The notes beneath the pieces are model-generated. The model searched no databases and was not told the origin of the DNA. It saw only the letters and a program-made list of their open reading frames with translations. The translations under genes and the position numbers were made by a program. From Pyrinomonadaceae bacterium (GTDB lineage Bacteria > Acidobacteriota > Blastocatellia > Pyrinomonadales > Pyrinomonadaceae), in contig JBKKAL010000297.1 of NCBI GenBank assembly GCA_046714695.1, positions 43,407 through 107,406 of the forward strand: a stretch of DNA of 64,000 nucleotides. Direction: 5' to 3'. How positions within the stretch are numbered: the stretch's first letter is position 1; each line of letters begins with the position of its first letter. Shown in pieces: positions 1 through 64,000 of this stretch.

Positions 1-92
1 CGTTCTTCGCTCATCTCCGCGCGACGGATTGTGCCCGCGCCGCCGTGAATCGCCAGCGATAACCTTGCTTCGTCATTTATGTCAGAGTTCAT
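1..92 (-). CDS. isoaspartyl peptidase / L-asparaginase family protein, first 30 codons only (gene runs off window start)
   Basis: Reverse-strand ATG at 92-90 is followed by MNSDINDEARLSLAIHGGAGTIRRAEMSEE. AIHGGAG is the conserved N-terminal motif of plant-type asparaginase/isoaspartyl peptidase Ntn hydrolases. The fragment is too short for the ORF track. Confidence 0.45.
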   Translation of the reverse strand, partial: MNSDINDEARLSLAIHGGAGTIRRAEMSEE

Positions 93-156
93 GATTGAGA
101 GAATGAAAAATTTCGCCGCGCACGTCAACCCCTAAGAGATAAACAGCAGGATTATC

Positions 157-173
157 CGAATCAATTTAGGAAA
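157..173. repeat. left copy of 17-nt imperfect direct repeat flanking the kinase-hicB islet
   Basis: CGAATCAATTTAGGAAA matches 2004-2020 CGAATCAATTTAAGAAA at 16/17 positions. On the minus strand this copy still reads F-L-N-stop, like the end of the patatin CDS. Confidence 0.6.
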
Positions 174-345
174 AGTGACACATTCTGCTGAAATAGTCTG
201 AGTCATTTGGCACAATAGTATTTAGGCGTCAGAACTGATGTAAAATAAGGCGTCATTTAGGACGTCTAATAAGCGTTAGGTTGCTTAATATACCTCGTCG
301 AAGTAGAACTTGCAGATTTAGAATTCCTGAATGGAGTTTCATTAG

Positions 346-1593
346 ATGAGCTTAAAGAAACCTTTAATCTTTGAAACCACTTTCGCCACTTTTACTGCAA
401 CAGAGATTCTCGGCGAAGGAGGCGCTGGGCGTGTCTACAAGGCAAGTGACGAAGCAGGCGCGGTATTTGCAGTGAAGTTGCTAGACCCTGCGAAAGCAAA
501 TAAGGATAAGCTCAAACGATTCAAGAACGAGCTTCTCTTTGGCCAAAGAAATAAACACAGCAATATCATTACTGTTGTAGATCATGGGATATTCAAGGAC
601 ACAAAGAAGAGTGCGCCTTTTTATGTGATGCCTTACTACCACGCATCGTTGCGCTCGCTTCTGCCCGAACGCTTAGATAAAAACAATACTTTGACTTACT
701 TTGCACAGCTATTGAATGGCGTAGAGGCAGCACATCTCCAGAAAATCGTCCATCGCGACCTTAAACCTGAAAATGTATTATATGATCAGAACGCGGATGC
801 GCTTCTGGTTGCTGATTTTGGCGTGGCTCATTTTGAGGAAGAAGAACTCTACACACTTATCGAAACAGCACCAAACACGCGGCTAGCCAACTTTCAATAT
901 GCTGCCCCAGAACAAAGGGCCCGAGGGCTTCAGGTAGACGGTCGTGCGGATATTTACGCGCTGGGATTGATATTGAATGAAATGTTTACTAACGAAGTGC
1001 CTCAAGGTACAGACTACAAGACAATTGGAGGCGTTGCACCAGAATATAGTTATCTTGATGAGCTAGTTTCGGCAATGTTGAGACAGTCTCCCTCAGCACG
1101 ACCCGAATCTATTGAAGTAATCAAACGAGAACTTATTGGCCGCAGACAAGAGTTTGTGACTCGTCAGCGTATTAGTGAGTTAAAGGGAACCGTTGTTCCC
1201 ATAACTGACCTAGATGATCCATTAATTGCTGACCCGCCCCGTCTAGTTGATTTTGATTGGGACCGAGGAAGACTGACCTTGGTTTTTCAACGTCCAGTGA
1301 ATCCCCAGTGGGTTCAGGCACTCCGGAACATGGGCAGTTACAGCTCTGTTATGGATAAAGGACCGGAGCGGTTTTCAATCTCTGGAGACAAAGCAATTAT
1401 TGAGGCAAGAGAAGATGAGGTTCAGCGAATCATTGACCATTTTAAACAATGGCTTCCTAATGCCAATCGCGTATACGAAGATATTATACGAAGGGGAAAA
1501 GCGGAGGCAGAGGATCGTGAACGCAGGCAATTACAAGCTGATATTGAGGAGAAAGAGCGCCGTCAGCGCGTTCTTAAAAGCATAACGATATAG
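346..1593 (+). CDS. Hanks-type Ser/Thr protein kinase with an uncharacterised C-terminal region of about 145 aa
   Basis: 415-aa ORF with the kinase motifs GEGGAGRVY (Gly loop), AVK (catalytic Lys), HRDLKPEN, DFG and APE. Residues ~275-415 carry no motif I recognise and end in a charged coiled-coil-like tail (AEAEDRERRQLQADIEEKERRQR). The gene is visibly AT-richer than its flanks. Confidence 0.85.
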   Translation: MSLKKPLIFETTFATFTATEILGEGGAGRVYKASDEAGAVFAVKLLDPAKANKDKLKRFKNELLFGQRNKHSNIITVVDHGIFKDTKKSAPFYVMPYYHASLRSLLPERLDKNNTLTYFAQLLNGVEAAHLQKIVHRDLKPENVLYDQNADALLVADFGVAHFEEEELYTLIETAPNTRLANFQYAAPEQRARGLQVDGRADIYALGLILNEMFTNEVPQGTDYKTIGGVAPEYSYLDELVSAMLRQSPSARPESIEVIKRELIGRRQEFVTRQRISELKGTVVPITDLDDPLIADPPRLVDFDWDRGRLTLVFQRPVNPQWVQALRNMGSYSSVMDKGPERFSISGDKAIIEAREDEVQRIIDHFKQWLPNANRVYEDIIRRGKAEAEDRERRQLQADIEEKERRQRVLKSITI

Positions 1594-1624
1594 TTAAACG
1601 AGGAGCAGTGAGCCCATTAGAGAC

Positions 1625-1719
1625 GCAACCTAACAACTCATTCAACCGGACTCGCAATAGCGCGGCTCTTAAACTCAATCTTGATTGCTCGCCGGTCAAT
1701 TCCAGCGTAAGGTGCTTGC
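1625..1719 (+). other. attC-like imperfect palindrome between kinase and hicB (tentative)
   Basis: It starts with GCAACCTAAC, which contains ACCTAAC and fits the inverse-core consensus RYYYAAC. It ends with GTAAGGTGCTTGC, a degenerate GTTRRRY core. An inner ACCGG/CCGGT pairing occurs at 1645-1649 and 1692-1696. The exact reverse complement GTTAGGTTGC lies at 275-284, upstream of the kinase. Confidence 0.3.
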
Positions 1720-1761
1720 GCTTTATGAACGGGATACGGAAAATGTCACCGGAGGTGGCGT

Positions 1762-1977
1762 ATGAAGTATCGAGTCTTGATTGAACAGGACGAAGATGGG
1801 GTATTTGTTGCAGAGGTTCCATCTCTGCCCGGTTGTATTTCGCAAGGTCAAAGCAGAGAACAAGCTATTGAGAATATCAAAGAGGCAATTGCCCTGTATC
1901 TTGAAAGCTTAGAGGCTCACAACGATGCTGTCCCGCCGCCGATCACAGAAGAAATCGTGGAACACGGCTATTTCTAA
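1762..1977 (+). CDS. hicB: HicB-like antitoxin (UPF0150 fold), no HicA partner seen
   Basis: 71-aa ORF. YRVLIEQDEDGVFVAEVPSLPGCISQGQSREQAIENIKEAIALYLE matches the HicB/UPF0150 N-terminal signature (PxLPGCxxxGxxxEEAxxNxxEAI). A GGAGGTGG Shine-Dalgarno lies 5 nt upstream of the ATG. Confidence 0.75.
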   Translation: MKYRVLIEQDEDGVFVAEVPSLPGCISQGQSREQAIENIKEAIALYLESLEAHNDAVPPPITEEIVEHGYF

Positions 1978-2003
1978 AAGCCTGGCTTAAATACAAAACT
2001 ACT

Positions 2004-2020
2004 CGAATCAATTTAAGAAA
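2004..2020. repeat. right copy of the 17-nt direct repeat, overlapping the stop and last codons of the patatin gene
   Basis: CGAATCAATTTAAGAAA. Positions 2008-2019 are the minus-strand codons F-L-N-stop of the patatin-like CDS. Confidence 0.6.
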
Positions 2021-2868
2021 TCTTTTAAGAGCGGCGCGTAGAGTTCCGCATCGCGCTCGCCCGCTTCGATGGTTGCATCTATCAGTTCCGGGCGTGTGTA
2101 ATCCCAGCGATGCACGGGCAGGGCTGTGGGCGGAGCGATGTAGAGGCGTGACGCTTGCCTGCCGGTTATATGAGACGGGTACGGGCGGGTGAGCAGTACG
2201 AGGTTTCGTTCGACGCCGGGCGCTTTATCAACAAGGAAGGCGGGGACGTTATCAATGATGCCGCCGTCCAGCAGGCGATGACCGTTGAAGCGGCCGAGGG
2301 ACGTAAACGGAGGCGTCGCTGAAGAGGCAATAATCAGATCGGTCAACTCCTCAGGCGTTTCACAGTCGCGCGCGTCGAAAGCCAGAGCTTTGAATCCGAC
2401 CCGTTGGCCGAATGAAGGATGAATCATCCCGGGGCGAAATCTCTTCTCAACATTATATGCACAGAGCCCCAGCATCACGGCTGCGTAAGCGGGCATGTGT
2501 CTGGGGAAAGCAGTCGTCAGGACGAGTACGGGGAAGGGTTGTGAACGCACGCGTTCAAGGCCGCCTTCGATAAAGGCATGTTGCAACGTGTCGCGATAGA
2601 TCGGCTCGTGCGGGGTCGGGCGCGTGCCTCTGAAAAGCTTGCGCCATTCAAAGTTGCTGGTGATGCCCGCGCGCCGCTTCTTCCAGAACTCTCCGGCTTC
2701 CGCTTCCCGGCCACTCAACAGAAGTGTAGCGACGCATGCGCCCGCGCTGCATGTCGCCATCGCGGCAACTCTCGGCAGAAGAAGGTCTCGCCAGCCGTTC
2801 ATCAGACCTAACTGGTAAAAGGCCCTGTTTCCCCCACCGGCGAAGGTGATTGCCAGATCTCTAATCAT
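2008..2868 (-). CDS. patatin-like phospholipase
   Basis: 286 aa with the GGGNRAFYQLG oxyanion motif, a CSAGA nucleophile elbow (GxSxG-like) and LLDGGIIDNVP (the catalytic Asp DGG motif). Confidence 0.8.
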   Translation of the reverse strand: MIRDLAITFAGGGNRAFYQLGLMNGWRDLLLPRVAAMATCSAGACVATLLLSGREAEAGEFWKKRRAGITSNFEWRKLFRGTRPTPHEPIYRDTLQHAFIEGGLERVRSQPFPVLVLTTAFPRHMPAYAAVMLGLCAYNVEKRFRPGMIHPSFGQRVGFKALAFDARDCETPEELTDLIIASSATPPFTSLGRFNGHRLLDGGIIDNVPAFLVDKAPGVERNLVLLTRPYPSHITGRQASRLYIAPPTALPVHRWDYTRPELIDATIEAGERDAELYAPLLKDFLN

Positions 2869-2959
2869 TATGTTTGATGTAGGCGAGAATCAACACGGGT
2901 GCGCGTCGCGTGCTTTGATAATGGCAAATCTTTATCCTGCGCGTCGGACTGAGAGACAT

Positions 2960-3982
2960 CTATTTTGTGCTCCAGAAAAATGGCGTCTTCGGTTTGAGAC
3001 TTCTTTCGACAGCCAGGGCAACGAATCCCATCGTATAGCGGGCATTGATTTCCAGTAGCGGATGCAGGCCGCGCGCGTGCTCAAGCGCATCAATCCCGAC
3101 CGGCCCCGTGTAACCTTCTTTGAATAATCGCTCCGCTACGATACCGGCGACTCTTTCCAGCTCTGCCGTGCGATTGGGAGAGGGCGGGCGACCGAGCATA
3201 TAACCTTTGCCTGTGCCCGCGCCATTGGTTTGTAAATCGCTGATGCCATAAACCGTGTATGCTCCGCCCGCCGCAATCTCCAACACGACGCCGTATTCGC
3301 GAATTACTTCGAGCCACGGTTGGAAGATCAACGTCTCGCCTTTGCTTAAGCGGCGCTTTGCCCATACGGCTTGCGGCCCCTCTAATGACGGGCCTCTGCC
3401 AAGCACACGGTCACGCGCGGCGAAGCCGAACGGGCTCTTGATAACCCATTTATCACCGCCGCCGGGGCAAGCGCGCGCCGTCTGTTCCTGCAGCTCATCA
3501 AAGGTCTCGGCGGTTGCGGCTCCCGGTTGAGCCCACCCCAGCTCGACTTCGAGCGCGTGGCTCCATAATTTTGAATTAACACGCGCTACAGTACTGAACG
3601 GTATCTGGCCGGACACATCAGCCCCAACCTGTTCGCCAAGAGCGACAGCGCCTGGAGTCCAGCCCCATGGCGTGAAAATGCGCGAGGGCTGTGATGCACT
3701 ATGCGTCGGGGAGATTAGTTCCACTCCGCGCCTTCGCGCCTCGCGTTGGAGTTGCTCAGACCAAGGCTCTCTGAGAAGCAGCGCATCGCCCGCGTGTGCG
3801 AGCCACAATAAATGGGGTGCGAGTCTGTGGTTGAGAACGTCCGAGGACGGAAGGCGGCGATATGCGGTGCCGCCCGCGCAGGAAAGCTCGGTCTCAAAAT
3901 CGGCATTCATGTGCCATAGTCTAGACGCCATGTGCGAAATGAAAAGCTTTTGTCGTCGCCGCTCTCTGTAAGCCGGACACAC
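2960..3982 (-). CDS. ATP-grasp-like domain protein (start uncertain; alternatives at 3931 and 3910)
   Basis: 340-aa ORF. KWVIKSPFGFAARDRVLG, a later FQPWLEV segment and GPVGIDALEH...LHPLLEINARYTMGF resemble ATP-grasp ligase core motifs. It is tightly packed between the ABC-F and patatin genes. Confidence 0.5.
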   Translation of the reverse strand: MCPAYRERRRQKLFISHMASRLWHMNADFETELSCAGGTAYRRLPSSDVLNHRLAPHLLWLAHAGDALLLREPWSEQLQREARRRGVELISPTHSASQPSRIFTPWGWTPGAVALGEQVGADVSGQIPFSTVARVNSKLWSHALEVELGWAQPGAATAETFDELQEQTARACPGGGDKWVIKSPFGFAARDRVLGRGPSLEGPQAVWAKRRLSKGETLIFQPWLEVIREYGVVLEIAAGGAYTVYGISDLQTNGAGTGKGYMLGRPPSPNRTAELERVAGIVAERLFKEGYTGPVGIDALEHARGLHPLLEINARYTMGFVALAVERSLKPKTPFFWSTK

Positions 3983-3996
3983 GCGCTCGGGTTCGA

Positions 3997-5892
3997 TTAC
4001 ATTAACTCCGCCAGTTCAGACCACCTATCGAGGTCGCTTGCGAGTTGGAGGGCCAGCCTCTCGCGTTCCTCGTAAAGCTGATGCACCAGATAGGCGTCGC
4101 TTGAATTGGCTGCCAGTTCCGTCTCTATCTCACTTTTGCGCCCCTCGCCCTCCTCAATGCGTGTCTCCAACTCCTTTAACTCTTTCTGCTCTTTAAAGGT
4201 TAATTTTCGCCTTGCGGTTGAAGGCTTCGCTCGTTCCTGTTTTGCGCTCCTGACATTTGTCTCCGGCTTCGTGAGGACAACTTCTCTCTCCTCTTTCTGG
4301 CGAGTTTCCAGAAAGGCGGAATAATTTCCGGGATACTGTCGAAGGCGGCCATCTTCCTCAAAGCGAAAAATATGCTCGACCGTGCGGTCAAGAAAATAAC
4401 GATCATGGCTAACGACCACGAGGCAACCATTAAAGCCGTCCAGATAATCTTCCAGCGTGACCATGGTTTGAATGTCAAGATCGTTGGTCGGCTCGTCCAG
4501 CAGCAGGACATTCGGCGCACCCATCAGCACGCGCAACAAGTAGAGCCGCCTTCGTTCGCCGCCCGATAGCTTTGCGATGGGCGCGTACTGCATCGCGCCC
4601 GTAAAGAGAAATTTTTCAAGCATCTGGCTCGCGGTAATAAAGTTGCCGTCCGCTGTTTGGATTCTTTCGGCGACCTCTCGAATATAATCTATGACACGCG
4701 CCTCTTCATCAAGCGCGCGGTTCTCCTGATCGTAATATCCGAAGCGTATCGTCTGGCCCACTTCCAGAGCGCCGCTGTCAGGGCTCACTCGGCCCGTAAT
4801 GATCTCCAGCAGAGTCGTCTTGCCCGCTCCGTTCGGGCCGATGATGCCGATGCGATCACCTGGTTTGAGCGTGTAGCTAAAGCTTTCGATCAACACACGC
4901 CCGCCGTAAGATTTGGTGATGTCGCGCATCTCCAAAATCTTTTTACCCATCCGGCTGGAGATAACGGATATATCAAGTTCGGCTCTGGCCGCTTCTTTGG
5001 GTTGAGCCATCAAACTTTCGGCGCGGTCAATGCGAGCTTTGGACTTACGTGTGCGTGCTTTTGCGCCGCGACGCAGCCACTCTAACTCACGCCGGATCAG
5101 CATCTCTCGCTTTTGCCCTTCTGAGGCGCGCGCGCGTTCCTGTTCATCCTTCTTTTCCAGATAGTATGCGTAGTTCCCTTCAAACGGCTGCACGCGGCTT
5201 CGATCAATCTCAAGGATTCGACTCGTCACACGATCCAGAAAATAACGGTCGTGGGTGACGAGCAGGAGCGCGCCCCTGTAGCGCGCCAGATAGGATTCAA
5301 GCCACGTGATGGTTTCCGCATCCAGATGATTAGTCGGCTCGTCCAGAATGAGTAACTGAGGGCTCTGGACAAGAGCGCGGGCGAGCGCGACGCGCTTGCG
5401 CTGCCCGCCTGAGAGAGAGCCCATTTGAGCCTTGGTGTCCCGAATTCCCAGCCTCGTCAAGACCATTCGCGCGTTGGTCTCCAATTCCCATGCGCCGGAC
5501 GCCTCAAGCCTGTGGGCCAACTCCGACACGCGATCCAAAAGTCGCTGCTCGTTCGTTTCGCCGCGCCCAAGCTCCTGGCACGCGCGCTCGTAATCAAGCA
5601 ACAGACTCATGCTCGCATCACTCGCCGCAAAAATTGCGTCCAGCACGGTCTGCTCCGGCTCGAAGGGCGGGTTCTGAGGCAGGTAGCCGACAGATACGTC
5701 CTCGGCGAATACTATGCGCCCCGTATCCGGCTTCTCTTCTCCCGCGATCAGGCGGAGAAGTGTCGTTTTACCCGAACCATTGACGCCGACGACTCCGACG
5801 CGATCACTTGAATTGAGGCCGATGCTTACATTCTCGAATAGCGGACGGAGCCCGTAGTTTTTGCTGATTGCTTCGATTGCTAGAATATGCAT
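3997..5892 (-). CDS. ABC-F family ATPase (Uup/EttA-like, no transmembrane domain)
   Basis: It has two ABC cassettes. Walker A motifs are GVNGSGKTT and GPNGAGKTT, signature motifs are LSGGQRKR and LSGGERRR, and Walker B motifs are LLILDEPTNHLD and VLLLDEPTNDLD. There is a charged inter-domain linker and a C-terminal coiled coil. Confidence 0.9.
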   Translation of the reverse strand: MHILAIEAISKNYGLRPLFENVSIGLNSSDRVGVVGVNGSGKTTLLRLIAGEEKPDTGRIVFAEDVSVGYLPQNPPFEPEQTVLDAIFAASDASMSLLLDYERACQELGRGETNEQRLLDRVSELAHRLEASGAWELETNARMVLTRLGIRDTKAQMGSLSGGQRKRVALARALVQSPQLLILDEPTNHLDAETITWLESYLARYRGALLLVTHDRYFLDRVTSRILEIDRSRVQPFEGNYAYYLEKKDEQERARASEGQKREMLIRRELEWLRRGAKARTRKSKARIDRAESLMAQPKEAARAELDISVISSRMGKKILEMRDITKSYGGRVLIESFSYTLKPGDRIGIIGPNGAGKTTLLEIITGRVSPDSGALEVGQTIRFGYYDQENRALDEEARVIDYIREVAERIQTADGNFITASQMLEKFLFTGAMQYAPIAKLSGGERRRLYLLRVLMGAPNVLLLDEPTNDLDIQTMVTLEDYLDGFNGCLVVVSHDRYFLDRTVEHIFRFEEDGRLRQYPGNYSAFLETRQKEEREVVLTKPETNVRSAKQERAKPSTARRKLTFKEQKELKELETRIEEGEGRKSEIETELAANSSDAYLVHQLYEERERLALQLASDLDRWSELAELM

Positions 5893-6049
5893 TTTTGAAT
5901 AGATAACGTTATGCTGCCATCATAGACCGGAAGTCATTCTGAGACGAACCTGCGTTAGAGCATAATTATAAACGGCTGAAAAAGATAAAGCTCTTGAAGG
6001 CCGGATGATGATGGTCTGAAGACTACGAACGCGCATGCGCCGGTGAATA

Positions 6050-6655
6050 ATGTTAAGCGTCAAAGGAAGGCCAAACTTGAGCCCGGAAATTTATAAACCA
6101 TCAAAGGAAGAGATTCTCGCCGCTCAGGGTAAAACCGTGCCGGACGTGATCGCGCCGCGGTTGCGCGTGCTCTTTTGTGGCATCAACCCCGGATTGTATT
6201 CGGGAGCCACAGGTTATCACTTCGCCCGACCCGGCAATCGTTTCTGGCCCGCTTTATATGCCGGCGGATTTACGGACAGATTGCTCTCTCCTTTCGAGGA
6301 ATATGAGCTGCTCACAAAAAAGTATGGCGTCACCAATGTGGTCGAGCGCGCGACCGCCACTGCAGCGGAACTCTCCGCTCAAGAAATCATCGAAGGCGGT
6401 CGAAGGCTGGAAGCAAAGGTGCGCCGTATGCGCCCCAGATTTCTGGCGGTGCTTGGCGTCGGCGCTTACCGGACTGCGTTTGGCAGACCAAAGGCCGGCC
6501 TCTGTCTTCAGCCGGAGACCATCGGGGAAACATCCATCTGGGTACTGCCGAATCCGAGCGGCCTGAACGCGCACTACCAACCTAAGGATTTAGCACGGCT
6601 GTTTAGCGAATTTCGTCTCGCGGTGGAGAAAGCAACCGTGCGGCCTCGCGCCTGA
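6050..6655 (+). CDS. mug: G/U mismatch-specific DNA glycosylase
   Basis: VLFCGINPGLYS, YHFARPGNRFW and LPNPSGLN are the Mug/TDG (UDG family 2) motifs. Confidence 0.85.
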   Translation: MLSVKGRPNLSPEIYKPSKEEILAAQGKTVPDVIAPRLRVLFCGINPGLYSGATGYHFARPGNRFWPALYAGGFTDRLLSPFEEYELLTKKYGVTNVVERATATAAELSAQEIIEGGRRLEAKVRRMRPRFLAVLGVGAYRTAFGRPKAGLCLQPETIGETSIWVLPNPSGLNAHYQPKDLARLFSEFRLAVEKATVRPRA

Positions 6656-8108
6656 TGAGTTTATAAACATGCGCGAGGTGGCGCTCCGTTGTCAGCACGT
6701 TCCCGACCGCCAGCCGTACGGCAACGCGTCCGTTTAAAGTAGTGTGCGTGAGATAAGCTTCACCCGTCCTGTTGATTGCTTCGACCAGCCGCGTGTTGAG
6801 ATCATTTAACTCTTCATCACCCACACGCCCATCTGCATCCACACGCAACACCAGACGAAAGCAGACGACAGCCATTGTGACCGGAGCCAGCACCTCGAAC
6901 TGCGAGTCATCTTTAATCCAGGAGGCGAAGAGATTTGCGAGGCGAATGTGCTCGCGTATGCGCGCGGCAAGTCCCCTGCGGCCGAAGCTGCGTATCACCA
7001 TCCATGCCTTGAGAGCGCGAAAGCGACGACCAAGCTGGATACCGTAGTCCATGTAGTTGCGCTCGGATTGTTCGGCATCGCCGCGCAAATACTCCGGCAC
7101 AAGCGAAAAAGTGGCGCGCAGTAGCTCCGGCCTACGCACGTAAAGCGCGCTGAAGTCGAGCGGCACGAACAACCACTTGTGCGGATTCACGACGATGGAG
7201 TCAGCCGCTTCTGTTCCTCTCATCAGGTGACGACCTTCCGGCAGCAATGCCATTGCCCCGCCATATGCCGCGTCAACGTGCAGCCATAACCCATGCTCGC
7301 GGCACAGCGCAACGATCTCTTCGACGGGGTCTACGCTCGTTGTCGAGGTTGTACCGACAGTGGCGACAACCGCCATCGGAAGCAGGCGGCCACGTAAGTC
7401 TTCCTCGATTGCGCTTCTGAGCGCCGGTACGCTCATCCGATACATTGCATCGCTCGCGACACGCCGCACATTCTGTTCTCCGATGCCGAGCGTGATGGCC
7501 GCTTTCTCGATTGAGCTATGCGCCTGATCCGAGGCATAGATGCGCAATGCGGGCACATCTGCTCGCCCGCACAAGCCGCGCGCGCGTGCATCCAGCCCAA
7601 GGCTCTCACGCGCCGCCGCGAGCGCATGCAGCACGGCGACCGATGCGGTATCGTAAACCACACCTGTAAAGTCGCCGGGCAATTGGAGCATCTGTCGCAG
7701 CCAATCGAGCACGAGCGTTTCCAGCTCTGTCGCGGCGGGCGAGGTGCGCCATGTCATTGCGCTGACGTTAAGCGACGCCATCAGCATCTCTCCCAGGATG
7801 CCGGGTGCCGTCGTCGTCGAACCGAAATAGCCCAGGAACGACGGATGCCCCCAATGCACCAGCCCCGGCATGATGATCTCCTGAAAGTCTCTAAGAATGT
7901 CTTCGAGAGGAACAGCGTCGTCGGGCGGCGATGCTATCAGGCGAGAGGTGATCTCGCCGGGCACAATGTCCGGCGAGATTTTTTTATCTTCAATGCCCTC
8001 ACGATAGTTTGCTATCCAGTCGGCGACGCGGTGCAAAGCGGCGCGGAACTCTTCCGGCGGCATATCGCCGAGTTCGGGCCAGCCTTGAGCTTCTTCACCG
8101 TCCGGCAT
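6603..8108 (-). CDS. group II PLP-dependent (aromatic-L-amino-acid-type) decarboxylase
   Basis: 501 aa with HWGHPSFLGYF, a DAAYGG motif, and SIVVNPHKWLFVP carrying the PLP lysine in NPHKW. Confidence 0.85.
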   Translation of the reverse strand: MPDGEEAQGWPELGDMPPEEFRAALHRVADWIANYREGIEDKKISPDIVPGEITSRLIASPPDDAVPLEDILRDFQEIIMPGLVHWGHPSFLGYFGSTTTAPGILGEMLMASLNVSAMTWRTSPAATELETLVLDWLRQMLQLPGDFTGVVYDTASVAVLHALAAARESLGLDARARGLCGRADVPALRIYASDQAHSSIEKAAITLGIGEQNVRRVASDAMYRMSVPALRSAIEEDLRGRLLPMAVVATVGTTSTTSVDPVEEIVALCREHGLWLHVDAAYGGAMALLPEGRHLMRGTEAADSIVVNPHKWLFVPLDFSALYVRRPELLRATFSLVPEYLRGDAEQSERNYMDYGIQLGRRFRALKAWMVIRSFGRRGLAARIREHIRLANLFASWIKDDSQFEVLAPVTMAVVCFRLVLRVDADGRVGDEELNDLNTRLVEAINRTGEAYLTHTTLNGRVAVRLAVGNVLTTERHLAHVYKLIRREAARLLSPPRDEIR

Positions 8109-8170
8109 TCTCTCTCCTATCTTTTACTTGCGGGCGGGCGCATAAACTTTGGCGCGAACGCCTACGCTTT

Positions 8171-9196
8171 TTAACGTGCGCGGCTTCGCTGGACGCGCGC
8201 TCCTCCAGCGACCCACGCTCGACCCGTGCCTTTCGAGAGCAGCCGGTCGCCGAACGGATAGCCGCCATGAGCCGCTCGCCAGTAAAGCGCCCCGTAGGTG
8301 CTCACAGAGCGCTCTAAGACCCAGAGCGGCGCATAAAGAATCACAGGGAAGGGAAAGAACCTATATGCCTTATCGCGCCACAGGCCGCGTAGCGCTATCA
8401 GCATTGCCGAGACCGATACGAAGAGGGTGAACAGGAGCGCAGCCCGCGCGCCCCACGCCAGTCCAAGCGCGATGACAAGGGGCAGCAGTGACATAAAGAG
8501 CACGGTTTTTGCGCGCATCGCGAAATCTTCGTAGGCCTGACGCGGGCGCTGCTCCATCCATTTCCTGAAGGTTGGAGGCCGCTTGAGGATAAAGAGGTCT
8601 AGCGCGTAACAGACATCCGCCCCCTGAACTACGAAGTGGCGCACGATTTCTTCATTATCGAACAGTACGTCGCCGTCGTAATGGCCGACGCGCAGGCAGG
8701 TCGAGCGGCGAAAGGCACAGGTTCCCGGATAATCTCCCGTTCGCAGTAGGGCGCGATTGATCAGCATCCGCGCCGTCTCCGTTCGCCCCCACCACGGCAG
8801 GGGCGACAAATAGTTCTGCGGTCTCACCATCTCGTGCTCGTCAAGCAGGTCGCACGCCCGCGCGATGTCTGCGGACGTGTAACGAATGTCGTCGTCGGCA
8901 AGCAATATCTTTTCGCAGCCCGCTAGGTCAACGCCCGTGTGGATGCCGTTAACCTTGCCGTTGAGGTAAGCATACTTTGGATCAACCTTAACGTGGCGGC
9001 ACAGGTCGCGCCAGGCAGTATTGTGCTCATTGAAGACATCCGGCGAAGAACCATCAACCACAAGTACCTCGCAACCCGCCTCAGCAAGCGCGCCGAAGTA
9101 TTGAGCGAAGTCCTCCATTTCTTCGCGGCGCGCAGAGGTGCGACGGATCGGCAGCAGATAAGTGCAGCGCAAATTCTCAGCTTTACCGGCAGTCAT
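8171..9196 (-). CDS. family-2 glycosyltransferase with C-terminal transmembrane segments
   Basis: The track ORF runs to 9517, but its first 107 codons overlap the upstream gene. The internal ATG at 9196 (MTAGKAENL) follows GAAGAGGA and sits 22 nt after the upstream stop. Motifs include LLPIRR, VLVVDGSSPDVF and LADDDIRYT (DxD), and there are 2-3 hydrophobic helices near the C-terminus. Confidence 0.75.
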   Translation of the reverse strand: MTAGKAENLRCTYLLPIRRTSARREEMEDFAQYFGALAEAGCEVLVVDGSSPDVFNEHNTAWRDLCRHVKVDPKYAYLNGKVNGIHTGVDLAGCEKILLADDDIRYTSADIARACDLLDEHEMVRPQNYLSPLPWWGRTETARMLINRALLRTGDYPGTCAFRRSTCLRVGHYDGDVLFDNEEIVRHFVVQGADVCYALDLFILKRPPTFRKWMEQRPRQAYEDFAMRAKTVLFMSLLPLVIALGLAWGARAALLFTLFVSVSAMLIALRGLWRDKAYRFFPFPVILYAPLWVLERSVSTYGALYWRAAHGGYPFGDRLLSKGTGRAWVAGGARVQRSRAR

Positions 9197-9218
9197 GTTG
9201 TATCCTCTTCGGCTCTCT

Positions 9219-10370
9219 CTAAGCATATGCCGCTTCGCGTTCGGCTGCGCGCACAGCGCGTTCGACACTTGCGCCCGCGCGGTCACTGATAAACTTTTGC
9301 TGATCGTAGCCGAGCACGATCTCCCAACTCTCAGCCGGATACCTCGCCGCCAGCGGCAATGCCACATCGTGAAGCATCCACTGACCGTGCCGTTCGTCTT
9401 CCCTGATATGCAGCTCCCAGTAGCCGCGCGCAGTCTCTGACATACCGAGCCGCTCGGCTGCCGCGCGATAATTATCGAATGCCGCAGGCACGGAGATTTC
9501 CGTATGGAGCAGCCCACCGACGTAGCGCAGGTAAAAGCGTTTACGCTCCGACAACAGGAAGCTGTGGTTGATGGCGGCCAACACTTCCCACGGGACGAGA
9601 TCGAAATAGCCTTCGGGCTCCGTGCGCATATTGAGTTCGGTCAGCATCGCTGTGAAATAGGTCGAATGTTTTCGATTGAGGCGGCCGCCGCCATATTCCT
9701 CAACGAGCAGCCGCGTCATCATGGAGTGTATCTCGTTAGAGACTCCGCCGAGCGTGCGCGACATTTGACTCGCCTCGACCAGTCCGTCGAGCGAGCTGAT
9801 GGCAAGCAGGCGGCGATAACCCGCCTCGTCAACCTCGTCGCGGAAATAAAGGCCGCTCGCCGAGGGCGCGGGCGACACGTCACTGGCGGCGCGCTTGAGC
9901 AGCGCCTCGCGTACCTCAGTCTCTGTAAGCGCCTCGACATCTAATAGCGCAAGCTCCCAGGGAGCCCACGCCCCCTCTATCAGATCGCGAACCTTACGCA
10001 GGTAAGAGGAACGCTCGTTATCGTAGTTGCTCAGGTCGTCATACCAGAAGAATTTCAGACGATTAATGCGATAGAGCACACGCTGCAAGAAGAGATGCGC
10101 CGGGTCGGCAGTGTATGCCAGACCATTAGTCTCGACATCATCAGCAATGATTGTGTAGGCGACGGCAAGGGCTTCTTCCAGCCCGCGCTCGAAAAGACGG
10201 ACGGCTGCCGGGCGGCTTCTGACGTGCTCGTCCAAACAATCGGCCTTTAACAGTTCGGCAAAACTCTCTTCTGCTTCCGCGTACTCTGCTTCGCGCGTCC
10301 GCGCCTCCAGTGTGGTATGCGCCGCGTCCGCGCGGGCAGTGTATCCGGCATACTCAGTACTACTATGCAT
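9219..10370 (-). CDS. haem-oxygenase-like fold 'iron-containing redox enzyme' family protein (putative di-iron oxidase)
   Basis: 383 aa. VEEYGGGRLNRKHSTYFTAMLTELNM and WELHIREDERHGQWMLHD match the ExxH/EExGxGxxxxxH ligand motifs I associate with the Haem_oxygenas_2 family. The start overlaps the upstream stop by 8 nt. Confidence 0.6.
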   Translation of the reverse strand: MHSSTEYAGYTARADAAHTTLEARTREAEYAEAEESFAELLKADCLDEHVRSRPAAVRLFERGLEEALAVAYTIIADDVETNGLAYTADPAHLFLQRVLYRINRLKFFWYDDLSNYDNERSSYLRKVRDLIEGAWAPWELALLDVEALTETEVREALLKRAASDVSPAPSASGLYFRDEVDEAGYRRLLAISSLDGLVEASQMSRTLGGVSNEIHSMMTRLLVEEYGGGRLNRKHSTYFTAMLTELNMRTEPEGYFDLVPWEVLAAINHSFLLSERKRFYLRYVGGLLHTEISVPAAFDNYRAAAERLGMSETARGYWELHIREDERHGQWMLHDVALPLAARYPAESWEIVLGYDQQKFISDRAGASVERAVRAAEREAAYA

Positions 10371-11172
10371 ACATCACCTCCTTGTTCTGATTGTTATGAT
10401 CCGGGCTCGTGTCATGGAAAAGAATGCTGAGACAAGAAAGGCTGCCTTCGGCTTTGCGGAATTCCGAGATGTCTATTGCCGCAACATCGGGGCAGTGCCT
10501 GCCGACCAGTTCGAGCGTGCGTGGAGCACCGGCCTCTACGCAAACGGTCTGGCCAACGCGCATGGTGCTGGCCGCCCAGGGTTCATCCTGCGGAACGTCC
10601 AATACCCAGTGGCGCGCAAACGGGGCGGTGTCTATCCAGCGCGAGTTGAGCAGCACGGTCTCTTCGTTTAGTGCGCTGCAAGCTGTCGTCAGATGCAGGC
10701 TACCCTTGACGGAAACCGGCGTCACTTTATAGCCGTAGGAGCGAGCGATGCGCGCCAACGATTCAAATCCTTCGGGATTAGTTCGCCTGGAACAACCGAC
10801 GAAAATCTCCCTGCCCAGGATGACTACGTCGCCGCCATCTAAGGTCGCGGGCTGATTGATGCGCACGACCTCGCGGTATGAGGAAAGAATATCTTCTACC
10901 GCCCTGACTTCCCCGCGACGCGAGGGCGCGCCGGGGCTTGCGATAACAGCCACCTCTTCGAGGACGACGGCGGCGTCCGCCACGAAACAGCAATCGGGAT
11001 TCTCGTCACGGGCTTCGAGGTTGAGGATCGCGCTTCCGCAACGGCGAAGTAGATCGCAGTAGCTCGCATGCTGGTGAATCGCCTTTTCGTAGTCTATGGG
11101 CTCGCGTTGCCTGAAGGTGAGCTCGCAACGGGTGATGTTTCGCGAGACGGCCCGCGTGATTGCCTTTAACAT
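10363..11172 (-). CDS. dimethylarginine dimethylaminohydrolase (DDAH)/amidinotransferase-fold enzyme
   Basis: 269 aa. It has the pentein-fold pattern with LHLTTACS and a C-terminal catalytic-Cys motif EGSLSCLSILF. Confidence 0.7.
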   Translation of the reverse strand: MLKAITRAVSRNITRCELTFRQREPIDYEKAIHQHASYCDLLRRCGSAILNLEARDENPDCCFVADAAVVLEEVAVIASPGAPSRRGEVRAVEDILSSYREVVRINQPATLDGGDVVILGREIFVGCSRRTNPEGFESLARIARSYGYKVTPVSVKGSLHLTTACSALNEETVLLNSRWIDTAPFARHWVLDVPQDEPWAASTMRVGQTVCVEAGAPRTLELVGRHCPDVAAIDISEFRKAEGSLSCLSILFHDTSPDHNNQNKEVMYA

Positions 11173-11475
11173 TATCTCTTCCCCTGGTTCGTTTCCACCT
11201 GCCTGGTATTGATGACGCGGTGGTTTGAGCTGTACTTAAGCGCGGGACAGCATGGCCCGAAAGCTCCAACAGTCTATCGTTTCCCATCCGCCCGGTCTTT
11301 AATCAAACGCAATTTTGCAACCACTATTTGACGAAAGTAATACGAGATGGTTGCAATTCAGACGAGCGCTGAAAAGAGTTGCGAGACTGGCTAAAGCCAG
11401 GCAATTACCCGGGTTTTACTCTCAGGAGGAGTGGCCAGACGACAAAACCGAGGCAGGCTTGGGTAAAATTCAAAG

Positions 11476-11943
11476 CTACTCCTCCGTCTCTTCTATAGTG
11501 GGCCTGGGAGTCTCATTTTTTCTGAGTGACTTGAGTTTGGCCGAGACCTGACTGCTTAACCTCTGTGTTTTTTCTTTGGGAGAAATCTCTGCATCGAAAA
11601 TCTCCTCGAACCATGACGCCCGCTCACCATCCGGCTGCGCGTCATTCTTTTTCTCATCAACTTGATTGACGGAGGCGCGCGTCAACTTCTGCTCTATCTC
11701 GACCGCGAATTGAGCTTTCAGGTTTTGCATCTCGTCAGCGATGTTTAGTGCTGCGAGGATAGCGATCTTCGAAACGTCGTGCGTTGTGATCTGCGAAGCG
11801 ATCCGCTTCATTCGCTCATCTACGAGGCCCGCAATCTCTCTGATATGCTCAGCGTCGCCCGTTGAGCGCAGATTGTAGATCTGATCGAAGATCGTAACCT
11901 CGACGGAGTTGGCCGACGACATTTCAAGACTCCTGCTGCTCAT
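11476..11943 (-). CDS. zapA: cell division protein ZapA with extended charged C-terminus
   Basis: VEVTIFDQIYNLRSTGDAEHIREIAGLVDERMKRIA...ILAALNIADEM is the ZapA core. Confidence 0.8.
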   Translation of the reverse strand: MSSRSLEMSSANSVEVTIFDQIYNLRSTGDAEHIREIAGLVDERMKRIASQITTHDVSKIAILAALNIADEMQNLKAQFAVEIEQKLTRASVNQVDEKKNDAQPDGERASWFEEIFDAEISPKEKTQRLSSQVSAKLKSLRKNETPRPTIEETEE

Positions 11944-12003
11944 TAAAGAGTAAGACGGTCAATCCGGAACGGGAATGCCGACTTTTAAAGACCTGTCAGT
12001 TCA

Positions 12004-13086
12004 TTAACGTATCACCTTCACATCCCGCTCGCTGAAGATTTTCCATCCCGTGTCTGTCCGCTGCCATCGCAGTTCCTGTATGACTTCGCCCTGACGCCTG
12101 CGCCCGCTTGTTTCAGTGGCGTATTGCTTGCGAAATCGCATGATCGCCGCGCGTCCGCCATCGCGGAATATGATTTCGGGCTCCTCCGCACGCACTTCTA
12201 TTAGCTCAACTTTTTTAAAAGCATGTGTTCTCTCTGTTCGGATAAAGGAGCGCGTAACATTACGCGTCAGGTAAAAAGCTTTGACTTCCGGCATGTAGAA
12301 GGTGACAAGTTTACTGATGTCCCGCGCATTCGTTGCAGCCACCCAATCCTCTAACGCTGCACGCAATGCGGCGGCCTCATCGCTCTGGACTTTCGCGGCA
12401 GGCGATTCGACCGGATTTGAGGAAACGGCCGCCCTGTCGGCAGGTTTAGCTTCTCGCTCGCCGGCAAGGTTCCATTGGGCCACTTCGGAAATCCTGTCGT
12501 AGATGCTCAGCACAACCACAGGTTCATTTAGTTGAGCAGCGTTGATGCGCCTGGTGACGCGCAGTTGTTGCCCCCCATCTATCGGATCAAACGTGACAGC
12601 GAAGCTATCGTCCTGGCTTCCGCTGGTGTTGACCGTCAACCTCTCACCGAACAGCGTCGCCCGCGTGTGCACTATACGGCTACCGGATAATCGCGCTCTC
12701 TGGGCAACTCCGTCAGCCTCGAAGGTAATACGGGGCGCGCGCGATGAGGCGATGGAAATAGTGCGCCCCGCACGTTCGATAGCAAGCAGATCAGGCGGGG
12801 TGAGACGTACCGCCAGGTCAATAAAGAAGCGTTGCTGTTCCTTGAATGGAAGATTGCTCGTAGCGCCCTCCACCACGGAATAAAGTTTGTCGCTGCTCTC
12901 TACGTTTATCCGGTAAACGCCCGTCAAACTGGATTCCGCCTGTGAAACCTTACGACCGCGAGAGCTATCGGGTGACGTGTTCCTCGACTGCCGACGCTGC
13001 GTGGTCTGTGCATCTGCTGTAATAGACAAGATGGCAAACAAAAGAAGTGTTACAGATATGAGAGATTTGCTTTCAGTTACTCGCAT
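12004..13086 (-). CDS. secreted hypothetical protein with C-terminal SnoaL/DUF4440-like domain
   Basis: Signal peptide MRVTESKSLISVTLLLFAILSITADAQ. The C-terminal ~120 aa (LEDWVAATNARDISKLVTFY...WKIFSE) look NTF2/SnoaL-like. Confidence 0.6.
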   Translation of the reverse strand: MRVTESKSLISVTLLLFAILSITADAQTTQRRQSRNTSPDSSRGRKVSQAESSLTGVYRINVESSDKLYSVVEGATSNLPFKEQQRFFIDLAVRLTPPDLLAIERAGRTISIASSRAPRITFEADGVAQRARLSGSRIVHTRATLFGERLTVNTSGSQDDSFAVTFDPIDGGQQLRVTRRINAAQLNEPVVVLSIYDRISEVAQWNLAGEREAKPADRAAVSSNPVESPAAKVQSDEAAALRAALEDWVAATNARDISKLVTFYMPEVKAFYLTRNVTRSFIRTERTHAFKKVELIEVRAEEPEIIFRDGGRAAIMRFRKQYATETSGRRRQGEVIQELRWQRTDTGWKIFSERDVKVIR

Positions 13087-13202
13087 GACCGCGCTTGCAC
13101 CTCTCTGATGAACCCTTAAAATCGTAGCTGAGAAAGGTTACACGTGGATATTCATTCGATGCAAGTTGCTGGGCTCATCGTACCCGCTTGACAAAGAATA
13201 AG

Positions 13203-13253
13203 AAATAGAACTACTTTAGTTACATTTGAAATGTAACTAAAGTAGTTCTATTT
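13203..13253. promoter_or_regulatory. perfect 25-1-25 palindrome, probable operator overlapping the Rrf2 gene promoter
   Basis: AAATAGAACTACTTTAGTTACATTT-G-AAATGTAACTAAAGTAGTTCTATTT with no mismatch. TTGACA at 13188-13193 lies just upstream, and a possible -10 TACTTT (13212-13217) sits in the left arm. The Rrf2 start is 16 nt downstream. Confidence 0.6.
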
Positions 13254-13268
13254 AGCGACGGACGGAAC

Positions 13269-13754
13269 ATGGCGGCTAATACGCGTTTTGCGGTGGCGAT
13301 TCATGCGATGGGAATGCTGGCGTTCGGCGATGAGCTGAACGTCACCTCAGACGACATCGCAAAGAGCATCCGTACCAACCCGGTAGTGGTGCGGCGATTG
13401 CTGGCACAACTCACTCGACGGGGGTTGGTGACGGTAAAACAGGGTGCGGGCGGTGGGGCGCGCTTAACGCGCCCGCCGTCGCAAATAACGCTCTCCGACA
13501 TTTACTTGGCGCTTGGTGAGGGGCCGCTCTTTCAAGTCCCACTGTTGGGCGAGACGCACGAATGCGCGGTCGGGCGAAGCGTCGGCCCCATCCTGACAGG
13601 CATCCTGCTTGGAGCCGAGCGGGGCTTACTGGCCGAGCTGAAAGCTGTCAAGCTCTCAGACGTGATCGGCAAAGTGATGCGACGGATGAAGAGACAGGGC
13701 TGCGCGCGGCAGGCGCCCGTGGCGAGGCGAGCGCGAAAGAAAAATGATGGCTGA
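13269..13754 (+). CDS. Rrf2 family transcriptional regulator (no 3-Cys cluster motif evident)
   Basis: N-terminal RFAVAIHAMGMLA and a following wHTH (IAKSIRTNPVVVRRLLAQLTRRGLV) are typical of Rrf2 regulators. Confidence 0.8.
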   Translation: MAANTRFAVAIHAMGMLAFGDELNVTSDDIAKSIRTNPVVVRRLLAQLTRRGLVTVKQGAGGGARLTRPPSQITLSDIYLALGEGPLFQVPLLGETHECAVGRSVGPILTGILLGAERGLLAELKAVKLSDVIGKVMRRMKRQGCARQAPVARRARKKNDG

Positions 13755-15588
13755 ACAAAATCAGAAAAAAATACGCTGGTCTACGGCATGGAGCGACGCT
13801 CGCGAGCTGGTGTGGACGCACCGCCGCCGCCTTGGATTGGGCGCGGTCTTGATGATTATCAATCAGGCAATGGGGCTTGTGTTACCGGCCTCGACCAAAT
13901 TCCTGATAGATCAGGTGATCGGGAAGCAGCGCACGGACTTGCTGTGGCAGATCGCGCTGGCGGCTGGCGCGGCGACGCTTGTGCAAGTCGTCACCTCCTT
14001 TAGTTTGTCGCAGGTTTTGGGCGTGGCGGCGCAACGCGCCATCACCGAGATGCGCAAAAAAGTGCAGGCGCAAATCGCGCGACTGCCCGTCAGCTATTTC
14101 GATTCAACGCAGACCGGCAAACTCATCTCCCGGATCATGAACGATGCCGAAGGCATACGTAATTTAGTCGGCACGGGGCTGGTGCAGTTAGTCGGAAGCT
14201 TTATCACCGCTATCGTCGCGCTCTGCGTCCTGTTCTGGCTCAACTGGCATTTGACTTCGATCACGATTCTGGTGCTCGCGCTCTTCGGCGGCGCGCTGAC
14301 CTTCGCCTTCAAGCGCCTGCGGCCCCTGTTTCGTGAGCGCGGCGAAATAACCGCTACACTCACAGGGCGTCTGGCCGAATCGCTCGGCGGCATCCGCATC
14401 GTCAAAGCTTACACCGCCGAGAAACGAGAGGAGCTGACCTTTGCTCGCGGCGCGCACAAGCTTTTTCGCAACATCGCCAAATCCATGACCGGAGTGTCCG
14501 CCACGACCGCCTTCTCTTCTTTAGTCATCGGCGTGGTCGGCGTGGTGATTATCGTCGTCGGTGGGCGTTCGGTTGTGGCAGGCACGATGAGCCTGGGCGA
14601 TCTGTTCATGTATGTAGTCTTCACGGGATTGATGGCGACTCCGCTCATCCAGTTCGCTGCCATCGGGACGCAGATAACGGAAGCCTTCGCTGGCCTCGAA
14701 CGCATCCGCGAGGTGATGAACATGGCGACCGAAGATGAAGAAGACGAGCGCCGCGCTCCGCTCCCCGTTGTGCGGGGTGAGATCGAGTTCGAGAACGTCT
14801 ATTTCGAGTATGACGAGGGCGTGCCGGTTCTCAGGAACGTCTCTTTCAAAGCACCGGCGGGCTCGACGACCGCGCTCGTCGGCTCAAGCGGCTCCGGTAA
14901 GAGCACGCTTATCAGCCTCGTGATGAACTTCAATCAGCCGTTATCGGGTACGGTCAAAGTTGACGGCCAGGATTTACAAACGCTGCGGCTGAGAGATTTT
15001 CGTTCCTATCTCGGCGTCGTCATGCAGGACAACTTCCTGTTCGACGGGACGATCAGTGAGAACATCGCCTTTTCCAACCCGCACGCCACGCGCGAAGAGA
15101 TTCAGGCGGTCAGTCGCATCGCGCACTGCGCAGAGTTCATCGAAGGCTTCGAGCAGAAATACGACACGGTGGTCGGCGAGCGCGGAGTGAAATTGTCAGG
15201 CGGGCAACGCCAGCGCATCGCCATCGCGCGTGCCATCCTCGCCGATCCGAAACTGCTGATCTTAGATGAAGCCACCTCCAGCCTGGACAGTGAGAGCGAA
15301 TCTTTGATTCAGGACGGCCTGCGCTCATTGAGGCGCGGGCGCACGACCTTCGTCATCGCGCATAGACTCTCTACGATTCGCAGCGCCGACCGGATTCTGG
15401 TGTTAGAAGGCGGAGAGATAGTTGAAAGGGGCACGCACGAGGAACTGATCGCGGCTGAAGGCCGGTACAAACAACTCTACGACAAGCAGTACAAATTCGA
15501 GCGCGACCAGTTCATCAACCCCGGCGAAGATTTCACGCCCGCGCCGGCGCATCCGTTGACTGCGCCGAACCGCGTCTCCGCTTTATAA
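13744..15588 (+). CDS. ABC exporter, fused permease-ATPase (MsbA-like type I exporter)
   Basis: 614 aa with six predicted TM helices, then Walker A GSSGSGKST, signature LSGGQRQR and Walker B LLILDEATSSLD. It overlaps the Rrf2 stop by 11 nt. Confidence 0.9.
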   Translation: MMAEQNQKKIRWSTAWSDARELVWTHRRRLGLGAVLMIINQAMGLVLPASTKFLIDQVIGKQRTDLLWQIALAAGAATLVQVVTSFSLSQVLGVAAQRAITEMRKKVQAQIARLPVSYFDSTQTGKLISRIMNDAEGIRNLVGTGLVQLVGSFITAIVALCVLFWLNWHLTSITILVLALFGGALTFAFKRLRPLFRERGEITATLTGRLAESLGGIRIVKAYTAEKREELTFARGAHKLFRNIAKSMTGVSATTAFSSLVIGVVGVVIIVVGGRSVVAGTMSLGDLFMYVVFTGLMATPLIQFAAIGTQITEAFAGLERIREVMNMATEDEEDERRAPLPVVRGEIEFENVYFEYDEGVPVLRNVSFKAPAGSTTALVGSSGSGKSTLISLVMNFNQPLSGTVKVDGQDLQTLRLRDFRSYLGVVMQDNFLFDGTISENIAFSNPHATREEIQAVSRIAHCAEFIEGFEQKYDTVVGERGVKLSGGQRQRIAIARAILADPKLLILDEATSSLDSESESLIQDGLRSLRRGRTTFVIAHRLSTIRSADRILVLEGGEIVERGTHEELIAAEGRYKQLYDKQYKFERDQFINPGEDFTPAPAHPLTAPNRVSAL

Positions 15589-15694
15589 CAGGAAAAAGTG
15601 AGCCCCGTCGCGCGGTCTCACACAGGGCTTTAGTCAGAGATATAGCCGTCGTCTAAAACGATTGCGTTACCTTTCAATTGGAGGGAAAACAACT

Positions 15695-16132
15695 GTGGTA
15701 GAGACTCTACAAAATTACGACAACCATACACGCTGGCATCCGCCGTTCCATTTCTTTCTGGCGCCGCTCTTCCTACTCAATTTTCTCTTCGCCGCCGTGC
15801 AGTTATATCGGTTCCGCGATCTCGATCACGCATGGATGTTGGTGCTCGCGGTCGGGCTGATCGTCCTCAGTGCATTGTCGCGCATCAACGCGCTGCGGGT
15901 GCAGGATCGGCTGATCAGGCTCGAAGAGCGAATGCGCTACCGGCAGTTGCTTCCTCAGCCCCTTGCCCAGAGTGCCGGGGATTTGCCGCCGGGACAAATT
16001 GTGGCTCTACGTTTTGCTTCGGATGGAGAACTGCCCGCGCTCGTTCAGCAAGTCCTGGACGGTAAGCTGACTAAAGGTGACGAAATCAAGCGCGCAGTCA
16101 GAGACTGGCGAGCCGATACCCTGCGCGTTTGA
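15695..16132 (+). CDS. small membrane protein of unknown function
   Basis: The track ORF starts at TTG 15662, but an in-frame GTG at 15695 is preceded by GGAGGG with 9-nt spacing. Two hydrophobic helices are present (FFLAPLFLLNFLFAAV, MLVLAVGLIVLSAL). Confidence 0.55.
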   Translation: MVETLQNYDNHTRWHPPFHFFLAPLFLLNFLFAAVQLYRFRDLDHAWMLVLAVGLIVLSALSRINALRVQDRLIRLEERMRYRQLLPQPLAQSAGDLPPGQIVALRFASDGELPALVQQVLDGKLTKGDEIKRAVRDWRADTLRV

Positions 16133-16142
16133 ATCATATTGT

Positions 16143-16175
16143 CAGGTGGTCATGAGCCAAACCCATGACCACCTG
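16143..16175. terminator. 12-bp perfect stem hairpin between convergent genes
   Basis: CAGGTGGTCATG-agccaaacc-CATGACCACCTG. It has no strong T-tract, so it is best described as a bidirectional terminator-like hairpin. Confidence 0.5.
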
Positions 16176-16208
16176 CTCGTCTATCGAATAAATTCCAGAA
16201 ACCAGTTT

Positions 16209-17384
16209 TCAGGGTTTCAAAACCACCTTGATGCAGCCGTCTTCGTGGTCGCGGAAAGTTTTGTAAGCTTCCGGTGCATCGTCTAGTTTTACCCGGTGTG
16301 TGATGATGAAACTGGGATCAATTTCGCCCGCCTCGATTTTCTTCAGGAGCGGTTTGTTGTAATGCTGCACGTGCGTCTGTCCGGTCTTGATCGTTAATCC
16401 TTTATTCATCATCGCGCCGAGCGGCAGCTTGTCCATGACGCCGACGTACGCGCCGGGAATTGAGACCGTGCCGCCCTTGCGGCAACACATAATCGCCTCG
16501 CGAACGACGTGCGGGCGATCCGTGCCGAGATAAACGGCCGCCTTCGCCGCGTCGAGTGCGGAATCGAGACTGCCGGCGGCGTGCGCTTCCGCGCCGACCG
16601 CATCCACACAGCGATCAGGCCCGCGCCCTTTCGTCATCTCCATCAAACTGTCATAAACTTTCTCTTCCATAAAATTGATGGTCTCGGCTTTACCCTGCTT
16701 TGCAGCCATTGCCAGACGCTCCGGCACCGTGTCAATCGCGATCACACGTTCTGCTCCGAGCATCCATGCGCTCTGTATGGTCATCTGCCCGACGGGGCCG
16801 CAGCCCCAGACCGCGACGGTGTCGCCCTTCTCAATTCCGCAGTTCTCCGCTGCCATGTAGCCGGTCGGGAAAATGTCGGAGAGAAAAAGCACCTGCTCGT
16901 CGGTGAGCGAATCATTCTCTATCTTGAGCGGCCCGACATCGGCGAAAGGGACGCGCAGGTACTCCGCCTGCCCGCCCGCGTAACCGCCAAGCATGTGAGA
17001 AAAACCGAACAGCCCCGCCGGAGATTGCCCCATCGCTTCGCGCGCGATCTCCGCGTTCGGGTTAGACGTGTCGCAGAGCGAAAACATCTCCTTCTTGCAG
17101 AAGAAACATTCGCCGCAAGAGATGGTGAACGGCACAACCACACGGTCGCCCACTTTCAAGTTCTTAACATCTTTCCCGATTTCGGCGACCACGCCCATCG
17201 GCTCGTGACCGAGAATGTCGCCCTTCTCCATCGTCGGCATGTAGCCGTCTAAGAGGTGAAGGTCGGAGCCGCAGATCGCCGTTGAAGTAATCTTGATAAT
17301 GGCGTCGCGCGGATTGAGTATTTTAGGATCAGGGACGGTCTCGACCCTTACATCACCTGTGCCGAACCAGCAGAGTGCTTTCAT
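16209..17384 (-). CDS. zinc-dependent dehydrogenase, glutathione-independent formaldehyde dehydrogenase-like
   Basis: 391 aa with CGSDLH, GHEPMG, the structural-Zn Cys cluster [15 protein letters not shown], and [15 protein letters not shown] and DDAPEAY as in the FdhA-type family. Confidence 0.8.
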
Positions 17385-17424
17385 TTAATTTTCTCCCTCT
17401 TGATTTAAAATATTAACTGCCCTT

Positions 17425-18276
17425 TTAACGGCTACCGCGCGCCGCGTTACCCATTGGCTGACCCAGGAAAGCGAGCAGATCGCTCGTCAAGCGCTCCTTG
17501 TGCGTAATGAACAGGCCGTGCGGCGCGCCGTCATACTCGATCAGCTTGGCTTGAGCAATACCACGCGCTGCTGCGCGCCCCGTAGCATCAATCGGCACGG
17601 TCTTATCTTCGGTTCCGTGGATAATCAACGTCGGTACTTTGAAGCTCGCAAGGTCAGGCCGGAAATCCGTTGTCGCAAATGCTTTGGCACAATCGAGCGT
17701 CGCCTTGAGGCTCGCCTGCATTGACACGTTCTGCGACCATGCGAGCACCTCATCGCTCACCGGCTGCGACACCAGGCCGACGCCGTAAAAATCCTTGAAG
17801 AAGCCCGCGAAGAAATGCGCGCGGTCTTGCTTCATTCCCTCGGTCATCTGTGCGAACGTCGCCTCATCAACGCCGCCCGGATTGTCATCGGTTTTGAGCA
17901 TGTAGGGCACAACCGATGAGACGAGCACGGCTTGAGCGACATTCTTTCCTCCATGCCGTGACATGTAGCGCGCGACCTCGCCGCCGCCCATCGAAAAGCC
18001 GACGATAGCTGCGTCAGTCGCGCCCGTCTCCTCGACGACGGCGGCGAGATCGTCGGCTAAAGTATCGTAGTTATAACCGTCCCACGGCTGGTCTGAACGA
18101 CCGAAGCCGCGTCGGTCGTACGCAATCGCGCGAAAGCCTGCGTCGGCAATCGCCATCGCCTGATCATCCCAGCTATCCGCAGAAAGCGGCCAGCCGTGCA
18201 TGAGGATTACGGGCCGCCCTGATCCCCAGTCTTTTACATATAGTTTCGTGTTGTCGGGTGTCGTGATGTATGCCAT
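17425..18276 (-). CDS. alpha/beta hydrolase (non-haem haloperoxidase/arylesterase-like)
   Basis: 283 aa with LYVKDWGSGRPVILMHGWPLSADSWDDQ, the nucleophile elbow GFSMGGG and a C-terminal ...GAPHG motif. Confidence 0.8.
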   Translation of the reverse strand: MAYITTPDNTKLYVKDWGSGRPVILMHGWPLSADSWDDQAMAIADAGFRAIAYDRRGFGRSDQPWDGYNYDTLADDLAAVVEETGATDAAIVGFSMGGGEVARYMSRHGGKNVAQAVLVSSVVPYMLKTDDNPGGVDEATFAQMTEGMKQDRAHFFAGFFKDFYGVGLVSQPVSDEVLAWSQNVSMQASLKATLDCAKAFATTDFRPDLASFKVPTLIIHGTEDKTVPIDATGRAAARGIAQAKLIEYDGAPHGLFITHKERLTSDLLAFLGQPMGNAARGSR

Positions 18277-18450
18277 TGCTTATCCCCTTGCCTTGAGCTA
18301 TTTATTGCTGGAGCTATTATTGCTTCTATTTCGTAAAGACTTTGTGTCGCCTCGGCTACTTTTCCGTCCCCGCCGCGGCGCTTGCCCCACAAGCTCGAAG
18401 AGCATCTTTCGGATTTATCCTTGTATGCTCGCCGCCTGCGTTGTGAGGTT

Positions 18451-18479
18451 TTGACAAGGCGTATAGATGATTGTATATA
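18451..18479 (+). promoter_or_regulatory. sigma70-like promoter candidate for the downstream alcohol dehydrogenase
   Basis: TTGACA (18451-18456), a 17-nt spacer, then TATATA (18474-18479). It lies about 105 nt upstream of the ATG at 18584. Confidence 0.4.
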
Positions 18480-18583
18480 AGCCCGACGCTTCTACTTTAT
18501 ACGGCAACGACGAGCGCGGCTACATAGACCATCGGGCCCTGCAACCGAGACAGCCGCGACGAACTAATACAGGAGATTAATAA

Positions 18584-19627
18584 ATGTTACCGACACGCGC
18601 ATATGCCACACAGAGCCCGACATCGAATCTCGAACCGTTCAGCATCGAGCGGCGAGACGTGGGCGAACATGACGTGCTCATCGAAATCCTCTACTGCGGG
18701 GTCTGCCATTCGGACATCCATCAGGCCAGAAACGAGTGGGACAACTCCGCCTATCCGATGGTGCCGGGGCACGAGATCGTCGGGCGCGTGGCGCGAGCCG
18801 GACACGGGGTCACGAAGTTCAAGGAGGGTGATCTGGCGGGCGTCGGCTGCTTCGTCAACTCTTGCCGCGAGTGCCGCAATTGCCGCGACGACGAGGAGCA
18901 GTTCTGTGAGCGCCACATGGCAGCCACCTACAACTCGACAGAGATGGACGAGCAGACGCCGACCTACGGGGGCTACTCCTCGCAGATCGTGGTTGATGAG
19001 AACTACACGCTGAAGGTTCCCGAAAAACTTCCGCTCGCGGGCGTCGCCCCCTTGCTCTGCGCGGGGATTACCACCTACTCGCCGCTCAAGCAGTTCAACG
19101 TCCGCGAGGGACAGAAGGTGGGCGTCGTCGGCCTTGGCGGCTTAGGTCACATGGCCGTCAAACTCGCCCGCTCGATGGGCGCGGAGGTAACGGTCTTCAG
19201 CACCTCTCCGTCGAAAGAAAAGGACGCGCGACGCCTGGGCGCTCACAACTTCGTTGTTACCAAAGACCCGGCGAAGCTGGAACCGCTCGCCGGAACACTC
19301 GACCTTATTCTCGACGCCGTGTCCGCCACGCACGACCCGAACATGTATCTCAATGCGCTGCGACGTGACGGCGTGATGGTGCTCGTCGGCGCGCCGGAAA
19401 AGCCTCTGGAAGTATCCGCCTTCGCGCTCATCATGGGACGTAGGAAACTCGCGGGCTCACTCATCGGCGGCATACGCGAAACGCAGGAGATGCTCGATTA
19501 CTGCGCCGAGCACGACATCACCTCAGACGTTGAGGTGATTCCCATCCAACAAATTAACGAGGCTTACGACAGAACCGTTAAGGGAGACGTGCATTACCGC
19601 TTCGTCATTGACATGAAATCGCTGTGA
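18584..19627 (+). CDS. NAD(P)-dependent zinc alcohol dehydrogenase (cinnamyl-ADH/YahK-like)
   Basis: 347 aa with CGVCHSD, GHEIVG, the structural-Zn motif CRECRNCRDDEEQFC and the Rossmann motif GLGGLGH. Confidence 0.85.
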   Translation: MLPTRAYATQSPTSNLEPFSIERRDVGEHDVLIEILYCGVCHSDIHQARNEWDNSAYPMVPGHEIVGRVARAGHGVTKFKEGDLAGVGCFVNSCRECRNCRDDEEQFCERHMAATYNSTEMDEQTPTYGGYSSQIVVDENYTLKVPEKLPLAGVAPLLCAGITTYSPLKQFNVREGQKVGVVGLGGLGHMAVKLARSMGAEVTVFSTSPSKEKDARRLGAHNFVVTKDPAKLEPLAGTLDLILDAVSATHDPNMYLNALRRDGVMVLVGAPEKPLEVSAFALIMGRRKLAGSLIGGIRETQEMLDYCAEHDITSDVEVIPIQQINEAYDRTVKGDVHYRFVIDMKSL

Positions 19628-19689
19628 GGCATGCACCAAATTTAGCTATTAATTAATGGTCTGAGCTTTGCGGAATCGGTGTACAAGTC

Positions 19690-20184
19690 CTACCAACCCA
19701 AAGTCCCTTCCGCTCCCTTGAATGGTCCGACGATGTCACTTGTGATCCAACCGCCGTAGAAACCTCCCCGTTGCGGGGTGACAAGCTCGCCGTCCAGGTA
19801 GCATGCATCCATCAAGGCGGGATAGAACGCGACGTAATCTTTGATTGCAGCGAAGTCAGCCGCGGGATTGGCGTAAGACCACGCGGCATCCATGGCGCTT
19901 CTATCGCCTGCTTCAACCGAGAAAAACGATGCCGCACCCTTCCACTCGCAGAACGAAGCGCGTGCGCTTGGCCGCAGGTATTTCATCTGTATATCACCGG
20001 GCGGAAGATAGTAAACAGGTGGATGGCTCGTCTCCAGCACCCGATAGGCGTGGGCGGTATCGGCGATTGTAATGCCGCCAAAAACGACGGTCAGATGTTT
20101 CGATGTGCTTTCAAGACGAGGCGGGCGCGGGTAGTCCCACACAGATTCCTGTCCGGCTTGCGGCTCGATTCGTTTAATGCTCAT
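19690..20184 (-). CDS. DUF427-like protein
   Basis: 164-aa ORF. Its composition and pattern (HPPVYYLPPGDI, CEWKGAASFF) match my recollection of DUF427. It starts 4 nt after the upstream stop. Confidence 0.55.
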   Translation of the reverse strand: MSIKRIEPQAGQESVWDYPRPPRLESTSKHLTVVFGGITIADTAHAYRVLETSHPPVYYLPPGDIQMKYLRPSARASFCEWKGAASFFSVEAGDRSAMDAAWSYANPAADFAAIKDYVAFYPALMDACYLDGELVTPQRGGFYGGWITSDIVGPFKGAEGTLGW

Positions 20185-20187
20185 TCC

Positions 20188-20565
20188 TTACCTCACATCC
20201 GTTTCATCCAAAGCTTCGATTGCGATTCCTTCGAGTTCCATCCAGACAACTCCGTGTGCGTCAACAATCATTACGCCGTCCACGTTTTTGCCCGCAACCC
20301 AGCCGCACACTTCCAGATTAGTCGTGCTGGTATGATCAGTCGCCGCATGTTTCGCCGCCCAGGATGTAACAACAAAGCGTACCGGCGCGCCGATTCTAAA
20401 GCCGCACACGCGACGGGTCTTCGTGAGCGCCCACAAACGCCTTTCGACGGAGACTCTCCAAGACACGCCGTCCCGCCATGCGACATTGACATGCACGAGT
20501 TGTTGGATGATCTCCAAAGGCAAATGAAGATCGTCTGCTGCGACCTCAATCTGTATGTTCAGCAT
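20188..20565 (-). CDS. hypothetical protein
   Basis: The track ORF extends to 20628. The internal ATG at 20565 (MLNIQIEV...) directly follows AAGAGG. It appears translationally coupled to the DUF427 gene. I recognise no motif. Confidence 0.4.
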   Translation of the reverse strand: MLNIQIEVAADDLHLPLEIIQQLVHVNVAWRDGVSWRVSVERRLWALTKTRRVCGFRIGAPVRFVVTSWAAKHAATDHTSTTNLEVCGWVAGKNVDGVMIVDAHGVVWMELEGIAIEALDETDVR

Positions 20566-20713
20566 CCTCTTGAGACACACTATCAAATTGAAGATACTGT
20601 AAGTCGTTGCCGGTCGAGGGGAATGCATGAATCACAACGCAATCGTCTCTCTCACAGCGCCCTCTGCTCAAGATGGCGCGCGGGCGCTTTTGTAGCCAGT
20701 CTTCGGCCTTGTT

Positions 20714-21385
20714 TTAACTAACCAGTTCGAGCAGATGACCCATCCTGAGCTTCTTCGTGCTCAGGTAAAAAACGGCTTCGCGCGGCGGCTCGATGTCGAG
20801 CGGCACACGCTCGACGACGTTCAGCCCGCCCGCCACAAGGGCGCGTAATTTCTCAGGGTTGTTCGTCACAGCGCGCACCTTCGACAATCCAAGGTCACGC
20901 AGGATTTCCACGCACTGACGATACTCGCGCACATCAACGGCCAATCCCAGACGCTCGTTGGCTTCGATTGTGTCCGCGCCCTCTTCCTGTAAGGAATAGG
21001 CGCGAATCTTGTTGATGATGCCGATGCCGCGCCCTTCCTGTAGTTGATAAACAACAGCGCCCCGCCCCTCCTGAGAAATCAGGTCGAGCGTGCGCTGGAG
21101 CTGCTGGCCGCAATCGCATTTTGTCGAGCCGAAGATATCTCCCGTCATGCACTGCGAGTGGATACGGACGAGAGCTGGCTCTGCGGCGCGCATATCGCCC
21201 TGGTACAGGCAGACGAACTCTTCCGCGCTCACGAGCGACCGGTAACCGGCTAGACGAAACTCACCCCTAACGGTCGGCAGGCGCGTCTCCGCGACCTTAA
21301 AGACAGACTGCTCCTCCCGTCGCTTGCTCATGTCCCAACCAAAATTTTCGTAAAGCTCTTTCGACAACATCTCTTCCGATAACAT
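20714..21385 (-). CDS. ribA: GTP cyclohydrolase II
   Basis: VRIHSQCMTGDIFGSTKCDCGQQL (zinc/GTP motif) and EGRGIGIINKIRAY are characteristic of RibA. Confidence 0.85.
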   Translation of the reverse strand: MLSEEMLSKELYENFGWDMSKRREEQSVFKVAETRLPTVRGEFRLAGYRSLVSAEEFVCLYQGDMRAAEPALVRIHSQCMTGDIFGSTKCDCGQQLQRTLDLISQEGRGAVVYQLQEGRGIGIINKIRAYSLQEEGADTIEANERLGLAVDVREYRQCVEILRDLGLSKVRAVTNNPEKLRALVAGGLNVVERVPLDIEPPREAVFYLSTKKLRMGHLLELVS

Positions 21386-21410
21386 CAGTTTTACTCCTCC
21401 CGTCGGGGAA

Positions 21411-21581
21411 TTAGCCTACGCGTTCATATGACCTATCACGAATACCCGGCGTGCCCCTTCTCAGCTCATCTTGTCTCATCCTCTTGCCTGTCCGGTGAAA
21501 CTCCAAGACCGTATAAGTCAGCCCCCCGCCGAGAAGGAGCGTGACGAACAGACCAACAGCGAAGATCGCCAAGTCGGACAT
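21411..21581 (-). CDS. 56-aa single-helix membrane peptide (below the ORF-track cutoff)
   Basis: My own translation gives MSDLAIFAVGLFVTLLLGGGLTYTVLEFHRTGKRMRQDELRRGTPGIRDRSYERVG. A strong GGAGGTG lies 7 nt upstream of the ATG, which starts 6 nt after the stop of the preceding small ORF. Confidence 0.45.
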   Translation of the reverse strand: MSDLAIFAVGLFVTLLLGGGLTYTVLEFHRTGKRMRQDELRRGTPGIRDRSYERVG

Positions 21582-21586
21582 TCACT

Positions 21587-21778
21587 TCACCTCCCCACTC
21601 TGGTTCGGAAATAATTGCCAACCGCAATGATTGAGGGAACCCAGAGGCCAACGAAAAGCCCCGCCTCTTTATTGGCCGGGCCAGGGAAACCAAACCACAG
21701 CGAAATGGAAAAAATAAGAGAGATAAACGCCGCCCCGAGTATTAAAGCGTCCGCCCTTGTAAACATATAAGCCTCCAT
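21587..21778 (-). CDS. 63-aa two-helix membrane peptide
   Basis: It has two hydrophobic segments (ALILGAAFISLIFSISLWF, GLFVGLWVPSIIAVG) and is tightly coupled to the following 56-aa ORF. Confidence 0.4.
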   Translation of the reverse strand: MEAYMFTRADALILGAAFISLIFSISLWFGFPGPANKEAGLFVGLWVPSIIAVGNYFRTRVGR

Positions 21779-21999
21779 CTGCGACTTTCATATTTGTAAC
21801 GCGCCATCTAAAAAGGATGTGAACGTTTTGGACGATTTATACTCCTGTTCCTTAAAATGTCAAGTCACAAAATCGTTTGTTTTGCTGTTCAACTTGATGT
21901 TATTATTCCATATTGATCCTTTTATGGATGTTTTGAACGAATTATTTACTTCTTGCCGGGTTTATGGTAGATTCCCATCGAGGGTAATTTCTTTTAGTT

Positions 22000-22917
22000 A
22001 TGAACATGTCGGGCAGAAAATTGACGAGCAAAGAGGCAGCTCGCCTTCTGGGTGTGAGCGAAGCTTCGGTTAAGCGTTGGGCCGATGCGGGCATCCTGCC
22101 AACGGAGAAGACGGTCGGCGGTCATCGTCGCTTCCGTTCTCAAGATGTCGCGCTCTTTCGACGTGAGACGCTCAAGGCCGCCAGCCAACATCCAGCTATT
22201 AAGTCTCCGACAAGTTTTGAGGAGGCTGAAGACACAGCTCCATTCGACGCCGACGATGAAACGCTTGCCCGCGAGATGTTCGAGGCGCTCCTGATCGGAC
22301 GTGCTGAAGAAGCGTCCGCGCTCCTGGTTAACGCCTACCTCCGTGGAGGGCGTAGCGTCGCAACCCTATGCGACTCGGTTCTGGCGAAAGCTATGCATAG
22401 AATCGGAGACCTCTGGCACCAGGGCGAGTTGACGGTGGCGAAAGAGCACATCGCCACGCGGGCGGCGCTTACCGCTCTACAAACATTACACGGCGTGTCG
22501 TCCATAAACGGCGCGCACGGGCTGCTGGCCGTTTGCTGTAGCACCGAAGAGGACTTTCACGAACTGCCGATTCGTGTGGCGGAGCTGATTTTTAAGTGTA
22601 ACGGGTGGGAAGTAATAAACATGGGCACACATACACCGTTTTATGCGCTAACCGAGACCGTCACCGATTACCACCCGCAAATTATCTGTGTCGCCTCGAC
22701 TGTACTCCCCGACCTCGATCGCGCCGCTCGTGAGTACAAGGAGTTACGCCGGACAGCCGAGCGAGCGGGCGTATCCGTAGTGCTCGGCGGCGCAGGTTTC
22801 GCTGACGAAGAGGTGCGGCGCAGATTTCCCGCCGAGCTTCACGCCGAGACGTTCCAACAATTGGAGGAGTTTGTCGTCGCCTCTGGCACTTCGGCAGTCG
22901 AACCATTAGTGAGATAA
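22000..22917 (+). CDS. CarH/LitR-like regulator: excisionase/MerR-type HTH plus cobalamin-binding domain
   Basis: The N-terminal HTH is LTSKEAARLLGVSEASVKRWADAGILPTEKTVGGHRRF. A B12-binding_2-like helix bundle follows (DLWHQGELTVAKEHIATRAA). The Rossmann B12 motifs are DFHELP (DxHxxG with G replaced by P), ASTVL and LGGAG. Confidence 0.7.
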   Translation: MNMSGRKLTSKEAARLLGVSEASVKRWADAGILPTEKTVGGHRRFRSQDVALFRRETLKAASQHPAIKSPTSFEEAEDTAPFDADDETLAREMFEALLIGRAEEASALLVNAYLRGGRSVATLCDSVLAKAMHRIGDLWHQGELTVAKEHIATRAALTALQTLHGVSSINGAHGLLAVCCSTEEDFHELPIRVAELIFKCNGWEVINMGTHTPFYALTETVTDYHPQIICVASTVLPDLDRAAREYKELRRTAERAGVSVVLGGAGFADEEVRRRFPAELHAETFQQLEEFVVASGTSAVEPLVR

Positions 22918-22919
22918 AG

Positions 22920-23537
22920 ATGCCCGGCCCGACAATAATCTATCAGGGATCGCTCAAGGAGACCGTGGGAGCTATGAAGACAAAAATTATCGCAACAGGG
23001 CTTGGAGTCCTACTGTTTTCCATCCTGATTAAGGCTGAAAGGGGGGATAAAAGGCCGCTCGATGTAGTCCCAACGGTTGATCTCACGAAGTATTCGGGGG
23101 TGTGGTACGAGATCGCGCGGCTTCCGAATCCCTTCGAGGGTAAGTGCGCAGGTGACATCTCGGCTACTTACTCCGTGCTCAACAAGAACAGGTTGAAGGT
23201 CGTGAATCGTTGCCGAAAAAAGAGCGGCCAGTTCACAGAAGCAGTGGGCGAAGCGCGGCTCGCCAGCCGTAGTGGGCCCAACTCACGATTAAAAGTGAGA
23301 TTCGCCCCCTCATTTCTTTCCTTTATACCTTTCGTCTGGGGCGACTACCAGATCATTGAGCTTGCGCCCGACTACAGTTATGCCCTGGTCGGCGAACCGG
23401 GTCGAAGATACTTGTGGATATTGTCTCGCGCACCGCGCATGGATGAGGCGGTCTATCAGCGGCTGGTGGAGAGAGCCGTGGGTCAGGGCTTTGATGTCAG
23501 GCAGATGATTAAAACGGAACAGAGAGCGAGTAAGTAG
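22920..23537 (+). CDS. bacterial lipocalin (Blc-like); alternative start at 22974
   Basis: YSGVWYEIARLPNPFE and the following GDYQIIELAPDYSYALVG are lipocalin motifs. MKTKIIATGLGVLLFSIL, from the ATG at 22974, looks like a signal sequence. Confidence 0.8.
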   Translation: MPGPTIIYQGSLKETVGAMKTKIIATGLGVLLFSILIKAERGDKRPLDVVPTVDLTKYSGVWYEIARLPNPFEGKCAGDISATYSVLNKNRLKVVNRCRKKSGQFTEAVGEARLASRSGPNSRLKVRFAPSFLSFIPFVWGDYQIIELAPDYSYALVGEPGRRYLWILSRAPRMDEAVYQRLVERAVGQGFDVRQMIKTEQRASK

Positions 23538-23563
23538 AGGGGCGTTCTCTTACTCCCGCTCTC
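23522..23563 (+). terminator. hairpin overlapping the lipocalin stop codon
   Basis: GAGAGCGAGTAAG...CTTACTcCCGCTCTC forms a 13-bp stem with a 2-nt bulge, followed by the T-rich ATTGAGTTTGTTT. Confidence 0.4.
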
Positions 23564-23797
23564 ATTGAGTTTGTTTACGCTGGCGGCTTAACTTTTTACC
23601 GGCGTGAGATGTTTTATATATCTCACAATGACGCCGTTTGCTCTACAGGTAATCACGGTCTTCTCTGACCGCTCTCTTCGCTGGCGGGCCGTGTTAGGAT
23701 AATAAATTCCAATTGCTATTACTGGCCCTTGAGGAGCGGGAAACAGCTATAATGCATGTGGTTCATAAGTTCATCATAGCGAGGAGGGAATACATAC

Positions 23798-24280
23798 ATG
23801 AATGTCAAAGATAAATTTACGCCGGAAGAATGGAAGAGTTTGCTAAAAGTTCCGATGTTGGCTGCTTATGCAGTCGCCGGAGCTGCCCCGAGCAAACAGG
23901 ATGAGTTTGTGCAGGAGATGTCTGCGGTGGCTGACGCTATCGTAGAAGGTGAGCAGGCGGCGACGAAGGATTCATTGGTCGGCGCAGTCGTCGCTGACAT
24001 CATTGCCAACGCCGAGGACGAGCAGCGCGGTCAGACGGAGAAACTCTCGGTCAGTGAAATCAAAGTAAAGGCGCTGGAAACCTGCCGGACAGTAGCAGTG
24101 CTGCTGCAATCTAAAGCTGACCCAAAAGAGGCTTATGAATACAAAAGGTGGATCCTGAGAGCAGCCCAAAGGGTCGCGGCGGCGGCTAAAGAGGGAGGTC
24201 TCTTTGGGTTTGGCGGGACACAAATCAGCGGGAGCGAGGTAGAAACTATAAACGAGATTGGGGAGGCGATAGGCATCTAG
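23798..24280 (+). CDS. hypothetical protein
   Basis: 160-aa ORF preceded by GAGGAGGG 8 nt upstream. It is acidic and helical-looking, with no motif I recognise. Confidence 0.55.
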   Translation: MNVKDKFTPEEWKSLLKVPMLAAYAVAGAAPSKQDEFVQEMSAVADAIVEGEQAATKDSLVGAVVADIIANAEDEQRGQTEKLSVSEIKVKALETCRTVAVLLQSKADPKEAYEYKRWILRAAQRVAAAAKEGGLFGFGGTQISGSEVETINEIGEAIGI

Positions 24281-24483
24281 GCTTGCTGTGGGTTCAGGAT
24301 GCAAGAGGTAAATTAACGCTTTACAACTTTACCAACGATCAGCGTATTGTAACTTCTGTTATCCCTTCTCTCGTGCATCAACGGTGATCCGCTTCCCGCT
24401 TTTCCGTATTTGAGAAGCATTGCAGTAGCATTTACGATTTTTCCACCATCCTTTGACTAACTCCGATAAGAAAGGCGATACAA

Positions 24484-24873
24484 ATGAAAAAAATAGAGAC
24501 AGGCTATATATTCGATCCCCACGCCGGGGCAACTTATAACTTTGAACACATGCCCGTCGCATCCGCCGAAGAGAGGGCACGTGTAGCAGAAACGCCACAC
24601 ATCGTTGAGGCCATTAACTGGACGAAATCCGAAGGCGGTGAAGTGCATTACAATCGCTACTTTGCCCAGAGCTTTGATGAGGCTCTTGGTCTCGCCGTCA
24701 GGCTCAGGATCGGCTTCGAAGAGGGCGTGGAAGAAGTGGTCTCCATCCGCCCGGCGACCAAAAACGAAGCGGCGGGAGGAAGCGTTGCTTCCACGCACTT
24801 CCTCGAACTGATGCCGCTTGCGATATCCAGTATTGATGAGAAGGAAGGCACCAAGAAAGGCGTGCAGAGGTAA
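24484..24873 (+). CDS. hypothetical protein
   Basis: 129-aa ORF with coding-like composition. The overlapping antisense ORFs look spurious. I recognise no motif. Confidence 0.45.
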   Translation: MKKIETGYIFDPHAGATYNFEHMPVASAEERARVAETPHIVEAINWTKSEGGEVHYNRYFAQSFDEALGLAVRLRIGFEEGVEEVVSIRPATKNEAAGGSVASTHFLELMPLAISSIDEKEGTKKGVQR

Positions 24874-24905
24874 GCGACAACCAGGACCGGACGTGAGTAT
24901 TGCTA

Positions 24906-24925
24906 TGCTCGGCAGAGGCCGAGCA
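24906..24925. terminator. GC-rich 8-bp stem / tetraloop hairpin between convergent genes
   Basis: TGCTCGGC-agag-GCCGAGCA, with no T-tract. Confidence 0.35.
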
Positions 24926-25081
24926 CACCGGCGGCACGCCAAACTTTAAGATCGCGAATTTCAAAACTTGAAAGTTTATTAGATTCTCGGCCAGCACTTT
25001 TAATCGGAGTGAAGACTGGCACGATTCAATCCGGCAAAGCGTCAAGTCGAATTCATGTTAGTAGTTTGAAGTCGCGCCGGG

Positions 25082-27034
25082 TTAGTGCCCGCCCAATCCT
25101 TCAATCAACCATAAATCGGATGAGTCGCGCGTATAGGTGTAAGCGTAAGACTCTCCGTCCGGCGTGAGGAGGACACGCAGAATCTCTGTATCTTCTGTCG
25201 GGGTTGGCGGCATCAACTTCTTCCACATTTCTCGATGACCCGTCTTGATATTTACTTTGGATATTTCAACCGGCACCTGGCCGCGCTTTCGCACGTACAG
25301 CTCATCCCGTTCATTGGCCCAGCGGATCGGCATATCACCGGGCGCACTGCCCGCCAGCTCCGTATATTGTTTTCCATCCTCTGAATATAGACGGATTCTT
25401 TGATCGGGTCCGATGGCCGCTATTAAACATTCTTCGGATAAACACGGCGAGATGGCGTGAGGTGTGGAGAGATAAATTCCTTCCTCATCAGGAGTGATGG
25501 AATAGGGCTCCCCTTCTTCGATATCCTGCACATACAGTTTCGTCCCGTGACCGGGCTCATTACCTGTAAAGAGGATCCGTTTATTATCAGGAAACCAGCT
25601 TGCCCACTGTTGATAGTTGATCTCCGTGTGCTCCGCTTTATTCAAGAACTTTGGCTTTACCGGCTTGCCCGTCTCGGTCGGCAAAAGCACAAGCTGCGCC
25701 GACGGCGGAGGCAGTTTTGCCAGCGCCCATTCACCATTTGGAGAGAACGCCAGGGCCGACCCGTCACCCAGGCATTTAACTGATGAGCCATCCTGATCAT
25801 TCATCTCGCGCAGGTAAACACCGTACTTCGTACCGCCGGCTTCACCCGCTTCCGTGAAGAGAAGTTTCTTTCCATCGGATGAGAGGTCTCTGGCAAGCGA
25901 CCAGTCAAAACGAGAAAGATTACATTCATGATTCGCGCCGGGAGCGCGTCCAACAATACCCAGACGGAGATCGTCGTACGTGACCAGGACATCTCCATCT
26001 TCGGAAACATCGTGCAGCGTAAGACTCGTACGGCTCTTCTTGATTAAACGTTGGCGGCCTTCGAGCGTGACGCCGTAGATGGCACGAGCGTTGCCCGCCT
26101 TGGCTGCCGTGAACCAGATCTCATCGCCCGTCGCAGACCACGCCAGCCCCTGTATGCTCATCCATTCGCTGGAAAGCGTCTTCTTTTCACCGTCGTTCTC
26201 TATAACTACGACGTCTCCACTATCATCCGCGGGGATAGGATGATCTAAGAAAGCTATTTTGCCCTGGCGAGAGACGCGCGGATGGCTGATCCACCCGCCG
26301 GTCTTGTAGATCACCCTCCCTATTGGAAACTCAAGGGTGCTCATCCCTTCGACTTCTCTCACCACTGCCAGCTCATATCCATCTGGCGACCAGTCGGCCC
26401 ATTGAATGTGATTACTGATTGGACTGATGCTTCCACCGTCGAGGCTAACTCTGACAAGGTCTCCATCATAGACATAGCCCTGGACAAACCGGCGTGTCAG
26501 CGAAAACGCTATCTCCTTTAAATGAGAGATGCCAAAAAGGTGCGCATCCACCAGTCCGAGCGAGCGTGGGACTCTGCTTCCTCGCTTCATGGAAAAAATT
26601 TCGGCTGGACGACCGTTCCAGGCTGCGCTGTAGATAATTTCACGGCTGTGAGGATCAAACCTGGCGGAAGTGACGACCCCATGCTGGAAGGTCAGACGGT
26701 CGGGTTCCTTCTCCTCCGCGTCTCCGGCCTTAAAGAGATAGCCTCGCTTGGGAACCGTCTCGATATACTCAGTATCATCTTCCTGAGTTAAAGCTTTCCT
26801 GATGGTATAGATATTTTGGCTGAGAACGGCATCGCCGACGTATATATCCGGCCAGACGGCGTTGAGCAATTCCTCCCGTTCGACTATCTCTCCATTCCTT
26901 TGCACAAGAACTAGCAAGACGTCGAACTCTTTCGGATTGAGGGGTATATGCTTGCCGTTGCGAAATAGACGGCGAGTCTTTAGGTCTAAACTGAAGGCGC
27001 CGAATTTATAGGAGGCTTGCTGGGACATACCCAT
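25082..27034 (-). CDS. OmpR/CadC-type winged-helix DNA-binding domain fused to a TolB-like beta-propeller region (no receiver, no TM)
   Basis: The N-terminus YKFGAFSLDLKTRRLFRNGKHIPLNPKEFDVLLVLVQRNGEIVEREELLNAVWPD...YIETVPKRGYLF is a trans_reg_C wHTH. The remaining ~540 aa carry WD40-like/TolB propeller strands (WSPDG, FSPNG, WFPDN). Confidence 0.8.
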   Translation of the reverse strand: MGMSQQASYKFGAFSLDLKTRRLFRNGKHIPLNPKEFDVLLVLVQRNGEIVEREELLNAVWPDIYVGDAVLSQNIYTIRKALTQEDDTEYIETVPKRGYLFKAGDAEEKEPDRLTFQHGVVTSARFDPHSREIIYSAAWNGRPAEIFSMKRGSRVPRSLGLVDAHLFGISHLKEIAFSLTRRFVQGYVYDGDLVRVSLDGGSISPISNHIQWADWSPDGYELAVVREVEGMSTLEFPIGRVIYKTGGWISHPRVSRQGKIAFLDHPIPADDSGDVVVIENDGEKKTLSSEWMSIQGLAWSATGDEIWFTAAKAGNARAIYGVTLEGRQRLIKKSRTSLTLHDVSEDGDVLVTYDDLRLGIVGRAPGANHECNLSRFDWSLARDLSSDGKKLLFTEAGEAGGTKYGVYLREMNDQDGSSVKCLGDGSALAFSPNGEWALAKLPPPSAQLVLLPTETGKPVKPKFLNKAEHTEINYQQWASWFPDNKRILFTGNEPGHGTKLYVQDIEEGEPYSITPDEEGIYLSTPHAISPCLSEECLIAAIGPDQRIRLYSEDGKQYTELAGSAPGDMPIRWANERDELYVRKRGQVPVEISKVNIKTGHREMWKKLMPPTPTEDTEILRVLLTPDGESYAYTYTRDSSDLWLIEGLGGH

Positions 27035-27189
27035 TGTAAATTTTTAGATATTTTTGAGACCCTTTTGAATGTTTTCTGAGGACTTTACTTAAGACGTCAA
27101 GTAAAGTTCAACTTTGATACAGCTAGAATTGCTGAAAGAGAACTAACAGGCCTTGACTCGGCATTAATAAGTCCATTGTAAGCAAGAAG

Positions 27190-27405
27190 GTGCTTTTGAG
27201 CAACTTAAATTTTAAAACCGAATCCCCTTCCAAGGCGTGGTGTTATATATGCGATTCGGAGATGAATATGATCAGCGCCGAAGAGGCTGCCTTGCTATGC
27301 GGCGTGCGCACACGCACCATCTACCGCTGGGGGGAAACAGGGATGATTCACCTGCTGACACAAATGGGATTGGTCAATGTATGTCTTAATTCTCTAGTTA
27401 TTTAA
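27190..27405 (+). CDS. small Cys-containing HTH (excisionase/MerR-like) DNA-binding protein, start uncertain
   Basis: CYIC...ISAEEAALLCGVRTRTIYRWGETGMIH...VCLNSL resembles small CxxC-HTH_17-type proteins. It lies in the AT-rich region upstream of the giant gene. Confidence 0.5.
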   Translation: MLLSNLNFKTESPSKAWCYICDSEMNMISAEEAALLCGVRTRTIYRWGETGMIHLLTQMGLVNVCLNSLVI

Positions 27406-27752
27406 TCATCGAAAACAGCGATCAGACCTATTACCCGGCATTAATTTTAACGAGATTAGTATGAAAAGCTTGCTATTGGTCGTTTGATCTGCTAGAAGCC
27501 CTGTTCTAACTAGGCCCGCGCTCTTTTTCAACTCGGCTTTATTTCCGTTAATGGCTAAGTTTGAACCCAAACGACTAACTTCTTAATCTGCGCCCCTGAT
27601 GAAATATTTCGCCTCAAAACTCCATATAAATTGAGCGAGAAGCATTCAGGAACATTGGCCTACGACTTAATTCCTCGAAGCTTTCAATTATCCCCTAACC
27701 TGTGGTTTGGACTACAGCATTGGCCCCAAATAGTTCAAGGAGAGAGTTCCCC

Positions 27753-30700
27753 GTGCCTCGCATCTTTTATTCAAAGCGCCGCTTCCCCCTTCTGATCTCT
27801 TTGTCGCTCATCGCCATCGCGTTGGGGAGCTGGATGGCGACGCGTCCTGCGTCTGCCACCGGCGTGAGCTTTACTTCGCCGACAACTGCTTCGATGGGAG
27901 CGAGCCCCATTTCCATCGTCGTGCAGGATTTCAACAGGGACGGAATCCAGGATGTCGCCGTCGCGAACAGGAGCACGGTCAACGGCATCGGGGCCATCTC
28001 TGTTCGTCTGGGCAACGGGTCGGGTGGTTTAGGAGCTGAGACGACTTTTAACAGCGCCGACGGAGCGTACGCGCTGGCATCGGGCGATTTTAATAATGAC
28101 GGCAACCCGGACATAGTTCTCGCCGAAGGCACGAGCAATTTTATTTCGCTCTTTTCAGGCGATGGCCTTGGAGGATTTACCAGAGGCCAACTCACCGCCA
28201 CTTCGCCTGACTTCATCACGACGGGCGATTTCAACCGCGACGGCAACCTTGATATCGTCTACTCGCCGACCAGCGGTAATTTCGTCGAAGTCCTTTTAGG
28301 AGATGGTTCGGGCGGCTTCTCGTTTCCCGGCCCACTTGCTGTAGCCTTCACCCCTGCCTCTATTGTCGTGGCTGATTTCAATCGCGACGGAAATCCAGAC
28401 CTGGCGACAGCAAGTACAGGTGCCAGCTATTCCATCCTGTTAGGTGATGGAGCGGGCGGCTTTGGTGCGGCGACAAACATCCCTTCAGGGGCCGCTCACC
28501 TTTCTCTCGCTGTCGGCGACTTTAATCGCGACGGCAATTCAGACTTTGTGACGGCGAATTATCAAGCAGACAGCGTGTCGTTTTTTGCAGGTGATGGAAC
28601 GGGTGGCTTCAGCTCCGGGGTTGGCTTCCCCGTAGGAACTACGCCTCAATTCGTTATCGTGGGCGATTTCAATAATGATGGCAAGTCGGACGTGGCCTCG
28701 GCTAATGGCGGCCCCGACAATGTCTCGATTCTACTGGGAACAGGCCTCGGCGGGGGCTCAGCCTTCTCAGCAGCGATGGACTTCAGTGCCGGGACGAATA
28801 GTGATCCTCGCGCCATCGCTGCGGGCGACTTCGATAGAAACGGCAAAGTTGATCTGGCAACAGCGAACTATGGTACGAACAACGTCTCTGTCCTGCTCAA
28901 CGACACTGCTCTCTGCACGCCGGGCTTCAACGATGCCGTCAACTACTCAGTCGGCGCAAATCCTTATGCGACGACTGTCGGCGACTTCAACGGCGACGGT
29001 AGTCCCGATCTGGCCACCGCAAATGACGGCGATGACAACGTGAGCGTGCAGCTCGGCGATGGCGATGGGACGTTCCAGACGGCTGTTAATTACAACGTTG
29101 GCGCCAATCCGGGCTTCATCGTCACGGGGGATTTCAACCGCGACGGAAAACTTGATCTCGCCGTGTCGAATTATCAAGACGCCAATATCAGCGTGCTCAT
29201 TGGCAATGGCAATGGCACATTCCAAACTGCCGTTAACTACTCGGTCGGCAACGGCCCTTACTCAATCTCCGTCGGCGATTTCGATCACGATGGCAAGCCG
29301 GATTTGGCCGTAGCAAATAATCAAAACAACAATGTAGGTGTGCTCATTGGCAATGGCAATGGCACATTCCAAACTGCTGTTAACTACTCGGTCGGCACTA
29401 GCCCCTTCTCAATTGCCAGCGCTGACCTCAACGGCGACGGCAAGCTTGACTTAGTCACGCCGAACTATAACAGCCACAACGTCAGCGTACTGATCGGCAA
29501 TGGCGATGGCACATTTCAAACTGCTGTTAACTATAACGCCGACACCAATCCTAGTTCTGTCGCCATTGGAGATTTCGATCGTGATGGTGATGCCGACCTG
29601 GCGGTATTGAACTTCATCAGTAATAACGTGAGCATGCTGCTCGGCAACGGCAACGGCACGTTTCAAACCGCCGTTAACACCAGCACCGGCGGTCAATTCT
29701 CGCTATCAGTCGTCGCCGGAGACTTTAATGGCGATGGCAAGCTTGATTTAGCTATGGCCGACACAGGAAACCCCAATGCCGGCAACTTAAGCGTGCTTCT
29801 GGGTCAGGGCAACGGCAGTTTTCAATCTCCGGCCAACTACAGTGCCAACGTCGGCTCTCAATCGGTCACGGTCGGGGACTTGAACCGCGACGGCAAACTC
29901 GACCTCATCACAACGAACAACACCAGCGGCAATGTCAGCGTGCTGCTCAACAAATGCCCCGCGCCTGATCTGGCTATCACGAAAACACACACGGGCGACT
30001 TTACGGTTGGGCAAACGGCAACCTACAGCATCAAGGTGGAAAACGTCGGCAACCTGACGAGCAGCGGCACTATCTACGTCATGGATCCGCCCCCTCCCGG
30101 GCTCACTTATAATTCGTCATCAGGCACAAACTGGTCTTGCAGCCAGAACGTCCAGGTCTACTGCGCCTACACGGGCACGCTCGCGCCGAGCGCTTCTACG
30201 ACGCTCACCATCAACTTCGATGTTGACAGCAACGCCGTCCCCACAGTCACCAACACGGCCTTGATGACGAACACGAGTGACATTAATTCCGACAATGACA
30301 CGGCCACTGACGAAGCCAACGTCACAGGAGCGACTACCTACACCGTCGTCAACACCAACGACAGCGGGGCCGGCTCACTGCGTCAGGCGATTCTTGACGC
30401 CAACGCCAACGCAGGCTTGGACATTATCGCCTTCAATATCCCCGGCTCTGGCGTCCGGACTATCAGCCCGACTTCGCCACTAACGGATATTGTTGATCCC
30501 GTCATCATCAACGGCTACACGCAGCCCGGCTCAAGCCCGAACACGCTCGCTACAGGCAATGATGCCGTTATCCTGATCGAGATCAACGGCGCAAACGCGG
30601 GTTCAGGATCAGGCATCTCCGGTCTGACGATCACGGCTGGTGGCACGACCGTGCGCGGCCTCGCCATTAATCGCTTCGGCGGGCAGAACATCAAGATAGA

Positions 30701-33700
30701 TGGAGCGGGCGACAACAATGTTATTAAGGGATGCTTTATTGGCACCGACCCGACGGGCACGACTGGTATGGGTAACTCTGTTAATGGCATCTTCGTTAAC
30801 GGCAGCGCGGGCGCGTCGCACAACCAGATCGGCGGCCCCGCGGAAGCCGATCGCAACCTAATCTCCGGCAACAACAACTACGCTATCTTACTTGAGAGCA
30901 GTACCAACAACACGGTGCAGAACAATTATATCGGCACTGACAAGAACGGCACCGGGCCGCTCCCCAACTTGACCAGCGGCATCCGCTTTTACGCTAACGC
31001 TCATGATAACCAGATCGGCGGCCTCTCGTCCGCCGAGGGGAACTTGATCGCCTTCAACGGCAGTTCCGGTATACAGGCCACCGATGCAGGTAACCCGAGT
31101 CTACGTAACCGCTTCCTCGGCAACTCGATTCACTCCAACTACACAATCGGGATTGAGCTCAACGGCAACGGCTTCGACACGAACGACGCGGGCGACGCCG
31201 ATGGAGGCGCAAACAGCACTCAGAATTATCCGGTCCTCACCTCCGTCTCGACTTCGAGCGGCTCGACTAACGTCGCCGGCACGCTCAACTCAACTTCTAA
31301 TACATCTTTTCGCGTCGAGTTCTTTTCCAACCCGGGCTCTAACCCTTCGACACGACGTCAGGGAAAGACCTTCCTCGGCTTCGTCAACGTCACGACGGAT
31401 CCCTCGGGCAACGCCTCTGTCAACACGAGCTTTAACCCGCCCGTCTCTACCACCCTCGGCATTACCGCGACGGCGACGAGAGATCCCGGCGACGCTGACC
31501 CGAACGCCACCTCCGAGTTCTCAAACTACGTACAGGAATTGGTCGCTCCACAGACCTTCACGGTCAACTCCGCAGCCGACACGCCAGACGCCAACCAGGG
31601 GGACTACATCTGCGACGTAGACCTCGGCACTCCCGGCTCTCAATGTACGCTGCGCGCTGCAATCCAGGAGGCGAACGTCAATCCGAGCGCCGACACCATC
31701 ACCTTCTCTATAGGTACAGGCGCGCAGACTATCAGCTTCACCGACGGCGTGCCGACGATCGCTTTCCCCGTCACGATTGACGGCTACACGCAGCCGGGTG
31801 CGTCAGTGAACACACTCCCAACGGGCAACAACGCCGTGCTCCTGATTGAACTCGACGGCACTAATGCTAATAGTAATGCGATAGAAATCTTTGCCAGTAA
31901 CTGCACCGTCAAAGGGCTCATCATCAATCGCTTCCTAGCAAAAGGGATTTTGTTGCAGAACGGCGACGGTAACATCATCCAGGGCAACTTCATCGGCACG
32001 AACGCTGCGGGCACCGCCAAACTCGCCAACAACGGCGGTATAAGCATCAATAATTCATCGAATAACATTATCGGCGGAACGGCGCCTGCTGCTCGCAACC
32101 TCATCTCGGGCAACAACGGGCCTGGCATTGATTGCTTCGCCTGTAGCGGTCTCGTCGCTCAGGGCAATTACATCGGTACGAATGCTGCCGGCACAGCCGC
32201 CGTCGCTAATACCGGGGCCGGCTTATACTTGGAAGGATCGCAAAACGTTGTTGTCGGCGGAACGTCGCCGGGCGCGCGCAACGTCATCTCCGGCAATGGC
32301 GACGCCGGCTTCGACATTGAGTACATGTCCTCGGGCGCGCAAGCGGCCGTCACCATTCAGGGAAATTACATCGGCACCGCGGCAGATGGCATCTCAAATC
32401 TGGGCAATGGCTATGAGGGCATCCTCCTGTACGAAAGCAGTGACTGCATCGTCGGCGGGACGACTCCTGGCGCAGGCAATATTATCGCCTTTAGCGCTGG
32501 TGCCGGCGTGACTGTTGATAGCGAGCCTGCCCTCAACAACTCCATCCGGGGAAACAGCATTCATTCAAACGCTGAGCTGGGCATAGAGCTTCATCAATCG
32601 GGCGGTGTCACGCAGAACGATACAGGCGACACCGACAGCGGCGAGAACAATTTCCAGAACTTCCCCGTTCTGACATCGGCCACATCGAACGGCACGAGCA
32701 CTACCGTCAACGGCACGCTCAACTCTATCCAGAGCCTCAACTACGCCGTCGAGTTCTTTTCGAGTCCGACCTGCGACCCGTCGGGCAATGGCGAGGGGCA
32801 GACCTTCCTCGGCTCGACCAACGCTGCAACTGACGCTAATGGCGACGCGACGTTCAACGCGACCCTGCCTATTGGAGTGACTGCAGGACATTTCGTGACG
32901 GCGACGGCAACCGATTCTTCGGGCAACACCTCGGAGTTCTCGCAGTGCATGCAGGTAACTGCTGCCCCGGCACCTACTTCGTTAATCATCAGCGAGTTTC
33001 GTCTGCACGGAGGCTTGGGCACTGGCGACGAGTTTGTCGAGCTTTTCAACAACAGCGATACAGCCATCACCGTCAGTACGACGGACGGCTCCACCGGCTG
33101 GTCTATTGTAGATAATAGCGGCTATGCGATCTTGAGCATCCCCAACGGCACGGTCATTCCGGCGCGCGGCCACTATCTAGGCGTCTTTTATTACAGCACC
33201 GGGAGCAGCGTCAGCACTTATGCTACGCCGGACGCAAACTGGGGCTACTCCGACGGCCATCAAATCGGCGATGGCGGCGGCGTTGCCATCTTCAGCACGG
33301 GTAACGTCGCAAACTTCACCAACGCTTACCGCCTCGATGCCGTCGGCTTCGGCGGCGCGAATGCTCTTTATCGTGAAGGTGCGGGGCTCGCGCCTGCCAA
33401 TGGCATTACCGTTGATGGCGAGTACAGTTTCGTCCGCAAGATGACGGGCTACGATTCGCAGGATACCGATAACAATGCTAGCGACTTTGTCTTCGTCTCC
33501 ACGACGGGCGCGGCGTTTAGCGGCGAACAATCAATCCTCGGAGCGCCGGGGCCTGAGAATTCTGGCAGCCCGCGCCGGGGAATTATTCCGGGCAACACAG
33601 GGCTTAGCGTCGCGCTACTGGACACGAGCGCTGCGGCCACGGCGTCGCCCAACTTTGTGCGCGACTTTAATCCGGTGCGCAACGGCTCACAGGGTACGAT

Positions 33701-36700
33701 GGAGATTCGCCGAACGATTACCAATAACACCGGCGTGACCCTGACACGGCTTCGCTTCCGCGTCACAGACATCACAACCCTCGGCTCGATCACGACCAAC
33801 GGAGCGGACGTTCGCGTCTTGACCTCCGCCGATGCCACTGTGAGCACAGGCTCAGGCACGGTCGCCGTCAAGGGCACGACGCTTGAGCAGCCGCCGAATC
33901 AGTTCAGTAACGGCGGCGGTTTGAACTCATCGCTGAACGTCGCACTGCCAGGCAATGCCCTTGCTAACGGCGCGAGCATCAACGTCAGTTTCCTGCTGGG
34001 CGTCAGCCAGACGGGCACGTACAGATTCGAGGTTGATGCCGGACTCAGTAATCCACAGGAGCTTATCAGCGCAGGCACTCCTGCGCCATCCATCTACGGG
34101 CGCGTCAGTAATACCAGCAACGGGCCCGCCACAGCCTTTAGCAATGTGACTGTGACTTTGAGCGGCGACGCTTCTGTCACCACCACGACAGACGCCAACG
34201 GCAACTATTCATTTAACAACCTGACGGCCAGTGGCAACTACACTGTCACGCCATCTAAGATCGGATACCTCTTTACTCCGCCCAGCCAGAACATCAGCGG
34301 CCTGAGCGGTAATCAGGCGGCGGACTTTGCCGGAGCGTTGCCGATCCCGCAATCCGGCAACATCCTGATCTCGGAGTTTCGTTTCCGTGGCGCGACGGGC
34401 CAGGGCGATGAGTATGTCGAAATCTATAACAACACGGACGCGCCCTTCATCGTCAGCACAGAAGATGGCTCAACAGGATGGTCAGTCGTTGACAGCAATG
34501 GTTATGCGCTCATCACGATTCCCAACGGCACTGTGATTCCGGCGCGCGGCCATTACCTTGGCAAGTTCTTTTACAACGGGTCAAACCTTAACTCTTATGC
34601 ACCGGCGGACGTGACATGGGGATACCACGACGGCTATCAAATTGGAGACGATGGCGGCGTCGCCATCTTCAAGACTTCGAACGCGGCGAACTTCACGGTT
34701 GCCAATCGGCTCGATGCCGCCGGTTTTAATAATCAGACCGCGCCCGTGCCTGTGCTCTACCGCGAAGGCACGGGTCTCGATCCCATTGGGCCCAGCGATG
34801 GCGAGTACGCTTTCGTTCGCCGGATGACGAGCGGGCTGCCGCAGGACACGGACAATAACGCCGCCGATTTTATCTTCGTCGCGACCACGGGCGGAGCATT
34901 CAACGATATTCTGTCGCTACTCGGAGCGCCGGGGCCTGAAGGAATGCTGAGCCCCCTCTTCAACGCTACGCTTTCGGAATCGTTGATTGACGCGACGACG
35001 GCTGAGTCTGCAACGCCCAACCGCGTGCGCGATACGACGCCCAGCGGGCCTGCTCCTTTTGGCACGCTGACGGTTCGTCGCAAGTACACGAACAATACCG
35101 GCTCGACCATCACACGGTTGCGACTGCGCGCAGTTGATCTCTCGACCCTCAACAATCGAACCAACACCGAGGCAGACCTGCGCCTCACGTCCTCTACGGA
35201 CGCAACGGTGACCACAGGCGCAGAAGGCACGGTCGCCGTCAAGGGCACGACGCTCGAACAGCCGCCTACTCAAGCGGGCGGCGGCGGGATCAACTCAAGC
35301 CTCAGCGTGGCATTGCCGGGCGGATCTCTGGCCGTCGGCCAGAGCGTCAATGTTCAGTTTGTGATGAACGTCCAACAGGACGGAACGTACCGCTACAAAT
35401 TTGTGCCGGAAGTGAATGTGCCGCAGACGCCGCGCATCACAGGCCGCGTCGCAGATGCCAGCAACAACGGCGTCTCCGGTGTAACGATAACATTGGGCGG
35501 CGCGACATCATCCTCCACGACGACGGATGTTAACGGAGATTACGCATTCAATAACCTGACGGCCAGTGGCAACTACACTGTGGCCCCGTCCCTTTCCGGC
35601 TACACGTTTACTCCCGCGAGCCAGACAATCAGCAATCTGAGAGGAACACAGACCGCAAACTTTACGGCCACAGCTTCAACCTATACGATTTCAGGTCAGG
35701 TCAACGACGCGAACAATAACCCGCAAAGCGGTGTCACACTCACTTTGAGCGGTTCGCAATCGGCAACCTTCCCCACCAGCGCTACGGGTAACTATTCATT
35801 TACCAATCTCACAGCGGGCGGCAACTACACCGTTACGCCGTCGAAGACAGGCTATAATTTCACGCCCGCAAACCAGACCTTTAATAATCTGTCGGCCAAC
35901 CAGACGGCCAACTTTATCTTGTCCCCTGCCACGACGCTGACCGTCACAAACACGAACGACAGCGGCGCGGGCTCGCTCAGACAGGCGATTACGGATGCAA
36001 ATGCTTTTTCCGGTTTCCAGACAATCACCTTTAACATCTCCGGTACGGGAGTCCAGACCATTACGCTCGCCTCGCAGTTACCTGGTATTACAGACACTGC
36101 GAGCATTGATGCTACGACCCAGCCCGGATACGCGGGTACGCCATTGATCGAGCTGAACGGTAATAACGCGGTGGGCAATGCGCTTGTTATTACCGCTGGC
36201 AATAGTCTTGTGCGCGGTCTGGTCATCAACCGCTTCACAGGCAATGCCCTGCTCGTGCAATCGGCTGGTAATTTTATTCAGGGCAACTACATCGGCACGA
36301 ACGCCGCTGGTATTGCCGCCTCGGCCAACGGCGGGAGCGGTATCGTCATCACCCGCGGGACCAATACCATTGGAGCAACGACGGCCGGTGGTACGGGCAA
36401 CCTGATCTCCGGCAATAGTAACTTCGGCATCTTTATCAATCAGGTCAACGTTAACAGCCCGGCGGGCGGCAACGTAATTTCCGGCAACTATATCGGGACG
36501 AACGCAGCGGGTACTGCTGCCATCCCCAACCGCAACAACGCTATTGATATTGCCGGCGCGTCGAATACGATCATCGGCGGCGCCACCGCCGGGGCGCGTA
36601 ATGTGATCTCCGGTAACGGCCTTCCGAATCAAACGCTCGGTCGCGGCATTCGAATCCGCATCAATGGCGTCCGAGATAGTCTGCCGAGCGGAACAATTAT

Positions 36701-39700
36701 TAAAGGGAACTATATCGGCACGAACGCCGCAGGTACGGCGGCGATTCCCAATACATGGCATGGCTTTTCCATCACCGATGCACCGGGAACGGTGATCGGA
36801 GGCGCGGGCGCGGGAGAGGGAAATCTTATCTCCGGTAACACAGGGCTCGGTATTTTCATAGACTTTGCGGACAACTGCGTCATTCAGGGCAACCGGATCG
36901 GCACCAATGCTGCGGCTACATCCGGCATCCCCAACGTCGCGGGTGGCGTTCAGTATTCTGCCCGTAACGCTGCGTTTGGTGGAACAGCGCCCGGCGCTGG
37001 CAACGTTATCGCATTCAACACGGGCGACGGCATACGCATCTTCGGCTCGGCCAACTCGGGCAATGCCATTCTCTCGAACTCCATTCACTCCAACGCGAAC
37101 CTTGGCATTAACCTCCAGAGCGGCGCGAATAACGGCCAGAGCGCGCCCGTGATAACTTCGGCGCGAACCGATGAGTCAACGTCTATGATTCAGGGTACTC
37201 TGCGGAGCACGCCCAATTCGACCTTTAACATTCAGCTCTTCAGCAACGCGGCCTGCGATCCTTCCGGCTTCGGCGAGGGACAAAACTATCTGGGCTCCAC
37301 CACGGCAACGACGGATTCAACCGGCAACGCCACTTTCAGCACATCGGGCCTGTATTCGATCGCGGGCCAGTTCATCACGGCGACCGCCACAGATGCGAGC
37401 AACAACAGCTCCAGGTTCTCTCGCTGCTCTCTGGGGAATGCGTCCACCCTCATCTCCGGACGCGTGGCGAATGCTGCCGGCGCAGGTATTAGCAACGTCA
37501 CCGTCACATTGAGCGGTGCACGGACGGATTCAATCACGACTGATGCCAACGGCGACTATTCCTTCGGCGTCGCCTCCGGCACCTACACCGTCACGGCCTC
37601 GAAGATCAATACTACTTTTGCGCCGCCGAGCCATACCTTCACGACCTCCGGGCCCACGCAGACGGCCAACTTCACGGCGACGACCACATCAGGCCCCGGC
37701 GGCAAGATCGTCTTTGCCAGAGATCTCGGTCAAAACAATACCTTGACTACCTCCGCGCTCGCCTCGCGTCGCGAAATCCTGGTGATGAATGCGGATGGCA
37801 GCAATCAAACCTTCCTCACCAACACTACGATTGATAACTTCGATCCCGTGTGGTCGCCCGACGGCACGAAGATCGCCTTCTGTAGCGTTCCGGGTCAAAA
37901 CAGCGGCAACTTCAACAATGAAATCTGGGTGATGAATGCGGACGGCACGAATCAAGTGCGCCTGACGAATAATTCGGCCAACTCGACGGATGACGATGAC
38001 CCCGCCTGGTCACCCGACGGTACGAAGATCGTCTTTGAAAGTAACCGGGATGGCGGCGGATTTCAGCTCTACGTGATGAATGCAGACGGCACTGGGCAAA
38101 CCAGGCTCACCAATAACACGGCGCGCGATTTCACACCGTCCTTCTCGCCCGACGGCACGAAGATAGTCTTTGTCAGCGACCGCGACGGTAACAATGAAAT
38201 CTACTCGATGAACGCCAACGGCACGGGGCAAACGAAACTCACCAATAATTCAAGCGGCGACGACCAGCCCGTCTTCTCGCCCGACGGCACGAAGATCGCT
38301 TTCTCGTCCGACCGCGACGGCAACACGGAAGTCTATGTCATGGACGCCAACGGCAGTAACCAGGTGCGCCTGACTAACAACCCTAACACTGATGGCGCTC
38401 CCTCGTGGTCGCCCGACGGTACGCAGATAGCCTTTCACACGGATCGCGCCCCGCAGCAGGATAGCGAGATTTATGTGATGAAGGCGGACGGCACGAGCCA
38501 GACGAACATCACAAACTTCCCGAATAACGACGACTACACGCCGAACTGGCAATCGCAGGCCGCGCTGCCCGCTCGGACCTATTCCATCGGAGGCCAGGTT
38601 ACGGATGCAGGAAACAATAGCAGTCAGAATGTGACGCTGACCTTGAGCGGCCCGCAGCCGTCATCTACTCCACAGACGACCAATACCAACGCTAACGGCA
38701 ACTATTCATTTACCAATCTCACAGCGGGCGGCAACTACACCGTCACGCCTTCGAAGCAGGGCTACAGCTTCACGCCCGCGAATCAGACCTTTAACAATTT
38801 GTCGGCTAATCAAACGGCCAACTTTACGGGCGTGCTTATTTCGACGCTCACCGTCACCAACACGAATGACAGCGGCGCGGGCTCGCTCCGTCAGGCGATT
38901 CTCGACTCGAACTCGCTGTCGGGAACGCAGACCATCGCCTTCAACATTCCGGGCACGGGTGTGCGCACCATCACGCTCGCATCCGTTCTGCCCAACATCA
39001 CCGGGCCCGTCATCATTGACGGCACAACACAGCCCGGCTTTACGGGGACGCCCTTGATTGAGCTGAACGGTAACGGATTACAGGCCAGCGGCCTAAATCT
39101 CTTTGGCGGCAATAGCACCGTGCGCGGCCTCGTCATCAACCGCTTTAATTTCGTCGGCATCTTCATTCAATCGAATGGCAATACGATTCAGGGCAACTAT
39201 CTCGGCACGAACGCAGCCGGGACATCCTCGCTCGGCAATGGTTCTCACGGTGTCCATATTAATGGTGGGTTGAACAATATTATCGGCGGCGCGATCGCCG
39301 CCGAGCGCAACGTCATCAGCGGCAACCTACAGAACGGCGTCTATCTTTCCAATAACGCCTCGAACAACATCGTCATGGGCAACTACATCGGGACGAACGC
39401 CGCGGGCACTGGCGCGGTTGCCAACGGAAACATCGGCGTCCATCTCACCAACGCTACGAACAACACTGTGGGCGGGACAATCGCCGAAGCTCGCAACATC
39501 ATTTCCGGCAATACGCGCAATGCCATCGGCTTTGATGCAGTGGGTTCGACCGGCAATCTCCTGCAAGGCAACTACATCGGTACGAACGCCGCGGGTACAG
39601 CAGCCATCCCCAACGGTTTGCCTGTAGCTATCTCGAACGGTGCCTCGAACAACACCATCGGCGGAACGTCGGCGGGCGCGGGCAACGTCATCTCCGGCAA

Positions 39701-42700
39701 CCTGGGTGCGGGCGTCGCTATCTTCCTCGGCGCGCACGACAACAGGGTCGAGGGTAATCGCATCGGTACGAACGCCGCCGGCACCGTTGCGCTCGGCAAT
39801 CAGGCCCAGGGCGTTCTCATCACAGACACCGGGTCAAACAACAACACCATCGGTGGCACGGCCACTGGCGCGGGCAACACCATCGCCTTCAACGGAGGGC
39901 ATGGCGTCGTGCTCAATGGGCCAACGACGGGCAACGCCGTCCTGACGAACTCTATACACTCCAACGCAGGGCGCGGCATACAGCTCAACGCCAATGCGAA
40001 TGGCGTCATTGCTAATAACAACCAGGCTGCGCCCAGACTGTTTTTCGTCGGCGTATCGAACGGGACGGCAAATTATGGCGGGACGTTGACCAGCACTCCG
40101 AATACGAATTTCACAATACAGCTTTTCTCTAATAGCAGTTGCGATCCGTCCGGCTTTGGCGAAGGACAGAACCTTGTCGGCCCAATCAGTGCGACGACAG
40201 ACGCGCAGGGGCGCGCCACATTCTCCGCGAACTACCCCGCGACCATTGGGCAGTTTATTACGGCGACGGCCACCAGCGCGGGAAACAATACCTCAACCTT
40301 CTCGCAGTGCGTACAGGCGGCTGCTTATCAAGTCGGCACATTCCAGTTCGTCAACAACGGTGTTTACGGAGTGAGCGAGGGTGTCGGTAATGCTCTCATC
40401 ACGGTCAGCCGCACGGGCGACAACTCGACCACAGCGACCGTGAATTACGCGACCGTTAGCGGCGGGACGGCCGTCGCCGGTACTGATTACACGGCGGCCT
40501 CGGGTGCGATCACTTTCGCTCCCGGCGAGAACTTTAAGACCTTCGTCATTCCCCTGACGAACGATACGACCGTTGAGAACGTCGAGACCGTCAACATGAC
40601 GATCAGCAATCCGTCGAACGGCTCTGTGCTCGGCTCGCCCACGACGGCCACGCTCTCGATTGTGGACAACGATCCTGCGCCGCAGGCGGGCAACAACGGC
40701 AAGATCGCTTTCCACAGCAATCAGACGGGCAACAACGACATTTACGTGATGAACGCCGACGGCACAAATCCTGTCAACATCACTAATAATCCCGGCGATG
40801 ATGGTCAGCCCAACTGGTCGCCAGACGGCACCAGGATCGCCTTCAACGCTTTCCGCACGGGCAACAGCAATTACGAGATCTATGTTATCAACGCCGACGG
40901 GACGGGCCTCGTGCAGTTGACCAATAACACAGGCGGCGCGAGTTTCACGCCCGACTGGTCGCCAGACGGCACCAGGATCGTCTTCGATTCGGACCGCACC
41001 GGCAACAACGAAATATATGTGATGAACGCCGACGGCACGAATCAGACAAACCTCTCCAACAATCCAGCAACTGACGGTAACGCCGTCTGGTCGCCCGACG
41101 GCACTCGCATCCTTTTCACTACGGACAGGGCAAACAGCACGCTGGGCTCTAACGGCTACGATCTTTACTTGATGAACGCCGACGGCACAAATCTTGTACG
41201 CCTGACGAATAACACGTTCTATGACGACTGGGCCGTGTGGTCGCCCGACGGCTCTAAGATCGCTTTCCAGACTACGCGCGACGGCAACAGCGAAATCTAT
41301 GTGATGAACGCCGACGGCACGAATCAGATCAACCTCACCAATAATATCGCCACCGATAATGTGCCCGCGTGGTCCTCGGACGGCACGCGCATCGCTTTCC
41401 AGACTACTCGCGACGGCAACGGCGAAATCTATGTGATGAACGCCGACGGCAGTAATCTTCAGCGACTGACGAACACACAGGCGAATGATATCTACCCGGA
41501 CTGGCAGCCTGTCGCTCAACCGGCTCCGCCCGCTCCGACTTATACCATCTCAGGCAAGGTTGCAGATGCCGGTAATAATGGCATTCAGAATGTGACGCTG
41601 ACATTGAGCGGCCCGCAGCCGTCATCTACTCCGCAGACCACGACGACTGACGCGAGCGGCAACTATTCGTTCAGCAATCAGACGGCAGGCGGCAACTACA
41701 CTGTCACGCCCTCGCTCTCCGGTTATAACTTCAATCCGTCAAATCATGTCTTCAATAATCTGAGCGGCAATCAGACCGCTAACTTCACGGCCACACCTTC
41801 CACTTACGCGATTTCCGGGCAGGTCAGCGACGCGAACAATAACCCGCAGAGCAATGTGACGATCTCCTTAAGCGGCTCTCAATCGGCGACCACAACGACC
41901 AATGCGACGGGTGATTATTCCTTCGCCAATCTCGCGGCTGGCGGCAACTACGTCGTGACCCCGTCGCAGACCGGCTATAGCTTTACGCCTGCGAACCAGA
42001 CATTCAATAACCTGTCGGCCAACCAGACGGCCAACTTTACGAGCACGGCGCTGGTTTACACTATCAGCGGTGCGGTGACCGATGGCACGAATCCGCTGAG
42101 CGGTGTGTCGGTCGCATTAAGCGGCTCGCAGACCGGGACGGCGACCACCAATTCGAGCGGCACTTACTCGTTCTCAAATCTGGCGTTTGGCGGCAACTAC
42201 ACCATCACGCCCTCGCTCTCCGGTTATGGCTTTACGCCTCAGACCTTCAACAGTCTGACCGCCAACCAGACGGCCAATTTTGTCGGCACTTCGCTCAACA
42301 CTGTCGCCACTCCCGCGGGGACAAACGTTACCGTCCAGGTCGGCTCGACCATAATCACCTTCTCGCAGGTGACGGCGGCTGGAACTACCACCGTCGCTCC
42401 GATCAACCCCTCATCGGCCGGGACTTTGCCCGCCGGATTCGGTATTAACGGCGCGAGCACAGCTTTCGACATCACGACGACGGCTATCTACACGGGCCCC
42501 GTCACAATCACCTTCAGCATGCCTTTGGTGACTGATCCTGTAGCGTTCGCTGATTTAAGAGTGCTGCATGGCGAAGGCGGCGCGCTCGTTGATCGTACGA
42601 TTCTTTCGCCCGATGCGCCTGCACCCAACTTTGCGAGCAAGACCGTCTCGGCACGAGTGACGACGTTGAGCCCGTTTGTAACGGCCACGAACAACGCGCG

Positions 42701-45700
42701 CTCGATTAGCGGCCAGGTGACGGTGAGCGGCAACCCGCTTGTCAATGCGACGGTTCAGTTGACGGGCTCGGCATCAGGGATCACAACGACGGACGGCTTA
42801 GGTAATTATTCATTCAACGGACTGTCACAGGGCGGCAACTACGCGGTGACGCCGTCGAAGACCAACTACACGTTTGCCCCCGCGAGCCTCGTCTTTAATA
42901 ATCTGACTACCAATCAGACAGGGAACTTCGCGGGCACTCTGGTCAACTTCCAGATCAGCGGTCATGTGGCGGACACGAGCGGAGCGCCGCTCAGCGACGT
43001 GGCCATCACCCTTTCCGGCGCACGCACGCTAACCGTCTTTACAGACGCTTCTGGCAACTACCTGTTGACGAACGTGCCGGCCAGCAGTGACTACACAGTG
43101 ACCCCGACCAAAACGGGCGTCATTTTCGCGCCCGCGAGCCTCGTCTTCAACAACCTGGCTGCCAACCAGACGGGCAACTTCACGGGCACTGTGGAGATGA
43201 CGCCGACACCGCCGCCGCCGCCGCCCAGCGAGGACTTCGACACCGATGGCCCACCCAACCCGGAAGTCTTTAATACGGGTACGCTGACACAGAACTCGAC
43301 CGCCGTGGATCCGCAGGTGACCGTCGTGCAGGAGAACGGCCAGCTTGAGATTACGCCGCGGAGCAACGTTGAAGGCGAGTCATTTAACGGAGTCGTGACG
43401 ATTAAGCCCCTTGACCTGACCGTCACGCCGACCGTCAGCGTCGAGGCAGTACAGACGACCACGGGCGATGGCTCTCTGACAGTCTTCGCCATCGGCTCCG
43501 ATAGCGAAAACAACTACAGCTTCATCGTCACACCCGGACAGACGCTGCCGACGGCAGATGCATCGAAGGGGCGTGCGGCAGCGAGGGTCAGTGGCACAGC
43601 GGCGGATTCACTGACGCTCTTTTTCCAGGTCATCATCGGTGGCGAGAAGTTCTCGACCGGAATTCTTTATGATCCGGTTGAGCACCGCTTCTGGCGCTTC
43701 CGGCTGGATACCCCGGCGCAGACCATCAACTTCGAGACGAGTTCGGATAAACAGGCATGGAAGCTGCGATACAAGGCATCAATCCTTAAATCGCCGACGG
43801 CGCTCGTGAGCGAACTCTCGGCCGGTACGACCAGGGCGACAATCAATCCGGGCAAGGCTGTCTTCGATAACTACGAAGTCGGCGGGGCAAACACTTTCCG
43901 TTTCAGCACCTCGAATTATATGGTGACGGAGACGGGCGGCAGTATTCAAATCACAGTTCTGCGCACGGGTTCAACCGAGAGTTCGGCGGTCGTTAATTAC
44001 GCGACGAGCGGCGGTAATGCCACACCCGCCTCGGACTTCACGGCGGCGAGCGGCACGATCAGGTTTGCTGTCGGAGAAAGCAGCAAGAGCTTCACGATCA
44101 ACGTCAGCGACGATAGCGCGGTTGAACCAGACGAGATAGTCATCCTCTCTTTAAGCAATCCAGTTGGCGGTCTGCTCGGCGCTCCCAGTGCGGCGACCCT
44201 AGCGATTGTGGATGACGATACGAGAAAGAATCCGATTGATGCCGCGCAGTTTTACTTCAACCAGGTGTACCTGGACTTCTTCAAGCGCGAGCCCGAAGCT
44301 GCTGAGCTACAGGCATATCTGAGCAGGATCGCGGTCTGCGGCGGCAACGCTCAATGCATCGAGACGGAGCAAGGAAATATCGTCAGAGAGCTGCTGCTCT
44401 CCGAAGAGTTTCAAGAGACGGGATATCTTCTTTCTCGCTTTTATCAGGAAGCCCTGAATCGTGCGCCGAGCCTCCAGGAGTTTCTCTCCGACATGGATCA
44501 ACTCCATCAAGGGGCCGCGACCAAAGCCCTCTGGCAACAGAGGTCTGCGGCAAACACAGAGGACTTTGTCGAGCAGTTCATCGCACGTCCGGCCTTCAAG
44601 CAGATATATGATTCGCTTGACAGCATGGGCTATGTGGACAAACTGCTCGCCAACGCCGGAATCACACTGAGCCCGGAAGACCGCTCATCGCTCGTCATCG
44701 GCCTGCTGACAAACAAAGAGACGCGTGCGTCCGTCTTCTTAAAGATCGCTCTTAACGAGGAGTTCAAGAACAAAGCCTTCGACCGCACATCCGTTATCAT
44801 GCTCTACCTCGGCTTGCTGCGGCGCGCTCCATCGGCTTCGGAAATCAGCGACGGACTGAACATCCTGAAGAGCGCGAGCGGCATTCGCGCGCTCGTCTCG
44901 AAGATCATTCGCACCTCTGAATATCGCCTTCGATTCGGCGCGGCGAGCACAGTGCAATTCAGCCGCGAAACCTATCAGGTGGCTGAGAATGAACGCGAGG
45001 TGACGGTGACGGTGACGCGTGTCGGAGCGACAGACAAAGCTGAGACGGTGCAATACCTGACGCGCGATACCGCGGAGCTACAGAATTGCGACATCCTGAA
45101 CGGCATCGCCTCTTCCCGTTGCGACTACATCACTGGGGTTGGCACGCTCCGCTTCGGCCCGGGCGAAACGTCGCAGACATTTTCGATCCCCGTCGTTGAC
45201 GACGTTTATGTCGAGGGCTCTGAGTTTTTCACTATAACCTTGAACGCCACACAGAGCAGCACAAGCCTGGGCACGCCCAATACTGCTAACGTGACGATCA
45301 CGGACAATCCGGGCGAAGTGGCGGGCGTCGTCAATCCGATTGATCGAACCGATTTCTTCGTCACACAACAGTACATGGACTTTCTGGGACGCTTGCCTGA
45401 GCCGCACGGCTTCAACGCCTGGTCAGCTCAGATCAACAACTGCGCGGCAGGTCAGGCCAGTTGTGACCGTCTCTCGGTATCGCAGGGCATTTATCTCTCT
45501 CCCGAATTTAGAGATCGTGGATACTTCATCTACAAACTCTATTCGGCGGCGTTCGGTAGAAAGCCCACCTACAGCGAGTTCGTGCCTGACCGCGCGCGTG
45601 TCAGCGGCTTCCAATCGGACGTGGAGCTGGAGCAATCGAAGGTGGACTTCATCGCTGATCTTATGGCGAGGGCAGAGTTCACCGCTGTTTACAACGGGCT

Positions 45701-46037
45701 CTCTAATGATGCCTATGTGCAGCAGTTGTTTAAGACGACAGGAGTCTCGCAGGTAACAGTCAATGGAGTGGTGTTGAGCCTGGCGGCGATGCAGCAGTCT
45801 ATGACTTCCGGCAAGACAAGAGCGCAGGTCTTGAGAGAGGTCACGGAGAGTCCGGAGGTCAGCAGCCGATACCTGACGGAGGCGACCATCGTGATGCACT
45901 ACTTCGGGTATCTCAGACGTGACCCGGATGCCGCGTATCAGGAGTGGATCAAGATATACAACCAGACAGGGGATTCGCGGAACGTGACGAACGGGTTTGT
46001 GAATTCTTCTGAATATAGGATGAGATTTGGAAAGTAA
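27753..46037 (+). CDS. giant secreted mosaic surface protein (about 6100 aa)
   Basis: The ORF is uninterrupted from 27702. GTG at 27753 is the preferred start, because AAGGAGAG lies 7 nt upstream and the product begins VPRIFYSKRRFPLLISLSLIAIALGSWMATRPASA (signal peptide). The domains seen, in order, with approximate coordinates:
- 14 FG-GAP blades: 27861-29957
- DUF11-like: 29958-30330
- beta-helix modules, each starting (G/C)(S/T)LR(Q/A)AI: 30333, 31557, 35931 and 38841
- lamin-tail-like modules: 32982 and 34362
- more than 15 Cna-B/CarboxypepD_reg-like domains
- TolB-like propellers: 37700-38560 and 40690-41510
- Calx-beta: 40325, 43890 and 44945
- P6 linker: 43209
- LamG-like region: 43230-43880
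- DUF4214-like regions: 44230-44935 and 45330-46034. Confidence 0.9.
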   Translation: MPRIFYSKRRFPLLISLSLIAIALGSWMATRPASATGVSFTSPTTASMGASPISIVVQDFNRDGIQDVAVANRSTVNGIGAISVRLGNGSGGLGAETTFNSADGAYALASGDFNNDGNPDIVLAEGTSNFISLFSGDGLGGFTRGQLTATSPDFITTGDFNRDGNLDIVYSPTSGNFVEVLLGDGSGGFSFPGPLAVAFTPASIVVADFNRDGNPDLATASTGASYSILLGDGAGGFGAATNIPSGAAHLSLAVGDFNRDGNSDFVTANYQADSVSFFAGDGTGGFSSGVGFPVGTTPQFVIVGDFNNDGKSDVASANGGPDNVSILLGTGLGGGSAFSAAMDFSAGTNSDPRAIAAGDFDRNGKVDLATANYGTNNVSVLLNDTALCTPGFNDAVNYSVGANPYATTVGDFNGDGSPDLATANDGDDNVSVQLGDGDGTFQTAVNYNVGANPGFIVTGDFNRDGKLDLAVSNYQDANISVLIGNGNGTFQTAVNYSVGNGPYSISVGDFDHDGKPDLAVANNQNNNVGVLIGNGNGTFQTAVNYSVGTSPFSIASADLNGDGKLDLVTPNYNSHNVSVLIGNGDGTFQTAVNYNADTNPSSVAIGDFDRDGDADLAVLNFISNNVSMLLGNGNGTFQTAVNTSTGGQFSLSVVAGDFNGDGKLDLAMADTGNPNAGNLSVLLGQGNGSFQSPANYSANVGSQSVTVGDLNRDGKLDLITTNNTSGNVSVLLNKCPAPDLAITKTHTGDFTVGQTATYSIKVENVGNLTSSGTIYVMDPPPPGLTYNSSSGTNWSCSQNVQVYCAYTGTLAPSASTTLTINFDVDSNAVPTVTNTALMTNTSDINSDNDTATDEANVTGATTYTVVNTNDSGAGSLRQAILDANANAGLDIIAFNIPGSGVRTISPTSPLTDIVDPVIINGYTQPGSSPNTLATGNDAVILIEINGANAGSGSGISGLTITAGGTTVRGLAINRFGGQNIKIDGAGDNNVIKGCFIGTDPTGTTGMGNSVNGIFVNGSAGASHNQIGGPAEADRNLISGNNNYAILLESSTNNTVQNNYIGTDKNGTGPLPNLTSGIRFYANAHDNQIGGLSSAEGNLIAFNGSSGIQATDAGNPSLRNRFLGNSIHSNYTIGIELNGNGFDTNDAGDADGGANSTQNYPVLTSVSTSSGSTNVAGTLNSTSNTSFRVEFFSNPGSNPSTRRQGKTFLGFVNVTTDPSGNASVNTSFNPPVSTTLGITATATRDPGDADPNATSEFSNYVQELVAPQTFTVNSAADTPDANQGDYICDVDLGTPGSQCTLRAAIQEANVNPSADTITFSIGTGAQTISFTDGVPTIAFPVTIDGYTQPGASVNTLPTGNNAVLLIELDGTNANSNAIEIFASNCTVKGLIINRFLAKGILLQNGDGNIIQGNFIGTNAAGTAKLANNGGISINNSSNNIIGGTAPAARNLISGNNGPGIDCFACSGLVAQGNYIGTNAAGTAAVANTGAGLYLEGSQNVVVGGTSPGARNVISGNGDAGFDIEYMSSGAQAAVTIQGNYIGTAADGISNLGNGYEGILLYESSDCIVGGTTPGAGNIIAFSAGAGVTVDSEPALNNSIRGNSIHSNAELGIELHQSGGVTQNDTGDTDSGENNFQNFPVLTSATSNGTSTTVNGTLNSIQSLNYAVEFFSSPTCDPSGNGEGQTFLGSTNAATDANGDATFNATLPIGVTAGHFVTATATDSSGNTSEFSQCMQVTAAPAPTSLIISEFRLHGGLGTGDEFVELFNNSDTAITVSTTDGSTGWSIVDNSGYAILSIPNGTVIPARGHYLGVFYYSTGSSVSTYATPDANWGYSDGHQIGDGGGVAIFSTGNVANFTNAYRLDAVGFGGANALYREGAGLAPANGITVDGEYSFVRKMTGYDSQDTDNNASDFVFVSTTGAAFSGEQSILGAPGPENSGSPRRGIIPGNTGLSVALLDTSAAATASPNFVRDFNPVRNGSQGTMEIRRTITNNTGVTLTRLRFRVTDITTLGSITTNGADVRVLTSADATVSTGSGTVAVKGTTLEQPPNQFSNGGGLNSSLNVALPGNALANGASINVSFLLGVSQTGTYRFEVDAGLSNPQELISAGTPAPSIYGRVSNTSNGPATAFSNVTVTLSGDASVTTTTDANGNYSFNNLTASGNYTVTPSKIGYLFTPPSQNISGLSGNQAADFAGALPIPQSGNILISEFRFRGATGQGDEYVEIYNNTDAPFIVSTEDGSTGWSVVDSNGYALITIPNGTVIPARGHYLGKFFYNGSNLNSYAPADVTWGYHDGYQIGDDGGVAIFKTSNAANFTVANRLDAAGFNNQTAPVPVLYREGTGLDPIGPSDGEYAFVRRMTSGLPQDTDNNAADFIFVATTGGAFNDILSLLGAPGPEGMLSPLFNATLSESLIDATTAESATPNRVRDTTPSGPAPFGTLTVRRKYTNNTGSTITRLRLRAVDLSTLNNRTNTEADLRLTSSTDATVTTGAEGTVAVKGTTLEQPPTQAGGGGINSSLSVALPGGSLAVGQSVNVQFVMNVQQDGTYRYKFVPEVNVPQTPRITGRVADASNNGVSGVTITLGGATSSSTTTDVNGDYAFNNLTASGNYTVAPSLSGYTFTPASQTISNLRGTQTANFTATASTYTISGQVNDANNNPQSGVTLTLSGSQSATFPTSATGNYSFTNLTAGGNYTVTPSKTGYNFTPANQTFNNLSANQTANFILSPATTLTVTNTNDSGAGSLRQAITDANAFSGFQTITFNISGTGVQTITLASQLPGITDTASIDATTQPGYAGTPLIELNGNNAVGNALVITAGNSLVRGLVINRFTGNALLVQSAGNFIQGNYIGTNAAGIAASANGGSGIVITRGTNTIGATTAGGTGNLISGNSNFGIFINQVNVNSPAGGNVISGNYIGTNAAGTAAIPNRNNAIDIAGASNTIIGGATAGARNVISGNGLPNQTLGRGIRIRINGVRDSLPSGTIIKGNYIGTNAAGTAAIPNTWHGFSITDAPGTVIGGAGAGEGNLISGNTGLGIFIDFADNCVIQGNRIGTNAAATSGIPNVAGGVQYSARNAAFGGTAPGAGNVIAFNTGDGIRIFGSANSGNAILSNSIHSNANLGINLQSGANNGQSAPVITSARTDESTSMIQGTLRSTPNSTFNIQLFSNAACDPSGFGEGQNYLGSTTATTDSTGNATFSTSGLYSIAGQFITATATDASNNSSRFSRCSLGNASTLISGRVANAAGAGISNVTVTLSGARTDSITTDANGDYSFGVASGTYTVTASKINTTFAPPSHTFTTSGPTQTANFTATTTSGPGGKIVFARDLGQNNTLTTSALASRREILVMNADGSNQTFLTNTTIDNFDPVWSPDGTKIAFCSVPGQNSGNFNNEIWVMNADGTNQVRLTNNSANSTDDDDPAWSPDGTKIVFESNRDGGGFQLYVMNADGTGQTRLTNNTARDFTPSFSPDGTKIVFVSDRDGNNEIYSMNANGTGQTKLTNNSSGDDQPVFSPDGTKIAFSSDRDGNTEVYVMDANGSNQVRLTNNPNTDGAPSWSPDGTQIAFHTDRAPQQDSEIYVMKADGTSQTNITNFPNNDDYTPNWQSQAALPARTYSIGGQVTDAGNNSSQNVTLTLSGPQPSSTPQTTNTNANGNYSFTNLTAGGNYTVTPSKQGYSFTPANQTFNNLSANQTANFTGVLISTLTVTNTNDSGAGSLRQAILDSNSLSGTQTIAFNIPGTGVRTITLASVLPNITGPVIIDGTTQPGFTGTPLIELNGNGLQASGLNLFGGNSTVRGLVINRFNFVGIFIQSNGNTIQGNYLGTNAAGTSSLGNGSHGVHINGGLNNIIGGAIAAERNVISGNLQNGVYLSNNASNNIVMGNYIGTNAAGTGAVANGNIGVHLTNATNNTVGGTIAEARNIISGNTRNAIGFDAVGSTGNLLQGNYIGTNAAGTAAIPNGLPVAISNGASNNTIGGTSAGAGNVISGNLGAGVAIFLGAHDNRVEGNRIGTNAAGTVALGNQAQGVLITDTGSNNNTIGGTATGAGNTIAFNGGHGVVLNGPTTGNAVLTNSIHSNAGRGIQLNANANGVIANNNQAAPRLFFVGVSNGTANYGGTLTSTPNTNFTIQLFSNSSCDPSGFGEGQNLVGPISATTDAQGRATFSANYPATIGQFITATATSAGNNTSTFSQCVQAAAYQVGTFQFVNNGVYGVSEGVGNALITVSRTGDNSTTATVNYATVSGGTAVAGTDYTAASGAITFAPGENFKTFVIPLTNDTTVENVETVNMTISNPSNGSVLGSPTTATLSIVDNDPAPQAGNNGKIAFHSNQTGNNDIYVMNADGTNPVNITNNPGDDGQPNWSPDGTRIAFNAFRTGNSNYEIYVINADGTGLVQLTNNTGGASFTPDWSPDGTRIVFDSDRTGNNEIYVMNADGTNQTNLSNNPATDGNAVWSPDGTRILFTTDRANSTLGSNGYDLYLMNADGTNLVRLTNNTFYDDWAVWSPDGSKIAFQTTRDGNSEIYVMNADGTNQINLTNNIATDNVPAWSSDGTRIAFQTTRDGNGEIYVMNADGSNLQRLTNTQANDIYPDWQPVAQPAPPAPTYTISGKVADAGNNGIQNVTLTLSGPQPSSTPQTTTTDASGNYSFSNQTAGGNYTVTPSLSGYNFNPSNHVFNNLSGNQTANFTATPSTYAISGQVSDANNNPQSNVTISLSGSQSATTTTNATGDYSFANLAAGGNYVVTPSQTGYSFTPANQTFNNLSANQTANFTSTALVYTISGAVTDGTNPLSGVSVALSGSQTGTATTNSSGTYSFSNLAFGGNYTITPSLSGYGFTPQTFNSLTANQTANFVGTSLNTVATPAGTNVTVQVGSTIITFSQVTAAGTTTVAPINPSSAGTLPAGFGINGASTAFDITTTAIYTGPVTITFSMPLVTDPVAFADLRVLHGEGGALVDRTILSPDAPAPNFASKTVSARVTTLSPFVTATNNARSISGQVTVSGNPLVNATVQLTGSASGITTTDGLGNYSFNGLSQGGNYAVTPSKTNYTFAPASLVFNNLTTNQTGNFAGTLVNFQISGHVADTSGAPLSDVAITLSGARTLTVFTDASGNYLLTNVPASSDYTVTPTKTGVIFAPASLVFNNLAANQTGNFTGTVEMTPTPPPPPPSEDFDTDGPPNPEVFNTGTLTQNSTAVDPQVTVVQENGQLEITPRSNVEGESFNGVVTIKPLDLTVTPTVSVEAVQTTTGDGSLTVFAIGSDSENNYSFIVTPGQTLPTADASKGRAAARVSGTAADSLTLFFQVIIGGEKFSTGILYDPVEHRFWRFRLDTPAQTINFETSSDKQAWKLRYKASILKSPTALVSELSAGTTRATINPGKAVFDNYEVGGANTFRFSTSNYMVTETGGSIQITVLRTGSTESSAVVNYATSGGNATPASDFTAASGTIRFAVGESSKSFTINVSDDSAVEPDEIVILSLSNPVGGLLGAPSAATLAIVDDDTRKNPIDAAQFYFNQVYLDFFKREPEAAELQAYLSRIAVCGGNAQCIETEQGNIVRELLLSEEFQETGYLLSRFYQEALNRAPSLQEFLSDMDQLHQGAATKALWQQRSAANTEDFVEQFIARPAFKQIYDSLDSMGYVDKLLANAGITLSPEDRSSLVIGLLTNKETRASVFLKIALNEEFKNKAFDRTSVIMLYLGLLRRAPSASEISDGLNILKSASGIRALVSKIIRTSEYRLRFGAASTVQFSRETYQVAENEREVTVTVTRVGATDKAETVQYLTRDTAELQNCDILNGIASSRCDYITGVGTLRFGPGETSQTFSIPVVDDVYVEGSEFFTITLNATQSSTSLGTPNTANVTITDNPGEVAGVVNPIDRTDFFVTQQYMDFLGRLPEPHGFNAWSAQINNCAAGQASCDRLSVSQGIYLSPEFRDRGYFIYKLYSAAFGRKPTYSEFVPDRARVSGFQSDVELEQSKVDFIADLMARAEFTAVYNGLSNDAYVQQLFKTTGVSQVTVNGVVLSLAAMQQSMTSGKTRAQVLREVTESPEVSSRYLTEATIVMHYFGYLRRDPDAAYQEWIKIYNQTGDSRNVTNGFVNSSEYRMRFGK
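27861..29957 (+). repeat. 14 tandem FG-GAP/VCBS repeats (two predicted 7-bladed integrin-alpha-like propellers) inside the giant CDS
   Basis: I counted 14 copies of the Ca-binding-type motif (G)DFN(R/N/G)DG(N/K)xDL/V, each followed by N..SVLLG(D/N)G.G.F. Confidence 0.8.
32982..35678 (+). repeat. two tandem ~460-aa modules (lamin-tail-like domain + beta-sandwich + Cna-B-like domain) inside the giant CDS
   Basis: LIISEFRLHGGLGTGDEFVELFNNSDTAITVS at 32982 and ILISEFRFRGATGQGDEYVEIYNNTDAPFIVS at 34362 give an in-frame offset of 1380 nt. Both continue with IPNGTVIPARGHYLG, LGAPGPE and VAVKGTTLEQPP. Confidence 0.7.
35679..38576 (+). repeat. segmental duplication unit A inside the giant CDS (Cna-B-like, beta-helix, Cna-B-like, TolB-like propeller)
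   Basis: A 43-nt exact match (ACTATTCATTTACCAATCTCACAGCGGGCGGCAACTACACCGT) occurs at 35791 and 38701, an in-frame offset of 2910 nt. The flanking ~200 nt look roughly 85-90% identical by eye. Confidence 0.75.
38577..41537 (+). repeat. segmental duplication unit B inside the giant CDS (Cna-B-like, beta-helix, Calx-beta, TolB-like propeller)
   Basis: It has the same architecture as unit A except for the third domain. Its 5' end (CAGAATGTGACGCTGACcTTGAGCGGCCCGCAGCCGTCATCTACTCC at 38625) recurs at 41586, an offset of 2961 nt, opening a third, truncated unit. Confidence 0.75.
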
Positions 46038-46198
46038 CAGCGTCGCCACGGAACAGGCATTCAAGCGAACCGGCTCCGGGCGCTGGAATCCACGCGCTAT
46101 CGTTTGACGAATCAGGATAGTCTCACGCGGCGCGCTTGCTGAAGCTTACAATCAAACCTCGCTGCTGTTGTTGTTAAATTAATCAGAGGGTATTTCAA

Positions 46199-49100
46199 AT
46201 GTCTTCCCATACGAGGATCGGCTCTCGTTGGATAATTATTTTTGCGCTTTCTCTAACGCCATTTCTGGCGCGCAGTGGGGCGACCTCCGCCCAGGATACT
46301 GTGACGGGCGCATTCGAGGGCACTGTCACCAACAGCCAGACGGACGCGACTATCGGCGGAGCCTCTGTCGAGATCATCAACCAGCAGACGGCGCTCGTGA
46401 TTGCGAAGCGGACGGACTCCAGAGGCCGTTTTTATCAAGGGTTGCTGACGCCCGGCATCTACAGGATACGCGTCTCCGCGCCGGGCTTTCAGACACGTGA
46501 GGTCATCCAGCGCCTCTTTATTACGCGCACGGGTGAGGTCGTCCCCGTCCCCGTCTCGCTCGACCCTGCGCCCGCCGTTCCCGCGCTGCCGATCCCATCG
46601 ACACAACCGGGGACAGGCCCGGCAACCGGGAGTGCTACTACCACTGCGCCCACACAGCCTTCGCTCTCCGTGCGTGATACGGACGTGCGCGCCGGGATCA
46701 ATACGACGGATGCGCGGCGGGGCGGTGCTTTTACGGAAGAGGAGGTCTCGACGTTGCCGCTCGGGGCAACCACTTTAACGCGCACCTTCGATGAACTGAC
46801 TCTGCTCTTGCCGGGCGTAGCGCTTGCTCCGCAGACGCTCGGAGGCGGCGTAGGCCCTGGCGTCGGCGCTGGCGTCGGCACTTCCGGACAGTTTGCCGTC
46901 AACGGCCTGCGTTCGCGCGCCAACAACTTTACCGTTGACGGTTCCGACAACAACGATGAAGACATAGGCGTGCGTCGCCAGGGTTTCTTCTCGCTGATAC
47001 CGCAATCCATCGAGTCCATCAGAGAATACCAGGCTATCACGCTTTTAGCGCCCGCTCAGTTTGGACGCAATATCGGCGCGCAGGTCAACGCGGTCTCGAA
47101 ATCAGGCGGCAACGAGACGCATGCAACTCTTTACGGCTTCTTCAATTCGAGCCAACTCAATGCACGCAACTTCTTTGATTCCGCGCGCGGCAACGCGATC
47201 TCTCAACTACGCTCCAGCAATCAACTCGTCATCTCCGCGCCCGCCCTCTCTTTTAATAATGCGACGTTGAATTTCGATGCGGTAGGTGGTCGCCCCGTGA
47301 CTATTCAGAACCAGAGCGGAGGCGAGGACTCTTTCACGTTTGCTCAGGGAGGTTTCGTCATCGGCGGGCCGCTTGTGCCGGACAAATTGTTTTACTTCAT
47401 CTCTGCGGAGGGACAGGTCTTAAATGCCACGCGCGAGGCCAGCTTTATCGTGCCGACCGTGGCGCAACGCGGCGCGTTCGGCAGCGGCGCAAGCGGCATC
47501 TTTCGCGACCCCTACGATCTTGACCCGGAATTCTCCTTCCCGACCACAGCGGGCGGCGATGCCATCTTCAGTCTCTTTCCCTTTCCAAACGACCCACAAG
47601 GCTCTTACGGGGCCAACACCTTTACGCAAGTCCTGCCTTCAAGCGCGCAGGGCAAAATTCTTTCCGGCAAATTCGATAGCAACTTCGCGTTTAAGGGAAG
47701 GCAGCAATCTCTTACGGGGCGTTATAATTTTACGGACGATTGGCGGCAAATTCCGGTCACAGGCGGCGCTCTCTTCTCAACCCTCAGACCGCGCGTGCGC
47801 ACACAAAACTTCTCTTTCTTTGTCAACAGCGAGATCAGCGGGCCAGACTCTCTGGTTCCGATCTTTAACCAGTTGCGGCTCTCTTATGGCCGCACGCGCC
47901 TCAAGTTTGAAGAGGATCGTGACAGGACATTCCTGCTTCCGAGCAATCGTTTTCCCTCGACTCCTTTTCTCTTGAATGCGCCCCTGCGCGAGAATTTCAC
48001 GCTGCCCAATATCATCAATAATCAACTGGTCGCCAATCAGGGCCCTGTTATTCTACGCAACATCCAGACGGTAGAAGATCAGTTAGGCCCCGTCGGCCAG
48101 GTCATCGTTGCGGGCTTTAGCCCCATCGGAGTGGATGTCTTCAACTTTCCACAGCGCCGCGTCAACAACACTTACCAGTTCGCCGACCATGTGACGGTAC
48201 GCTTCGGCAACCATAATATGGTCTTCGGAACCGACAACCGCCGCACAGAGCTTAATAGCGATCTCCCGCGCAACGAGCGTCCGCTCATCACCTTTCAGGG
48301 AGCGCCTGAATTAGACCTCCGTCCAGATAACAGCCTGGCCTTCACCGGAAACTTCGTGCGCCCGGAAGACCTCGCCGCTGCTTCTGCCGCGAGCGGTTTC
48401 TTTCAAACATTGACGGGCGGGACGGATGCAGCCATCAACTTGCGCTTCTATCAATTCAACTTCTTCGGTCAGGACGAGTGGCACATCAGGCCCAATCTGT
48501 CTATCTCCTATGGCCTGCGCTACGAGTACAATACGCCCGCCCGCGAGGTCAATCGCCGTGTTGAAGAGAGCTTCGAGAGTCCCGCGCTCGGCCTGATACC
48601 GGGTCTTTCGCGTTTCATCGCGGGCCGCCGGCAAATCTTCGATCCTGACCGCAACAACTTTGCGCCGCGCTTCGCCATCGCCTATTCGCCCGATCTGTTC
48701 GGGCGCAATCATGCAACGGTAATCCGTGGCGGTTACGGTCTCTTCTTCGATCAAATCCTGGGCGCTGTCGTGAGCCAGTCGCGCAGCGTCTTCCCGCGCT
48801 TCGTGACGGTGAATCTAGCGGGCGGATTAGGCAATCTCTTCTTCCCGAATCTTCCGCTCACGCTTCTGAATCCTTCAGACCCGCGTCTCCCAAACGGCGA
48901 TCCTGTGGACATAGGGCTCGTCAGCGGTGGCACTCTCAATCGCCTTGATCCCGCTTTATCGCTCGCAGACCAGATCGCGCTCATCAATCTACTGGCTAGC
49001 GCCGGGGGACAGCTTCCGGGCGCGAGCGGGATTGAGGTGACGCTTCCGGCGCGCAGACTTCCGATGCCCAACGCTCATCATTATAGTCTGTCTTTCGAGC

Positions 49101-50089
49101 AGCAGTTGGGCGCAGACATGGTCGTCTCGGCTGCTTATGTGGGCACGCTGGGACGTAATCTGCTGCGATTCACGACGCCGAATCTGGGCACGAATGCGGT
49201 AATTTTGCCCGATCGTTTCTCGGTCGATATCAGCGGTCCTTCCCGATTCGAGCCAAACTTTTTCGGCATTGCCGTTGCGCCCGGCACGCGCCTGACACCA
49301 GCGGGCGATGGTTTTACGGGCGGGCGACCACTGAGCGCGCTGGGCGGCATCAGCATCTTTGAAACTTCGGCCAACTCGCGCTACGACGCTCTGCAATTGC
49401 AGGTGACAGGCCGCTTCCAACGCTCACTGCAATACCAGGTATCCTACACGCTCTCGAAAGTGACGGACGATGTATCGGACGTGTTCGAGTTGGCGGGAGC
49501 AGCGGCTTTACCGCAGAACAGTCTGACGCGCGCGGGCGAGCATGGGCCCGCCAATTTCGACGCGCGTCATCGCTTCACTTACAACTTCGTTTACGACTTT
49601 CCCGCTTTTCGCCGCCGCAGCCGCGCCCTGCGTTTCATCTTTGACGGGCTGCAAATCGCCGGCATGGGTCGTTTCCAGACCGGACAGCCCTTTACAGTCA
49701 ATAGCATCTTTGACGTCAACCTTGATGGTAATCTGACGGATCGTTTGAATAGTTTGAATGGGATTAACCTTACGGGTGATCGTCGTCAACCGCTGCGGCT
49801 GGGGACAAATAATCTAACGTCCCTGCTGGCGCGGGTCGGCGAGGATGGAGGTGTCGGACGCAACACTTTTCGCGCCGGAAGTATTCTGGAATTGGATATG
49901 ACGCTGAGCAAGACTTTCAAGTTCAGTGAAACCCGGCAGCTCACATTGCGCATGGATGTCTTCAATTTTATCAATCGAGCTAACTTCGGTGTCCCGGTTC
50001 GTTTCCTGGAAGCTCCGGGCTTCGGGCAGGCCCTGGACACGATCACGCCCGGACGGCGCATACAGTTCGCTTTGAAATACTCCTTTTAA
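46199..50089 (+). CDS. TonB-dependent-receptor-like outer-membrane beta-barrel with N-terminal CarboxypepD_reg-like domain
   Basis: 1296 aa with the signal peptide MSSHTRIGSRWIIIFALSLTPFLARSGATSAQD. The CarboxypepD_reg-like stretch is GTVTNSQTDATIGGASVEIINQQTALVIAKRTDSRGRFYQGLLTPGIYRIRVSAPGF, followed by a Pro/Thr linker. A plug-like segment is present (GLRSRANNFTVDGSDNND). A long barrel ends in the aromatic C-terminus IQFALKYSF. Confidence 0.8.
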   Translation: MSSHTRIGSRWIIIFALSLTPFLARSGATSAQDTVTGAFEGTVTNSQTDATIGGASVEIINQQTALVIAKRTDSRGRFYQGLLTPGIYRIRVSAPGFQTREVIQRLFITRTGEVVPVPVSLDPAPAVPALPIPSTQPGTGPATGSATTTAPTQPSLSVRDTDVRAGINTTDARRGGAFTEEEVSTLPLGATTLTRTFDELTLLLPGVALAPQTLGGGVGPGVGAGVGTSGQFAVNGLRSRANNFTVDGSDNNDEDIGVRRQGFFSLIPQSIESIREYQAITLLAPAQFGRNIGAQVNAVSKSGGNETHATLYGFFNSSQLNARNFFDSARGNAISQLRSSNQLVISAPALSFNNATLNFDAVGGRPVTIQNQSGGEDSFTFAQGGFVIGGPLVPDKLFYFISAEGQVLNATREASFIVPTVAQRGAFGSGASGIFRDPYDLDPEFSFPTTAGGDAIFSLFPFPNDPQGSYGANTFTQVLPSSAQGKILSGKFDSNFAFKGRQQSLTGRYNFTDDWRQIPVTGGALFSTLRPRVRTQNFSFFVNSEISGPDSLVPIFNQLRLSYGRTRLKFEEDRDRTFLLPSNRFPSTPFLLNAPLRENFTLPNIINNQLVANQGPVILRNIQTVEDQLGPVGQVIVAGFSPIGVDVFNFPQRRVNNTYQFADHVTVRFGNHNMVFGTDNRRTELNSDLPRNERPLITFQGAPELDLRPDNSLAFTGNFVRPEDLAAASAASGFFQTLTGGTDAAINLRFYQFNFFGQDEWHIRPNLSISYGLRYEYNTPAREVNRRVEESFESPALGLIPGLSRFIAGRRQIFDPDRNNFAPRFAIAYSPDLFGRNHATVIRGGYGLFFDQILGAVVSQSRSVFPRFVTVNLAGGLGNLFFPNLPLTLLNPSDPRLPNGDPVDIGLVSGGTLNRLDPALSLADQIALINLLASAGGQLPGASGIEVTLPARRLPMPNAHHYSLSFEQQLGADMVVSAAYVGTLGRNLLRFTTPNLGTNAVILPDRFSVDISGPSRFEPNFFGIAVAPGTRLTPAGDGFTGGRPLSALGGISIFETSANSRYDALQLQVTGRFQRSLQYQVSYTLSKVTDDVSDVFELAGAAALPQNSLTRAGEHGPANFDARHRFTYNFVYDFPAFRRRSRALRFIFDGLQIAGMGRFQTGQPFTVNSIFDVNLDGNLTDRLNSLNGINLTGDRRQPLRLGTNNLTSLLARVGEDGGVGRNTFRAGSILELDMTLSKTFKFSETRQLTLRMDVFNFINRANFGVPVRFLEAPGFGQALDTITPGRRIQFALKYSF

Positions 50090-50112
50090 TTATTCGCTCA
50101 AGGGCGAGAACA

Positions 50113-50154
50113 AAAGGCTCGAAGAGAGATGTTAGCGTCTCACTTCGAGCCTTT
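50113..50154. terminator. bidirectional intrinsic terminator between convergent genes
   Basis: AAAGGCTCGAAG-(18 nt)-CTTCGAGCCTTT forms a 12-bp perfect stem, followed by CCTTCTTTTCG on the plus strand. Confidence 0.6.
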
Positions 50155-50201
50155 CCTTCTTTTCGTAGCCGTCTGGTTTTTCTCTTCTGCCACTGCCCGG
50201 T

Positions 50202-53200
50202 CTATCTTTTGATGGCGATCAAAGGTACTGGCGTATCCCGACGATAAAAGGCGCGCGGGCGCTGGAGGCTGCGCTTCTCCATATCTGACATCTGCTCCTC
50301 GCCCTCGACGAAAGCGACTTCCGCGCCGACGCTGCGTCCCTGTTTCATCTTTTCTACCTGCATCTGTGGCACGCGCTCGGTCGCGTAATCAAGCCACTCC
50401 TGTAACAGCACCTGCCCATCTCTGGGCGCGCGGTCTGCTGCCGACTTTTTGAGCCCCTCTTCCACCAGCGCGTAGGTCAAAAGCCCGTGCCCGAGTTGCG
50501 TTGCTTCCAGCGCAGCCTGATAGCTTTGCGCCGCCGTCAGGATATACATGCCCTTCTCGTAAGCGAGTTGCGCCAACCCCTTCGAGTTCATGGGCCCACG
50601 TCGCTTCTCTTCAGCTTCAAGCGCCTGCCCGGAGTTGCATGCATCGAGCACCAGAAGGAGTTGACCGGCACTGATCTTCTCAAAGGCTCCTTCCATCTCA
50701 AGATCTGAGATGCTATGGGCGAGGATTGATTGGAAGCCCGCTTCATCAAGCCGGCGGCGCGAGCCCTGGTAGCCCAGATCATGCGGTAAGAGGTAGAAGC
50801 GCGCCTGATGCGCCAGACCGTGTCCGGCAAAATAAATGATAACGGCGTCTTCCGGTTGAGCGGGTTTAAGTTTCGAGAGTTCGGCTGGCGCTCCGGCCAT
50901 CAACGTGTTCGTGTCAATCCCGGCGAGACGGTTCAAGGCGCTCATGATGTTTGCCTTGGTGGCCTGTTGATCCAGGAGAGGTATCACCTCTATGTTGCTG
51001 AAGCGGCCGAGGAGGTTCTGCTGGCTGCGACGAACCTCATCGCTAAACTCATTGGCGTCGGGGACGGCGAATTTCAGGTTGTACTGAGGATTAGCATAAG
51101 TGTTGACGCCAATGGCGAGGATATAAGCGGTGGCCGGTTGTTTGAGGCTCGACGCTCCATTGATCGAGAGAGTATTGTCTGCGCTCTTGATATTGTCGCG
51201 ATTGAACGCATAAACGTTCAACTGGTTCTTGCCGGCAATGACTGGAATGGTAACGTCTAAAACCGCCTTGCCGCCGCCGTTTAAGACATCACCGCGCCAT
51301 ACCTTGACGAGCGAGCCGTTGCGAAAGAGCCTGACATCACGCGCTCCGCTGCCCGTCGCGTGATGGCTGTCGGGCGGCGCTTCATCCACTTCTATCTTGA
51401 CCGCCAGCTCTCGTGTCGCAACGCTTTCCACCTTTTCCCCCTGCGAGCCTTCTGCGCCGACCCTGACGGCAATGCTCGGCTGTCGGCGATCCAGGCGCGT
51501 TATATCCTTTGGCGCTCGCGGGTTCTTACGCGCGAGGATGTCTGCGAGGAGTCCCGGATAAAAAAATTCATTAAAGAATACCTCGACGGGTCGGACGTTG
51601 AGAGTGTTCTGTTCGAAGCGCCAGAGAATCTGTCCCCAGGCGGCGGGCGAGCCGTCAAAGAGCCCATCGGGCGAGACCACCAGCCAGTCCGTATGTTCTG
51701 CCGCAAGGCCCTCGGCACTCTCGCGTAATGAGACTAAAGTAGCGGCGAGTTGGCCTGTGCCGGCGTCCCAGATGCGCGAGCTACCGTCTTCGCTGCCGGA
51801 GGCAAACCATCTACCGTCACGGCTGAAACTGACCGAATAGACCTCACTGGAATGGCCCGTCAGCGTTCGCAGTTCCTTTCCCGTCGCCGCCTCCCACAGC
51901 TTGACTGCATTGTCTTTGCTGCCGGAAGCGAGCACCCGCCCGTCGGGGCTAAAAGCGACGGCTTTCACTTCTGCCGCATGGCCCGTCAGCGTGCGCAGTT
52001 CCTTTCCCGTCGCCGTCTCCCACAGCTTGATGGTTTTGTCAGCGCTGCTCGATGCCAGCCACTTGCCGTCCGGGCTGAAAGCAGTAGCGCCCACTTCTGC
52101 CGTATGGCCCGTGAGTGTGCGCAGTTCCTTTCCCGTCGCTGTCTCCCATAGCTTGATGCTCTTATCCGCGCTTCCTGTAGCGAGCATCTGGCCGTCGGGA
52201 CTAAAAGCAAGCGCATAAATCTCCGCGCTGTGACCCGTGAGCGTGCGCGCTTCAAGGCCCGTCTTCGTCTCCCATATCTTCGCAGTGTTATCGCCGCTCG
52301 CGGTCGCAAGCCATTTGCCGTCGGGACTGAATGCCAGTTGGTTGACGCTAGAGGTGTGGCCCGCAAGGCTGCGCACTTTTTGTCCGGTGGCAGTTTCCCA
52401 GATCGTCGTCGCGCCGCTCAAGCCCGCGGCGGCGAGCAGGCTTCCATCCGGACTGAAGGTGACGGCATTGATGAAACCGCTGTTGGGATCAAGCGTGCGC
52501 AACTCGCGGCCCGTCTGTGTTTCCCAAAGCTTGACTGTATTTTCCTTTCCCCCGGTGGCGAACCAGCGCCCTTCGGGGCTGAAAACAACGGCCGCGACTC
52601 CGTATGAATGCGTGGAGAGCGTATGCACATCCTGGCCCGTCGCTCTATCACGGAGGGTAATTGTTTTATCTCCGCTGCTGAGCGCCGTCCAACTACCGTC
52701 ATGGCTGAATGCCATCGCGATGGCTTCGAGCCGAGGCTCACCGTTTGATCCGCTATTATTTTGACTCTCTCCCCATGTCTGCACATCCCAAAGTCTGACT
52801 GCATTATTGGAGCTTCCGGCGAAGAGCCGCTTTCCATCCTGACTGAAAGCGACGGCGATAACCTTGCCGGGAGCGTTGAGTGTCTTCTGCTCGCGTCCAT
52901 TGCTCGCCTTCCAAATCTTCACAGCAGAGTCGAGCCCCCCCGAAGCCAAAAGCTCTCCATTCGGGCTGAAGTCGAGCGCCTTAACCTTATCCGTATGGCC
53001 CGTCAGCGTGCGCAGTTCCTTTCCCGTCGCTGTCTCCCATAGCTTGATGGTTTTGTCGGCGCTCGCTGTCGCCAGCGTTTGACTGTCGGGGCTGAAAACG
53101 ACGGCCGTGATAGGCCCGCCATGGCCGCCCAGCACAGCGCGCGCCGCGCCCGTCTGAACGTCCCATATTTTGACTGCATTCTCCATATTGCCGGAGGCGA

Positions 53201-53696
53201 AAGATCGCCCGTCGGCGCTGAAGGCGACGGCGCTGACGCTGCCCGCTTCCAAAAGACTGCGCACTTCGCGACCCGTAGCGACATCCCAGAACTTAACGCT
53301 CCCGTCGACGGAGCCTGAGGCCAGGAGTTTCCCATCCTGACTGAAAGCCACAGCCCTGATGCCACGCGCATGACCTGTCAGGCTACGGACTTCGCGTTTT
53401 GTCGCTACATCCCAGAGTTTGACCGTATTATCACCGCTCCCGGAGGCGAGTAGTTGCCCTTCGGGGCTGAATGCGAGGCTGTCCACACGCATCGCATGGC
53501 CGGTTTGTAAAACCAGTTCAGGTCTGCTGCCCGTACCGACCTGGGCCGGGTTCGTAAAAGATGCTCGCGTGGGCGGCGAGAGGAAGCCCTGGGCCGCTGA
53601 GAGAAAAAGCGCGAAGGCCAACGGGACAAAGAGCGAGACTGGAGTTCTGATATTCTTCATAAGAGCTTTGGAATTGATGGGTATGTTTGGTTTCAT
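50202..53696 (-). CDS. signal-peptide WD40 (14 repeats) - linker domain - C-terminal caspase-like (peptidase C14) protein
   Basis: The ORF is open to 53816. Likelier starts are ATG 53696 (MKPNIPINSKALMKNIRTPVSLFVPLAFALFLSAAQG) or 53660. It has 14 WD repeats (xAFSPDGxxLASGSxDxTIKLWE). The caspase dyad motifs are AVIIYFAGHG (His) and LLLVLDACNSG (Cys), within about 50205-51240. Confidence 0.85.
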   Translation of the reverse strand: MKPNIPINSKALMKNIRTPVSLFVPLAFALFLSAAQGFLSPPTRASFTNPAQVGTGSRPELVLQTGHAMRVDSLAFSPEGQLLASGSGDNTVKLWDVATKREVRSLTGHARGIRAVAFSQDGKLLASGSVDGSVKFWDVATGREVRSLLEAGSVSAVAFSADGRSFASGNMENAVKIWDVQTGAARAVLGGHGGPITAVVFSPDSQTLATASADKTIKLWETATGKELRTLTGHTDKVKALDFSPNGELLASGGLDSAVKIWKASNGREQKTLNAPGKVIAVAFSQDGKRLFAGSSNNAVRLWDVQTWGESQNNSGSNGEPRLEAIAMAFSHDGSWTALSSGDKTITLRDRATGQDVHTLSTHSYGVAAVVFSPEGRWFATGGKENTVKLWETQTGRELRTLDPNSGFINAVTFSPDGSLLAAAGLSGATTIWETATGQKVRSLAGHTSSVNQLAFSPDGKWLATASGDNTAKIWETKTGLEARTLTGHSAEIYALAFSPDGQMLATGSADKSIKLWETATGKELRTLTGHTAEVGATAFSPDGKWLASSSADKTIKLWETATGKELRTLTGHAAEVKAVAFSPDGRVLASGSKDNAVKLWEAATGKELRTLTGHSSEVYSVSFSRDGRWFASGSEDGSSRIWDAGTGQLAATLVSLRESAEGLAAEHTDWLVVSPDGLFDGSPAAWGQILWRFEQNTLNVRPVEVFFNEFFYPGLLADILARKNPRAPKDITRLDRRQPSIAVRVGAEGSQGEKVESVATRELAVKIEVDEAPPDSHHATGSGARDVRLFRNGSLVKVWRGDVLNGGGKAVLDVTIPVIAGKNQLNVYAFNRDNIKSADNTLSINGASSLKQPATAYILAIGVNTYANPQYNLKFAVPDANEFSDEVRRSQQNLLGRFSNIEVIPLLDQQATKANIMSALNRLAGIDTNTLMAGAPAELSKLKPAQPEDAVIIYFAGHGLAHQARFYLLPHDLGYQGSRRRLDEAGFQSILAHSISDLEMEGAFEKISAGQLLLVLDACNSGQALEAEEKRRGPMNSKGLAQLAYEKGMYILTAAQSYQAALEATQLGHGLLTYALVEEGLKKSAADRAPRDGQVLLQEWLDYATERVPQMQVEKMKQGRSVGAEVAFVEGEEQMSDMEKRSLQRPRAFYRRDTPVPLIAIKR
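51852..53063 (-). repeat. near-identical intragenic WD40 repeat DNA copies
   Basis: ATGGCCCGTCAGCGTGCGCAGTTCCTTTCCCGTCGCCGTCTCCCACAGCTTGATGGTTTTGTCAGCGCT at 51978-52046 matches 52995-53063 at 66/69. Shorter copies start at 51852 and 52104. All four encode KLWE(T/A)ATGKELRTLTGH. Confidence 0.8.
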
Positions 53697-53974
53697 GCGC
53701 CAGAGAATTGAGGACGAAAGGCCGCCTGCTCGTTTGACGATTTGTTGAATCCCTTTTTTTAAAGCGACCAACAATAAAAAGTTTTTTTCGAGTGAGCCGA
53801 ACGCCAGAAAAATCAATGAAGAATACGGGATCTCTTACGTATAATGAAAAGCGTCGCCAGCGAAAGCTCGTCGGAATAGACCGGCCTGTGACGTTGATAA
53901 CCGCACAGTAGGCGAGCCGCCCGATGATTGTCAAGCCCCTTTTAGACGGGCATCCCGGCACGCCTGCCTTGATA

Positions 53975-54004
53975 TTGACCAATGATCTGCGGCGGCCGTA
54001 CAAT
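53975..54004 (+). promoter_or_regulatory. sigma70-like promoter candidate with ~365-nt leader for the CHASE2-cyclase gene
   Basis: TTGACC (53975-53980), an 18-nt spacer, then TACAAT (53999-54004). Confidence 0.3.
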
Positions 54005-54369
54005 TACCCAACTTGCAGACTTTTTATTCTTTTAAGTTTCGAGTAACTGGGGATTCCGGTAGTGGATCGGTTTCAGAACAAACAATTGCCTTCTTCAACT
54101 ATTCCGCCAGGCGCCAATGAAACGTTTTGCCCCAAATCTGCATTGATATTTAGAACAGGTTAGGCGGGATAATTACCCCTGGATGGCTCAAACCGGAGAG
54201 AGGCCCATTCGGATCTGAAATTGACTTACCGGCTCGAATCCCATCTGCTCCTGCGAGCAGTCATCAACGGGGCCATTTTTATACCATCCATCTGTTTTTC
54301 GTCACTCGGCTCTGGATGATTCTTTCATTCCGAACTCGTATAGTTTCGACGATTCCCCGCTGGCATTAA

Positions 54370-56454
54370 GTGCTTATGCCCCTCGTCCGTCGCTATTCAT
54401 TTACGCCTTACCTATTACGCCGTTGGTACTGGGCTCTGGCTCTTATCCTGACGTGCGCAGTCTGGATTATTTCGGCGTTGGCGATGCGTCCTTTGAAGGA
54501 TGCCGACGGCTCTTACGCGTCGCGTCCATATGGGCTCACGACCGGGCTTGAAAATCAGGCGCTTGATCTGCTCTTCCAGGTGCGTGACGTGCGGCGACCG
54601 CAGCAACGCATGCGCGGATTCAGTGAGCCGATTACGATTATAGAGGTTGACGAGGCGGCCATTAAAGCTTCAGGCGTGCGTCTGCAAAAATGGCCGCGCG
54701 ATTGGTACGCGCGCCTCGTGGATCGCGCCAGCGAGGGCGGAGCAACTGTCATCGGACTCGATTTTTTCTTGAGTGAAGCGGGAGGGCGCTCCACCGAAGA
54801 CGCCAAAACTGATCAGCAGTTGGCAGAATCCATTGCCAATGCCGGAAACGTCGTCGTGGCGATGAAGCTCGATGCCGGAGGCTACGAGGCAATCAACCCC
54901 CTTCCGATGTACGGCCAGGCGGCATGGGCCACGGGCTTCGTGGACGTTCCGGTCGATAACGATGGGTTCGTGCGCAGCCTGCTGCTTTTTCGCGCGCGAC
55001 CGGGGGAGAATACAGAGTTCAGCTTTGCGACCCGCGTGGTTGAGGGGCATCTATTGGCCCAGGCCTACTCACAGAAGTTAACGGAGTTACAGGGTCGCGC
55101 TTTGAGCGAAGAAGCGGCTGCCGATGAGGCCGCGCAATATGCGCAGCAAAAGTCCGAGATGAAGCCCTGGGGTAAAGACGCGATCATGATAAACGAGCGC
55201 GTCATTGCTCTGCGCAACGACAATACACTCCAGCTTGATTACCGTACGCGCCCCCCGGCATTTCGTCGCATCTCTGCCGCAGACCTTCTTTTCAACGATC
55301 AGGCACAGATTTCGGATGACCTGTTCCGCGACCGTATTGTGCTTATCGGATCAACTAATATAGATGCTCCTGATCTTTTTCCGACGCCATTTTATGAAGC
55401 CTCATGGCTGCCACGCCTGCTCGACAGGCGCATGCCGACCGCGCCTGCGCGGACTCCCGGTGTCGAGTTGCATGCGACGGCTGCGGCGACGATGCTGTTC
55501 GGCAATACGCTGACGCGCCCGCGTTATCGCTGGCAGGTATCTTTGCTGCTGCTGCCTCTGGTGTTTGCGGCGCTCGCGGTATTTCGCCTGCGTGCCCTGT
55601 GGGCCTTGCTGGCCGTCTTCCTGCTCGCGCTGGCCGTGCTCGTCGTCGCTCTTTTGGCGTTCAGCAGCCGTGGAATGATTCTGCCGCTGGCGACCACATG
55701 GTTGGGCCTCGTCCTGCTTGCGCCGACAGGCCTCGGCCTGCGCTACGCGCGTGAGCATATGCTGCTTGGTGAGAAGGAGGCAGAGCGTGCGCAGGTGATG
55801 GACATCCTTTCGCGCTGTGTCTCGCAGAACGTGGCCGAAGAGCTGTGGCAGCGGCGCGACCAGATTGTCAGCGGCGAACGACGTATCGTCACCATCATGT
55901 TCACGGATATACGCAACTTCACCACGCTCTCGGAGACGGCCGCTTCGGATGATCTGGTCGAATGGCTCAACGATTATTTCAGCCGCATGCACGAGAGCAT
56001 CGAAGCCCACTGCGGGCATATAGACAAATTTATCGGCGATGGTTTGATGATCGTCTTCGGCGCGCCGGCTTCGCGCGGTGATGAAGCGGAAGCGCGTGCG
56101 GCGGTCGCCTGCGGCCTTCAGATGCTTGATGAAGTCGAGCGCATGAACGAAGAGTGGAAAGAATTGGATCGCCCGCAGATTAGGATTGGCGTCGGCATAC
56201 ATACGGGCGAGGCCACCTGTGGCGTGGTCGGTGCGGAGCGCAGGCTTGAGTATACTGTCATTGGGGATACTGTGAATCTGGCTGCCCGTCTTGAATCAAC
56301 GACCAAGGAGTATGGTGTGCCCTTGCTGATTAGCGAGGCGACGGCGCGCCTGCTCAATGAGGATTTTGAGGCGCATGCGCTCGGCGAAGTTAAAGTCAAA
56401 GGCAAAAACGCAAGTACCCGAATTTACACCGTCAAGCAAAGGAATCCATTGTGA
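54370..56454 (+). CDS. CHASE2 sensor domain - 3 TM - class III adenylate/guanylate cyclase
   Basis: 694 aa with a GTG start at 54370 or ATG at 54376. An N-terminal TM is followed by a ~330-aa extracytoplasmic region with CHASE2-like motifs (LDLLFQVR, ITIIEVDE, GATVIGLDFFL, GFVDVPVDNDGFVR). Three TM helices follow. The cyclase core is IVTIMFTDIRNFTTLSE...FIGDGLMIVFGAP...IGVGIHTGEATCGVVG...YTVIGDTVNLAARLES. Confidence 0.85.
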   Translation: MLMPLVRRYSFTPYLLRRWYWALALILTCAVWIISALAMRPLKDADGSYASRPYGLTTGLENQALDLLFQVRDVRRPQQRMRGFSEPITIIEVDEAAIKASGVRLQKWPRDWYARLVDRASEGGATVIGLDFFLSEAGGRSTEDAKTDQQLAESIANAGNVVVAMKLDAGGYEAINPLPMYGQAAWATGFVDVPVDNDGFVRSLLLFRARPGENTEFSFATRVVEGHLLAQAYSQKLTELQGRALSEEAAADEAAQYAQQKSEMKPWGKDAIMINERVIALRNDNTLQLDYRTRPPAFRRISAADLLFNDQAQISDDLFRDRIVLIGSTNIDAPDLFPTPFYEASWLPRLLDRRMPTAPARTPGVELHATAAATMLFGNTLTRPRYRWQVSLLLLPLVFAALAVFRLRALWALLAVFLLALAVLVVALLAFSSRGMILPLATTWLGLVLLAPTGLGLRYAREHMLLGEKEAERAQVMDILSRCVSQNVAEELWQRRDQIVSGERRIVTIMFTDIRNFTTLSETAASDDLVEWLNDYFSRMHESIEAHCGHIDKFIGDGLMIVFGAPASRGDEAEARAAVACGLQMLDEVERMNEEWKELDRPQIRIGVGIHTGEATCGVVGAERRLEYTVIGDTVNLAARLESTTKEYGVPLLISEATARLLNEDFEAHALGEVKVKGKNASTRIYTVKQRNPL

Positions 56455-56495
56455 TGGCCCGGCCCCGTTCATGCCTCGGCCAGGAGGTCATGCAA

Positions 56496-56537
56496 ACGAA
56501 TATAGAATATTCGTACAAATCGTTGTCTTTCTATAAT
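56496..56537 (+). promoter_or_regulatory. 8-bp-arm palindrome followed by a perfect TATAAT upstream of the DUF928-like gene
   Basis: ACGAATAT-aga-ATATTCGT spans 56496-56514 and TATAAT lies at 56532-56537. The palindrome covers the expected -35 position. Confidence 0.3.
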
Positions 56538-56583
56538 ATTACTCTCGGGTCTTGATACACTTTCAGGGAAGAAGGAGAAAGTC

Positions 56584-57315
56584 ATGTCACATCCAAGCAA
56601 GCTCATTTCACGTCTATCGTTAATCGGTCTCTCAATTTTACTTTCGAGCCTGATCGGCTTCGTCATGGTCGAAGCCCAAAACAAACCGGCGGCGCGGCGA
56701 CCGCTGCCGAAGCCCAAATCGGGCTCGCGCGGCTTTGAGCAGTCTGCGTCGCGGGATGCCTCATCAAGACTTATCAGCGGCGGGGCGACGCGCGAGGTGA
56801 CGAGTTTTCGCAAGCCGATAGCTCCAATGCTCGGTCTGGCTTATGATGCCCGACCCTTTTTCAAGTGGAGCCCGGCCTTCGGCACAAAGTCATATCATTT
56901 TACGCTCTATGATGGAGATGTAAATTCTACTGCCTCTGTGCCTGTCGTCTTTGAGACCGATACGACCGCAACGCAACTGGTCTATCCCAAGGACGCGCCG
57001 GCTCTCCAACCCGGAACGCTCTACTCCTGGAGGGTGCTGACCGAATTTGAAGGCAAAAAGGAGCTGGGGCCGGCGGTCACATTCTTTATCCTCGCGGGGC
57101 AGGATGCGACCGATGTAAAGGCGGCTTTAGAGCAGGTCAAATTAACTGCGCCGGTCACGGCTGCTGATCGTTTACGGCAGGCTAAAGTTTTTGAGGAGTA
57201 TGGCGTCTGGTACGATACGCTTCGCATTAGCGATGAGGTGACGGCGCAGAATACCAGCGATACCGAGGCCCAGGCTTACTATGATTCGCTTTTAGACAAG
57301 CTCGAAGGTAAGTAG
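56584..57315 (+). CDS. secreted DUF928-like protein
   Basis: AAGGAG Shine-Dalgarno and signal peptide (LISRLSLIGLSILLSSLIGFVMVEAQ). The core pattern is RPFFKWSPAFGTKSYHFTLYD...LVYPKDAPALQPGTLYSWRV, matching my recollection of DUF928 (P.F.W...Y.F.L.D...YP...L..G..Y.W.V). Confidence 0.65.
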   Translation: MSHPSKLISRLSLIGLSILLSSLIGFVMVEAQNKPAARRPLPKPKSGSRGFEQSASRDASSRLISGGATREVTSFRKPIAPMLGLAYDARPFFKWSPAFGTKSYHFTLYDGDVNSTASVPVVFETDTTATQLVYPKDAPALQPGTLYSWRVLTEFEGKKELGPAVTFFILAGQDATDVKAALEQVKLTAPVTAADRLRQAKVFEEYGVWYDTLRISDEVTAQNTSDTEAQAYYDSLLDKLEGK

Positions 57316-57472
57316 AGCAAAACGGTCGTGTGTGGGGCTGCGCGCATCCTAAACCGGAGCCATTCGGGAAAGCCAAAGGGAGCGTGCCCATCAGGGCACA
57401 GATGGCCTCGTCCCTTTCCGTCTCGGCCTTGAAGGGGACGAGCATGGGCTCGCCTTAAGTAAAGAGAAAATC

Positions 57473-57874
57473 ATGAATCAAGGAGCCGCTCGCGCTCAAA
57501 AAATTCTGGTGGTTGACGATGTCGAGACGATGCGCGATATGCTGAAAGCATGGCTCGAGGGGCTCGGTTACAGCGTGCTGATCGCCGAAGATGGACAACA
57601 AGCCGTCGAGACGGCGAAGCGCGAGCTGCCCGACCTTGTTTTGATGGATATAGGTATAGGCCCCCAGAGCGGTCTTACTTCTGTGGCCCAGATGCGTGAA
57701 GACGCAAAACTCGATGGTACTCCGGTTGTGGCCCTGACGGCTTACGATTCGCCGGGCCTGCGCCTTGATGCTGAGAAAAAGGGCTTCGATGAATACGTCA
57801 CCAAGCCATTCGTTCCAGAGGAACTGGGGCAGCTCATAGAAAAGCTTCTGAGCAAACCTCGAACGCACCTTTAA
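57473..57874 (+). CDS. stand-alone response-regulator receiver (CheY-like)
   Basis: ILVVDDVETMRDML, the phospho-acceptor context DLVLMDIGI, and VVALTAY...KPF. Confidence 0.85.
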   Translation: MNQGAARAQKILVVDDVETMRDMLKAWLEGLGYSVLIAEDGQQAVETAKRELPDLVLMDIGIGPQSGLTSVAQMREDAKLDGTPVVALTAYDSPGLRLDAEKKGFDEYVTKPFVPEELGQLIEKLLSKPRTHL

Positions 57875-57965
57875 GATAGCGTGAGATCATCCGGCGTGCC
57901 GGAGTAGTCCGATCCCAGGATCAAACTTCTTTTCCGGCCCGCTTCTTATCCTGGAGAAAACTCAG

Positions 57966-58715
57966 ATGCGGTATCAGGGCGAGCAGTCGAGGCGCAGGCG
58001 TGAGCGCATGGCGATGCCTCTGCCCGTGCAGGTTGAGGCGAGAGAGAGCGCAGACCACAGTTGGGTCGAGGAGAGCAAACTGATTGACGTCAGTCCCTTT
58101 GGCGCGCGCTTTGTGATTAGCCATCCCACAGAGCCTGGACGCCTGCTACATTTAACGAGTCCCTTGCCGCGCCCTCTTCGTTGTTTCGATTTTGATGTGG
58201 AGCAATACAAAGTCTGGGCTCTGGTTTGCCACATCAAACCGCTTTCACTGGAACCGGAGCGAATGCCGCGCTTTGAGGTCGGCGTCGCTTTCACAGGTCA
58301 GCACGCGCCTCAGAACTTTGAAAGAGATCCGGCCATATCTTACGAAATCACACCCGCTGCGAACCAGGATAGTCTGTGGAACTTAAGTGAAAAGCAGCAA
58401 CCTGAAGCGACCGGAAGTGTTGCCCGTGAGCGGCGCGCAGAACCGCGATACGAGAAGGCGGATGAGGTCGTGATTGAGGTATACGATGCAGAAGGAAACG
58501 TCTTTGCGCGCGAGACGACAAGGACGGAGAACATCAGCCGGCGCGGCATGTGCATTATTACAGATCTGAATATCACCCGCGGGCGCTACATACGCATTAG
58601 AAGCCCACACCACCATATCGCCGTCATCGGTGCCGTGCGTCGTTTACGAAGAGATGCTGATGGTCTGAAGCGTCTTCACCTGGAATTCGTTGACCAGCAG
58701 TGGCCGCCCCTTTGA
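57966..58715 (+). CDS. tandem PilZ-domain protein (predicted c-di-GMP binding)
   Basis: It has two RxxxR ... (D/N)xSxxG pairs: RRRRER...IDVSPFGARF and RRAEPR...TENISRRGMCI. Confidence 0.7.
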   Translation: MRYQGEQSRRRRERMAMPLPVQVEARESADHSWVEESKLIDVSPFGARFVISHPTEPGRLLHLTSPLPRPLRCFDFDVEQYKVWALVCHIKPLSLEPERMPRFEVGVAFTGQHAPQNFERDPAISYEITPAANQDSLWNLSEKQQPEATGSVARERRAEPRYEKADEVVIEVYDAEGNVFARETTRTENISRRGMCIITDLNITRGRYIRIRSPHHHIAVIGAVRRLRRDADGLKRLHLEFVDQQWPPL

Positions 58716-58867
58716 TGAATCGCAAGCGGGCTCAGGTAGTCGCCCACTGCATCAAAAATCATTAGAGCTTTTAGCGATAACCTACAGCACCCGCCGCAAC
58801 CAAGTGATAAGTAGCGTGCCTAGCCTCAGTTTATAGCCTTTAGTGGATTGACGGGATAAAGAGCGTA

Positions 58868-59926
58868 ATGGCCGAGGCGCAACTCCAGGTTGATGAAATT
58901 CTGCTTCCCTTACTCCACGCCTCGGATGAGTCGGAGTCGCAACGCCTCATTGCGAACATCATCTCGGAACATGCCGACTCGGTTATCAGAGATATTATCA
59001 AGTACAAGTTGTGGGACTTTACCAGGGCGGTTGATAATGGGCGACTGGCGGCGGACGCGGAGGACATCTATAACGATGCCGTCATGCAGTTGCTTGAGCG
59101 GCTGAATTTATTCAGAGCCGACCCCGAACACAACGCTATCGGCCAACTACGCAGCTATGTCGCAGTTATAACCTACCACTGCTGCTATCGTTACCTACGG
59201 CAGGTTTATCCGCAGCGACACATTCTGAAGAACAGGCTACGCTATCTTTTGACGCGTCAAACAGGCTTCTCGCTCTGGGAGAGCGCGGATAAAAAGACCT
59301 TGTGTGGTTTTGCGGCCTGGCGCGGACGCGCCCCGGCGTCCCACGCCGAGAGAGTCAACCAGCTTCTGCAACAACCCGAAGTTTTGGAGCAGATGAGAAT
59401 TAATGCTTCCGATATATCACGCGCCAGGCCAGCGGATTTGATTGCGTCGGTCTTTACTTTTATAGAAGGCCCCATCGCGCTGGACGAGTTAGTAAACATA
59501 GCCGCAAGACTATGGGGTGTTAAAGACCAGGAATCCGTGTCTGAACCTGAGGGAGATGAATCTGTACTGTCTGCAAGAGAACAAGGCGACCTTGGCGCGC
59601 AGGTGGATAGAAGAGACTATCTTCAAAAGCTATGGCGGGAGGTACATCAGCTTCCCGTAGGGCAACGTGCGGCCCTTCTGCTGAACCTGAGGGGAGCGGA
59701 AGGACGCGGCTGTATAGAGTTGTTTCAATTCGCCGGTGTAGCGACCATAAGGCAAATAGCCGATGCTCTGGAAATTCCTATGGAACAGTTCGCGGCGCTC
59801 TGGAATGAGTTGCCCATGGATGACCTGGCGATTGCAAAGCGTTTGGGGCTCAATCGGCAGCAGGTTATCAACTTGCGCAAATCGGCCCGCGCCCGCCTCG
59901 CCCGGAGAATGAAAAACCTTGAATAG
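58868..59926 (+). CDS. ECF-like sigma-70 family factor with ~130-aa insertion between regions 2 and 4
   Basis: The region 2-like stretch is EDIYNDAVMQLLERL...LRSYVAVITYHCCYRYLRQ. The region 4-like stretch is LPVGQRAALLLNLRG...IAKRLGLNRQQVINLRKSARARLARRM. At 352 aa it is much longer than a typical ECF factor (~180-200 aa). Confidence 0.65.
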   Translation: MAEAQLQVDEILLPLLHASDESESQRLIANIISEHADSVIRDIIKYKLWDFTRAVDNGRLAADAEDIYNDAVMQLLERLNLFRADPEHNAIGQLRSYVAVITYHCCYRYLRQVYPQRHILKNRLRYLLTRQTGFSLWESADKKTLCGFAAWRGRAPASHAERVNQLLQQPEVLEQMRINASDISRARPADLIASVFTFIEGPIALDELVNIAARLWGVKDQESVSEPEGDESVLSAREQGDLGAQVDRRDYLQKLWREVHQLPVGQRAALLLNLRGAEGRGCIELFQFAGVATIRQIADALEIPMEQFAALWNELPMDDLAIAKRLGLNRQQVINLRKSARARLARRMKNLE

Positions 59927-60029
59927 TCTATTTTATTATTGACCGGCTGGTAATATCCTGTCTGTTTACGAACCAGTAATAAATGAAGGGCGAAAGGTAA
60001 TCGCTCCGCTGAAAGAAACAGAAGCACAC

Positions 60030-61352
60030 GTGACCGAACATCTCACAGACAGACAAATAAAGCTCTACCATGACTGCACAATCACTGCCGCGGAGCTTGT
60101 CGGCCTGGATAGCCATGCTTCAGCCTGCGCCGATTGTCGTCGCAGGCTGGCCGCCACGGGGCAGGAAGAGCAGAAGTTTCTCTCACTCAAAAAAGTCTTT
60201 GATTCCGCATCCGAGGACCATCCTGATTACGAGCGCTTTGCGGCCTACGTTGACGGCACGTTGATGAAGGAGGCGGCGGGGCTCATGGAAGCTCATCTGT
60301 CTGCGTGCCGGGAATGTCAGTTAATGGTGAGCGACCTGATGGTCTTCAGGGACGAGGTCGCGCCGGATTTCAATAAGGTGTACGCCCCGCCCGCGAGCTC
60401 CCCCGATTCAACTTCATTAGGGCGACGTTTGATGGCATCGTTAAATTCCGCCTTCGCCTTTAAGTCGCCGGCCCTGACCATGAGCTTCGCGTTGATGGCG
60501 CTCTTTATCATCGGAGTTGTTTTCTGGTTAGTCCTCCTGCGCTCCTACAGGCCTCGTGACACACAGCCGCAGGTCGCACAGAGCCCGACTTCAACGCCCG
60601 CGCCGGAGGTGAACGCCCAAGGAGATAATAATAATCCAGCCCCGACGCCTGAAGCAGCGCCTGAAGCACCTCCGGTTTTGCTCGCCCTTAATGACGGCGC
60701 GCGTCGCGTTGCTGTTGATAAAGAGGGAAATTTAACCGGATTGGACGAGTTGCCGCCAGCGCACCGGCAGGCCATCAAAACGGCCTTGACCACGCAGCAG
60801 GCTGCAAATGCTTCGGCGCTCGCAGGTCTTGGTAAAAGGGGCGGAGGGCTCAGGGGTGCAGGCGACAACTCCACCTTCGGGCCGCTCAACCCCGTAGGCA
60901 AAGTCATACTCACGGACAGGCCTCAACTCAACTGGAGTCGTTTGGACGGGGCGAGCCATTACCGGATCATTATCTACGATTCAGATTTCAACGTTGTCTC
61001 TTCGAGTCAAGAGCTTACGACGAACAACTGGACAGTGCCGCGCTCCCTTGACCGGGGCCGGATCTATTTGTGGCAGGTGGTGGCGACCAAAGATGGTCAG
61101 GAGACAAAAGCGCCCGTTCCTCCTGCTCAGGAAGCAAGGTTCAAGGTGTTGGAGCAGAGCAGGGCTAATGAGCTAAGTCAGGCTCGCAGGTCTTATGCGG
61201 GGTCGCATCTGTCCCTGGGTGTCCTTTACGCGCAGGCGGGACTGCTAGAAGAGGCCGAGCGCGAGTTCAGACTCCTGCTCAAAGCCAATCCAAATTCAGA
61301 TGTCGCAAGAAACCTCCTGCGCAACATCAGAACGACGCCTCGCGTTCGTTAG
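60030..61352 (+). CDS. zf-HC2 anti-sigma factor, single TM, periplasmic DUF928-like + TPR-like domain
   Basis: GTG start. It has two Zn-finger-like motifs (HASACADCRRRL, HLSACRECQ) and one TM helix (LTMSFALMALFIIGVVFWLVLL), followed by a Pro-rich linker. The periplasmic part then reads RPQLNWSRLDGASHYRIIIYDSD...LDRGRIYLWQVVA, followed by LGVLYAQAGLLEEAEREFRLLLKANP. Confidence 0.75.
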   Translation: MTEHLTDRQIKLYHDCTITAAELVGLDSHASACADCRRRLAATGQEEQKFLSLKKVFDSASEDHPDYERFAAYVDGTLMKEAAGLMEAHLSACRECQLMVSDLMVFRDEVAPDFNKVYAPPASSPDSTSLGRRLMASLNSAFAFKSPALTMSFALMALFIIGVVFWLVLLRSYRPRDTQPQVAQSPTSTPAPEVNAQGDNNNPAPTPEAAPEAPPVLLALNDGARRVAVDKEGNLTGLDELPPAHRQAIKTALTTQQAANASALAGLGKRGGGLRGAGDNSTFGPLNPVGKVILTDRPQLNWSRLDGASHYRIIIYDSDFNVVSSSQELTTNNWTVPRSLDRGRIYLWQVVATKDGQETKAPVPPAQEARFKVLEQSRANELSQARRSYAGSHLSLGVLYAQAGLLEEAEREFRLLLKANPNSDVARNLLRNIRTTPRVR

Positions 61353-61388
61353 AAAATCGTTTAATAATTTCCCTCAAGCTCGTAGCTG

Positions 61389-64000
61389 TTATCGCCTGTC
61401 TCCGACGAGGAGGAAGCTGGCCCAGTAGAACGGATGCCTGTATTCCGGGGTTCGCATTAAGCTGATTGCTGCCGCACGTAGTGATTTGGCTTTCCTGTTT
61501 CGAGATGTAGGTTTATCAATCTCCGCCTTCAGATTGCTGTGAAAGTTCAGCATCAACTCCTTGGTGACGATCGAATCTACCTTCCACTGGCTGACGACCG
61601 TTGCGGGGCTGCCAGCCACGAAAAGAGCCCACGTCAGGCCTATCACTCCTTCGCCCGCGCCGAAACGTCCGCGCGCCGTCTCGCACGCGGAGAGCACTAC
61701 CATGTTGGCACGCAGGTCTAATTTCGTTATCTCCCGCGCCTCAAGCAGACCGTCCTCGCCGGGCTCACCCTGTGACAGCACGATATAGGAATACATCGGG
61801 TTCGTATCGTTAAGCACGCCGTGTGTGGCGAAGTGGATGATGGAGAATTTACCGATCTCTTTCTTGGCACGTTCTTCGCGCGCCTCCACGCGAGTGTAAA
61901 CGCGGCTGCGCGACGGCCCATAGATTTGAGCCAGTTTTTTTACTTCATCCTCGGTTTCCGGCAGCGGTGCAAGTGGCTCGCCGCCACTGCCGCGTGCGGC
62001 GCGGGCACGCTCAACAGTTAACTTCCCGAGTGTCGGATTACCGAAGGCCAGCAGCATAAAGTTATCTGCCTTGATCGTGGCAGTCTCCGTCCGACGCAAG
62101 GTTTGCATCTCCAACAGCACTGAAAGAGAGGGAGCGTAAGCGATGGCGCTCTCTTCGATCAAAAATCTATTCGGCTTCGACATCAGGGCCTGGAAGGGAA
62201 GCTCCCAGAGCACATCGTCGGGCACGATGACCAGATCGCTGCGCCCCTGTAACTGCGCATGAGCCGGGGCAAGGAGCAGATCATAAAAGTTTCTGGAAGG
62301 CTCTCGAAAGCCCGGGTCACGAGCGGCCAGGGCACGGCGATAGGTTTCGACGCGTTGGGCCAAATCTTTGCGCTTAATCTCCACGGGATAAACCTTCAAA
62401 TCCGCAACCGTTTGATTGGCGAGTATGCTTCTTGTCAGCACGAAGAGGTATGTGCGCTCTTCGGTGACCACGTACTGGAGAAGAGCTGTTGCGGCGTCGG
62501 GCAAAAGCTCCAATGTTTGTATTGGCTCCATGATGCGCGCTTTGCCGCGTCGGAGTTTCAGTTCCGGGTGCGAGGCGTAGAGCGCGGTTTCAAATGCTTC
62601 ATGATCAAGGCGCGCTTTTTGTTGCCTCTTCTCCAGCTCTGCGAGGCGTTTCGCCTGTGGCGAGGATTGCTGGCGCTCGCGCGTTATCTGCGCATTGAGC
62701 GAGATCATCTCATTATTGAGCCGTCTCTCCTCGATCTGCTCGGCGGCGCTCATGGATTTTGTCACGTTGGCCCTGCCACTCTGTAGAACATCCAGTAGCA
62801 CGCGCCCCTTCGCCCGCTCGGCGTAAGAGAGAGCCTCGTAGAGTCTGTTCTGCCCGATCAGTAGCTCGACCATAGCGTAATAGGGCGAAACCTGGCGCTC
62901 AAAGAATTTCTGCTCGTCGCGCGCGCCTCCGGCGGCGAAGCGGCGCAGTTCTTCGACGGATTCAATCGCATCGTTGAAAGCCTTCTCGGCCTCCCTAGGT
63001 TTTCCCGTCGCATGCAGGGTCCGACCCAAGGTCGTATAGGCCGCGGGCCGCTCGGCAGGCTGGTTCAGTTCTTCCGTGATTCGTATGGCGCGCTCCGCGT
63101 GCTCTACGGCGCGTTTATAATCGCCCAGGGAGTAGTAAACATCGGCAAGGTTCTGATTGACCAGTGCACGGTTGCGCTTGACCTTGACCTCTTCGAATAA
63201 CGCATCAGACCTTTTGTAATACTCAAGTGCCTTTTGCAACTCACCCCGCAGGCGATATACGTCACCGCTGCTATTTAAGAGGCTGGCTATTCTGTGTCTG
63301 TCCTTTATCTCTTCGGCTATCGCCGTACTGTTCTGTAGGTATGTGAGCGACTGCTGCAGATCACCCATCAATCCGTACATATCGCCGATGCGGTTCAAGG
63401 TGTCGGAGACCCCCTCTTTCGTGGCGCTGCGTTTCTCCAACGCACGCTTATAATAATCGAGCGCCAGTTCGTAGTTGCCCTGGCGGGCGTGTACGCCCGC
63501 GATGTTATGAAACGCTATGCCTACGTCGTCGTTAAGCCCCAATTGCTCCTTTAACACAAGGGATTTCTGGTAATACTCCAGTGCCAGGGCCGTGTTGCTC
63601 TGGTAGAAATAGAGATTGCCCAGAAGATTATTGGCGCGCGCGGTAAGCTGTTTGGCTTCGCCCGATTCCGCCAGATATTTCCGCGCCAGTTCGAGCGCCA
63701 GGTCAATCTGGCCGAGTTCCACGTAGGTCGTACTCAGGTTGCCGCGCACGGCGCTGGCGCGAGGCCTGTTACCCAACTCCTCGTAGAGCGCGAGCGAACG
63801 CGTGAAATAATCTATGGCCTGCGTGTAGTCGCGCAGGAAATAGGCGAGCCCCCCCAGACCGTTGAGCGCCGTCGCTATCCCCTCCTTATCCCCCATTTCC
63901 TCCTTGATGCTGAGGCTCTTTCGGTAATTCTCCTCCGCCAGATCGTATTTGCCTTGAGACCTGAAGACGTTCCCGATGTTACGCAGCGTAGACCCCTGCG
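61389..64000 (-). CDS. TPR-repeat CHAT-domain (caspase-fold) protease, 5' end beyond window
   Basis: The reading frame stays open upstream of the listed ATG (63896) to the window edge, still encoding TPR (..LRNIGNVFRSQGKYDLAEENYRKSLSIKEEMGDKEG..). More than 10 TPRs are present. The C-terminal CHAT domain carries the His motif FSIIHFATHG and the Cys motif MVVLSACETARG. Confidence 0.85.
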   Translation of the reverse strand, partial: QGSTLRNIGNVFRSQGKYDLAEENYRKSLSIKEEMGDKEGIATALNGLGGLAYFLRDYTQAIDYFTRSLALYEELGNRPRASAVRGNLSTTYVELGQIDLALELARKYLAESGEAKQLTARANNLLGNLYFYQSNTALALEYYQKSLVLKEQLGLNDDVGIAFHNIAGVHARQGNYELALDYYKRALEKRSATKEGVSDTLNRIGDMYGLMGDLQQSLTYLQNSTAIAEEIKDRHRIASLLNSSGDVYRLRGELQKALEYYKRSDALFEEVKVKRNRALVNQNLADVYYSLGDYKRAVEHAERAIRITEELNQPAERPAAYTTLGRTLHATGKPREAEKAFNDAIESVEELRRFAAGGARDEQKFFERQVSPYYAMVELLIGQNRLYEALSYAERAKGRVLLDVLQSGRANVTKSMSAAEQIEERRLNNEMISLNAQITRERQQSSPQAKRLAELEKRQQKARLDHEAFETALYASHPELKLRRGKARIMEPIQTLELLPDAATALLQYVVTEERTYLFVLTRSILANQTVADLKVYPVEIKRKDLAQRVETYRRALAARDPGFREPSRNFYDLLLAPAHAQLQGRSDLVIVPDDVLWELPFQALMSKPNRFLIEESAIAYAPSLSVLLEMQTLRRTETATIKADNFMLLAFGNPTLGKLTVERARAARGSGGEPLAPLPETEDEVKKLAQIYGPSRSRVYTRVEAREERAKKEIGKFSIIHFATHGVLNDTNPMYSYIVLSQGEPGEDGLLEAREITKLDLRANMVVLSACETARGRFGAGEGVIGLTWALFVAGSPATVVSQWKVDSIVTKELMLNFHSNLKAEIDKPTSRNRKAKSLRAAAISLMRTPEYRHPFYWASFLLVGDRR

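What the first reader, a model, noticed from the sequence alone, without database searches (positions are those of the whole stretch)
93..2020. AT-rich 1.85-kb islet (kinase + HicB) bounded by direct repeats that duplicate the 3' end of the patatin gene
- **Seen (repeats):** CGAATCAATTTAGGAAA (157-173) and CGAATCAATTTAAGAAA (2004-2020) are 16/17 identical, with looser similarity 4 nt further left.
- **Seen (coding context):** the right copy is the last three codons plus stop (F-L-N-stop, minus strand) of the patatin-like CDS. The left copy still reads F-L-N-stop, because the one difference is a synonymous TTA/CTA Leu change.
- **Seen (composition and content):** the sequence between the copies is clearly AT-richer than the ~60% GC flanks. 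It holds only a Ser/Thr kinase and a HicB-like gene, with no integrase or transposase.
- **Inference:** a small mobile or mobilised cassette integrated into the 3' end of the patatin gene and regenerated its terminus, as many integrative elements do at gene 3' ends.
Basis: partly seen in the sequence, partly recalled or inferred. Interest (0 to 1): 0.6.

Follow-up and report, generated by a model that had tools for sequence, protein, structure and literature searches.

The report
Stray integron fragment beside patatin gene
The AT-rich islet is a real 1.85-kb insertion, but it is a stray piece of an integron (a docking site plus two captured gene cassettes) that landed between two housekeeping genes with a 17-bp target duplication, which shows how such gene-capture platforms spread around a soil bacterium's chromosome.

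Summary
The 16/17 direct repeat (157-173 and 2004-2020), the low GC (45% against 56%) and the gene content are all there.

Relatives with 84-88% identical patatin carry the predicted empty site. In them the patatin gene is followed directly by the isoaspartyl-peptidase gene, with the 17-mer present once. The repeat is therefore a true target duplication and the islet a true insertion.

The islet is not a kinase-HicB unit. It is an integron fragment made of:
- an attI-like site (217-286, core GTTAGGT);
- a Ser/Thr-kinase cassette with its own attC (1626-1713);
- the stump of a hicBA cassette.

A 91% relative still has hicA and part of the second attC. The window has lost 347 nt there.

The genome encodes one genuine integron integrase on another contig and at least 133 attC sites of the same family. 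At least four other integrase-less attI-like platforms carrying cassettes lie at ordinary intergenic sites. The attI-proximal cassette differs between strains, which suggests the platform is serviced in trans.

The step that first put the fragment here is unexplained. IntI recombination makes no duplication, and the right end lies inside an attC.

I class it as a new variant of a known kind (CALIN/SALIN), of moderate interest.

The parts
1..92 (-). 5' end of the isoaspartyl-peptidase (Asparaginase_2) gene, ATG at 92-90; native left flank
   Evidence: ORF and translation. Homologues in L029, L031 and L032 carry PF01112.
93..156 (-). Native spacer upstream of the peptidase gene, including the conserved GGGGTTGACG motif
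   Evidence: Collinear with the empty-site spacers of L031 and L032. Stop codon plus spacer are 56/73 identical to L031.
157..173 (.). Left copy of the 17-bp target duplication (CGAATCAATTTAGGAAA)
   Evidence: Present once in the empty sites.
174..216 (+). Left end of the insert: a shortened copy of the 'left extension' shared by the integrase-less attI-like platforms. Only the right arm of their 13-bp hairpin is kept. The conserved GAAATAGTCTGAGTCATTTGGCA lies at 190-212.
   Evidence: Alignment with the C238, C76, C3 and C253 copies. There are five copies in this genome and none in seven congeners.
217..286 (+). attI-like recombination site; core GTTAGGT at 275-281, cassette junction between G275 and T276
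   Evidence: A profile built without the window finds it at E 4.9e-14. A profile built only from ectopic copies finds the true attI next to intI on C71 at E 5.5e-12. All copies diverge right after GTTRRRY.
276..1707 (+). Ser/Thr-kinase gene cassette (CDS 346-1593)
   Evidence: It starts with TTAGGT and ends at the G of its attC R' box. R'' ACCTAAC (1628-1634) is the exact complement of GTTAGGT at 275-281. The cassette is absent from relatives X2 and L028. Pkinase hit at 4e-35.
1626..1713 (+). attC site of the kinase cassette; R' reads GTAAGGT (1707-1713) instead of GTTAGGT
   Evidence: nhmmer with a 55-seed attC profile that did not include it: E 3.2e-10, the only hit on the 145-kb contig. The bottom strand folds at -25.8 kcal/mol, at the weak end of the family range. 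L028 has GTTAGGT at this position.
1708..1961 (+). Retained part of a hicBA cassette: hicB codons 1-67 (CDS 1762-1977; the last four codons are new)
   Evidence: 90.8% identical to L028 over 1691-1961. PF15919 hit. Homologues are 70 aa and differ at the C-terminus.
1962..1970 (+). Deletion scar: relative to L028, 347 nt are missing (hicB tail, all of hicA, 5' half of the second attC)
   Evidence: BLAST of the window against L028. Metagenome X2 shows 368 extra letters here. L028 carries a HicA_toxin gene.
1971..2003 (+). Right end of the insert, shared with L028; no recognisable attC 3' half
2004..2020 (.). Right copy of the 17-bp target duplication, overlapping the patatin stop and its last three codons
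2008..2868 (-). Patatin-like phospholipase gene, native right flank
   Evidence: PF01734 hit at 7e-26. Synteny with the 340-aa ORF and the ABC-F gene is kept in congeners.

Best explanation
**What it is.** The islet is an ectopic, integrase-less integron fragment. It consists of an attI-like docking site, one complete cassette (a Hanks-type Ser/Thr kinase with its attC) and the remnant of a hicBA toxin-antitoxin cassette.

**Shown: the insertion.**
- In the ancestor, the patatin and isoaspartyl-peptidase genes were adjacent.
- The fragment was inserted immediately after the patatin stop, and 17 bp of target were duplicated.
- This happened in the common ancestor of a sub-lineage whose patatin proteins are at least 91% identical.

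**Shown: later changes.**
- The attI-proximal cassette differs between strains: kinase here, another ORF in L028, no kinase in X2.
- 347 nt were lost here, removing hicA and part of the second attC.

**Inferred: how it works now.** The single IntI encoded on contig C71 services this attI-like site in trans, inserting and exchanging cassettes. Promoter activity reading in from the attI side probably expresses the kinase. The kinase attC now has GTA instead of GTT in R', so the kinase cassette may be frozen in place.

**Inferred, weakly: the founding insertion.** It was not a canonical IntI reaction. It could have been a Campbell-type integration of a circle carrying a 17-bp match to the target. 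Alternatively, a DNA fragment was captured at a staggered break that was then filled in.
For: **Empty sites.**
- L031 (patatin 86%), L032 (84%) and L029/L030 (88%) have patatin followed directly by an Asparaginase_2 gene.
- L031 is collinear with the window once 174-2020 is removed, and carries the 17-mer once.

**Filled relative L028 (patatin 91%).** Its order is patatin, truncated attC, hicA, hicB, full attC, then a different ORF.

**Metagenome X2.** It covers 4-194 and 1636-2409 but gives zero depth over the kinase.

**Integron context.**
- An IntI scores 472 bits on TIGR02249 (cut-off 265) at C71:32949-33890, followed by attI and a cassette array.
- There are 133 attC hits of one family on 50 contigs, and exactly one in contig C297.
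- The attC consensus fold has 17 pairs with 97.6% of cells paired.

**attI-like homology.** Leave-one-out profiles give E 4.9e-14 and 5.5e-12.

**Cassette junction logic.** GTTAGGT at 275-281 is the exact complement of the R'' box ACCTAAC at 1628-1634.

**Composition.** The islet's tetranucleotide distance to the cassette arrays is 0.020, against 0.037 to the genome. The arrays have 47% GC.

**Kinase as a travelling cassette.** Homologues at 77-78% identity elsewhere keep a homologous attC 5' part after the stop and sit among IS and toxin-antitoxin genes.
Against: - IntI recombination does not duplicate target DNA, so the 17-bp repeat is not explained by the integron machinery.
- The right end of the insert lies inside an attC whose 3' half is not recognisable, rather than at an R' core.
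- 'attI-like' rests on sequence homology and junction position only. No IntI binding or recombination was tested.
- None of the other integrase-less platforms shows a flanking duplication, so no general insertion rule emerges.
- Cassette turnover in trans is inferred from three strains, two of them known only from short metagenome contigs.
- The left junction of L028 was not recovered.
Confidence: 0.75

Rival explanations
1. This is a classical integrative islet. A dedicated tyrosine or serine integrase recognised a 17-bp core at the patatin 3' end (attB), and the element carried the same core (attP). The integrase gene was later lost, or the element is mobilised in trans. The integron pieces are just cargo.
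For: - A 17-bp direct repeat overlaps a gene's 3' end and regenerates the reading frame, as in many genomic islands.
- There is a sharp filled/empty polymorphism.
- The duplication has sharp edges.
Against: - There is no integrase, excisionase or remnant of either in the 1.85 kb.
- Neither 17-mer occurs anywhere else in the assembly, so no sister element or second att site is seen.
- Essentially the whole insert is accounted for by integron parts.
- The right end falls inside a truncated attC, which suggests a ragged fragment rather than a defined element end.
Confidence: 0.15
2. IntI-catalysed insertion of cassettes into a non-canonical genomic site (attC x attG), the route proposed for SALINs and small CALINs.
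For: - The genome has an active-looking IntI and many scattered single attC sites.
- The published attG route explains isolated cassettes without an integrase (bioRxiv 10.1101/2022.09.11.507474).
- The 17-mer contains GAT/GWT-like triplets.
Against: - attC x attG insertion should leave a complete attC at the right junction. It should leave no attI-like site on the left and no target duplication.
- Here the left part is a 110-nt attI-like platform, the right attC lacks its 3' half already in L028, and 17 bp are duplicated.
Confidence: 0.06
3. The repeat is a chance match and the region is simply a variable intergenic stretch.
For: - In a 4-kb AT-rich stretch, one 16/17 match somewhere is not extremely rare.
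- Congeners at 82% patatin identity break synteny right after the patatin stop.
Against: - No shuffle out of 2000 gives 16/17 between the two border zones.
- Removing one copy plus the intervening DNA reproduces the real empty sites base for base in register.
Confidence: 0.02
4. The kinase and HicB form a functional pair: the kinase replaces the HicA toxin in a new toxin-antitoxin or defence module.
For: The genes are adjacent and on the same strand. HicB has no HicA partner in the window or anywhere in the assembly.
Against: - A complete attC separates the two genes, so they are different cassettes.
- The 91% relative has hicB-hicA with a different upstream cassette.
- X2 has hicB without the kinase.
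- Kinase homologues occur without hicB.
- The hicB 3' end carries a deletion scar.
Confidence: 0.02

Closest known systems
CALIN / SALIN (clusters of, or single, attC sites lacking an integron integrase; Cury et al. 2016, PMC4889954; Neron et al. 2022, PMC9024848)
   Same: Cassettes with attC sites lie in the chromosome with no intI nearby, in a genome that also holds a complete integron. The cassettes are small, AT-richer and strain-variable.
   Different: - This one keeps a recognisable attI-like site at its head.
- It belongs to a set of at least five such integrase-less platforms in one genome.
- It has a clean filled/empty comparison showing that it arrived as a block with a 17-bp target duplication.
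- The published origins for CALINs are integrase loss in place, rearrangement by transposable elements, and attG insertion. None of them predicts that signature.
Sedentary chromosomal integron (intI + attI + cassette array), as on contig C71 of this genome
   Same: It shares the attC family (R'' YCTAAC, R' GTTAGRY, about 105 nt), a homologous attI sequence, the same junction logic and toxin-antitoxin cassettes among its cargo.
   Different: There is no intI within the islet or within 40 kb on either side on the same contig. It carries only one and a half cassettes, and its terminal attC is lost.
Genomic islets integrated at the 3' end of a gene by a site-specific integrase (att core duplication)
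   Same: Direct repeats include the last codons and the stop of the target gene. The reading frame is preserved, and filled and empty alleles both exist.
   Different: It has no integrase, no second copy of the core anywhere in the genome, and no defined element ends.
HicAB type II toxin-antitoxin cassettes of integrons
   Same: hicB is a 70-aa PF15919 protein, common in Pyrinomonadaceae. In the nearest relative it is followed by an overlapping hicA and an attC.
   Different: Here hicA is deleted and HicB has a new four-residue tail. No hicA is detectable in the assembly.
PD-T4-6-type single-gene Ser/Thr-kinase phage defence; phage-defence integron cassettes (bioRxiv 10.1101/2024.07.02.601719)
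   Same: It is a stand-alone Hanks kinase carried as a mobile cassette. Its best PADLOC hits are PD-T4-6 models (1e-42). Homologues lie among IS and toxin-antitoxin genes.
   Different: The hits cover only the generic kinase domain. The conserved 150-aa C-terminal part matches no family. No defence phenotype is known.

Membership tests
Integron gene cassette (kinase) | ORF followed by an attC site: an imperfect palindrome with R''(RYYYAAC)-L''...L'-R'(GTTRRRY), 57-141 nt long | tested here: met
   Window 1626-1713 matches the genome's attC profile at E 3.2e-10 and was not among the seeds. R'' is ACCTAAC. The family fold has 17 pairs with 97.6% of cells paired. The site is about 88 nt long.
Integron gene cassette (kinase) | Conserved GTT triplet at the R' crossover point | tested here: not met
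   R' reads GTAAGGT (1707-1713). The relative L028 has GTTAGGT. The site is probably crippled for further recombination, although the cassette's origin is not in doubt.
Integron gene cassette (kinase) | The cassette begins with TTRRRY, which pairs with its own R'' box | tested here: met
   TTAGGT at 276-281 preceded by G275. GTTAGGT is the exact complement of ACCTAAC at 1628-1634.
Integron gene cassette (kinase) | Presence or absence is independent of the neighbouring genes | tested here: met
   The kinase is absent in X2 and L028, which share hicB and both flanks. Homologues are found in unrelated contexts with a homologous attC 5' part.
attI site | Lies next to intI at the head of the array | tested here: not met
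   There is no intI on contig C297. The only IntI above the cut-off is on C71.
attI site | Sequence homology to a bona fide attI, and a cassette junction at GTTRRRY | tested here: met
   Leave-one-out profiles link the window site to the C71 attI (E 4.9e-14 and 5.5e-12). All copies diverge right after GTTRRRY.
attI site | Bound and recombined by IntI | not testable with these tools
   This needs a recombination or binding assay.
CALIN / SALIN | One or more attC sites with no integron integrase nearby | tested here: met
   There is one complete attC, with a second in the relative, and no IntI on the 145-kb contig.
attC x attG inserted cassette | A complete attC at the downstream junction, a target GWT, no attI and no duplication | tested here: not met
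   The terminal attC lacks its 3' half in L028 and is gone in the window. An attI-like platform lies on the left, and 17 bp are duplicated.
Integrase-borne genomic islet at a gene 3' end | Direct repeats made of the att core, overlapping the target gene's end | tested here: met
Integrase-borne genomic islet at a gene 3' end | Its own integrase, or a remnant, inside the element | tested here: not met
   ORF list and Pfam scans.
Transposon / IS | Transposase and terminal inverted repeats | tested here: not met
   There is no transposase and no terminal inverted repeat beyond 3 nt.
HicAB toxin-antitoxin pair | Adjacent hicA toxin gene | tested here: not met
   hicA is deleted in the window. tblastn finds no hicA in the genome. 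It is present in L028 (PF07927).
PD-T4-6 defence kinase | A match to the family models beyond the generic kinase fold | tested here: inconclusive
   PADLOC PDLC04042 scores 1e-42 over residues 13-267, but 34 kinase models hit. No NCBIfam model reaches its cut-off.

The most novel reading that the evidence does not exclude
This Pyrinomonadaceae lineage may have turned the attI platform itself into a portable unit. A species-specific module (a hairpin-bearing left extension, an attI-like site and cassettes) would have spread to at least five ordinary intergenic sites. The single IntI would service them in trans as satellite docking sites. At this locus the unit arrived with a 17-bp target duplication made by an enzyme other than IntI. 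That would be a so far undescribed way in which integrons multiply their entry points.
Probability: 0.2. Interest if true: 0.75.

Novelty: new variant of a known kind. Interest (0 to 1): 0.5.

Why it matters
How integrase-less cassette clusters arise is debated. The proposals are integrase loss in place, shuffling by transposons, and IntI-driven insertion at attG sites.

This locus offers a rare natural case with both filled and empty alleles. It shows a fourth signature: a block containing an attI-like site and cassettes inserted with a 17-bp target duplication, followed by a difference in the first cassette between strains.

If the attI-like sites work with the distant IntI, a genome can have several cassette entry points, each next to a different host promoter. 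That would change how cassette expression and integron capacity are estimated in soil bacteria. It also gives a concrete, cheap assay to run.

Tried and rejected
**Congeners as empty sites.** Four congeners with 82% patatin identity all break synteny at the patatin stop, so they were uninformative. Closer metagenome relatives were needed.

**Flanking duplications around the other platforms.** Searches around C3, C238, C39, C252, C76 and C253 found none of 11-17 nt within 9 kb.

**Borders of the other platforms.**
- Metagenome contigs laid on the C238 locus gave only fragmentary cover.
- A congener empty site was found for C3, but the intergenic DNA is too diverged to place the borders.

**The left-extension element in public genomes.** An exact-pattern scan of genome contigs found nothing. 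Seven congeners have no copy.

**A match that proved to be chance.** The 15-nt match of the left copy region to C71:40073-40087, inside the cassette array, has a BLAST E-value near 1.

**The 17-mer as a collapsed attC L'-R' box, or as a copy of the attI motif TCATTTAGGA.** The resemblance is suggestive. However, the same sequence is native to the empty sites, and I could not test it.

**The truncated left extension.** It might be a full-length copy with three small deletions, which would place the family's left terminus exactly at the 17-mer. This is plausible but statistically weak.

**Single-strand folds of the intergenic regions.** They were not better than shuffles. The attC was identified by family profile, not by its fold.
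Full report
**1. The observation**

The two 17-mers are at the stated coordinates and are 16/17 identical. The right copy spans the patatin stop (2008-2010) and the last three codons. The left copy reads the same residues.

Each 17-mer occurs once in the 5.1-Mb assembly. The window is contig C297:43407-107406.

The interval 174-2003 has 45.1% GC against 56.1% for the genome. Only 0.5% of 1830-bp genome windows are as low.

One detail needed correction. The left neighbour, an Asparaginase_2-type isoaspartyl peptidase, is on the minus strand with its ATG at 92. The islet therefore lies between the patatin stop and the peptidase start.

**2. The insertion is real**

Four congeners with 82% identical patatin keep the ABC-F, 340-aa ORF and patatin genes in order. 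They all lose synteny right after the patatin stop, so they decide nothing.

Closer relatives came from the protein collection:
- L031 (patatin 86% identical), L032 (84%) and L029/L030 (88%) have patatin followed directly by the peptidase gene.
- In L031 the sequence runs ...GATTTCTTAAATTGATTCCGACC...GGGGTTGACG...ATGAACTCTGAC.
- When the window's right copy is joined to what follows its left copy, the result aligns with L031 in register. Stop codon plus spacer are 56/73 identical, with two single-base gaps.

The empty sites carry the 17-mer once. Shuffling the two 90-nt border zones never gives 16/17 (0 of 2000).

**3. What the insert is**

*The attC site.* A BLAST of the islet's intergenic DNA against the whole genome showed that 1629-1650 (GCAACCTAACAACTCATTCAAC) recurs dozens of times at 0.5-1 kb spacing on contigs C187, C71, C278 and others. 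The copies are about 105-nt elements. They start with YCTAAC-AACTC-ATTCAAC and end with TTAATTC-GGGC-GTTAGRY, which are the R''/L''...L'/R' boxes of integron attC sites.
- A profile of 55 of them finds 133 sites on 50 contigs.
- It finds exactly one on the 145-kb contig C297, at window 1626-1713 (E 3.2e-10). That site was not among the seeds.
- The family consensus folds into 17 pairs, with 97.6% of cells paired and three pairs showing compensatory changes.

*The integrase.* The genome has one integron integrase above the NCBIfam cut-off. It scores 472 bits against a cut-off of 265, at C71:32949-33890. It faces away from an array of such attC sites.

*The attI-like site.* The stretch between that intI and its first cassette is the attI. 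It aligns with window 214-285. Both end in GCGTTAG(G/A)T, after which the sequences diverge. The link holds in leave-one-out profiles:
- a profile without the window finds window 217-286 at E 4.9e-14;
- a profile built only from ectopic copies finds the C71 attI at E 5.5e-12.

*The kinase cassette.* It runs from T276 to G1707. Its first bases, preceded by G275, read GTTAGGT. That is the exact complement of its own R'' box ACCTAAC at 1628-1634, as expected for a cassette that once closed into a circle.

*Composition.* The islet's tetranucleotide profile is nearer to the cassette arrays (distance 0.020) than to the genome (0.037). The arrays themselves have 47% GC. The low GC is therefore the usual composition of this genome's cassettes.

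**4. hicB and the missing hicA**

The closest filled relative is L028, a 2994-nt Logan contig with 91% identical patatin. Its order is:
- patatin;
- about 70 nt of spacer;
- the 5' half of an attC (profile positions 4-64);
- hicA (PF07927);
- an overlapping hicB;
- a full attC ending in GTTAGGT;
- a different ORF, which runs to the contig end.

The window matches L028 over 1691-1961 (90.8%) and 1971-2300 (87.3%). In between, 347 nt are missing from the window:
- the last codons of hicB;
- all of hicA;
- the attC 5' half.

Further evidence agrees:
- Metagenome X2 shows the same gap as 368 extra letters.
- HicB homologues are 70 aa and differ from the window protein only in the last four residues.
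- No hicA is detectable anywhere in the assembly.

HicB is thus an orphan left by a deletion. The kinase is not its partner, because a complete attC lies between them.

**5. Events after the insertion**

- X2, a soil metagenome holding a 90-95% relative, covers 4-194 and so includes the left junction. It also covers 1636-2409, but gives zero depth over 301-1600.
- L028 has another ORF upstream of the shared attC.
- The attI-proximal cassette therefore differs among three strains that share the insertion. This is what IntI-mediated cassette exchange at attI would produce.
- In the window, the R' box of the kinase attC reads GTAAGGT instead of GTTAGGT. The conserved GTT is lost, so this cassette may no longer be excisable.

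**6. The kinase**

- It has all the Hanks motifs: GEGGAGRVY, VAVK, HRDLKPEN, DFG and APE.
- A conserved C-terminal part of about 150 aa has no family match.
- Its best PADLOC hits are PD-T4-6 models (1e-42), but 34 kinase models hit, so membership is undecided.
- It has no orthologue in 150 genomes of the family, apart from one at 48% identity.
- A 415-421-aa family at 60-81% identity is spread over several phyla in metagenomes.
- Homologues at 77-78% sit next to transposases and toxin-antitoxin genes. In L077 and L074 a homologous attC 5' part follows the stop (ACGAGACGCACCCTAACAAG...).

It behaves as a travelling single-gene cassette. A phage-defence role is a reasonable guess, no more.

**7. 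The wider pattern**

The attI-like element, followed by one or two cassettes with attC sites and with no intI, also occurs on C3, C238, C39 and C252. A copy on C76 has no attC, and C253 carries only the left extension. Each lies about 100 nt from an ordinary gene.

Four copies share a further 'left extension' containing a 13-bp perfect hairpin (GACTATTTCATCA-N11-TGATGAAATAGTC). A fifth copy, on C252, has a variant of it in which both arms have changed together. The window copy keeps only the right arm. The conserved core of that extension occurs five times in this genome and not at all in seven congeners.

The C39 site carries an attI-like element plus three attC sites in congener G002, and is empty in G005, G006 and G007. 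These platforms are therefore polymorphic insertions as well. Only the one in the window has a flanking duplication.

**8. How the fragment got here**

This step is not explained by the evidence.
- IntI recombination exchanges strands at G|TT and creates no duplication.
- The attG route should leave a complete attC on the right and no attI on the left (preprint 10.1101/2022.09.11.507474).
- Here the right end falls within an attC whose 3' half is already unrecognisable in L028.
- There is no recombinase gene, no terminal inverted repeat, and no second copy of the 17-mer in the genome.

The two mechanisms I consider most likely are:
- Campbell-type integration of a circular fragment that carried a 17-bp match to the target, by a site-specific enzyme acting in trans or by short-homology recombination;
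- capture of a linear integron fragment at a staggered break, followed by fill-in.

I cannot separate them.

**9. Verdict**

The nature of the insert is different and more specific than proposed.

It belongs to the known class of integrase-less cassette clusters (CALIN/SALIN). It is an unusual variant because it keeps an attI-like head, is one of several such platforms in the genome, and carries a target duplication.

Noticed in passing
G000 contig C71:32949-43578 (locus L061 covers 32800-36000): A complete chromosomal integron: intI on the minus strand, attI at 34021-34087, then at least 15 attC sites running to the contig end. Contigs C187 (16 attC in 10 kb) and C278 are probably further parts of the array. 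In all there are 133 attC hits on 50 contigs.
   Followed up: partly
G000 contigs C3:6488-6557, C238:36600-36677, C39:29436-29493, C252:12658-12711, C76:12268-12338: Integrase-less attI-like sites, each followed by one or two cassettes with attC (C76 has none), in ordinary intergenic regions. The C39 site is shared with congener G002 (attI plus three attC) and is empty in G005, G006 and G007.
   Followed up: partly
G000 C238, C76, C3, C253 and C252, just left of the attI-like sites; window 184-212 holds a remnant: A conserved 13-bp perfect hairpin (GACTATTTCATCA-N11-TGATGAAATAGTC), with both arms changed together in C252. On the opposite strand its loop holds AAGAGG followed by a two-codon ORF (ATG AAA TAG). 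Function unknown. The element is species-specific.
   Followed up: partly
L029:6905-7010 (JGI 3300044459 contig): The empty patatin-peptidase spacer of this relative holds a long inverted repeat of about 35 bp per arm (REP- or terminator-like). It is absent from L031, L032 and the window.
   Followed up: no
L029:2799-6008: In this relative a 1069-aa BNR/sortilin-like gene lies between the 322-aa ORF and patatin, overlapping the patatin start by 8 nt. It is absent from the window.
   Followed up: no
G000 C76, about 12087-12218 (minus strand): A hicB-like reading frame, 41% identical to the window HicB over 44 residues, directly follows the C76 attI-like site. No attC was detected after it.
   Followed up: no
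window 2960-3982 (minus strand): A conserved 340-aa ORF between the ABC-F gene and patatin has no Pfam match. It is syntenic in all congeners examined.
   Followed up: no
window minus 3843 to minus 922 (upstream of the window on C297); L032:2524-5190: A cyanophycin-synthetase-like gene lies beyond the peptidase gene in L032. A 973-aa ORF sits at the matching place in this genome, which suggests the peptidase works in cyanophycin or beta-aspartyl dipeptide turnover.
   Followed up: no

Follow-up and report, generated by a model that had tools for sequence, protein, structure and literature searches.

Acidobacteria rank among the most abundant bacteria of soil and live largely on polymers, and we know of no answer to the question of how they retain their exoenzymes and adhesins on the cell. 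This question is raised by an 18.3-kb open reading frame of a Pyrinomonadaceae bacterium (27702..46037, + strand, as are all features given by coordinates below), which lies in the stretch of 64,000 nucleotides analysed here (the window). A sequence-only reading had described its product as a mega-adhesin or scaffold whose retention was not explained by known signals. The first part of this proposal is still the best reading of the passenger, which has a Sec leader and in which no catalytic Pfam family was found. The second part overlooked the tail: the DUF4214-like repeats listed in that same reading belong to a conserved, strictly C-terminal module, common to at least 17 other exported proteins of the genome.

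Reading frame and start of the giant gene

The frame contains 6111 open codons and a sole stop at its end, in accordance with the single unbroken ORF previously claimed. Its limits have been corrected, since the probable start is GTG 27753 (codon 18 of the ORF). An SD-like AAGGAGAG is found at 27737-27744, 8 nt 5' of this codon, and the product, at 6,094 aa, equals the public gene call (P0152) in length. The N-terminal signal peptide that had been noticed is preserved with this start (27753..27857; MPRIFYSKRRFPLLISLSLIAIALGSWMATRPASA followed by T). It was called by eye as a Sec-type leader, running from KRR through a hydrophobic core to ASA before the T. The mature protein is about 623 kDa, with a pI of 4.4. 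Promoter, terminator and Rfam scans at both ends of the gene gave no match.

A mosaic of binding-type modules

The domains of the giant were called by Pfam/NCBIfam profile search and by self-comparison. The order given in the sequence-only reading was recovered almost exactly, with matches confirming the FG-GAP, DUF11, beta-helix, lamin-tail, CarboxypepD_reg, PD40/TolB, Calx-beta and DUF4214 modules; the exception is the LamG-like region. The chain begins with ~14 FG-GAP/VCBS repeats (27864..29951; PF13517, E 4.7e-112, 13 stretches in tile 1), which have a period of ~49 aa in the self-comparison and form two 7-bladed propellers, followed by a DUF11 Ig-like domain (29949..30329; PF01345, E 1.3e-15, 58 bits, cut-off 24.6). 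After it come beta-helix modules 1 and 2 (30324..32972), and then two lamin-tail (LTD) modules of ~355 aa each, with one CarboxypepD_reg between them (32970..35411). The LTD modules share 50-65% identity, and PF00932 recognizes them as a pair (48.1 bits, cut-off 34.3), whereas singly they stay below the cut-off, at ~30 bits.

Two related segments of ~2.9 kb occupy 35424..41501, as indicated by Pfam matches and by DNA repeats at 2910 nt spacing. The first is composed of two CarboxypepD_reg domains, beta-helix 3, another CarboxypepD_reg and PD40 propeller 1, and the second of CarboxypepD_reg, beta-helix 4, Calx-beta 1 and PD40 propeller 2. Further on, five CarboxypepD_reg spacers (41538..43199; PF13620 matches) flank a 128-aa domain (42297-42680, aa 4866-4993) for which Pfam gave no match at E <= 10. 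The same result was obtained for the region of ~210 aa that follows a proline hinge (43209..43880). It had been called LamG-like, and this assignment was not sustained, zero Pfam families matching aa 5170-5393 at E <= 10. A PDB sequence search with the LTD module and with aa 4866-5390 returned nothing useful. In total, the giant has ten CarboxypepD_reg domains, two PD40/TolB propellers, three Calx-beta domains and four beta-helix modules, and the Pfam/NCBIfam search found no catalytic Pfam family anywhere in it. The passenger is best read as a Sec-exported, non-enzymatic-looking surface scaffold or adhesin.

Other giants of Pyrinomonadaceae and soil bacteria, such as P0153 (7,685 aa, annotated as 'FG-GAP-like repeat-containing protein'), are of the same size class and are built from the same modules (FG-GAP, CarboxypepD_reg, Calx-beta, PD40 and beta-helix, with a DUF4214 end), although the best local alignments span only 17-19% of the protein studied here. 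No orthologue was found, the protein being a singleton cluster. A 4,022-aa cassette protein from a genome of the same genus (G160) was discarded as orthologue, as the common part is the cassette only. The giant is a species-specific mosaic of binding-type modules. Its tail aside, it is an ordinary example of a giant mosaic surface protein.

The beta-helix modules and the CSLREA family

In modules 1 and 2, a GSLRQAI or CTLRAAI head leads into a parallel beta-helix and then into a C-terminal beta-sandwich, with matches to PF13229 and TIGR03804. The CSLREA model TIGR04214 recognizes the head of module 2 (aa 1286-1325, 40.1 bits, cut-off 25), and the three remaining heads, which read GSLRQAI, align with it (alignment A3). 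An AF2 model of beta-helix 3 reached a pLDDT of 85.6. The only solved homologue of the helices is PDB 8wm1 (profile E 3.1e-18, Foldseek E 2.6e-15), labelled by its depositors as 3-dehydroshikimate dehydratase; this name is the depositors' alone, and a literature search for the entry found no paper. Foldseek also matched tailspikes, lyases and epimerases (E 1e-5 to 1e-3, TM 0.2-0.4), and Pfam gives only generic Beta_helix/NosD matches. The helices might be catalytic, as the sequence-only reading suggested, or structural. The CSLREA proteins and 8wm1 share with the four modules of the giant the GSLRxAI head, the regular helix and the ...TATATD..GNTSEFS sandwich. The difference lies in the architecture, as known members consist of one module in 450-500 aa and the giant embeds four modules in one chain. 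A CSLREA protein of Acinetobacter has been described as a member of the T2SS-dependent secretome (bioRxiv 10.1101/2022.02.01.478765).

The C-terminal cassettes

The C-terminus consists of two tandem cassettes, each with one Calx-beta domain and three DUF4214 repeats. The internal cassette A (43872..44936; profile A2, match at 2.3e-83) contains Calx-beta 2, and the terminal cassette B (44934..46037; PF13946 in the last 801 aa, 67.1 bits, cut-off 23.2) contains Calx-beta 3, which bears a Cys-Cys insert. Both are 29-31% identical over their full length. Cassette B finishes as ...YFGYLRRDPD...NSSEYRMRFGK-stop, and the chain end (...EYRMRFGK) is devoid of a hydrophobic helix. Two Cys pairs are conserved in the cassette, which is an extracytoplasmic hallmark. 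The absence of known sorting signals had been correctly perceived: the last 801 aa match just Calx-beta, DUF4214 and, weakly, PBS_linker in Pfam, and caca in NCBIfam, and no match to a T9SS CTD, PEP-CTERM, LPXTG, RTX/T1SS or autotransporter barrel was obtained there at E <= 0.01. HemolysinCabind (RTX) has no Pfam match in the giant. In a fold search, the cassette produced Calx-beta matches only, and its helical part produced none.

The cassette is a strictly C-terminal module confined to Pyrinomonadaceae and common to dozens of unrelated exoproteins. In the genome studied, at least 17 other ORFs end in it, further copies being truncated by contig ends, and at least 15 ORFs have C-termini 43-69% identical to cassette B. 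Every complete copy comes with a Sec-type leader, and the passengers are unrelated to each other: M14 and S8 peptidases, GDSL lipase, GSDH, SBBP/cadherin, sortilin/BNR, a CSLREA helix and propellers. Outside this genome, the module is carried by thousands of proteins, and its position is conserved. Cassette matches at E <= 1e-30 fall into 2,563 clusters of a library of 1.84 billion proteins, and the match ends within 5 aa of the C-terminus in 148 of the 150 best representatives; the YFGYLRRDP motif is placed 43-48 aa before the end in 66 of 68 ORFs of relatives. Full cassettes were present in 37 of 61 Pyrinomonadaceae genomes (1-43 copies each), and in none of 143 genomes of other Acidobacteriota by profile search.

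Link to glycan loci

A minimal member of the family, made of a signal peptide and three DUF4214 repeats with no Calx-beta, is encoded inside glycan-synthesis operons. In the studied genome the order of this operon is GT4, GT4-MTase, YfhO-like, the small protein and GT2. In one relative (G154) the minimal protein adjoins Wzm, Wzt(+Wzt_C) and a DUF4214-methyltransferase, and in another (G149) it is found among GT2, GT4, methyltransferase and DUF4214-methyltransferase genes. The gene lies at most 225 nt from a glycosyltransferase in six of seven loci of relatives, and the same Wzm, Wzt and DUF4214-methyltransferase arrangement exists on contig C7 of the studied genome. The methyltransferase was detected in 23 cassette-positive genomes and in none of 24 cassette-negative ones (Fisher P = 1.6e-7, kinship ignored), no orthologue being detected in 14 cassette-positive genomes. 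The cassette-positive genera may form a clade, a circumstance that bears on the co-occurrence test. Cassette genes themselves are located within 8 kb of glycosyltransferases in 3 of 18 cases, versus a background of 3.5% (P = 0.02); the giant gene is outside any glycan locus. Clustering of conserved neighbours in 80 related loci gave a GT4 glycosyltransferase as the only recurrent neighbour, and no secretion or sorting partner gene recurred.

Comparison with known surface-display systems

DUF4214 tails have been considered before in other bacteria. In segmented filamentous bacteria, a role as surface anchor was proposed for them (PMC3371716), and they have been referred to as 'likely surface-anchoring domains' (PMC12780176). 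The secreted 'Cluster.1/3' proteins of these bacteria combine dissimilar N-terminal parts with a conserved, helical, phycobilisome-linker-like C-terminal DUF4214 region (PMC3371716). Nevertheless, their hosts are monoderm Clostridia, whereas that of the giant is a diderm acidobacterium. In addition, the tail of the giant is a fixed unit of Calx-beta and triple DUF4214 with two Cys pairs, present in tandem copies and linked, as a cassette, to Wzm/Wzt-type glycan loci.

Another example is Psh from Pseudomonas putida KT2440, a surface-acting protein with RTX repeats and a C-terminal DUF4214 domain, whose gene lies within or beside a locus for O-antigen capping and biosynthesis. Its binding to the O-antigen has been inferred only from gene context and in-silico docking (bioRxiv 10.64898/2026.09.02.748959). 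Psh resembles the giant in carrying DUF4214 as the C-terminal domain of a surface-acting secreted protein, in the O-antigen locus and in the proposed seat on the O-antigen. However, it is small, carries RTX repeats but no Sec signal and is a substrate of a T1SS, while the giant has a Sec signal and neither RTX repeats nor an adjacent T1SS were found for it, so it is not a Psh-like T1SS substrate. At the level of principle, the SLH domain with its pyruvylated cell-wall polymer and RsaA with the O-antigen are also comparable, as a terminal module non-covalently ties varied exported proteins to a surface glycan made by a dedicated locus, as the cassette might do, although their fold and sequence are unrelated to it.

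Export, retention and alternative readings

With about even chances of being right, we propose that the giant is exported by Sec, passes the outer membrane and is then retained by its cassettes through binding to the O-polysaccharide of the cell itself. At the inner membrane, export is by the Sec system, as seen from the N-terminal signal peptide. The outer membrane could be crossed by means of a T2SS-like operon (GspF-GspE-secretin-pseudopilin), present on contig C137 of the genome, which is the default candidate. For a protein of 623 kDa, transit through a T2SS secretin would be putative, a point that goes against this route. Once outside, the two tandem cassettes would hold the giant on the cell surface non-covalently, with an O-antigen-like polysaccharide as putative ligand. 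This polymer may be the product of the Wzm/Wzt ABC-transporter pathway, its chain being probably capped by the DUF4214-bearing methyltransferase. The giant would thus act as a long multivalent adhesin or matrix scaffold shown on the glycan coat. A wider and more tentative proposal is that the cassette could be the address tag of a new display system of diderm Acidobacteria, in which dozens of exoenzymes together with giant adhesins would be tethered to an O-polysaccharide that is methyl-capped and exported by Wzm/Wzt. DUF4214 would then be a glycan-end recogniser, working inside the cell in the chain-terminating methyltransferase and outside in the displayed proteins.

A rather unlikely, glycan-free alternative is that the cassette serves for protein-protein docking or self-assembly, as in an S-layer-like lattice or a scaffold, comparable to phycobilisome linkers or dockerins. 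The last DUF4214 repeat is indeed homologous to the REP domains of phycobilisome linkers (ApcE 7eyd, E 2e-7), and these linkers, the closest solved relatives of DUF4214, bind proteins, not glycans. Moreover, the AF2 model of cassette B (pLDDT 85.9, pTM 0.80) packs Calx-beta and the helical part in one unit, and multimers have been suggested for Psh (bioRxiv 10.64898/2026.09.02.748959). Against docking, no protein recurs as a candidate partner in the neighbourhoods that were examined, and the genetic link that does recur is with glycosyltransferase, Wzm/Wzt and methyltransferase genes.

The neighbours of the giant gene are a regulator and an outer-membrane barrel, the latter a 1296-aa protein with CarboxypepD_reg and OMP_b-brl_4 domains encoded downstream (46199..50089; PF25183, E 5.7e-118). 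This barrel was considered as a dedicated translocator and rejected, as it adjoins no other cassette gene, its 58% paralogue comes after an RNase E/G gene, and it has no counterpart at L017, the cassette locus most closely related. In G160, one of the two barrel homologues follows an RNase E/G-sized ORF, like the barrel paralogue of the studied genome, while an M1-like peptidase and two ordinary cassette genes lie near the other; no giant gene is beside either. The barrel is probably not part of the system of the giant. A dedicated or general outer-membrane translocon is central to a second alternative, which we regard as unlikely: the cassette would be a secretion signal read in the manner of a T9SS CTD, and perhaps removed, so that the giant and its paralogues are released as free exoproteins. 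Like known secretion tags, the cassette is strictly C-terminal and is borne by many unrelated Sec-dependent exoenzymes, and it is lineage-restricted with high copy numbers. Yet with ~370 aa and two folded domains it is far bigger than such tags, and no conserved translocon gene was found beside it, the downstream barrel being unlinked to other cassette genes. Besides, secretion alone leaves unexplained the cytoplasmic DUF4214-methyltransferase and the small protein of signal peptide and DUF4214 only in the glycan operons.

We consider it improbable that the giant and its paralogues stay in the periplasm or at the inner face of the outer membrane, where the cassette would meet nascent polysaccharide or the envelope, e.g., in glycan processing. 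A Sec signal with no known outer-membrane sorting signal would be consistent with this location, and TolB-like PD40 propellers are typical periplasmic modules; on the other hand, the paralogues carry degradative enzymes and adhesin modules (S8, M14, lipase, cadherin, FG-GAP) of types that usually act outside the cell, and a 623-kDa fibre of ~40 domains fits the periplasm poorly. Finally, that the ORF arose by faulty assembly or is a decaying pseudogene put together from repeats is very hard to believe: although the draft genome has 304 contigs, whose ends cut through several other cassette genes, the giant gene sits in the middle of a 145-kb contig, its 18.3 kb are open in one frame with significant domain matches along nearly the whole length, and similar giants (3.4-7.7 k aa) occur in other Pyrinomonadaceae. 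Mis-assembly through repeats, which had been a worry, is unlikely because the internal repeats at 2910 nt spacing are only 76-87% identical and genome-wide no non-self DNA match exceeds 83% identity, leaving the assembler nothing to collapse or misjoin.

Significance for Acidobacteria and for DUF4214

Retention by cassettes that bind the O-polysaccharide, our preferred reading, is of biological significance because a family-specific tail, found on as many as 43 proteins of a single genome, is genetically tied to a locus for O-polysaccharide export and capping. To our knowledge, DUF4214 is a widespread domain with no demonstrated role, and the cassette-glycan link offers a lead to its function. 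For annotation, giants of this kind would be better named 'DUF4214-tailed' than signal-less. For the Acidobacteria, the same link constitutes a concrete, bench-testable hypothesis of how proteins may be displayed at the cell surface.

The giant gene and its surroundings

The giant gene (27702–46037, + strand, frame +1) is open over 6111 codons, and both the unbroken frame and the N-terminal signal peptide described in the sequence-only reading are borne out. Its probable start is GTG 27753, where an in-frame start codon is for the first time preceded by a ribosome-binding site (AAGGAGAG, 8 nt upstream); translation from here yields 6,094 aa, the exact length of the contig's public gene call (P0152). 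Read by eye, the N-terminus (MPRIFYSKRRFPLLISLSLIAIALGSWMATRPASA, with TG following the cleavage point) is a signal peptide of the Sec type: it has an AxA site and lacks a lipobox. The computed mature chain (~6,058 aa, 623 kDa, pI 4.4) is rich in G, T, N, A, and S and holds 25 Cys. The genome is a draft (304 contigs, completeness 96.7%) in which several other large genes are truncated at contig ends; the giant itself lies centrally on a contig of 145 kb. Repeats within the gene share 60–87% DNA identity and, because blastn against the whole genome found no non-self match above 83% identity, there is nothing in it for an assembler to collapse or misjoin. Upstream lies an AT-rich leader of ~700 nt containing a small HTH-like ORF (window 27268–27400, +; MNMISAEEAALLCGVRTRTIYRWGETGMIHLL...) and flanked by a divergent regulator with a wHTH (Trans_reg_C) and a PD40 propeller (window 25082–27034, −). 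Neither an Rfam family nor a consensus promoter was found in this leader.

Domain organization and predicted role

Domains were mapped by scanning the chain in tiles against Pfam and NCBIfam and by comparing it with itself, with aa positions numbered from 27702. The map comprises about 14 FG-GAP repeats (aa 55–750), DUF11 (aa 750–876, E 1.3e-15), four beta-helix modules (aa 875–1300, 1305–1757, 2743–3240, and 3715–4205), the head of the second scoring above the cut-off of the CSLREA model, two lamin-tail modules (aa 1757–2110 and 2212–2570), CarboxypepD_reg/SdrD_B-type spacers at ten sites (aa 2110–5166), two PD40/TolB propellers (aa 3330–3615 and 4330–4600), three Calx-beta domains (aa 4209–4325, 5391–5505, and 5746–5880), a proline hinge (~aa 5170), and two DUF4214-like regions (aa 5508–5746 and 5885–6111). 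The domain order proposed earlier matches this map, except that the label "LamG-like" for aa 5170–5393 is unsupported: neither this region nor aa 4866–4993 matches any Pfam family, even with the threshold relaxed to E ≤ 10. The last 721 aa form a tandem pair of cassettes, 29–31% identical to each other, in each of which three DUF4214 repeats (~227 aa together) follow a Calx-beta domain.

The giant is a member of an already known class of proteins and a singleton in protein clustering. Its best matches are other Pyrinomonadaceae giants (3.4–7.7 k aa), aligned over only 17–19% of it, and the largest cassette protein (4,022 aa) of a same-genus genome with 18 cassette genes (G160) has solely the tail in common with it. 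An in-frame segmental duplication of ~2.9 kb (window 35424–41501, 76–87% DNA identity), whose copies differ by one exchanged domain (CarboxypepD_reg in the first, Calx-beta in the second), shows that the giant grew through in-frame duplication and domain swapping.

The beta-helix module has been confidently modeled as a right-handed parallel beta-helix with a C-terminal sandwich (pLDDT 85.6, pTM 0.87). The sole solved homologue of these CSLREA-type modules is PDB 8wm1 (profile E 3.1e-18; Foldseek E 2.6e-15, compared with the module at window 35928–37421), which shares with them a GSLRxAI head and a ...TA.ITD..G.TSE.S tail. Its depositors named it 3-dehydroshikimate dehydratase, an activity unexpected in a secreted beta-helix, and a literature search for this entry found no paper. 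Tailspikes, lyases, and epimerases resemble the modules only in fold, and scans of the whole chain against Pfam and NCBIfam found no catalytic family. Since the remaining modules are all of binding or spacer type, the most economical reading of the sequence is that the giant is a predicted multivalent adhesin or matrix scaffold.

A C-terminal cassette shared by unrelated exoproteins

In this genome, no fewer than 15 further stop-to-stop ORFs end in the terminal cassette, always at the very C-terminus and with 43–69% identity, far above the similarity of their N-terminal parts. The passengers are mutually unrelated, and a Sec-type leader is present wherever the N-terminus is complete. They include enzymes (an M14 carboxypeptidase, S8 subtilases, a metalloprotease-like protein, a GDSL lipase, and a PQQ-type sugar dehydrogenase with DUF11), as well as SBBP and DUF5122 propellers with cadherin domains, a sortilin/BNR propeller, and a CSLREA beta-helix. 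All copies share the ending ...YFGYLRRDPD...NGFxNSxEYRxRFG(x). The Calx-beta insert and the first DUF4214 repeat each hold a conserved Cys pair, which is consistent with a place outside the cytoplasm. From the alignment of the paralogues, AlphaFold2 models the cassette with confidence as a unit of two domains (pLDDT 85.9, pTM 0.80), one a Calx-beta sandwich and the other all-helical. The last DUF4214 repeat is related by sequence to the REP domains of phycobilisome linkers (ApcE, E 2e-7). Contigs C270 and C277 end within the cassette's Calx-beta, and the same peptide sequence starts contig C26; these ends are read as two more cassette genes cut by assembly forks. Short cassette-like fragments also occur at or near the ends of contigs C24, C15, C93, C100, and C154. 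Because some cassettes are near-identical in DNA and break the assembly, the genome must carry more copies than the 17–19 counted. The earlier statement that the giant has no recognisable anchoring or sorting signal holds for known signatures; for the rest, the C-terminus is better described as a tandem cassette of DUF4214 type that probably serves as a glycan anchor.

Out of 1.84 billion representative proteins, a profile built on the DUF4214 part (A2) matched 12,016 at E ≤ 1e-3, of which 2,563 reached E ≤ 1e-30. Among the best 150 (239 to 4,079 aa), 148 have a full-length match ending no more than 5 residues from the C-terminus, and the YFGYLRRDP motif stands 43–48 aa before the end in 66/68 ORFs of relatives' loci. 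The best 80 genomic cassette loci all belong to Pyrinomonadaceae or to soil MAGs of unclassified Acidobacteriota. In a set of 151 genomes across the phylum, the window's own family is the only one with the complete cassette (E ≤ 1e-25). There, in a sample of 61 genomes from 60 genera, 37 carry 1 to 43 copies each and 24 have none. As a module, the cassette is thus specific to this lineage and strictly C-terminal, and it has come to be carried by many exoproteins. The same tail pattern has already been described for DUF4214 in segmented filamentous bacteria (PMC3371716), where the tails were called "likely surface-anchoring domains" (PMC12780176). In one relative with at least 41 copies (G137), six cassette-ending genes lie on one strand within 23 kb (C18:147730–170392), which suggests tandem expansion of the family.

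Export

The giant's Sec signal explains how it crosses the inner membrane. Pfam and NCBIfam scans found no T9SS, PEP-CTERM, LPXTG, RTX, or autotransporter signature, in agreement with what had been noted from the sequence. The outer-membrane step is the main gap in the export proposal, and a T2SS-like route is a candidate. Three secretins are encoded in the genome. The one on contig C137 belongs to a T2SS-like operon (38600–49500) with GspF, GspE, the 963-aa secretin, and two N-methyl pseudopilins, so that such a route is available; the giant may pass the outer membrane by it. A CSLREA protein of Acinetobacter is T2SS-dependent (bioRxiv 10.1101/2022.02.01.478765). Of the other secretins, that on C243 is preceded by four same-strand ORFs of PilM/N/O/P-like sizes (judged on size), and that on C166 has a possibly Tad-like context. 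An ECF sigma factor and zf-HC2 anti-sigma pair lies downstream of the C137 operon. The 1296-aa CarboxypepD_reg + OMP_b-brl_4 barrel encoded 161 nt downstream of the giant (window 46199–50089, +), one of 19 of its type in the genome, was rejected as a dedicated translocator, being absent beside every other cassette gene and in related loci.

Proposed link to a surface glycan

Most cassette-positive genomes, including ones with just 1–2 copies, encode a small protein of about 290–330 aa that consists of a signal peptide, ~45 aa (conserved as PTLRIV..DP.LP.ELFYGN.KVKPLRLRPGTN), and three DUF4214 repeats, and that may be the founding member of the cassette family. In this genome (C267:1928–2809, −; 294 aa) it stands in an operon in the order GT4, GT4-methyltransferase, YfhO-like membrane protein, small protein, GT2, and a further GT4 gene is convergent to these. 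In G154, where it is the sole copy, it follows Wzt, an ABC ATPase carrying a Wzt_C glycan-cap-binding domain, and a cytoplasmic DUF4214 repeat-methyltransferase fusion lying directly after Wzt, with Wzm divergent. In G149 it lies amid GT2, GT4, methyltransferase, and DUF4214-methyltransferase genes, and an S8 protease with a DUF4214-repeat end adjoins. A glycosyltransferase gene lies no more than 225 nt from the small-protein gene in 6/7 relatives' loci. The arrangement of G154 recurs at the edge of contig C7 of this genome (Wzm, Wzt, DUF4214-methyltransferase). Loci of the fusion are C7:2–3830 and C62:1527–2789 here, and L101:6896–10981 and L102:8241–9887 among the extracted loci. From its context, the fusion looks like a putative WbdD-type O-polysaccharide chain terminator. 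Among the 61 family genomes, its orthologue is present in 23 cassette-positive genomes versus 0/24 cassette-negative ones (Fisher one-sided P = 1.6e-7, shared ancestry ignored); in the well-assembled subset, methyltransferase versus cassette counts are 11/3/0/15 (P = 1e-5, shared ancestry ignored). In this genome, 3/18 cassette genes have glycosyltransferase genes no farther than 8 kb away, versus 3.5% of other ORFs (P = 0.02), and in a related locus (L017) two tandem cassette genes lie behind a CapD-type polysaccharide gene.

Like the small protein, Psh of Pseudomonas putida is a DUF4214 protein encoded in a glycan locus; this RTX-DUF4214 protein is surface-acting and encoded in an O-antigen capping locus, its O-antigen binding being based on gene context and docking only (bioRxiv 10.64898/2026.09.02.748959). 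From the small-protein context, the methyltransferase co-occurrence, and this parallel, we infer that DUF4214 repeats would recognise the lineage's own Wzm/Wzt-exported polysaccharide, to which the cassette would tether its passengers. This is a variant of the already proposed idea of DUF4214 as a surface anchor, and the link between the cassette and a Wzm/Wzt glycan locus is the part worth testing.

Follow-up and report, generated by a model that had tools for sequence, protein, structure and literature searches.

Two separately conserved caspase-fold protease modules side by side in a Pyrinomonadaceae genome: a CHASE2-cyclase/DUF928 unit and a proposed split, DdvA/DdvS-like anti-sigma switch

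In the sigmaE-RseA-DegS-RseP pathway, a periplasmic site-1 protease strips the ectodomain of the anti-sigma factor, which licenses site-2 cleavage and release of sigma. Myxococcus DdvA carries a periplasmic TPR-CHAT on the anti-sigma factor itself; CHAT self-cleavage and then RseP action were proposed, RseP-dependent loss of truncated DdvA was shown, and DdvA/DdvS controls a CBASS plus CRISPR defence island (PMC11506125). DdvA-like proteins have been reported only in Myxococcota and one Comamonas (PMC11506125). In type III-E CRISPR systems, the TPR-CHAT protease Csx29 cleaves Csx30 and relieves sigma inhibition (CASP-sigma) (PMC10028731). In addition, an earlier paper mentions a WD40/CHASE2/DUF928 cluster (PMC5587647), and Trichodesmium has a caspase-CHASE2 fusion (PMC2853523).

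The stretch analysed here (the window) comprises 64,000 nucleotides from a Pyrinomonadaceae bacterium. An earlier reading of the sequence alone had described positions 50202-64000 as a composite locus of eight genes and a candidate single system. Profile-library matches bore out its inventory and order gene by gene, and all eight genes were confirmed. The stretch is, however, two separately conserved modules side by side and not one system. Module A (50202-58715) encodes a WD40-caspase that is exported, a CHASE2 protein with an adenylate-cyclase-like domain, a DUF928 protein that is secreted, sometimes a CheY-like protein, and a PilZ protein. Module B (58762 to beyond 64000) has genes for a long sigma-like protein, for an anti-sigma with tandem zinc fingers and a periplasmic DUF928-like domain, and for a TPR-CHAT that is secreted; its left edge is a conserved 106-nt leader/promoter region 5′ of the sigma gene (58762..58867, plus strand). 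Comparison by blastn with the closest relative, locus L156, gave a single collinear block at 58762-63997 with 85.9% nucleotide identity and no alignment upstream of 58762. The synteny breakpoint lies between 58715 and 58762, and the gene 5′ of sigma in L156 is a different one, unrelated to that in the window. Moreover, other genomes again contain each half as a unit, and in soil metagenomes module A is found without module B. Module A was absent from every module-B locus with room upstream, the window's sigma was found in 0 of 14 module-A loci, and the adjacency of the two modules recurred in neither set of loci. The two modules adjoin by happenstance in this Pyrinomonadaceae-like acidobacterium. 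They follow one principle, in which an exported caspase-fold protease with peptide-binding repeats (TPR or WD40) is combined with a DUF928 domain and an inner-membrane transducer. Our reading is of two independent modules, B a split DdvA/DdvS-type switch and A a WD40-caspase/DUF928/CHASE2-cyclase signalling unit, to which we give a probability of roughly 0.55.

The first gene of module B (58868..59926, plus strand) encodes a putative long sigma-70-family (ECF-like) protein of 352 aa, recognised by sub-threshold profile and fold matches; the sigma assignment is weak. Sigma70_r2 scored 16.9 bits against a cut-off of 24, and TIGR02937 scored 29.4 bits against 42.9 over residues 55-347. Sigma70_r2 matched weakly in 20 of 23 members of the family (best E 1.3e-5), and a profile search of PDB sequences found no sigma factor. 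Foldseek with the AlphaFold2 model returned sigma factors for nearly all of its best matches, SigD being the best at E 0.012, and none reached E 0.001. An N-terminal sigma2-like part, a structured middle insert of about 130 aa (a beta-hairpin plus helices, pLDDT 70-86) and a C-terminal sigma4-like part make up the protein. This departs from the two-domain ECF layout, and the best fold matches are three-domain sigmas (SigD, WhiG and sigma28). One ECF feature is present, a cognate anti-sigma gene directly downstream in 68 of 70 loci with room. At least 3680 homologues were found, 323 loci were confirmed in species-representative genomes, and several paralogous copies of the locus occur per genome.

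The downstream gene (60030..61352, plus strand) encodes a transmembrane zf-HC2 anti-sigma (Pfam zf-HC2, 33.5 bits). Its N-terminal cytoplasmic domain contains two tandem zinc-finger motifs (60039-60137 and 60219-60317) of the ZAS form H/C-x(23-26)-H-x3-C-x2-C, namely H4...H29xxxC33xxC36 and H64...H89xxxC93xxC96, and these residues (H4, H29, C33, C36, H64, H89, C93 and C96) are invariant in 29 homologues. Beyond the transmembrane helix (about 60468-60539) come a low-complexity linker and then, in the periplasm, a DUF928-like domain that includes a helical hairpin (about 60870-61349). Pfam did not detect this domain; the C-terminal 160 residues are homologous to stand-alone DUF928 by hhalign (98.1%, E 1.1e-13) and hmmsearch (1.7e-10).

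Convergent with the anti-sigma gene lies the gene of the secreted TPR-CHAT (61389..64000, minus strand; Pfam CHAT 233 bits against 24), with the CHAT domain at about 61398-62303. The sequence-only reading was right about the convergent orientation and the intact His and Cys of this protease; the gene is cut by the window end, which leaves 869 of 1048 codons, and the protein is exported. The full protein from the same organism (L001) has 1048 aa and an N-terminal signal peptide, and a signal-peptide-like N-terminus occurs in all 45 full-length homologues. His and Cys are kept in 55 of 55 CHAT domains (PF12770), and the catalytic dyads are intact in both proteases of the stretch. Of 43 loci, 37 have a TPR-CHAT gene no more than 10 kb from sigma; in 28 of them it is convergent just after the anti-sigma gene, and in six it lies upstream of sigma on the same strand. 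CHAT is absent within 10 kb in the other 6 of 43; four of these belong to Solibacteraceae or Bryobacteraceae, and their anti-sigmas are shorter. In 25 of 44 loci, the locus closest in sigma is closest in CHAT as well, and the pairwise identities of the two proteins correlate (r = 0.66). Around the three genes, no further genuine gene family is conserved. The module-B genes diversify together, and module B is a unit.

By analogy, module B looks like a split, widespread version of the DdvA/DdvS protease-gated anti-sigma switch. Common to both are a zinc-finger anti-sigma with a single membrane helix and a periplasmic TPR-CHAT with a His-Cys dyad tied to a sigma/anti-sigma pair, and a CHAT site-1 cut followed by RseP would be the same logic in each. 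A sequence search with the window's CHAT domain returned, among few matches, the 991-residue PDB chain 8rot_B ('CHAT domain-containing protein', E 0.02), which we take to be DdvA from its length only. In contrast to DdvA, the TPR-CHAT of module B is a separate secreted protein and the anti-sigma bears a DUF928-like domain instead; a CHAT domain was found in 0 of 123 anti-sigma homologues. Module B also differs in the two tandem zinc-finger motifs, in a sigma of about 350 aa with a structured middle insert, and in its occurrence in Acidobacteriota as several paralogues per genome with no adjoining defence island. Compared with sigmaE-RseA-DegS-RseP, the site-1 candidate is a caspase-fold cysteine protease with TPR and not a PDZ serine protease, and the ectodomain is DUF928-like. 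Craspase (Cas7-11 plus Csx29) is similar in that a TPR-CHAT protease acts on a sigma inhibitor, and the window's CHAT weakly matches Csx29 (PDB 8d9f, E 0.012; NF041237, 22 bits). However, Craspase is cytoplasmic and RNA-guided and depends on Cas7-11 and Csx30/31, whereas everything upstream of the membrane in the window is periplasmic, and no Cas7-11 (gRAMP), Csx30/Csx31 or CRISPR array was found among the locus proteins or conserved neighbours.

Module A begins with the WD40-caspase gene on the minus strand (50202..53696; longest ORF to 53816; Pfam WD40 and Peptidase_C14). Its likely start is Met41 (53696) or Met53 (53660), followed by a signal peptide (MKNIRTPVSLFVPLAFALFLSAAQG), in agreement with the export proposed earlier. 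About 14 WD40 repeats (residues 86-720, about 51657-53561) precede the C-terminal caspase domain (about 50367-50906). The C-terminal 499 aa match Peptidase_C14 at 28.6 bits (cut-off 21.4) and NCBIfam caspase_w_EACC1 matches at 48.9 bits. By score and residues the domain is a Peptidase C14, with a His-Cys dyad in the motifs FAGHG and DACNSG; both motifs are kept in eight orthologues. Orthologues share 57-62% identity, and the His/Cys dyad and an N-terminal hydrophobic signal are present in all. The gene is divergent from the CHASE2-cyclase gene in L093, L094, L101, L102, L117, L139 and L140 (L116 overlaps L117, and its caspase gene is only partly visible), and lies divergently upstream in at least eight module-A loci, while no protease is near several others (L084, L107 and L130). 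The divergent region, read from the sequence as 53697..54369, had been put at about 550-670 nt; it measures 553 nt between the longest ORFs, a figure that rises to about 670-710 nt if the caspase gene begins at its likely start. It has no Rfam match. A sigma-70-like site lies at 53975-54004, and such sites are no more numerous in the region than chance would give.

The CHASE2-cyclase (54370..56454, plus strand) matches Pfam CHASE2 at 164 bits and Guanylate_cyc at 117 bits, with a periplasmic CHASE2 sensor at about 54532-55566 and a cytoplasmic class III cyclase domain at about 55885-56427. The motifs FTDIRNFT, DKFIGDG and EYTVIGDTVNLAARLE were found by inspection. Judged by its residues, the protein is a CHASE2-class III cyclase, with CHASE2 between membrane helices, the metal Asp, the Asn/Arg pair and substrate-specifying residues, and Lys/Thr at the latter predict an adenylate-cyclase type. 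The domain also matches Pycsar cyclase (PycC) models at 98 bits, a match expected for any class III homologue. Of 31 loci with room, 25 have a homologue of this CHASE2-cyclase upstream of DUF928. Downstream, a double-PilZ protein (57966..58715, plus strand; Pfam PilZ in two stretches) is encoded in 15 of 26 related loci. Both halves carry RxxxR and (D/N)xSxxG motifs of the c-di-GMP type, the C-terminal pair being conserved in 15 orthologues. The receiver-only, CheY-like response regulator (57473..57874, plus strand; Pfam Response_reg 84 bits) follows DUF928 in only 4 of 26 related loci and is accessory. The earlier proposal that PilZ and CheY read the cyclase's cyclic nucleotide is not supported, given c-di-GMP-type PilZ motifs, a phospho-receiver and a cyclase of predicted adenylate-cyclase type. 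Module A is a conserved unit, as the cyclase (25/31), PilZ (15/26) and WD40-caspase (at least 8 loci) counts indicate.

An outer-membrane barrel to the left (46199..50089, plus strand; Pfam CarboxypepD_reg and OMP_b-brl_4) is a possible, uncertain associate of module A. Its orthologue (E = 0) adjoins the WD40-caspase gene in L094, L102 and L140, and such barrel genes are frequent in these genomes. A giant protein in the left flank has an N-terminal signal peptide and FG-GAP repeats, and its association with module A is loosely conserved. By their cast, module A and its left flank resemble the LapA/LapE/LapG/LapD adhesin-release system, which likewise combines a giant surface protein that is secreted and a barrel in the outer membrane with a cysteine protease in the periplasm, a nucleotide-signalling protein in the inner membrane and a c-di-GMP reader. 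However, homology to LapG or LapD is not known to us, the barrel belongs to the TonB-receptor-like OMP_b-brl_4 kind, and the link to the giant protein is a loose one.

The secreted DUF928 protein of module A (56584..57315, plus strand; 43.6 bits against a cut-off of 26) consists of a signal peptide, a conserved disordered tail (about 37-80), an FN3-like beta-sandwich (83-169) and four helices (172-241). The AlphaFold2 model has a mean pLDDT of 80, and Foldseek matched it best to the MtxA C-terminal domain (4z29, E 2.9e-6) and then to FN3/Ig folds. In the alignment of stand-alone proteins the tail carries an invariant GATR. The anti-sigmas do not keep this motif and have Leu-[Met/Leu/Arg]-Gly at the corresponding place, and the stand-alone and anti-sigma domains have no common cleavage motif. 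In variants of module A, DUF928-TPR-CHAT fusions of about 1550 aa follow the CHASE2-cyclase in L118, L121, L125, L128 and L136; the contigs of further fusions (L122, L127, L134 and L150) are too short to show the upstream gene. The co-occurrence of CHAT, CHASE2 and DUF928 with two-partner-secretion genes in Cyanobacteria, mentioned in the sequence-only reading, was seen on plasmids of Nostoc, Acaryochloris and Leptolyngbya. On pNPUN01 of Nostoc punctiforme, a CHAT gene, a CHAT+CHASE2 fusion adjoining a DUF928 gene and further CHAT genes are clustered; on the Acaryochloris and Leptolyngbya plasmids, genes for a kinase and a DUF928-like protein are followed by a TPR-CHAT gene in convergent orientation and one for a TPS-domain protein. 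Compared with these clusters, the window adds the cyclase output and the WD40-caspase and is without TPS or ShlB-type genes, the giant protein having no TPS domain and the barrel not being of ShlB/FhaC type. None of the cyanobacterial examples examined had DUF928 fused to an anti-sigma.

What the sequences show directly are the identities of the domains, the signals for export, the intact dyads, the fusions, the co-conservation within modules and the module boundary; which protein cuts which, which way the signal runs, what the cue is and which genes sigma controls are inferred from these. According to our model of module B, a periplasmic cue would lead TPR-CHAT to cut the anti-sigma between the membrane helix and the DUF928-like domain (site-1), and intramembrane RseP-type proteolysis would then free sigma. 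In module A, the WD40-caspase would bind or process secreted DUF928, probably via the conserved disordered tail, and the adenylate-cyclase-like enzyme linked to CHASE2 would have its activity governed by the state in which DUF928 is left; PilZ, conserved along with these genes, would couple the module to c-di-GMP. An extracytoplasmic location is predicted for all sensory and protease parts, as first proposed for the CHASE2, DUF928-like and WD40 surfaces, and both the protease-to-sigma switch and the protease/DUF928/CHASE2 link fit the neighbourhood and fusion evidence.

The direction of signalling in module B could be reversed. The CHAT gene is convergent and hence not co-transcribed with the sigma operon, so that it could be the target of sigma rather than its input. 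Sigma would then turn on TPR-CHAT through the protease's own promoter as a secreted envelope effector or for remodelling, and what the anti-sigma senses with its DUF928-like domain would be an unrelated ligand or the products of the protease. ECF sigma genes often adjoin their own target genes, and the six module-B loci with no CHAT nearby also suit this order of events. However, we consider it improbable: DdvA has CHAT fused to the sensing end of the anti-sigma, the DUF928-TPR-CHAT fusions point to a physical DUF928-CHAT link, CHAT is upstream on the strand of sigma in six loci, and a crude search found no common promoter motif.

Somewhat less probable still is that DUF928 is not a substrate, but an inhibitor or docking partner. 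Securin keeps separase inactive; by this precedent, free or anti-sigma-borne DUF928 would hold the protease inactive until a cue arrives, and the true substrates would be elsewhere, for example among surface proteins. The tail at 37-80 is conserved in spite of its predicted disorder, as one would expect of a pseudo-substrate or docking peptide, and N-terminal DUF928 in the fusions could serve as a prodomain. However, such an inhibitor gives no route to sigma release without an added cleavage or conformational relay, and no candidate substrate is conserved in the neighbourhood.

One integrated system, in which two bracketing proteases jointly control cyclase, sigma/anti-sigma, PilZ and CheY, is very unlikely. 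The genes are contiguous and all non-housekeeping, cross-talk is conceivable with a DUF928 domain and a caspase-fold protease in both halves, and L121, of another lineage, has a CHASE2-cyclase, a sigma, zf-HC2 and a DUF928-TPR-CHAT fusion within 11 kb. However, hhalign finds no relationship between L121's long sigma-like protein and the sigma family of the window (probability 0.07%), and both the L156 breakpoint and the fact that the modules never occur together among loci with room argue against the single composite system first proposed. The remaining alternative, that the locus serves anti-phage defence or abortive infection in the manner of DdvA/DdvS, Craspase and caspase conflict systems, is equally hard to credit. 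The CBASS plus CRISPR island under DdvA/DdvS, a caspase domain closest to the NCBIfam 'EACC1-associated' type and the Pycsar-model match speak for it, but PADLOC gives no system or effector, cas genes and toxin domains are absent, and the surroundings of the module-B trio show no conserved defence gene. Moreover, the two proteases act in the periplasm, the cyclase is of predicted adenylate-cyclase type with no cNMP-binding effector in the locus, and several paralogous copies per genome suit environmental sensing better. The abortive-infection role suggested earlier finds no support.

Our results can help to understand how caspase-fold proteases may act from the periplasm. A periplasmic CHAT as the site-1 trigger of an anti-sigma has hitherto been proposed only for DdvA; there, protease and substrate share a single polypeptide and no signal is known, which kept the idea from being put to the test. 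Module B is abundant and splits protease and substrate into two proteins, making a simple in-vitro cleavage or reporter experiment possible. For automated annotation a caution follows, since the anti-sigma DUF928-like domain and the sigma both fall under standard profile thresholds. In two phyla, DUF928, caspase-fold proteases, CHASE2 and anti-sigmas are linked by neighbourhoods and by fusions (DUF928-TPR-CHAT, anti-sigma-DUF928, CHAT-CHASE2 and the anti-sigma-CHAT of DdvA). These links give DUF928 its first functional hypothesis and CHASE2 a candidate partner. To our knowledge, no ligand of a CHASE2 receptor has ever been identified. We tentatively suggest, as a wider and rather doubtful possibility, that DUF928 is the common currency of a previously unrecognised periplasmic caspase-like pathway in Acidobacteriota and Cyanobacteria: exported CHAT proteases and caspases would dock on and cleave DUF928, cleaved or uncleaved DUF928 would be the ligand of CHASE2, and the cut in anti-sigma-fused DUF928 would be the site-1 trigger.

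The order of eight consecutive genes proposed by the sequence-only reading was borne out by an ORF listing and profile searches. The first gene, WD40-caspase (window 50202-53816, minus strand), encodes some 14 WD40 repeats ahead of a C-terminal Peptidase_C14 domain that scores 28.6 bits (cut-off 21.4) and shows FAGHG and DACNSG as dyad motifs by profile search and sequence reading; translation likely starts at Met41 or Met53 and is followed by a signal peptide. On the plus strand lie a CHASE2-cyclase (54370-56454), in which CHASE2 is flanked by membrane helices and followed by a class III cyclase, a secreted DUF928 protein (56584-57315; 43.6 bits against a cut-off of 26), a response regulator consisting of a receiver domain only (57473-57874), a double PilZ protein (57966-58715), a sigma-like protein of 352 aa (58868-59926) and a zf-HC2 anti-sigma (60030-61352). 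The eighth gene, TPR-CHAT (61389 to the window end, minus strand), is present as claimed, but the copy in the window is incomplete because the gene crosses the window end. Its full product of 1048 aa was obtained from L001, a contig of the same organism whose sigma is 100% identical. The full-length protein begins with a signal peptide, MSHKNRNLLTLLLILSLTALCRSQ, and export is thus predicted for both caspase-fold proteases. Scanning 50-64 kb with Rfam revealed no non-coding element, and promoter-like and terminator-like sites occurred at chance frequency.

All eight genes had been read as one composite signalling or conflict system. The observation of the genes stands and the interpretation is supported in part, but the single composite system is not, as two modules are conserved apart: module A (50202-58715), from WD40-caspase to PilZ, and module B (58762 to beyond 64000), with sigma, anti-sigma and TPR-CHAT. 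In L156, the closest relative with usable DNA, the anti-sigma is 78% identical and the downstream TPR-CHAT gene and an array of small CARDB-domain genes are kept, while an unrelated 199-aa gene precedes the sigma gene. Comparison by blastn of the window with L156 gave a single collinear block from 58762 to 63997 at 85.9% identity and nothing farther left. In L157, a more distant relative, genes for a Tricorn protease and an amidohydrolase lie upstream. Hence, the juxtaposition of the modules is peculiar to this genome or a very narrow lineage, and we consider the two-module anatomy highly probable.

The sigma of module B belongs to a large family. At least 3680 sigma homologues were found, most of them about 350-360 aa long and from Blastocatellia and Pyrinomonadaceae. 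In a scan of species-representative genomes 323 relatives were confirmed, the best 80 of which, including several paralogues per genome, were used for locus analysis. When the window proteins were mapped by phmmer onto every ORF of these 80 loci, an anti-sigma comprising the N-terminal part as well as the DUF928-like C-terminal one lay directly downstream of sigma in 68 of 70 loci with room. Of the 43 loci that have room on both sides, 37 encode a TPR-CHAT protein (about 950-1200 aa) less than 10 kb from sigma, convergent right behind the anti-sigma in 28 and upstream on the same strand as sigma in 6. CHAT was absent nearby in 6 loci, 4 of them from Solibacteraceae or Bryobacteraceae with shorter anti-sigmas. 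Among these best 80 of 323, no locus except L001 held a CHASE2-cyclase, a stand-alone DUF928 or a window-type PilZ gene, and an all-against-all comparison around sigma, anti-sigma and CHAT revealed no additional real conserved gene family. In 25 of 44 loci, sigma and CHAT point to the same nearest neighbour (r = 0.66 for pairwise identities); sigma, anti-sigma and CHAT genes diversify jointly. All 45 CHATs of full length start with a signal-peptide-like segment, which usually ends in ...AQ, and His and Cys are kept in each of the 55 CHAT domains examined.

Divergent from the TPR-CHAT gene, just past the window end, we also observed an array of up to 7-8 small proteins (about 130-170 aa), most with a CARDB domain (L001 11950-15449, L156 6967-8460 and a contig of JGI 3300071325). 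The relatives nearest to module B of the window keep this array, which may be part of the sigma regulon.

By profile the window sigma is weak (Sigma70_r2, 16.9 bits; TIGR02937, 29.4 bits against a cut-off of 42.9). Its AlphaFold2 model (pLDDT 77) shows two helical domains, one at each terminus, separated by a structured insert; in Foldseek, sigma factors (SigD, WhiG, sigma28, sigma32) make up nearly all of the best matches, none of which reaches E 0.001. Residues 179-223 of the insert weakly match the N-terminal domain of the RNA polymerase delta subunit (PDB, E 0.02). The Pfam domain CATRA-N (PF20269, 'CASPASE and TPR Repeat-Associated N-terminal domain') matched four of the 23 sigma homologues, among them P0010 and P0013, at residues ~73-144, with a best score of 20 bits against a cut-off of 27; these matches were set aside because they are sub-threshold and overlap the sigma2 region. 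In k-mer enrichment over 75 regions upstream of sigma genes, no ECF-type promoter motif was detected.

The second DUF928-like domain ascribed to the anti-sigma is real. When the profile of 29 anti-sigmas was compared with that of 23 DUF928 proteins, the probability was 98.1% (E 1.1e-13, 158 columns), and the DUF928 HMM matches anti-sigma residues 281-385 at 1.7e-10. At the N-terminus (residues 4-96, window 60039-60317) the pattern H-x24-H-x3-C-x2-C occurs twice, as H4...H29xxxC33xxC36 and H64...H89xxxC93xxC96, both invariant in 29 homologues; in the alignment they are followed by a single membrane helix, a linker of low complexity, conserved segments and the DUF928-like domain. With tandem zinc fingers and a long sigma bearing an insert, stoichiometry and binding mode may differ from those of classical zinc-binding anti-sigma/ECF pairs. 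A common 'GATR' Arg cleavage site in DUF928 proteins and anti-sigmas was considered and rejected, since anti-sigmas carry Leu-[Met/Leu/Arg]-Gly there and the hhalign match begins only about 10 residues before the beta-sandwich.

In module A, the window DUF928 protein has 105 detectable homologues, and those with a named source are all from Pyrinomonadaceae. Gene contexts were collected by three look-ups and a metagenome scan returning 66 loci. Of 31 loci with room, 25 have a CHASE2-cyclase gene upstream of DUF928 on its strand (directly adjacent in 22), and downstream are PilZ orthologues in 15 of 26 loci and CheY in 4 of 26. WD40-caspase orthologues with 57-62% identity, retaining the dyad and the export signal, are divergent upstream in L093, L094, L101, L102, L116/L117 and L139/L140. 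At least 9 loci have, in place of a stand-alone DUF928, a fusion of about 1550 aa (signal peptide, DUF928, TPR, CHAT), usually behind a CHASE2-cyclase, with the architecture confirmed by Pfam on L121; L086 has the order TPR-CHAT, CHASE2/cyclase, DUF928. Window-type sigma was found in none of the 14 module A loci with at least 4 kb downstream. The same parts are arranged differently in L121 (8175-14521; also in L127 and L136), as a 402-aa sigma-like protein, a soluble 147-aa zf-HC2 protein and the fusion of signal peptide, DUF928, TPR and CHAT, near a CHASE2-cyclase and another ECF/anti-sigma pair. The long L121 sigma-like protein was rejected as a relative of the window sigma, to whose family it is unrelated.

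In the AlphaFold2 model of DUF928 (pLDDT 80), a disordered tail precedes an FN3-like beta-sandwich and four helices; structurally, the model matches the C-terminal domain of MtxA best and FN3/Ig folds next. The tail is strongly conserved (RRPLPKP..G.RGFEQ...SRLI..GATR), with R39, F51, E52, R62, G67, T69 and R70 invariant. Inspection of the cyclase shows metal-binding Asp residues and the Asn/Arg pair together with Lys/Thr as the specificity pair, residues that indicate a putative adenylate-cyclase type. The PilZ protein had been taken for a cyclic-nucleotide reader; the RxxxR and (D/N)xSxxG motifs that it keeps instead predict a c-di-GMP reader. No GGDEF or EAL gene lies within module A, and PilZ orthologues (in L084, L093, L094, L100, L116, L139 and others) are co-conserved with the class III (cAMP-type) cyclase.

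To the left of module A lies a giant ORF (27702-46037, plus strand) whose 6111-aa product combines a signal peptide with 13 or more FG-GAP repeats as well as Calx-beta and DUF4214 domains. It is followed by an outer-membrane barrel gene (CarboxypepD_reg and OMP_b-brl_4; 46199-50089, plus strand). Relatives of the giant protein adjoin DUF928 genes in L083, L084, L087, L088 and L102, and a barrel orthologue (E = 0) lies beside the WD40-caspase gene in L094 (226-4062), L102 (1-3564) and L140 (99-4049). Module A may extend leftward and be related to the giant surface protein with a LapA/LapG/LapD-like logic. Barrel-type genes are common in these genomes, and barrel or giant-protein relatives occur in 16 of 80 module B loci too. 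The neighbouring giant protein has no DUF928-like repeats. Multi-repeat giant proteins that match the DUF928 profile carry generic FN3 / Ig_Rha78A_N repeats, so the 2278 profile matches do not give the family size. Farther left are genes for a MerR-type regulator with a B12-binding domain, which we read as CarH-like, and then a lipocalin (22000-23537, plus strand), and for a protein of 650 aa that joins an OmpR-type DNA-binding domain (Trans_reg_C) to PD40/DPPIV-like beta-propeller repeats (25082-27034, minus strand).

The closest described system to module B is DdvS/DdvA of Myxococcus xanthus. DdvA is a zinc-finger anti-sigma whose TPR-CHAT domain is periplasmic, and its signal-induced CHAT self-cleavage was proposed as the site-1 step before RseP; according to the authors, it is the only characterised anti-sigma of its kind, and DdvA-like proteins were found only in Myxococcota and one Comamonas (PMC11506125). 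Module B would work like a split DdvA without belonging to the DdvA family: its CHAT is a separate secreted protein, and none of 123 anti-sigma homologues carries a CHAT domain. A cytoplasmic analogue is Craspase, in which the TPR-CHAT protein Csx29 cleaves Csx30 and frees a sigma (PMC10028731).

The cyanobacterial association of CHAT, CHASE2 and DUF928 that the sequence-only reading pointed to was verified on plasmids. In PLSDB, the window DUF928 matched cyanobacterial plasmids only. Nostoc punctiforme pNPUN01 encodes CHAT, a CHAT+CHASE2 fusion, DUF928 and three more CHAT genes; the fusion (L153 6344-8761, annotated CHASE2 domain-containing) carries at its N-terminus a CHAT-like domain scoring 28.4 bits (cut-off 24), directly joining protease and CHASE2 immediately upstream of the DUF928 gene. 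Acaryochloris and Leptolyngbya plasmids carry genes for a STAND NTPase, a kinase with TPR repeats and a DUF928-like protein, then a convergent TPR-CHAT gene and one for a TPS-domain protein. DUF928 is mentioned in one paper, which describes a WD40/CHASE2/DUF928 cluster in Nostoc (PMC5587647), its literature being otherwise almost nil. A caspase-CHASE2 fusion in Trichodesmium was catalogued in 2010 (PMC2853523).

These comparisons show DUF928 domains occurring together with caspase-fold proteases and membrane transducers in two phyla, in varying fusion states, and the interacting parts are all predicted to be periplasmic and catalytically competent. From both points we infer that the protease acts on, or is controlled via, the DUF928 domain. 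In module B, the protease would cut the anti-sigma ectodomain, licensing intramembrane proteolysis and sigma release. In module A, protease action on DUF928 would alter what CHASE2 senses and change cyclase output. We give this full mechanistic model a probability of roughly 0.55. Its main alternatives are that CHAT is a target of sigma and not its input, and that DUF928 is an inhibitor or docking partner of the protease and not its substrate. A third, that the locus is a defence system, is disfavoured because PADLOC found no defence system there, matching only generic cyclase, caspase, WD40-repeat, TPR and receiver similarities.

The locus appears to hold an abundant split variant, itself undescribed, of an anti-sigma switch that is gated by a protease and was described recently, and beside it a member of the enigmatic CHASE2/DUF928/caspase association.
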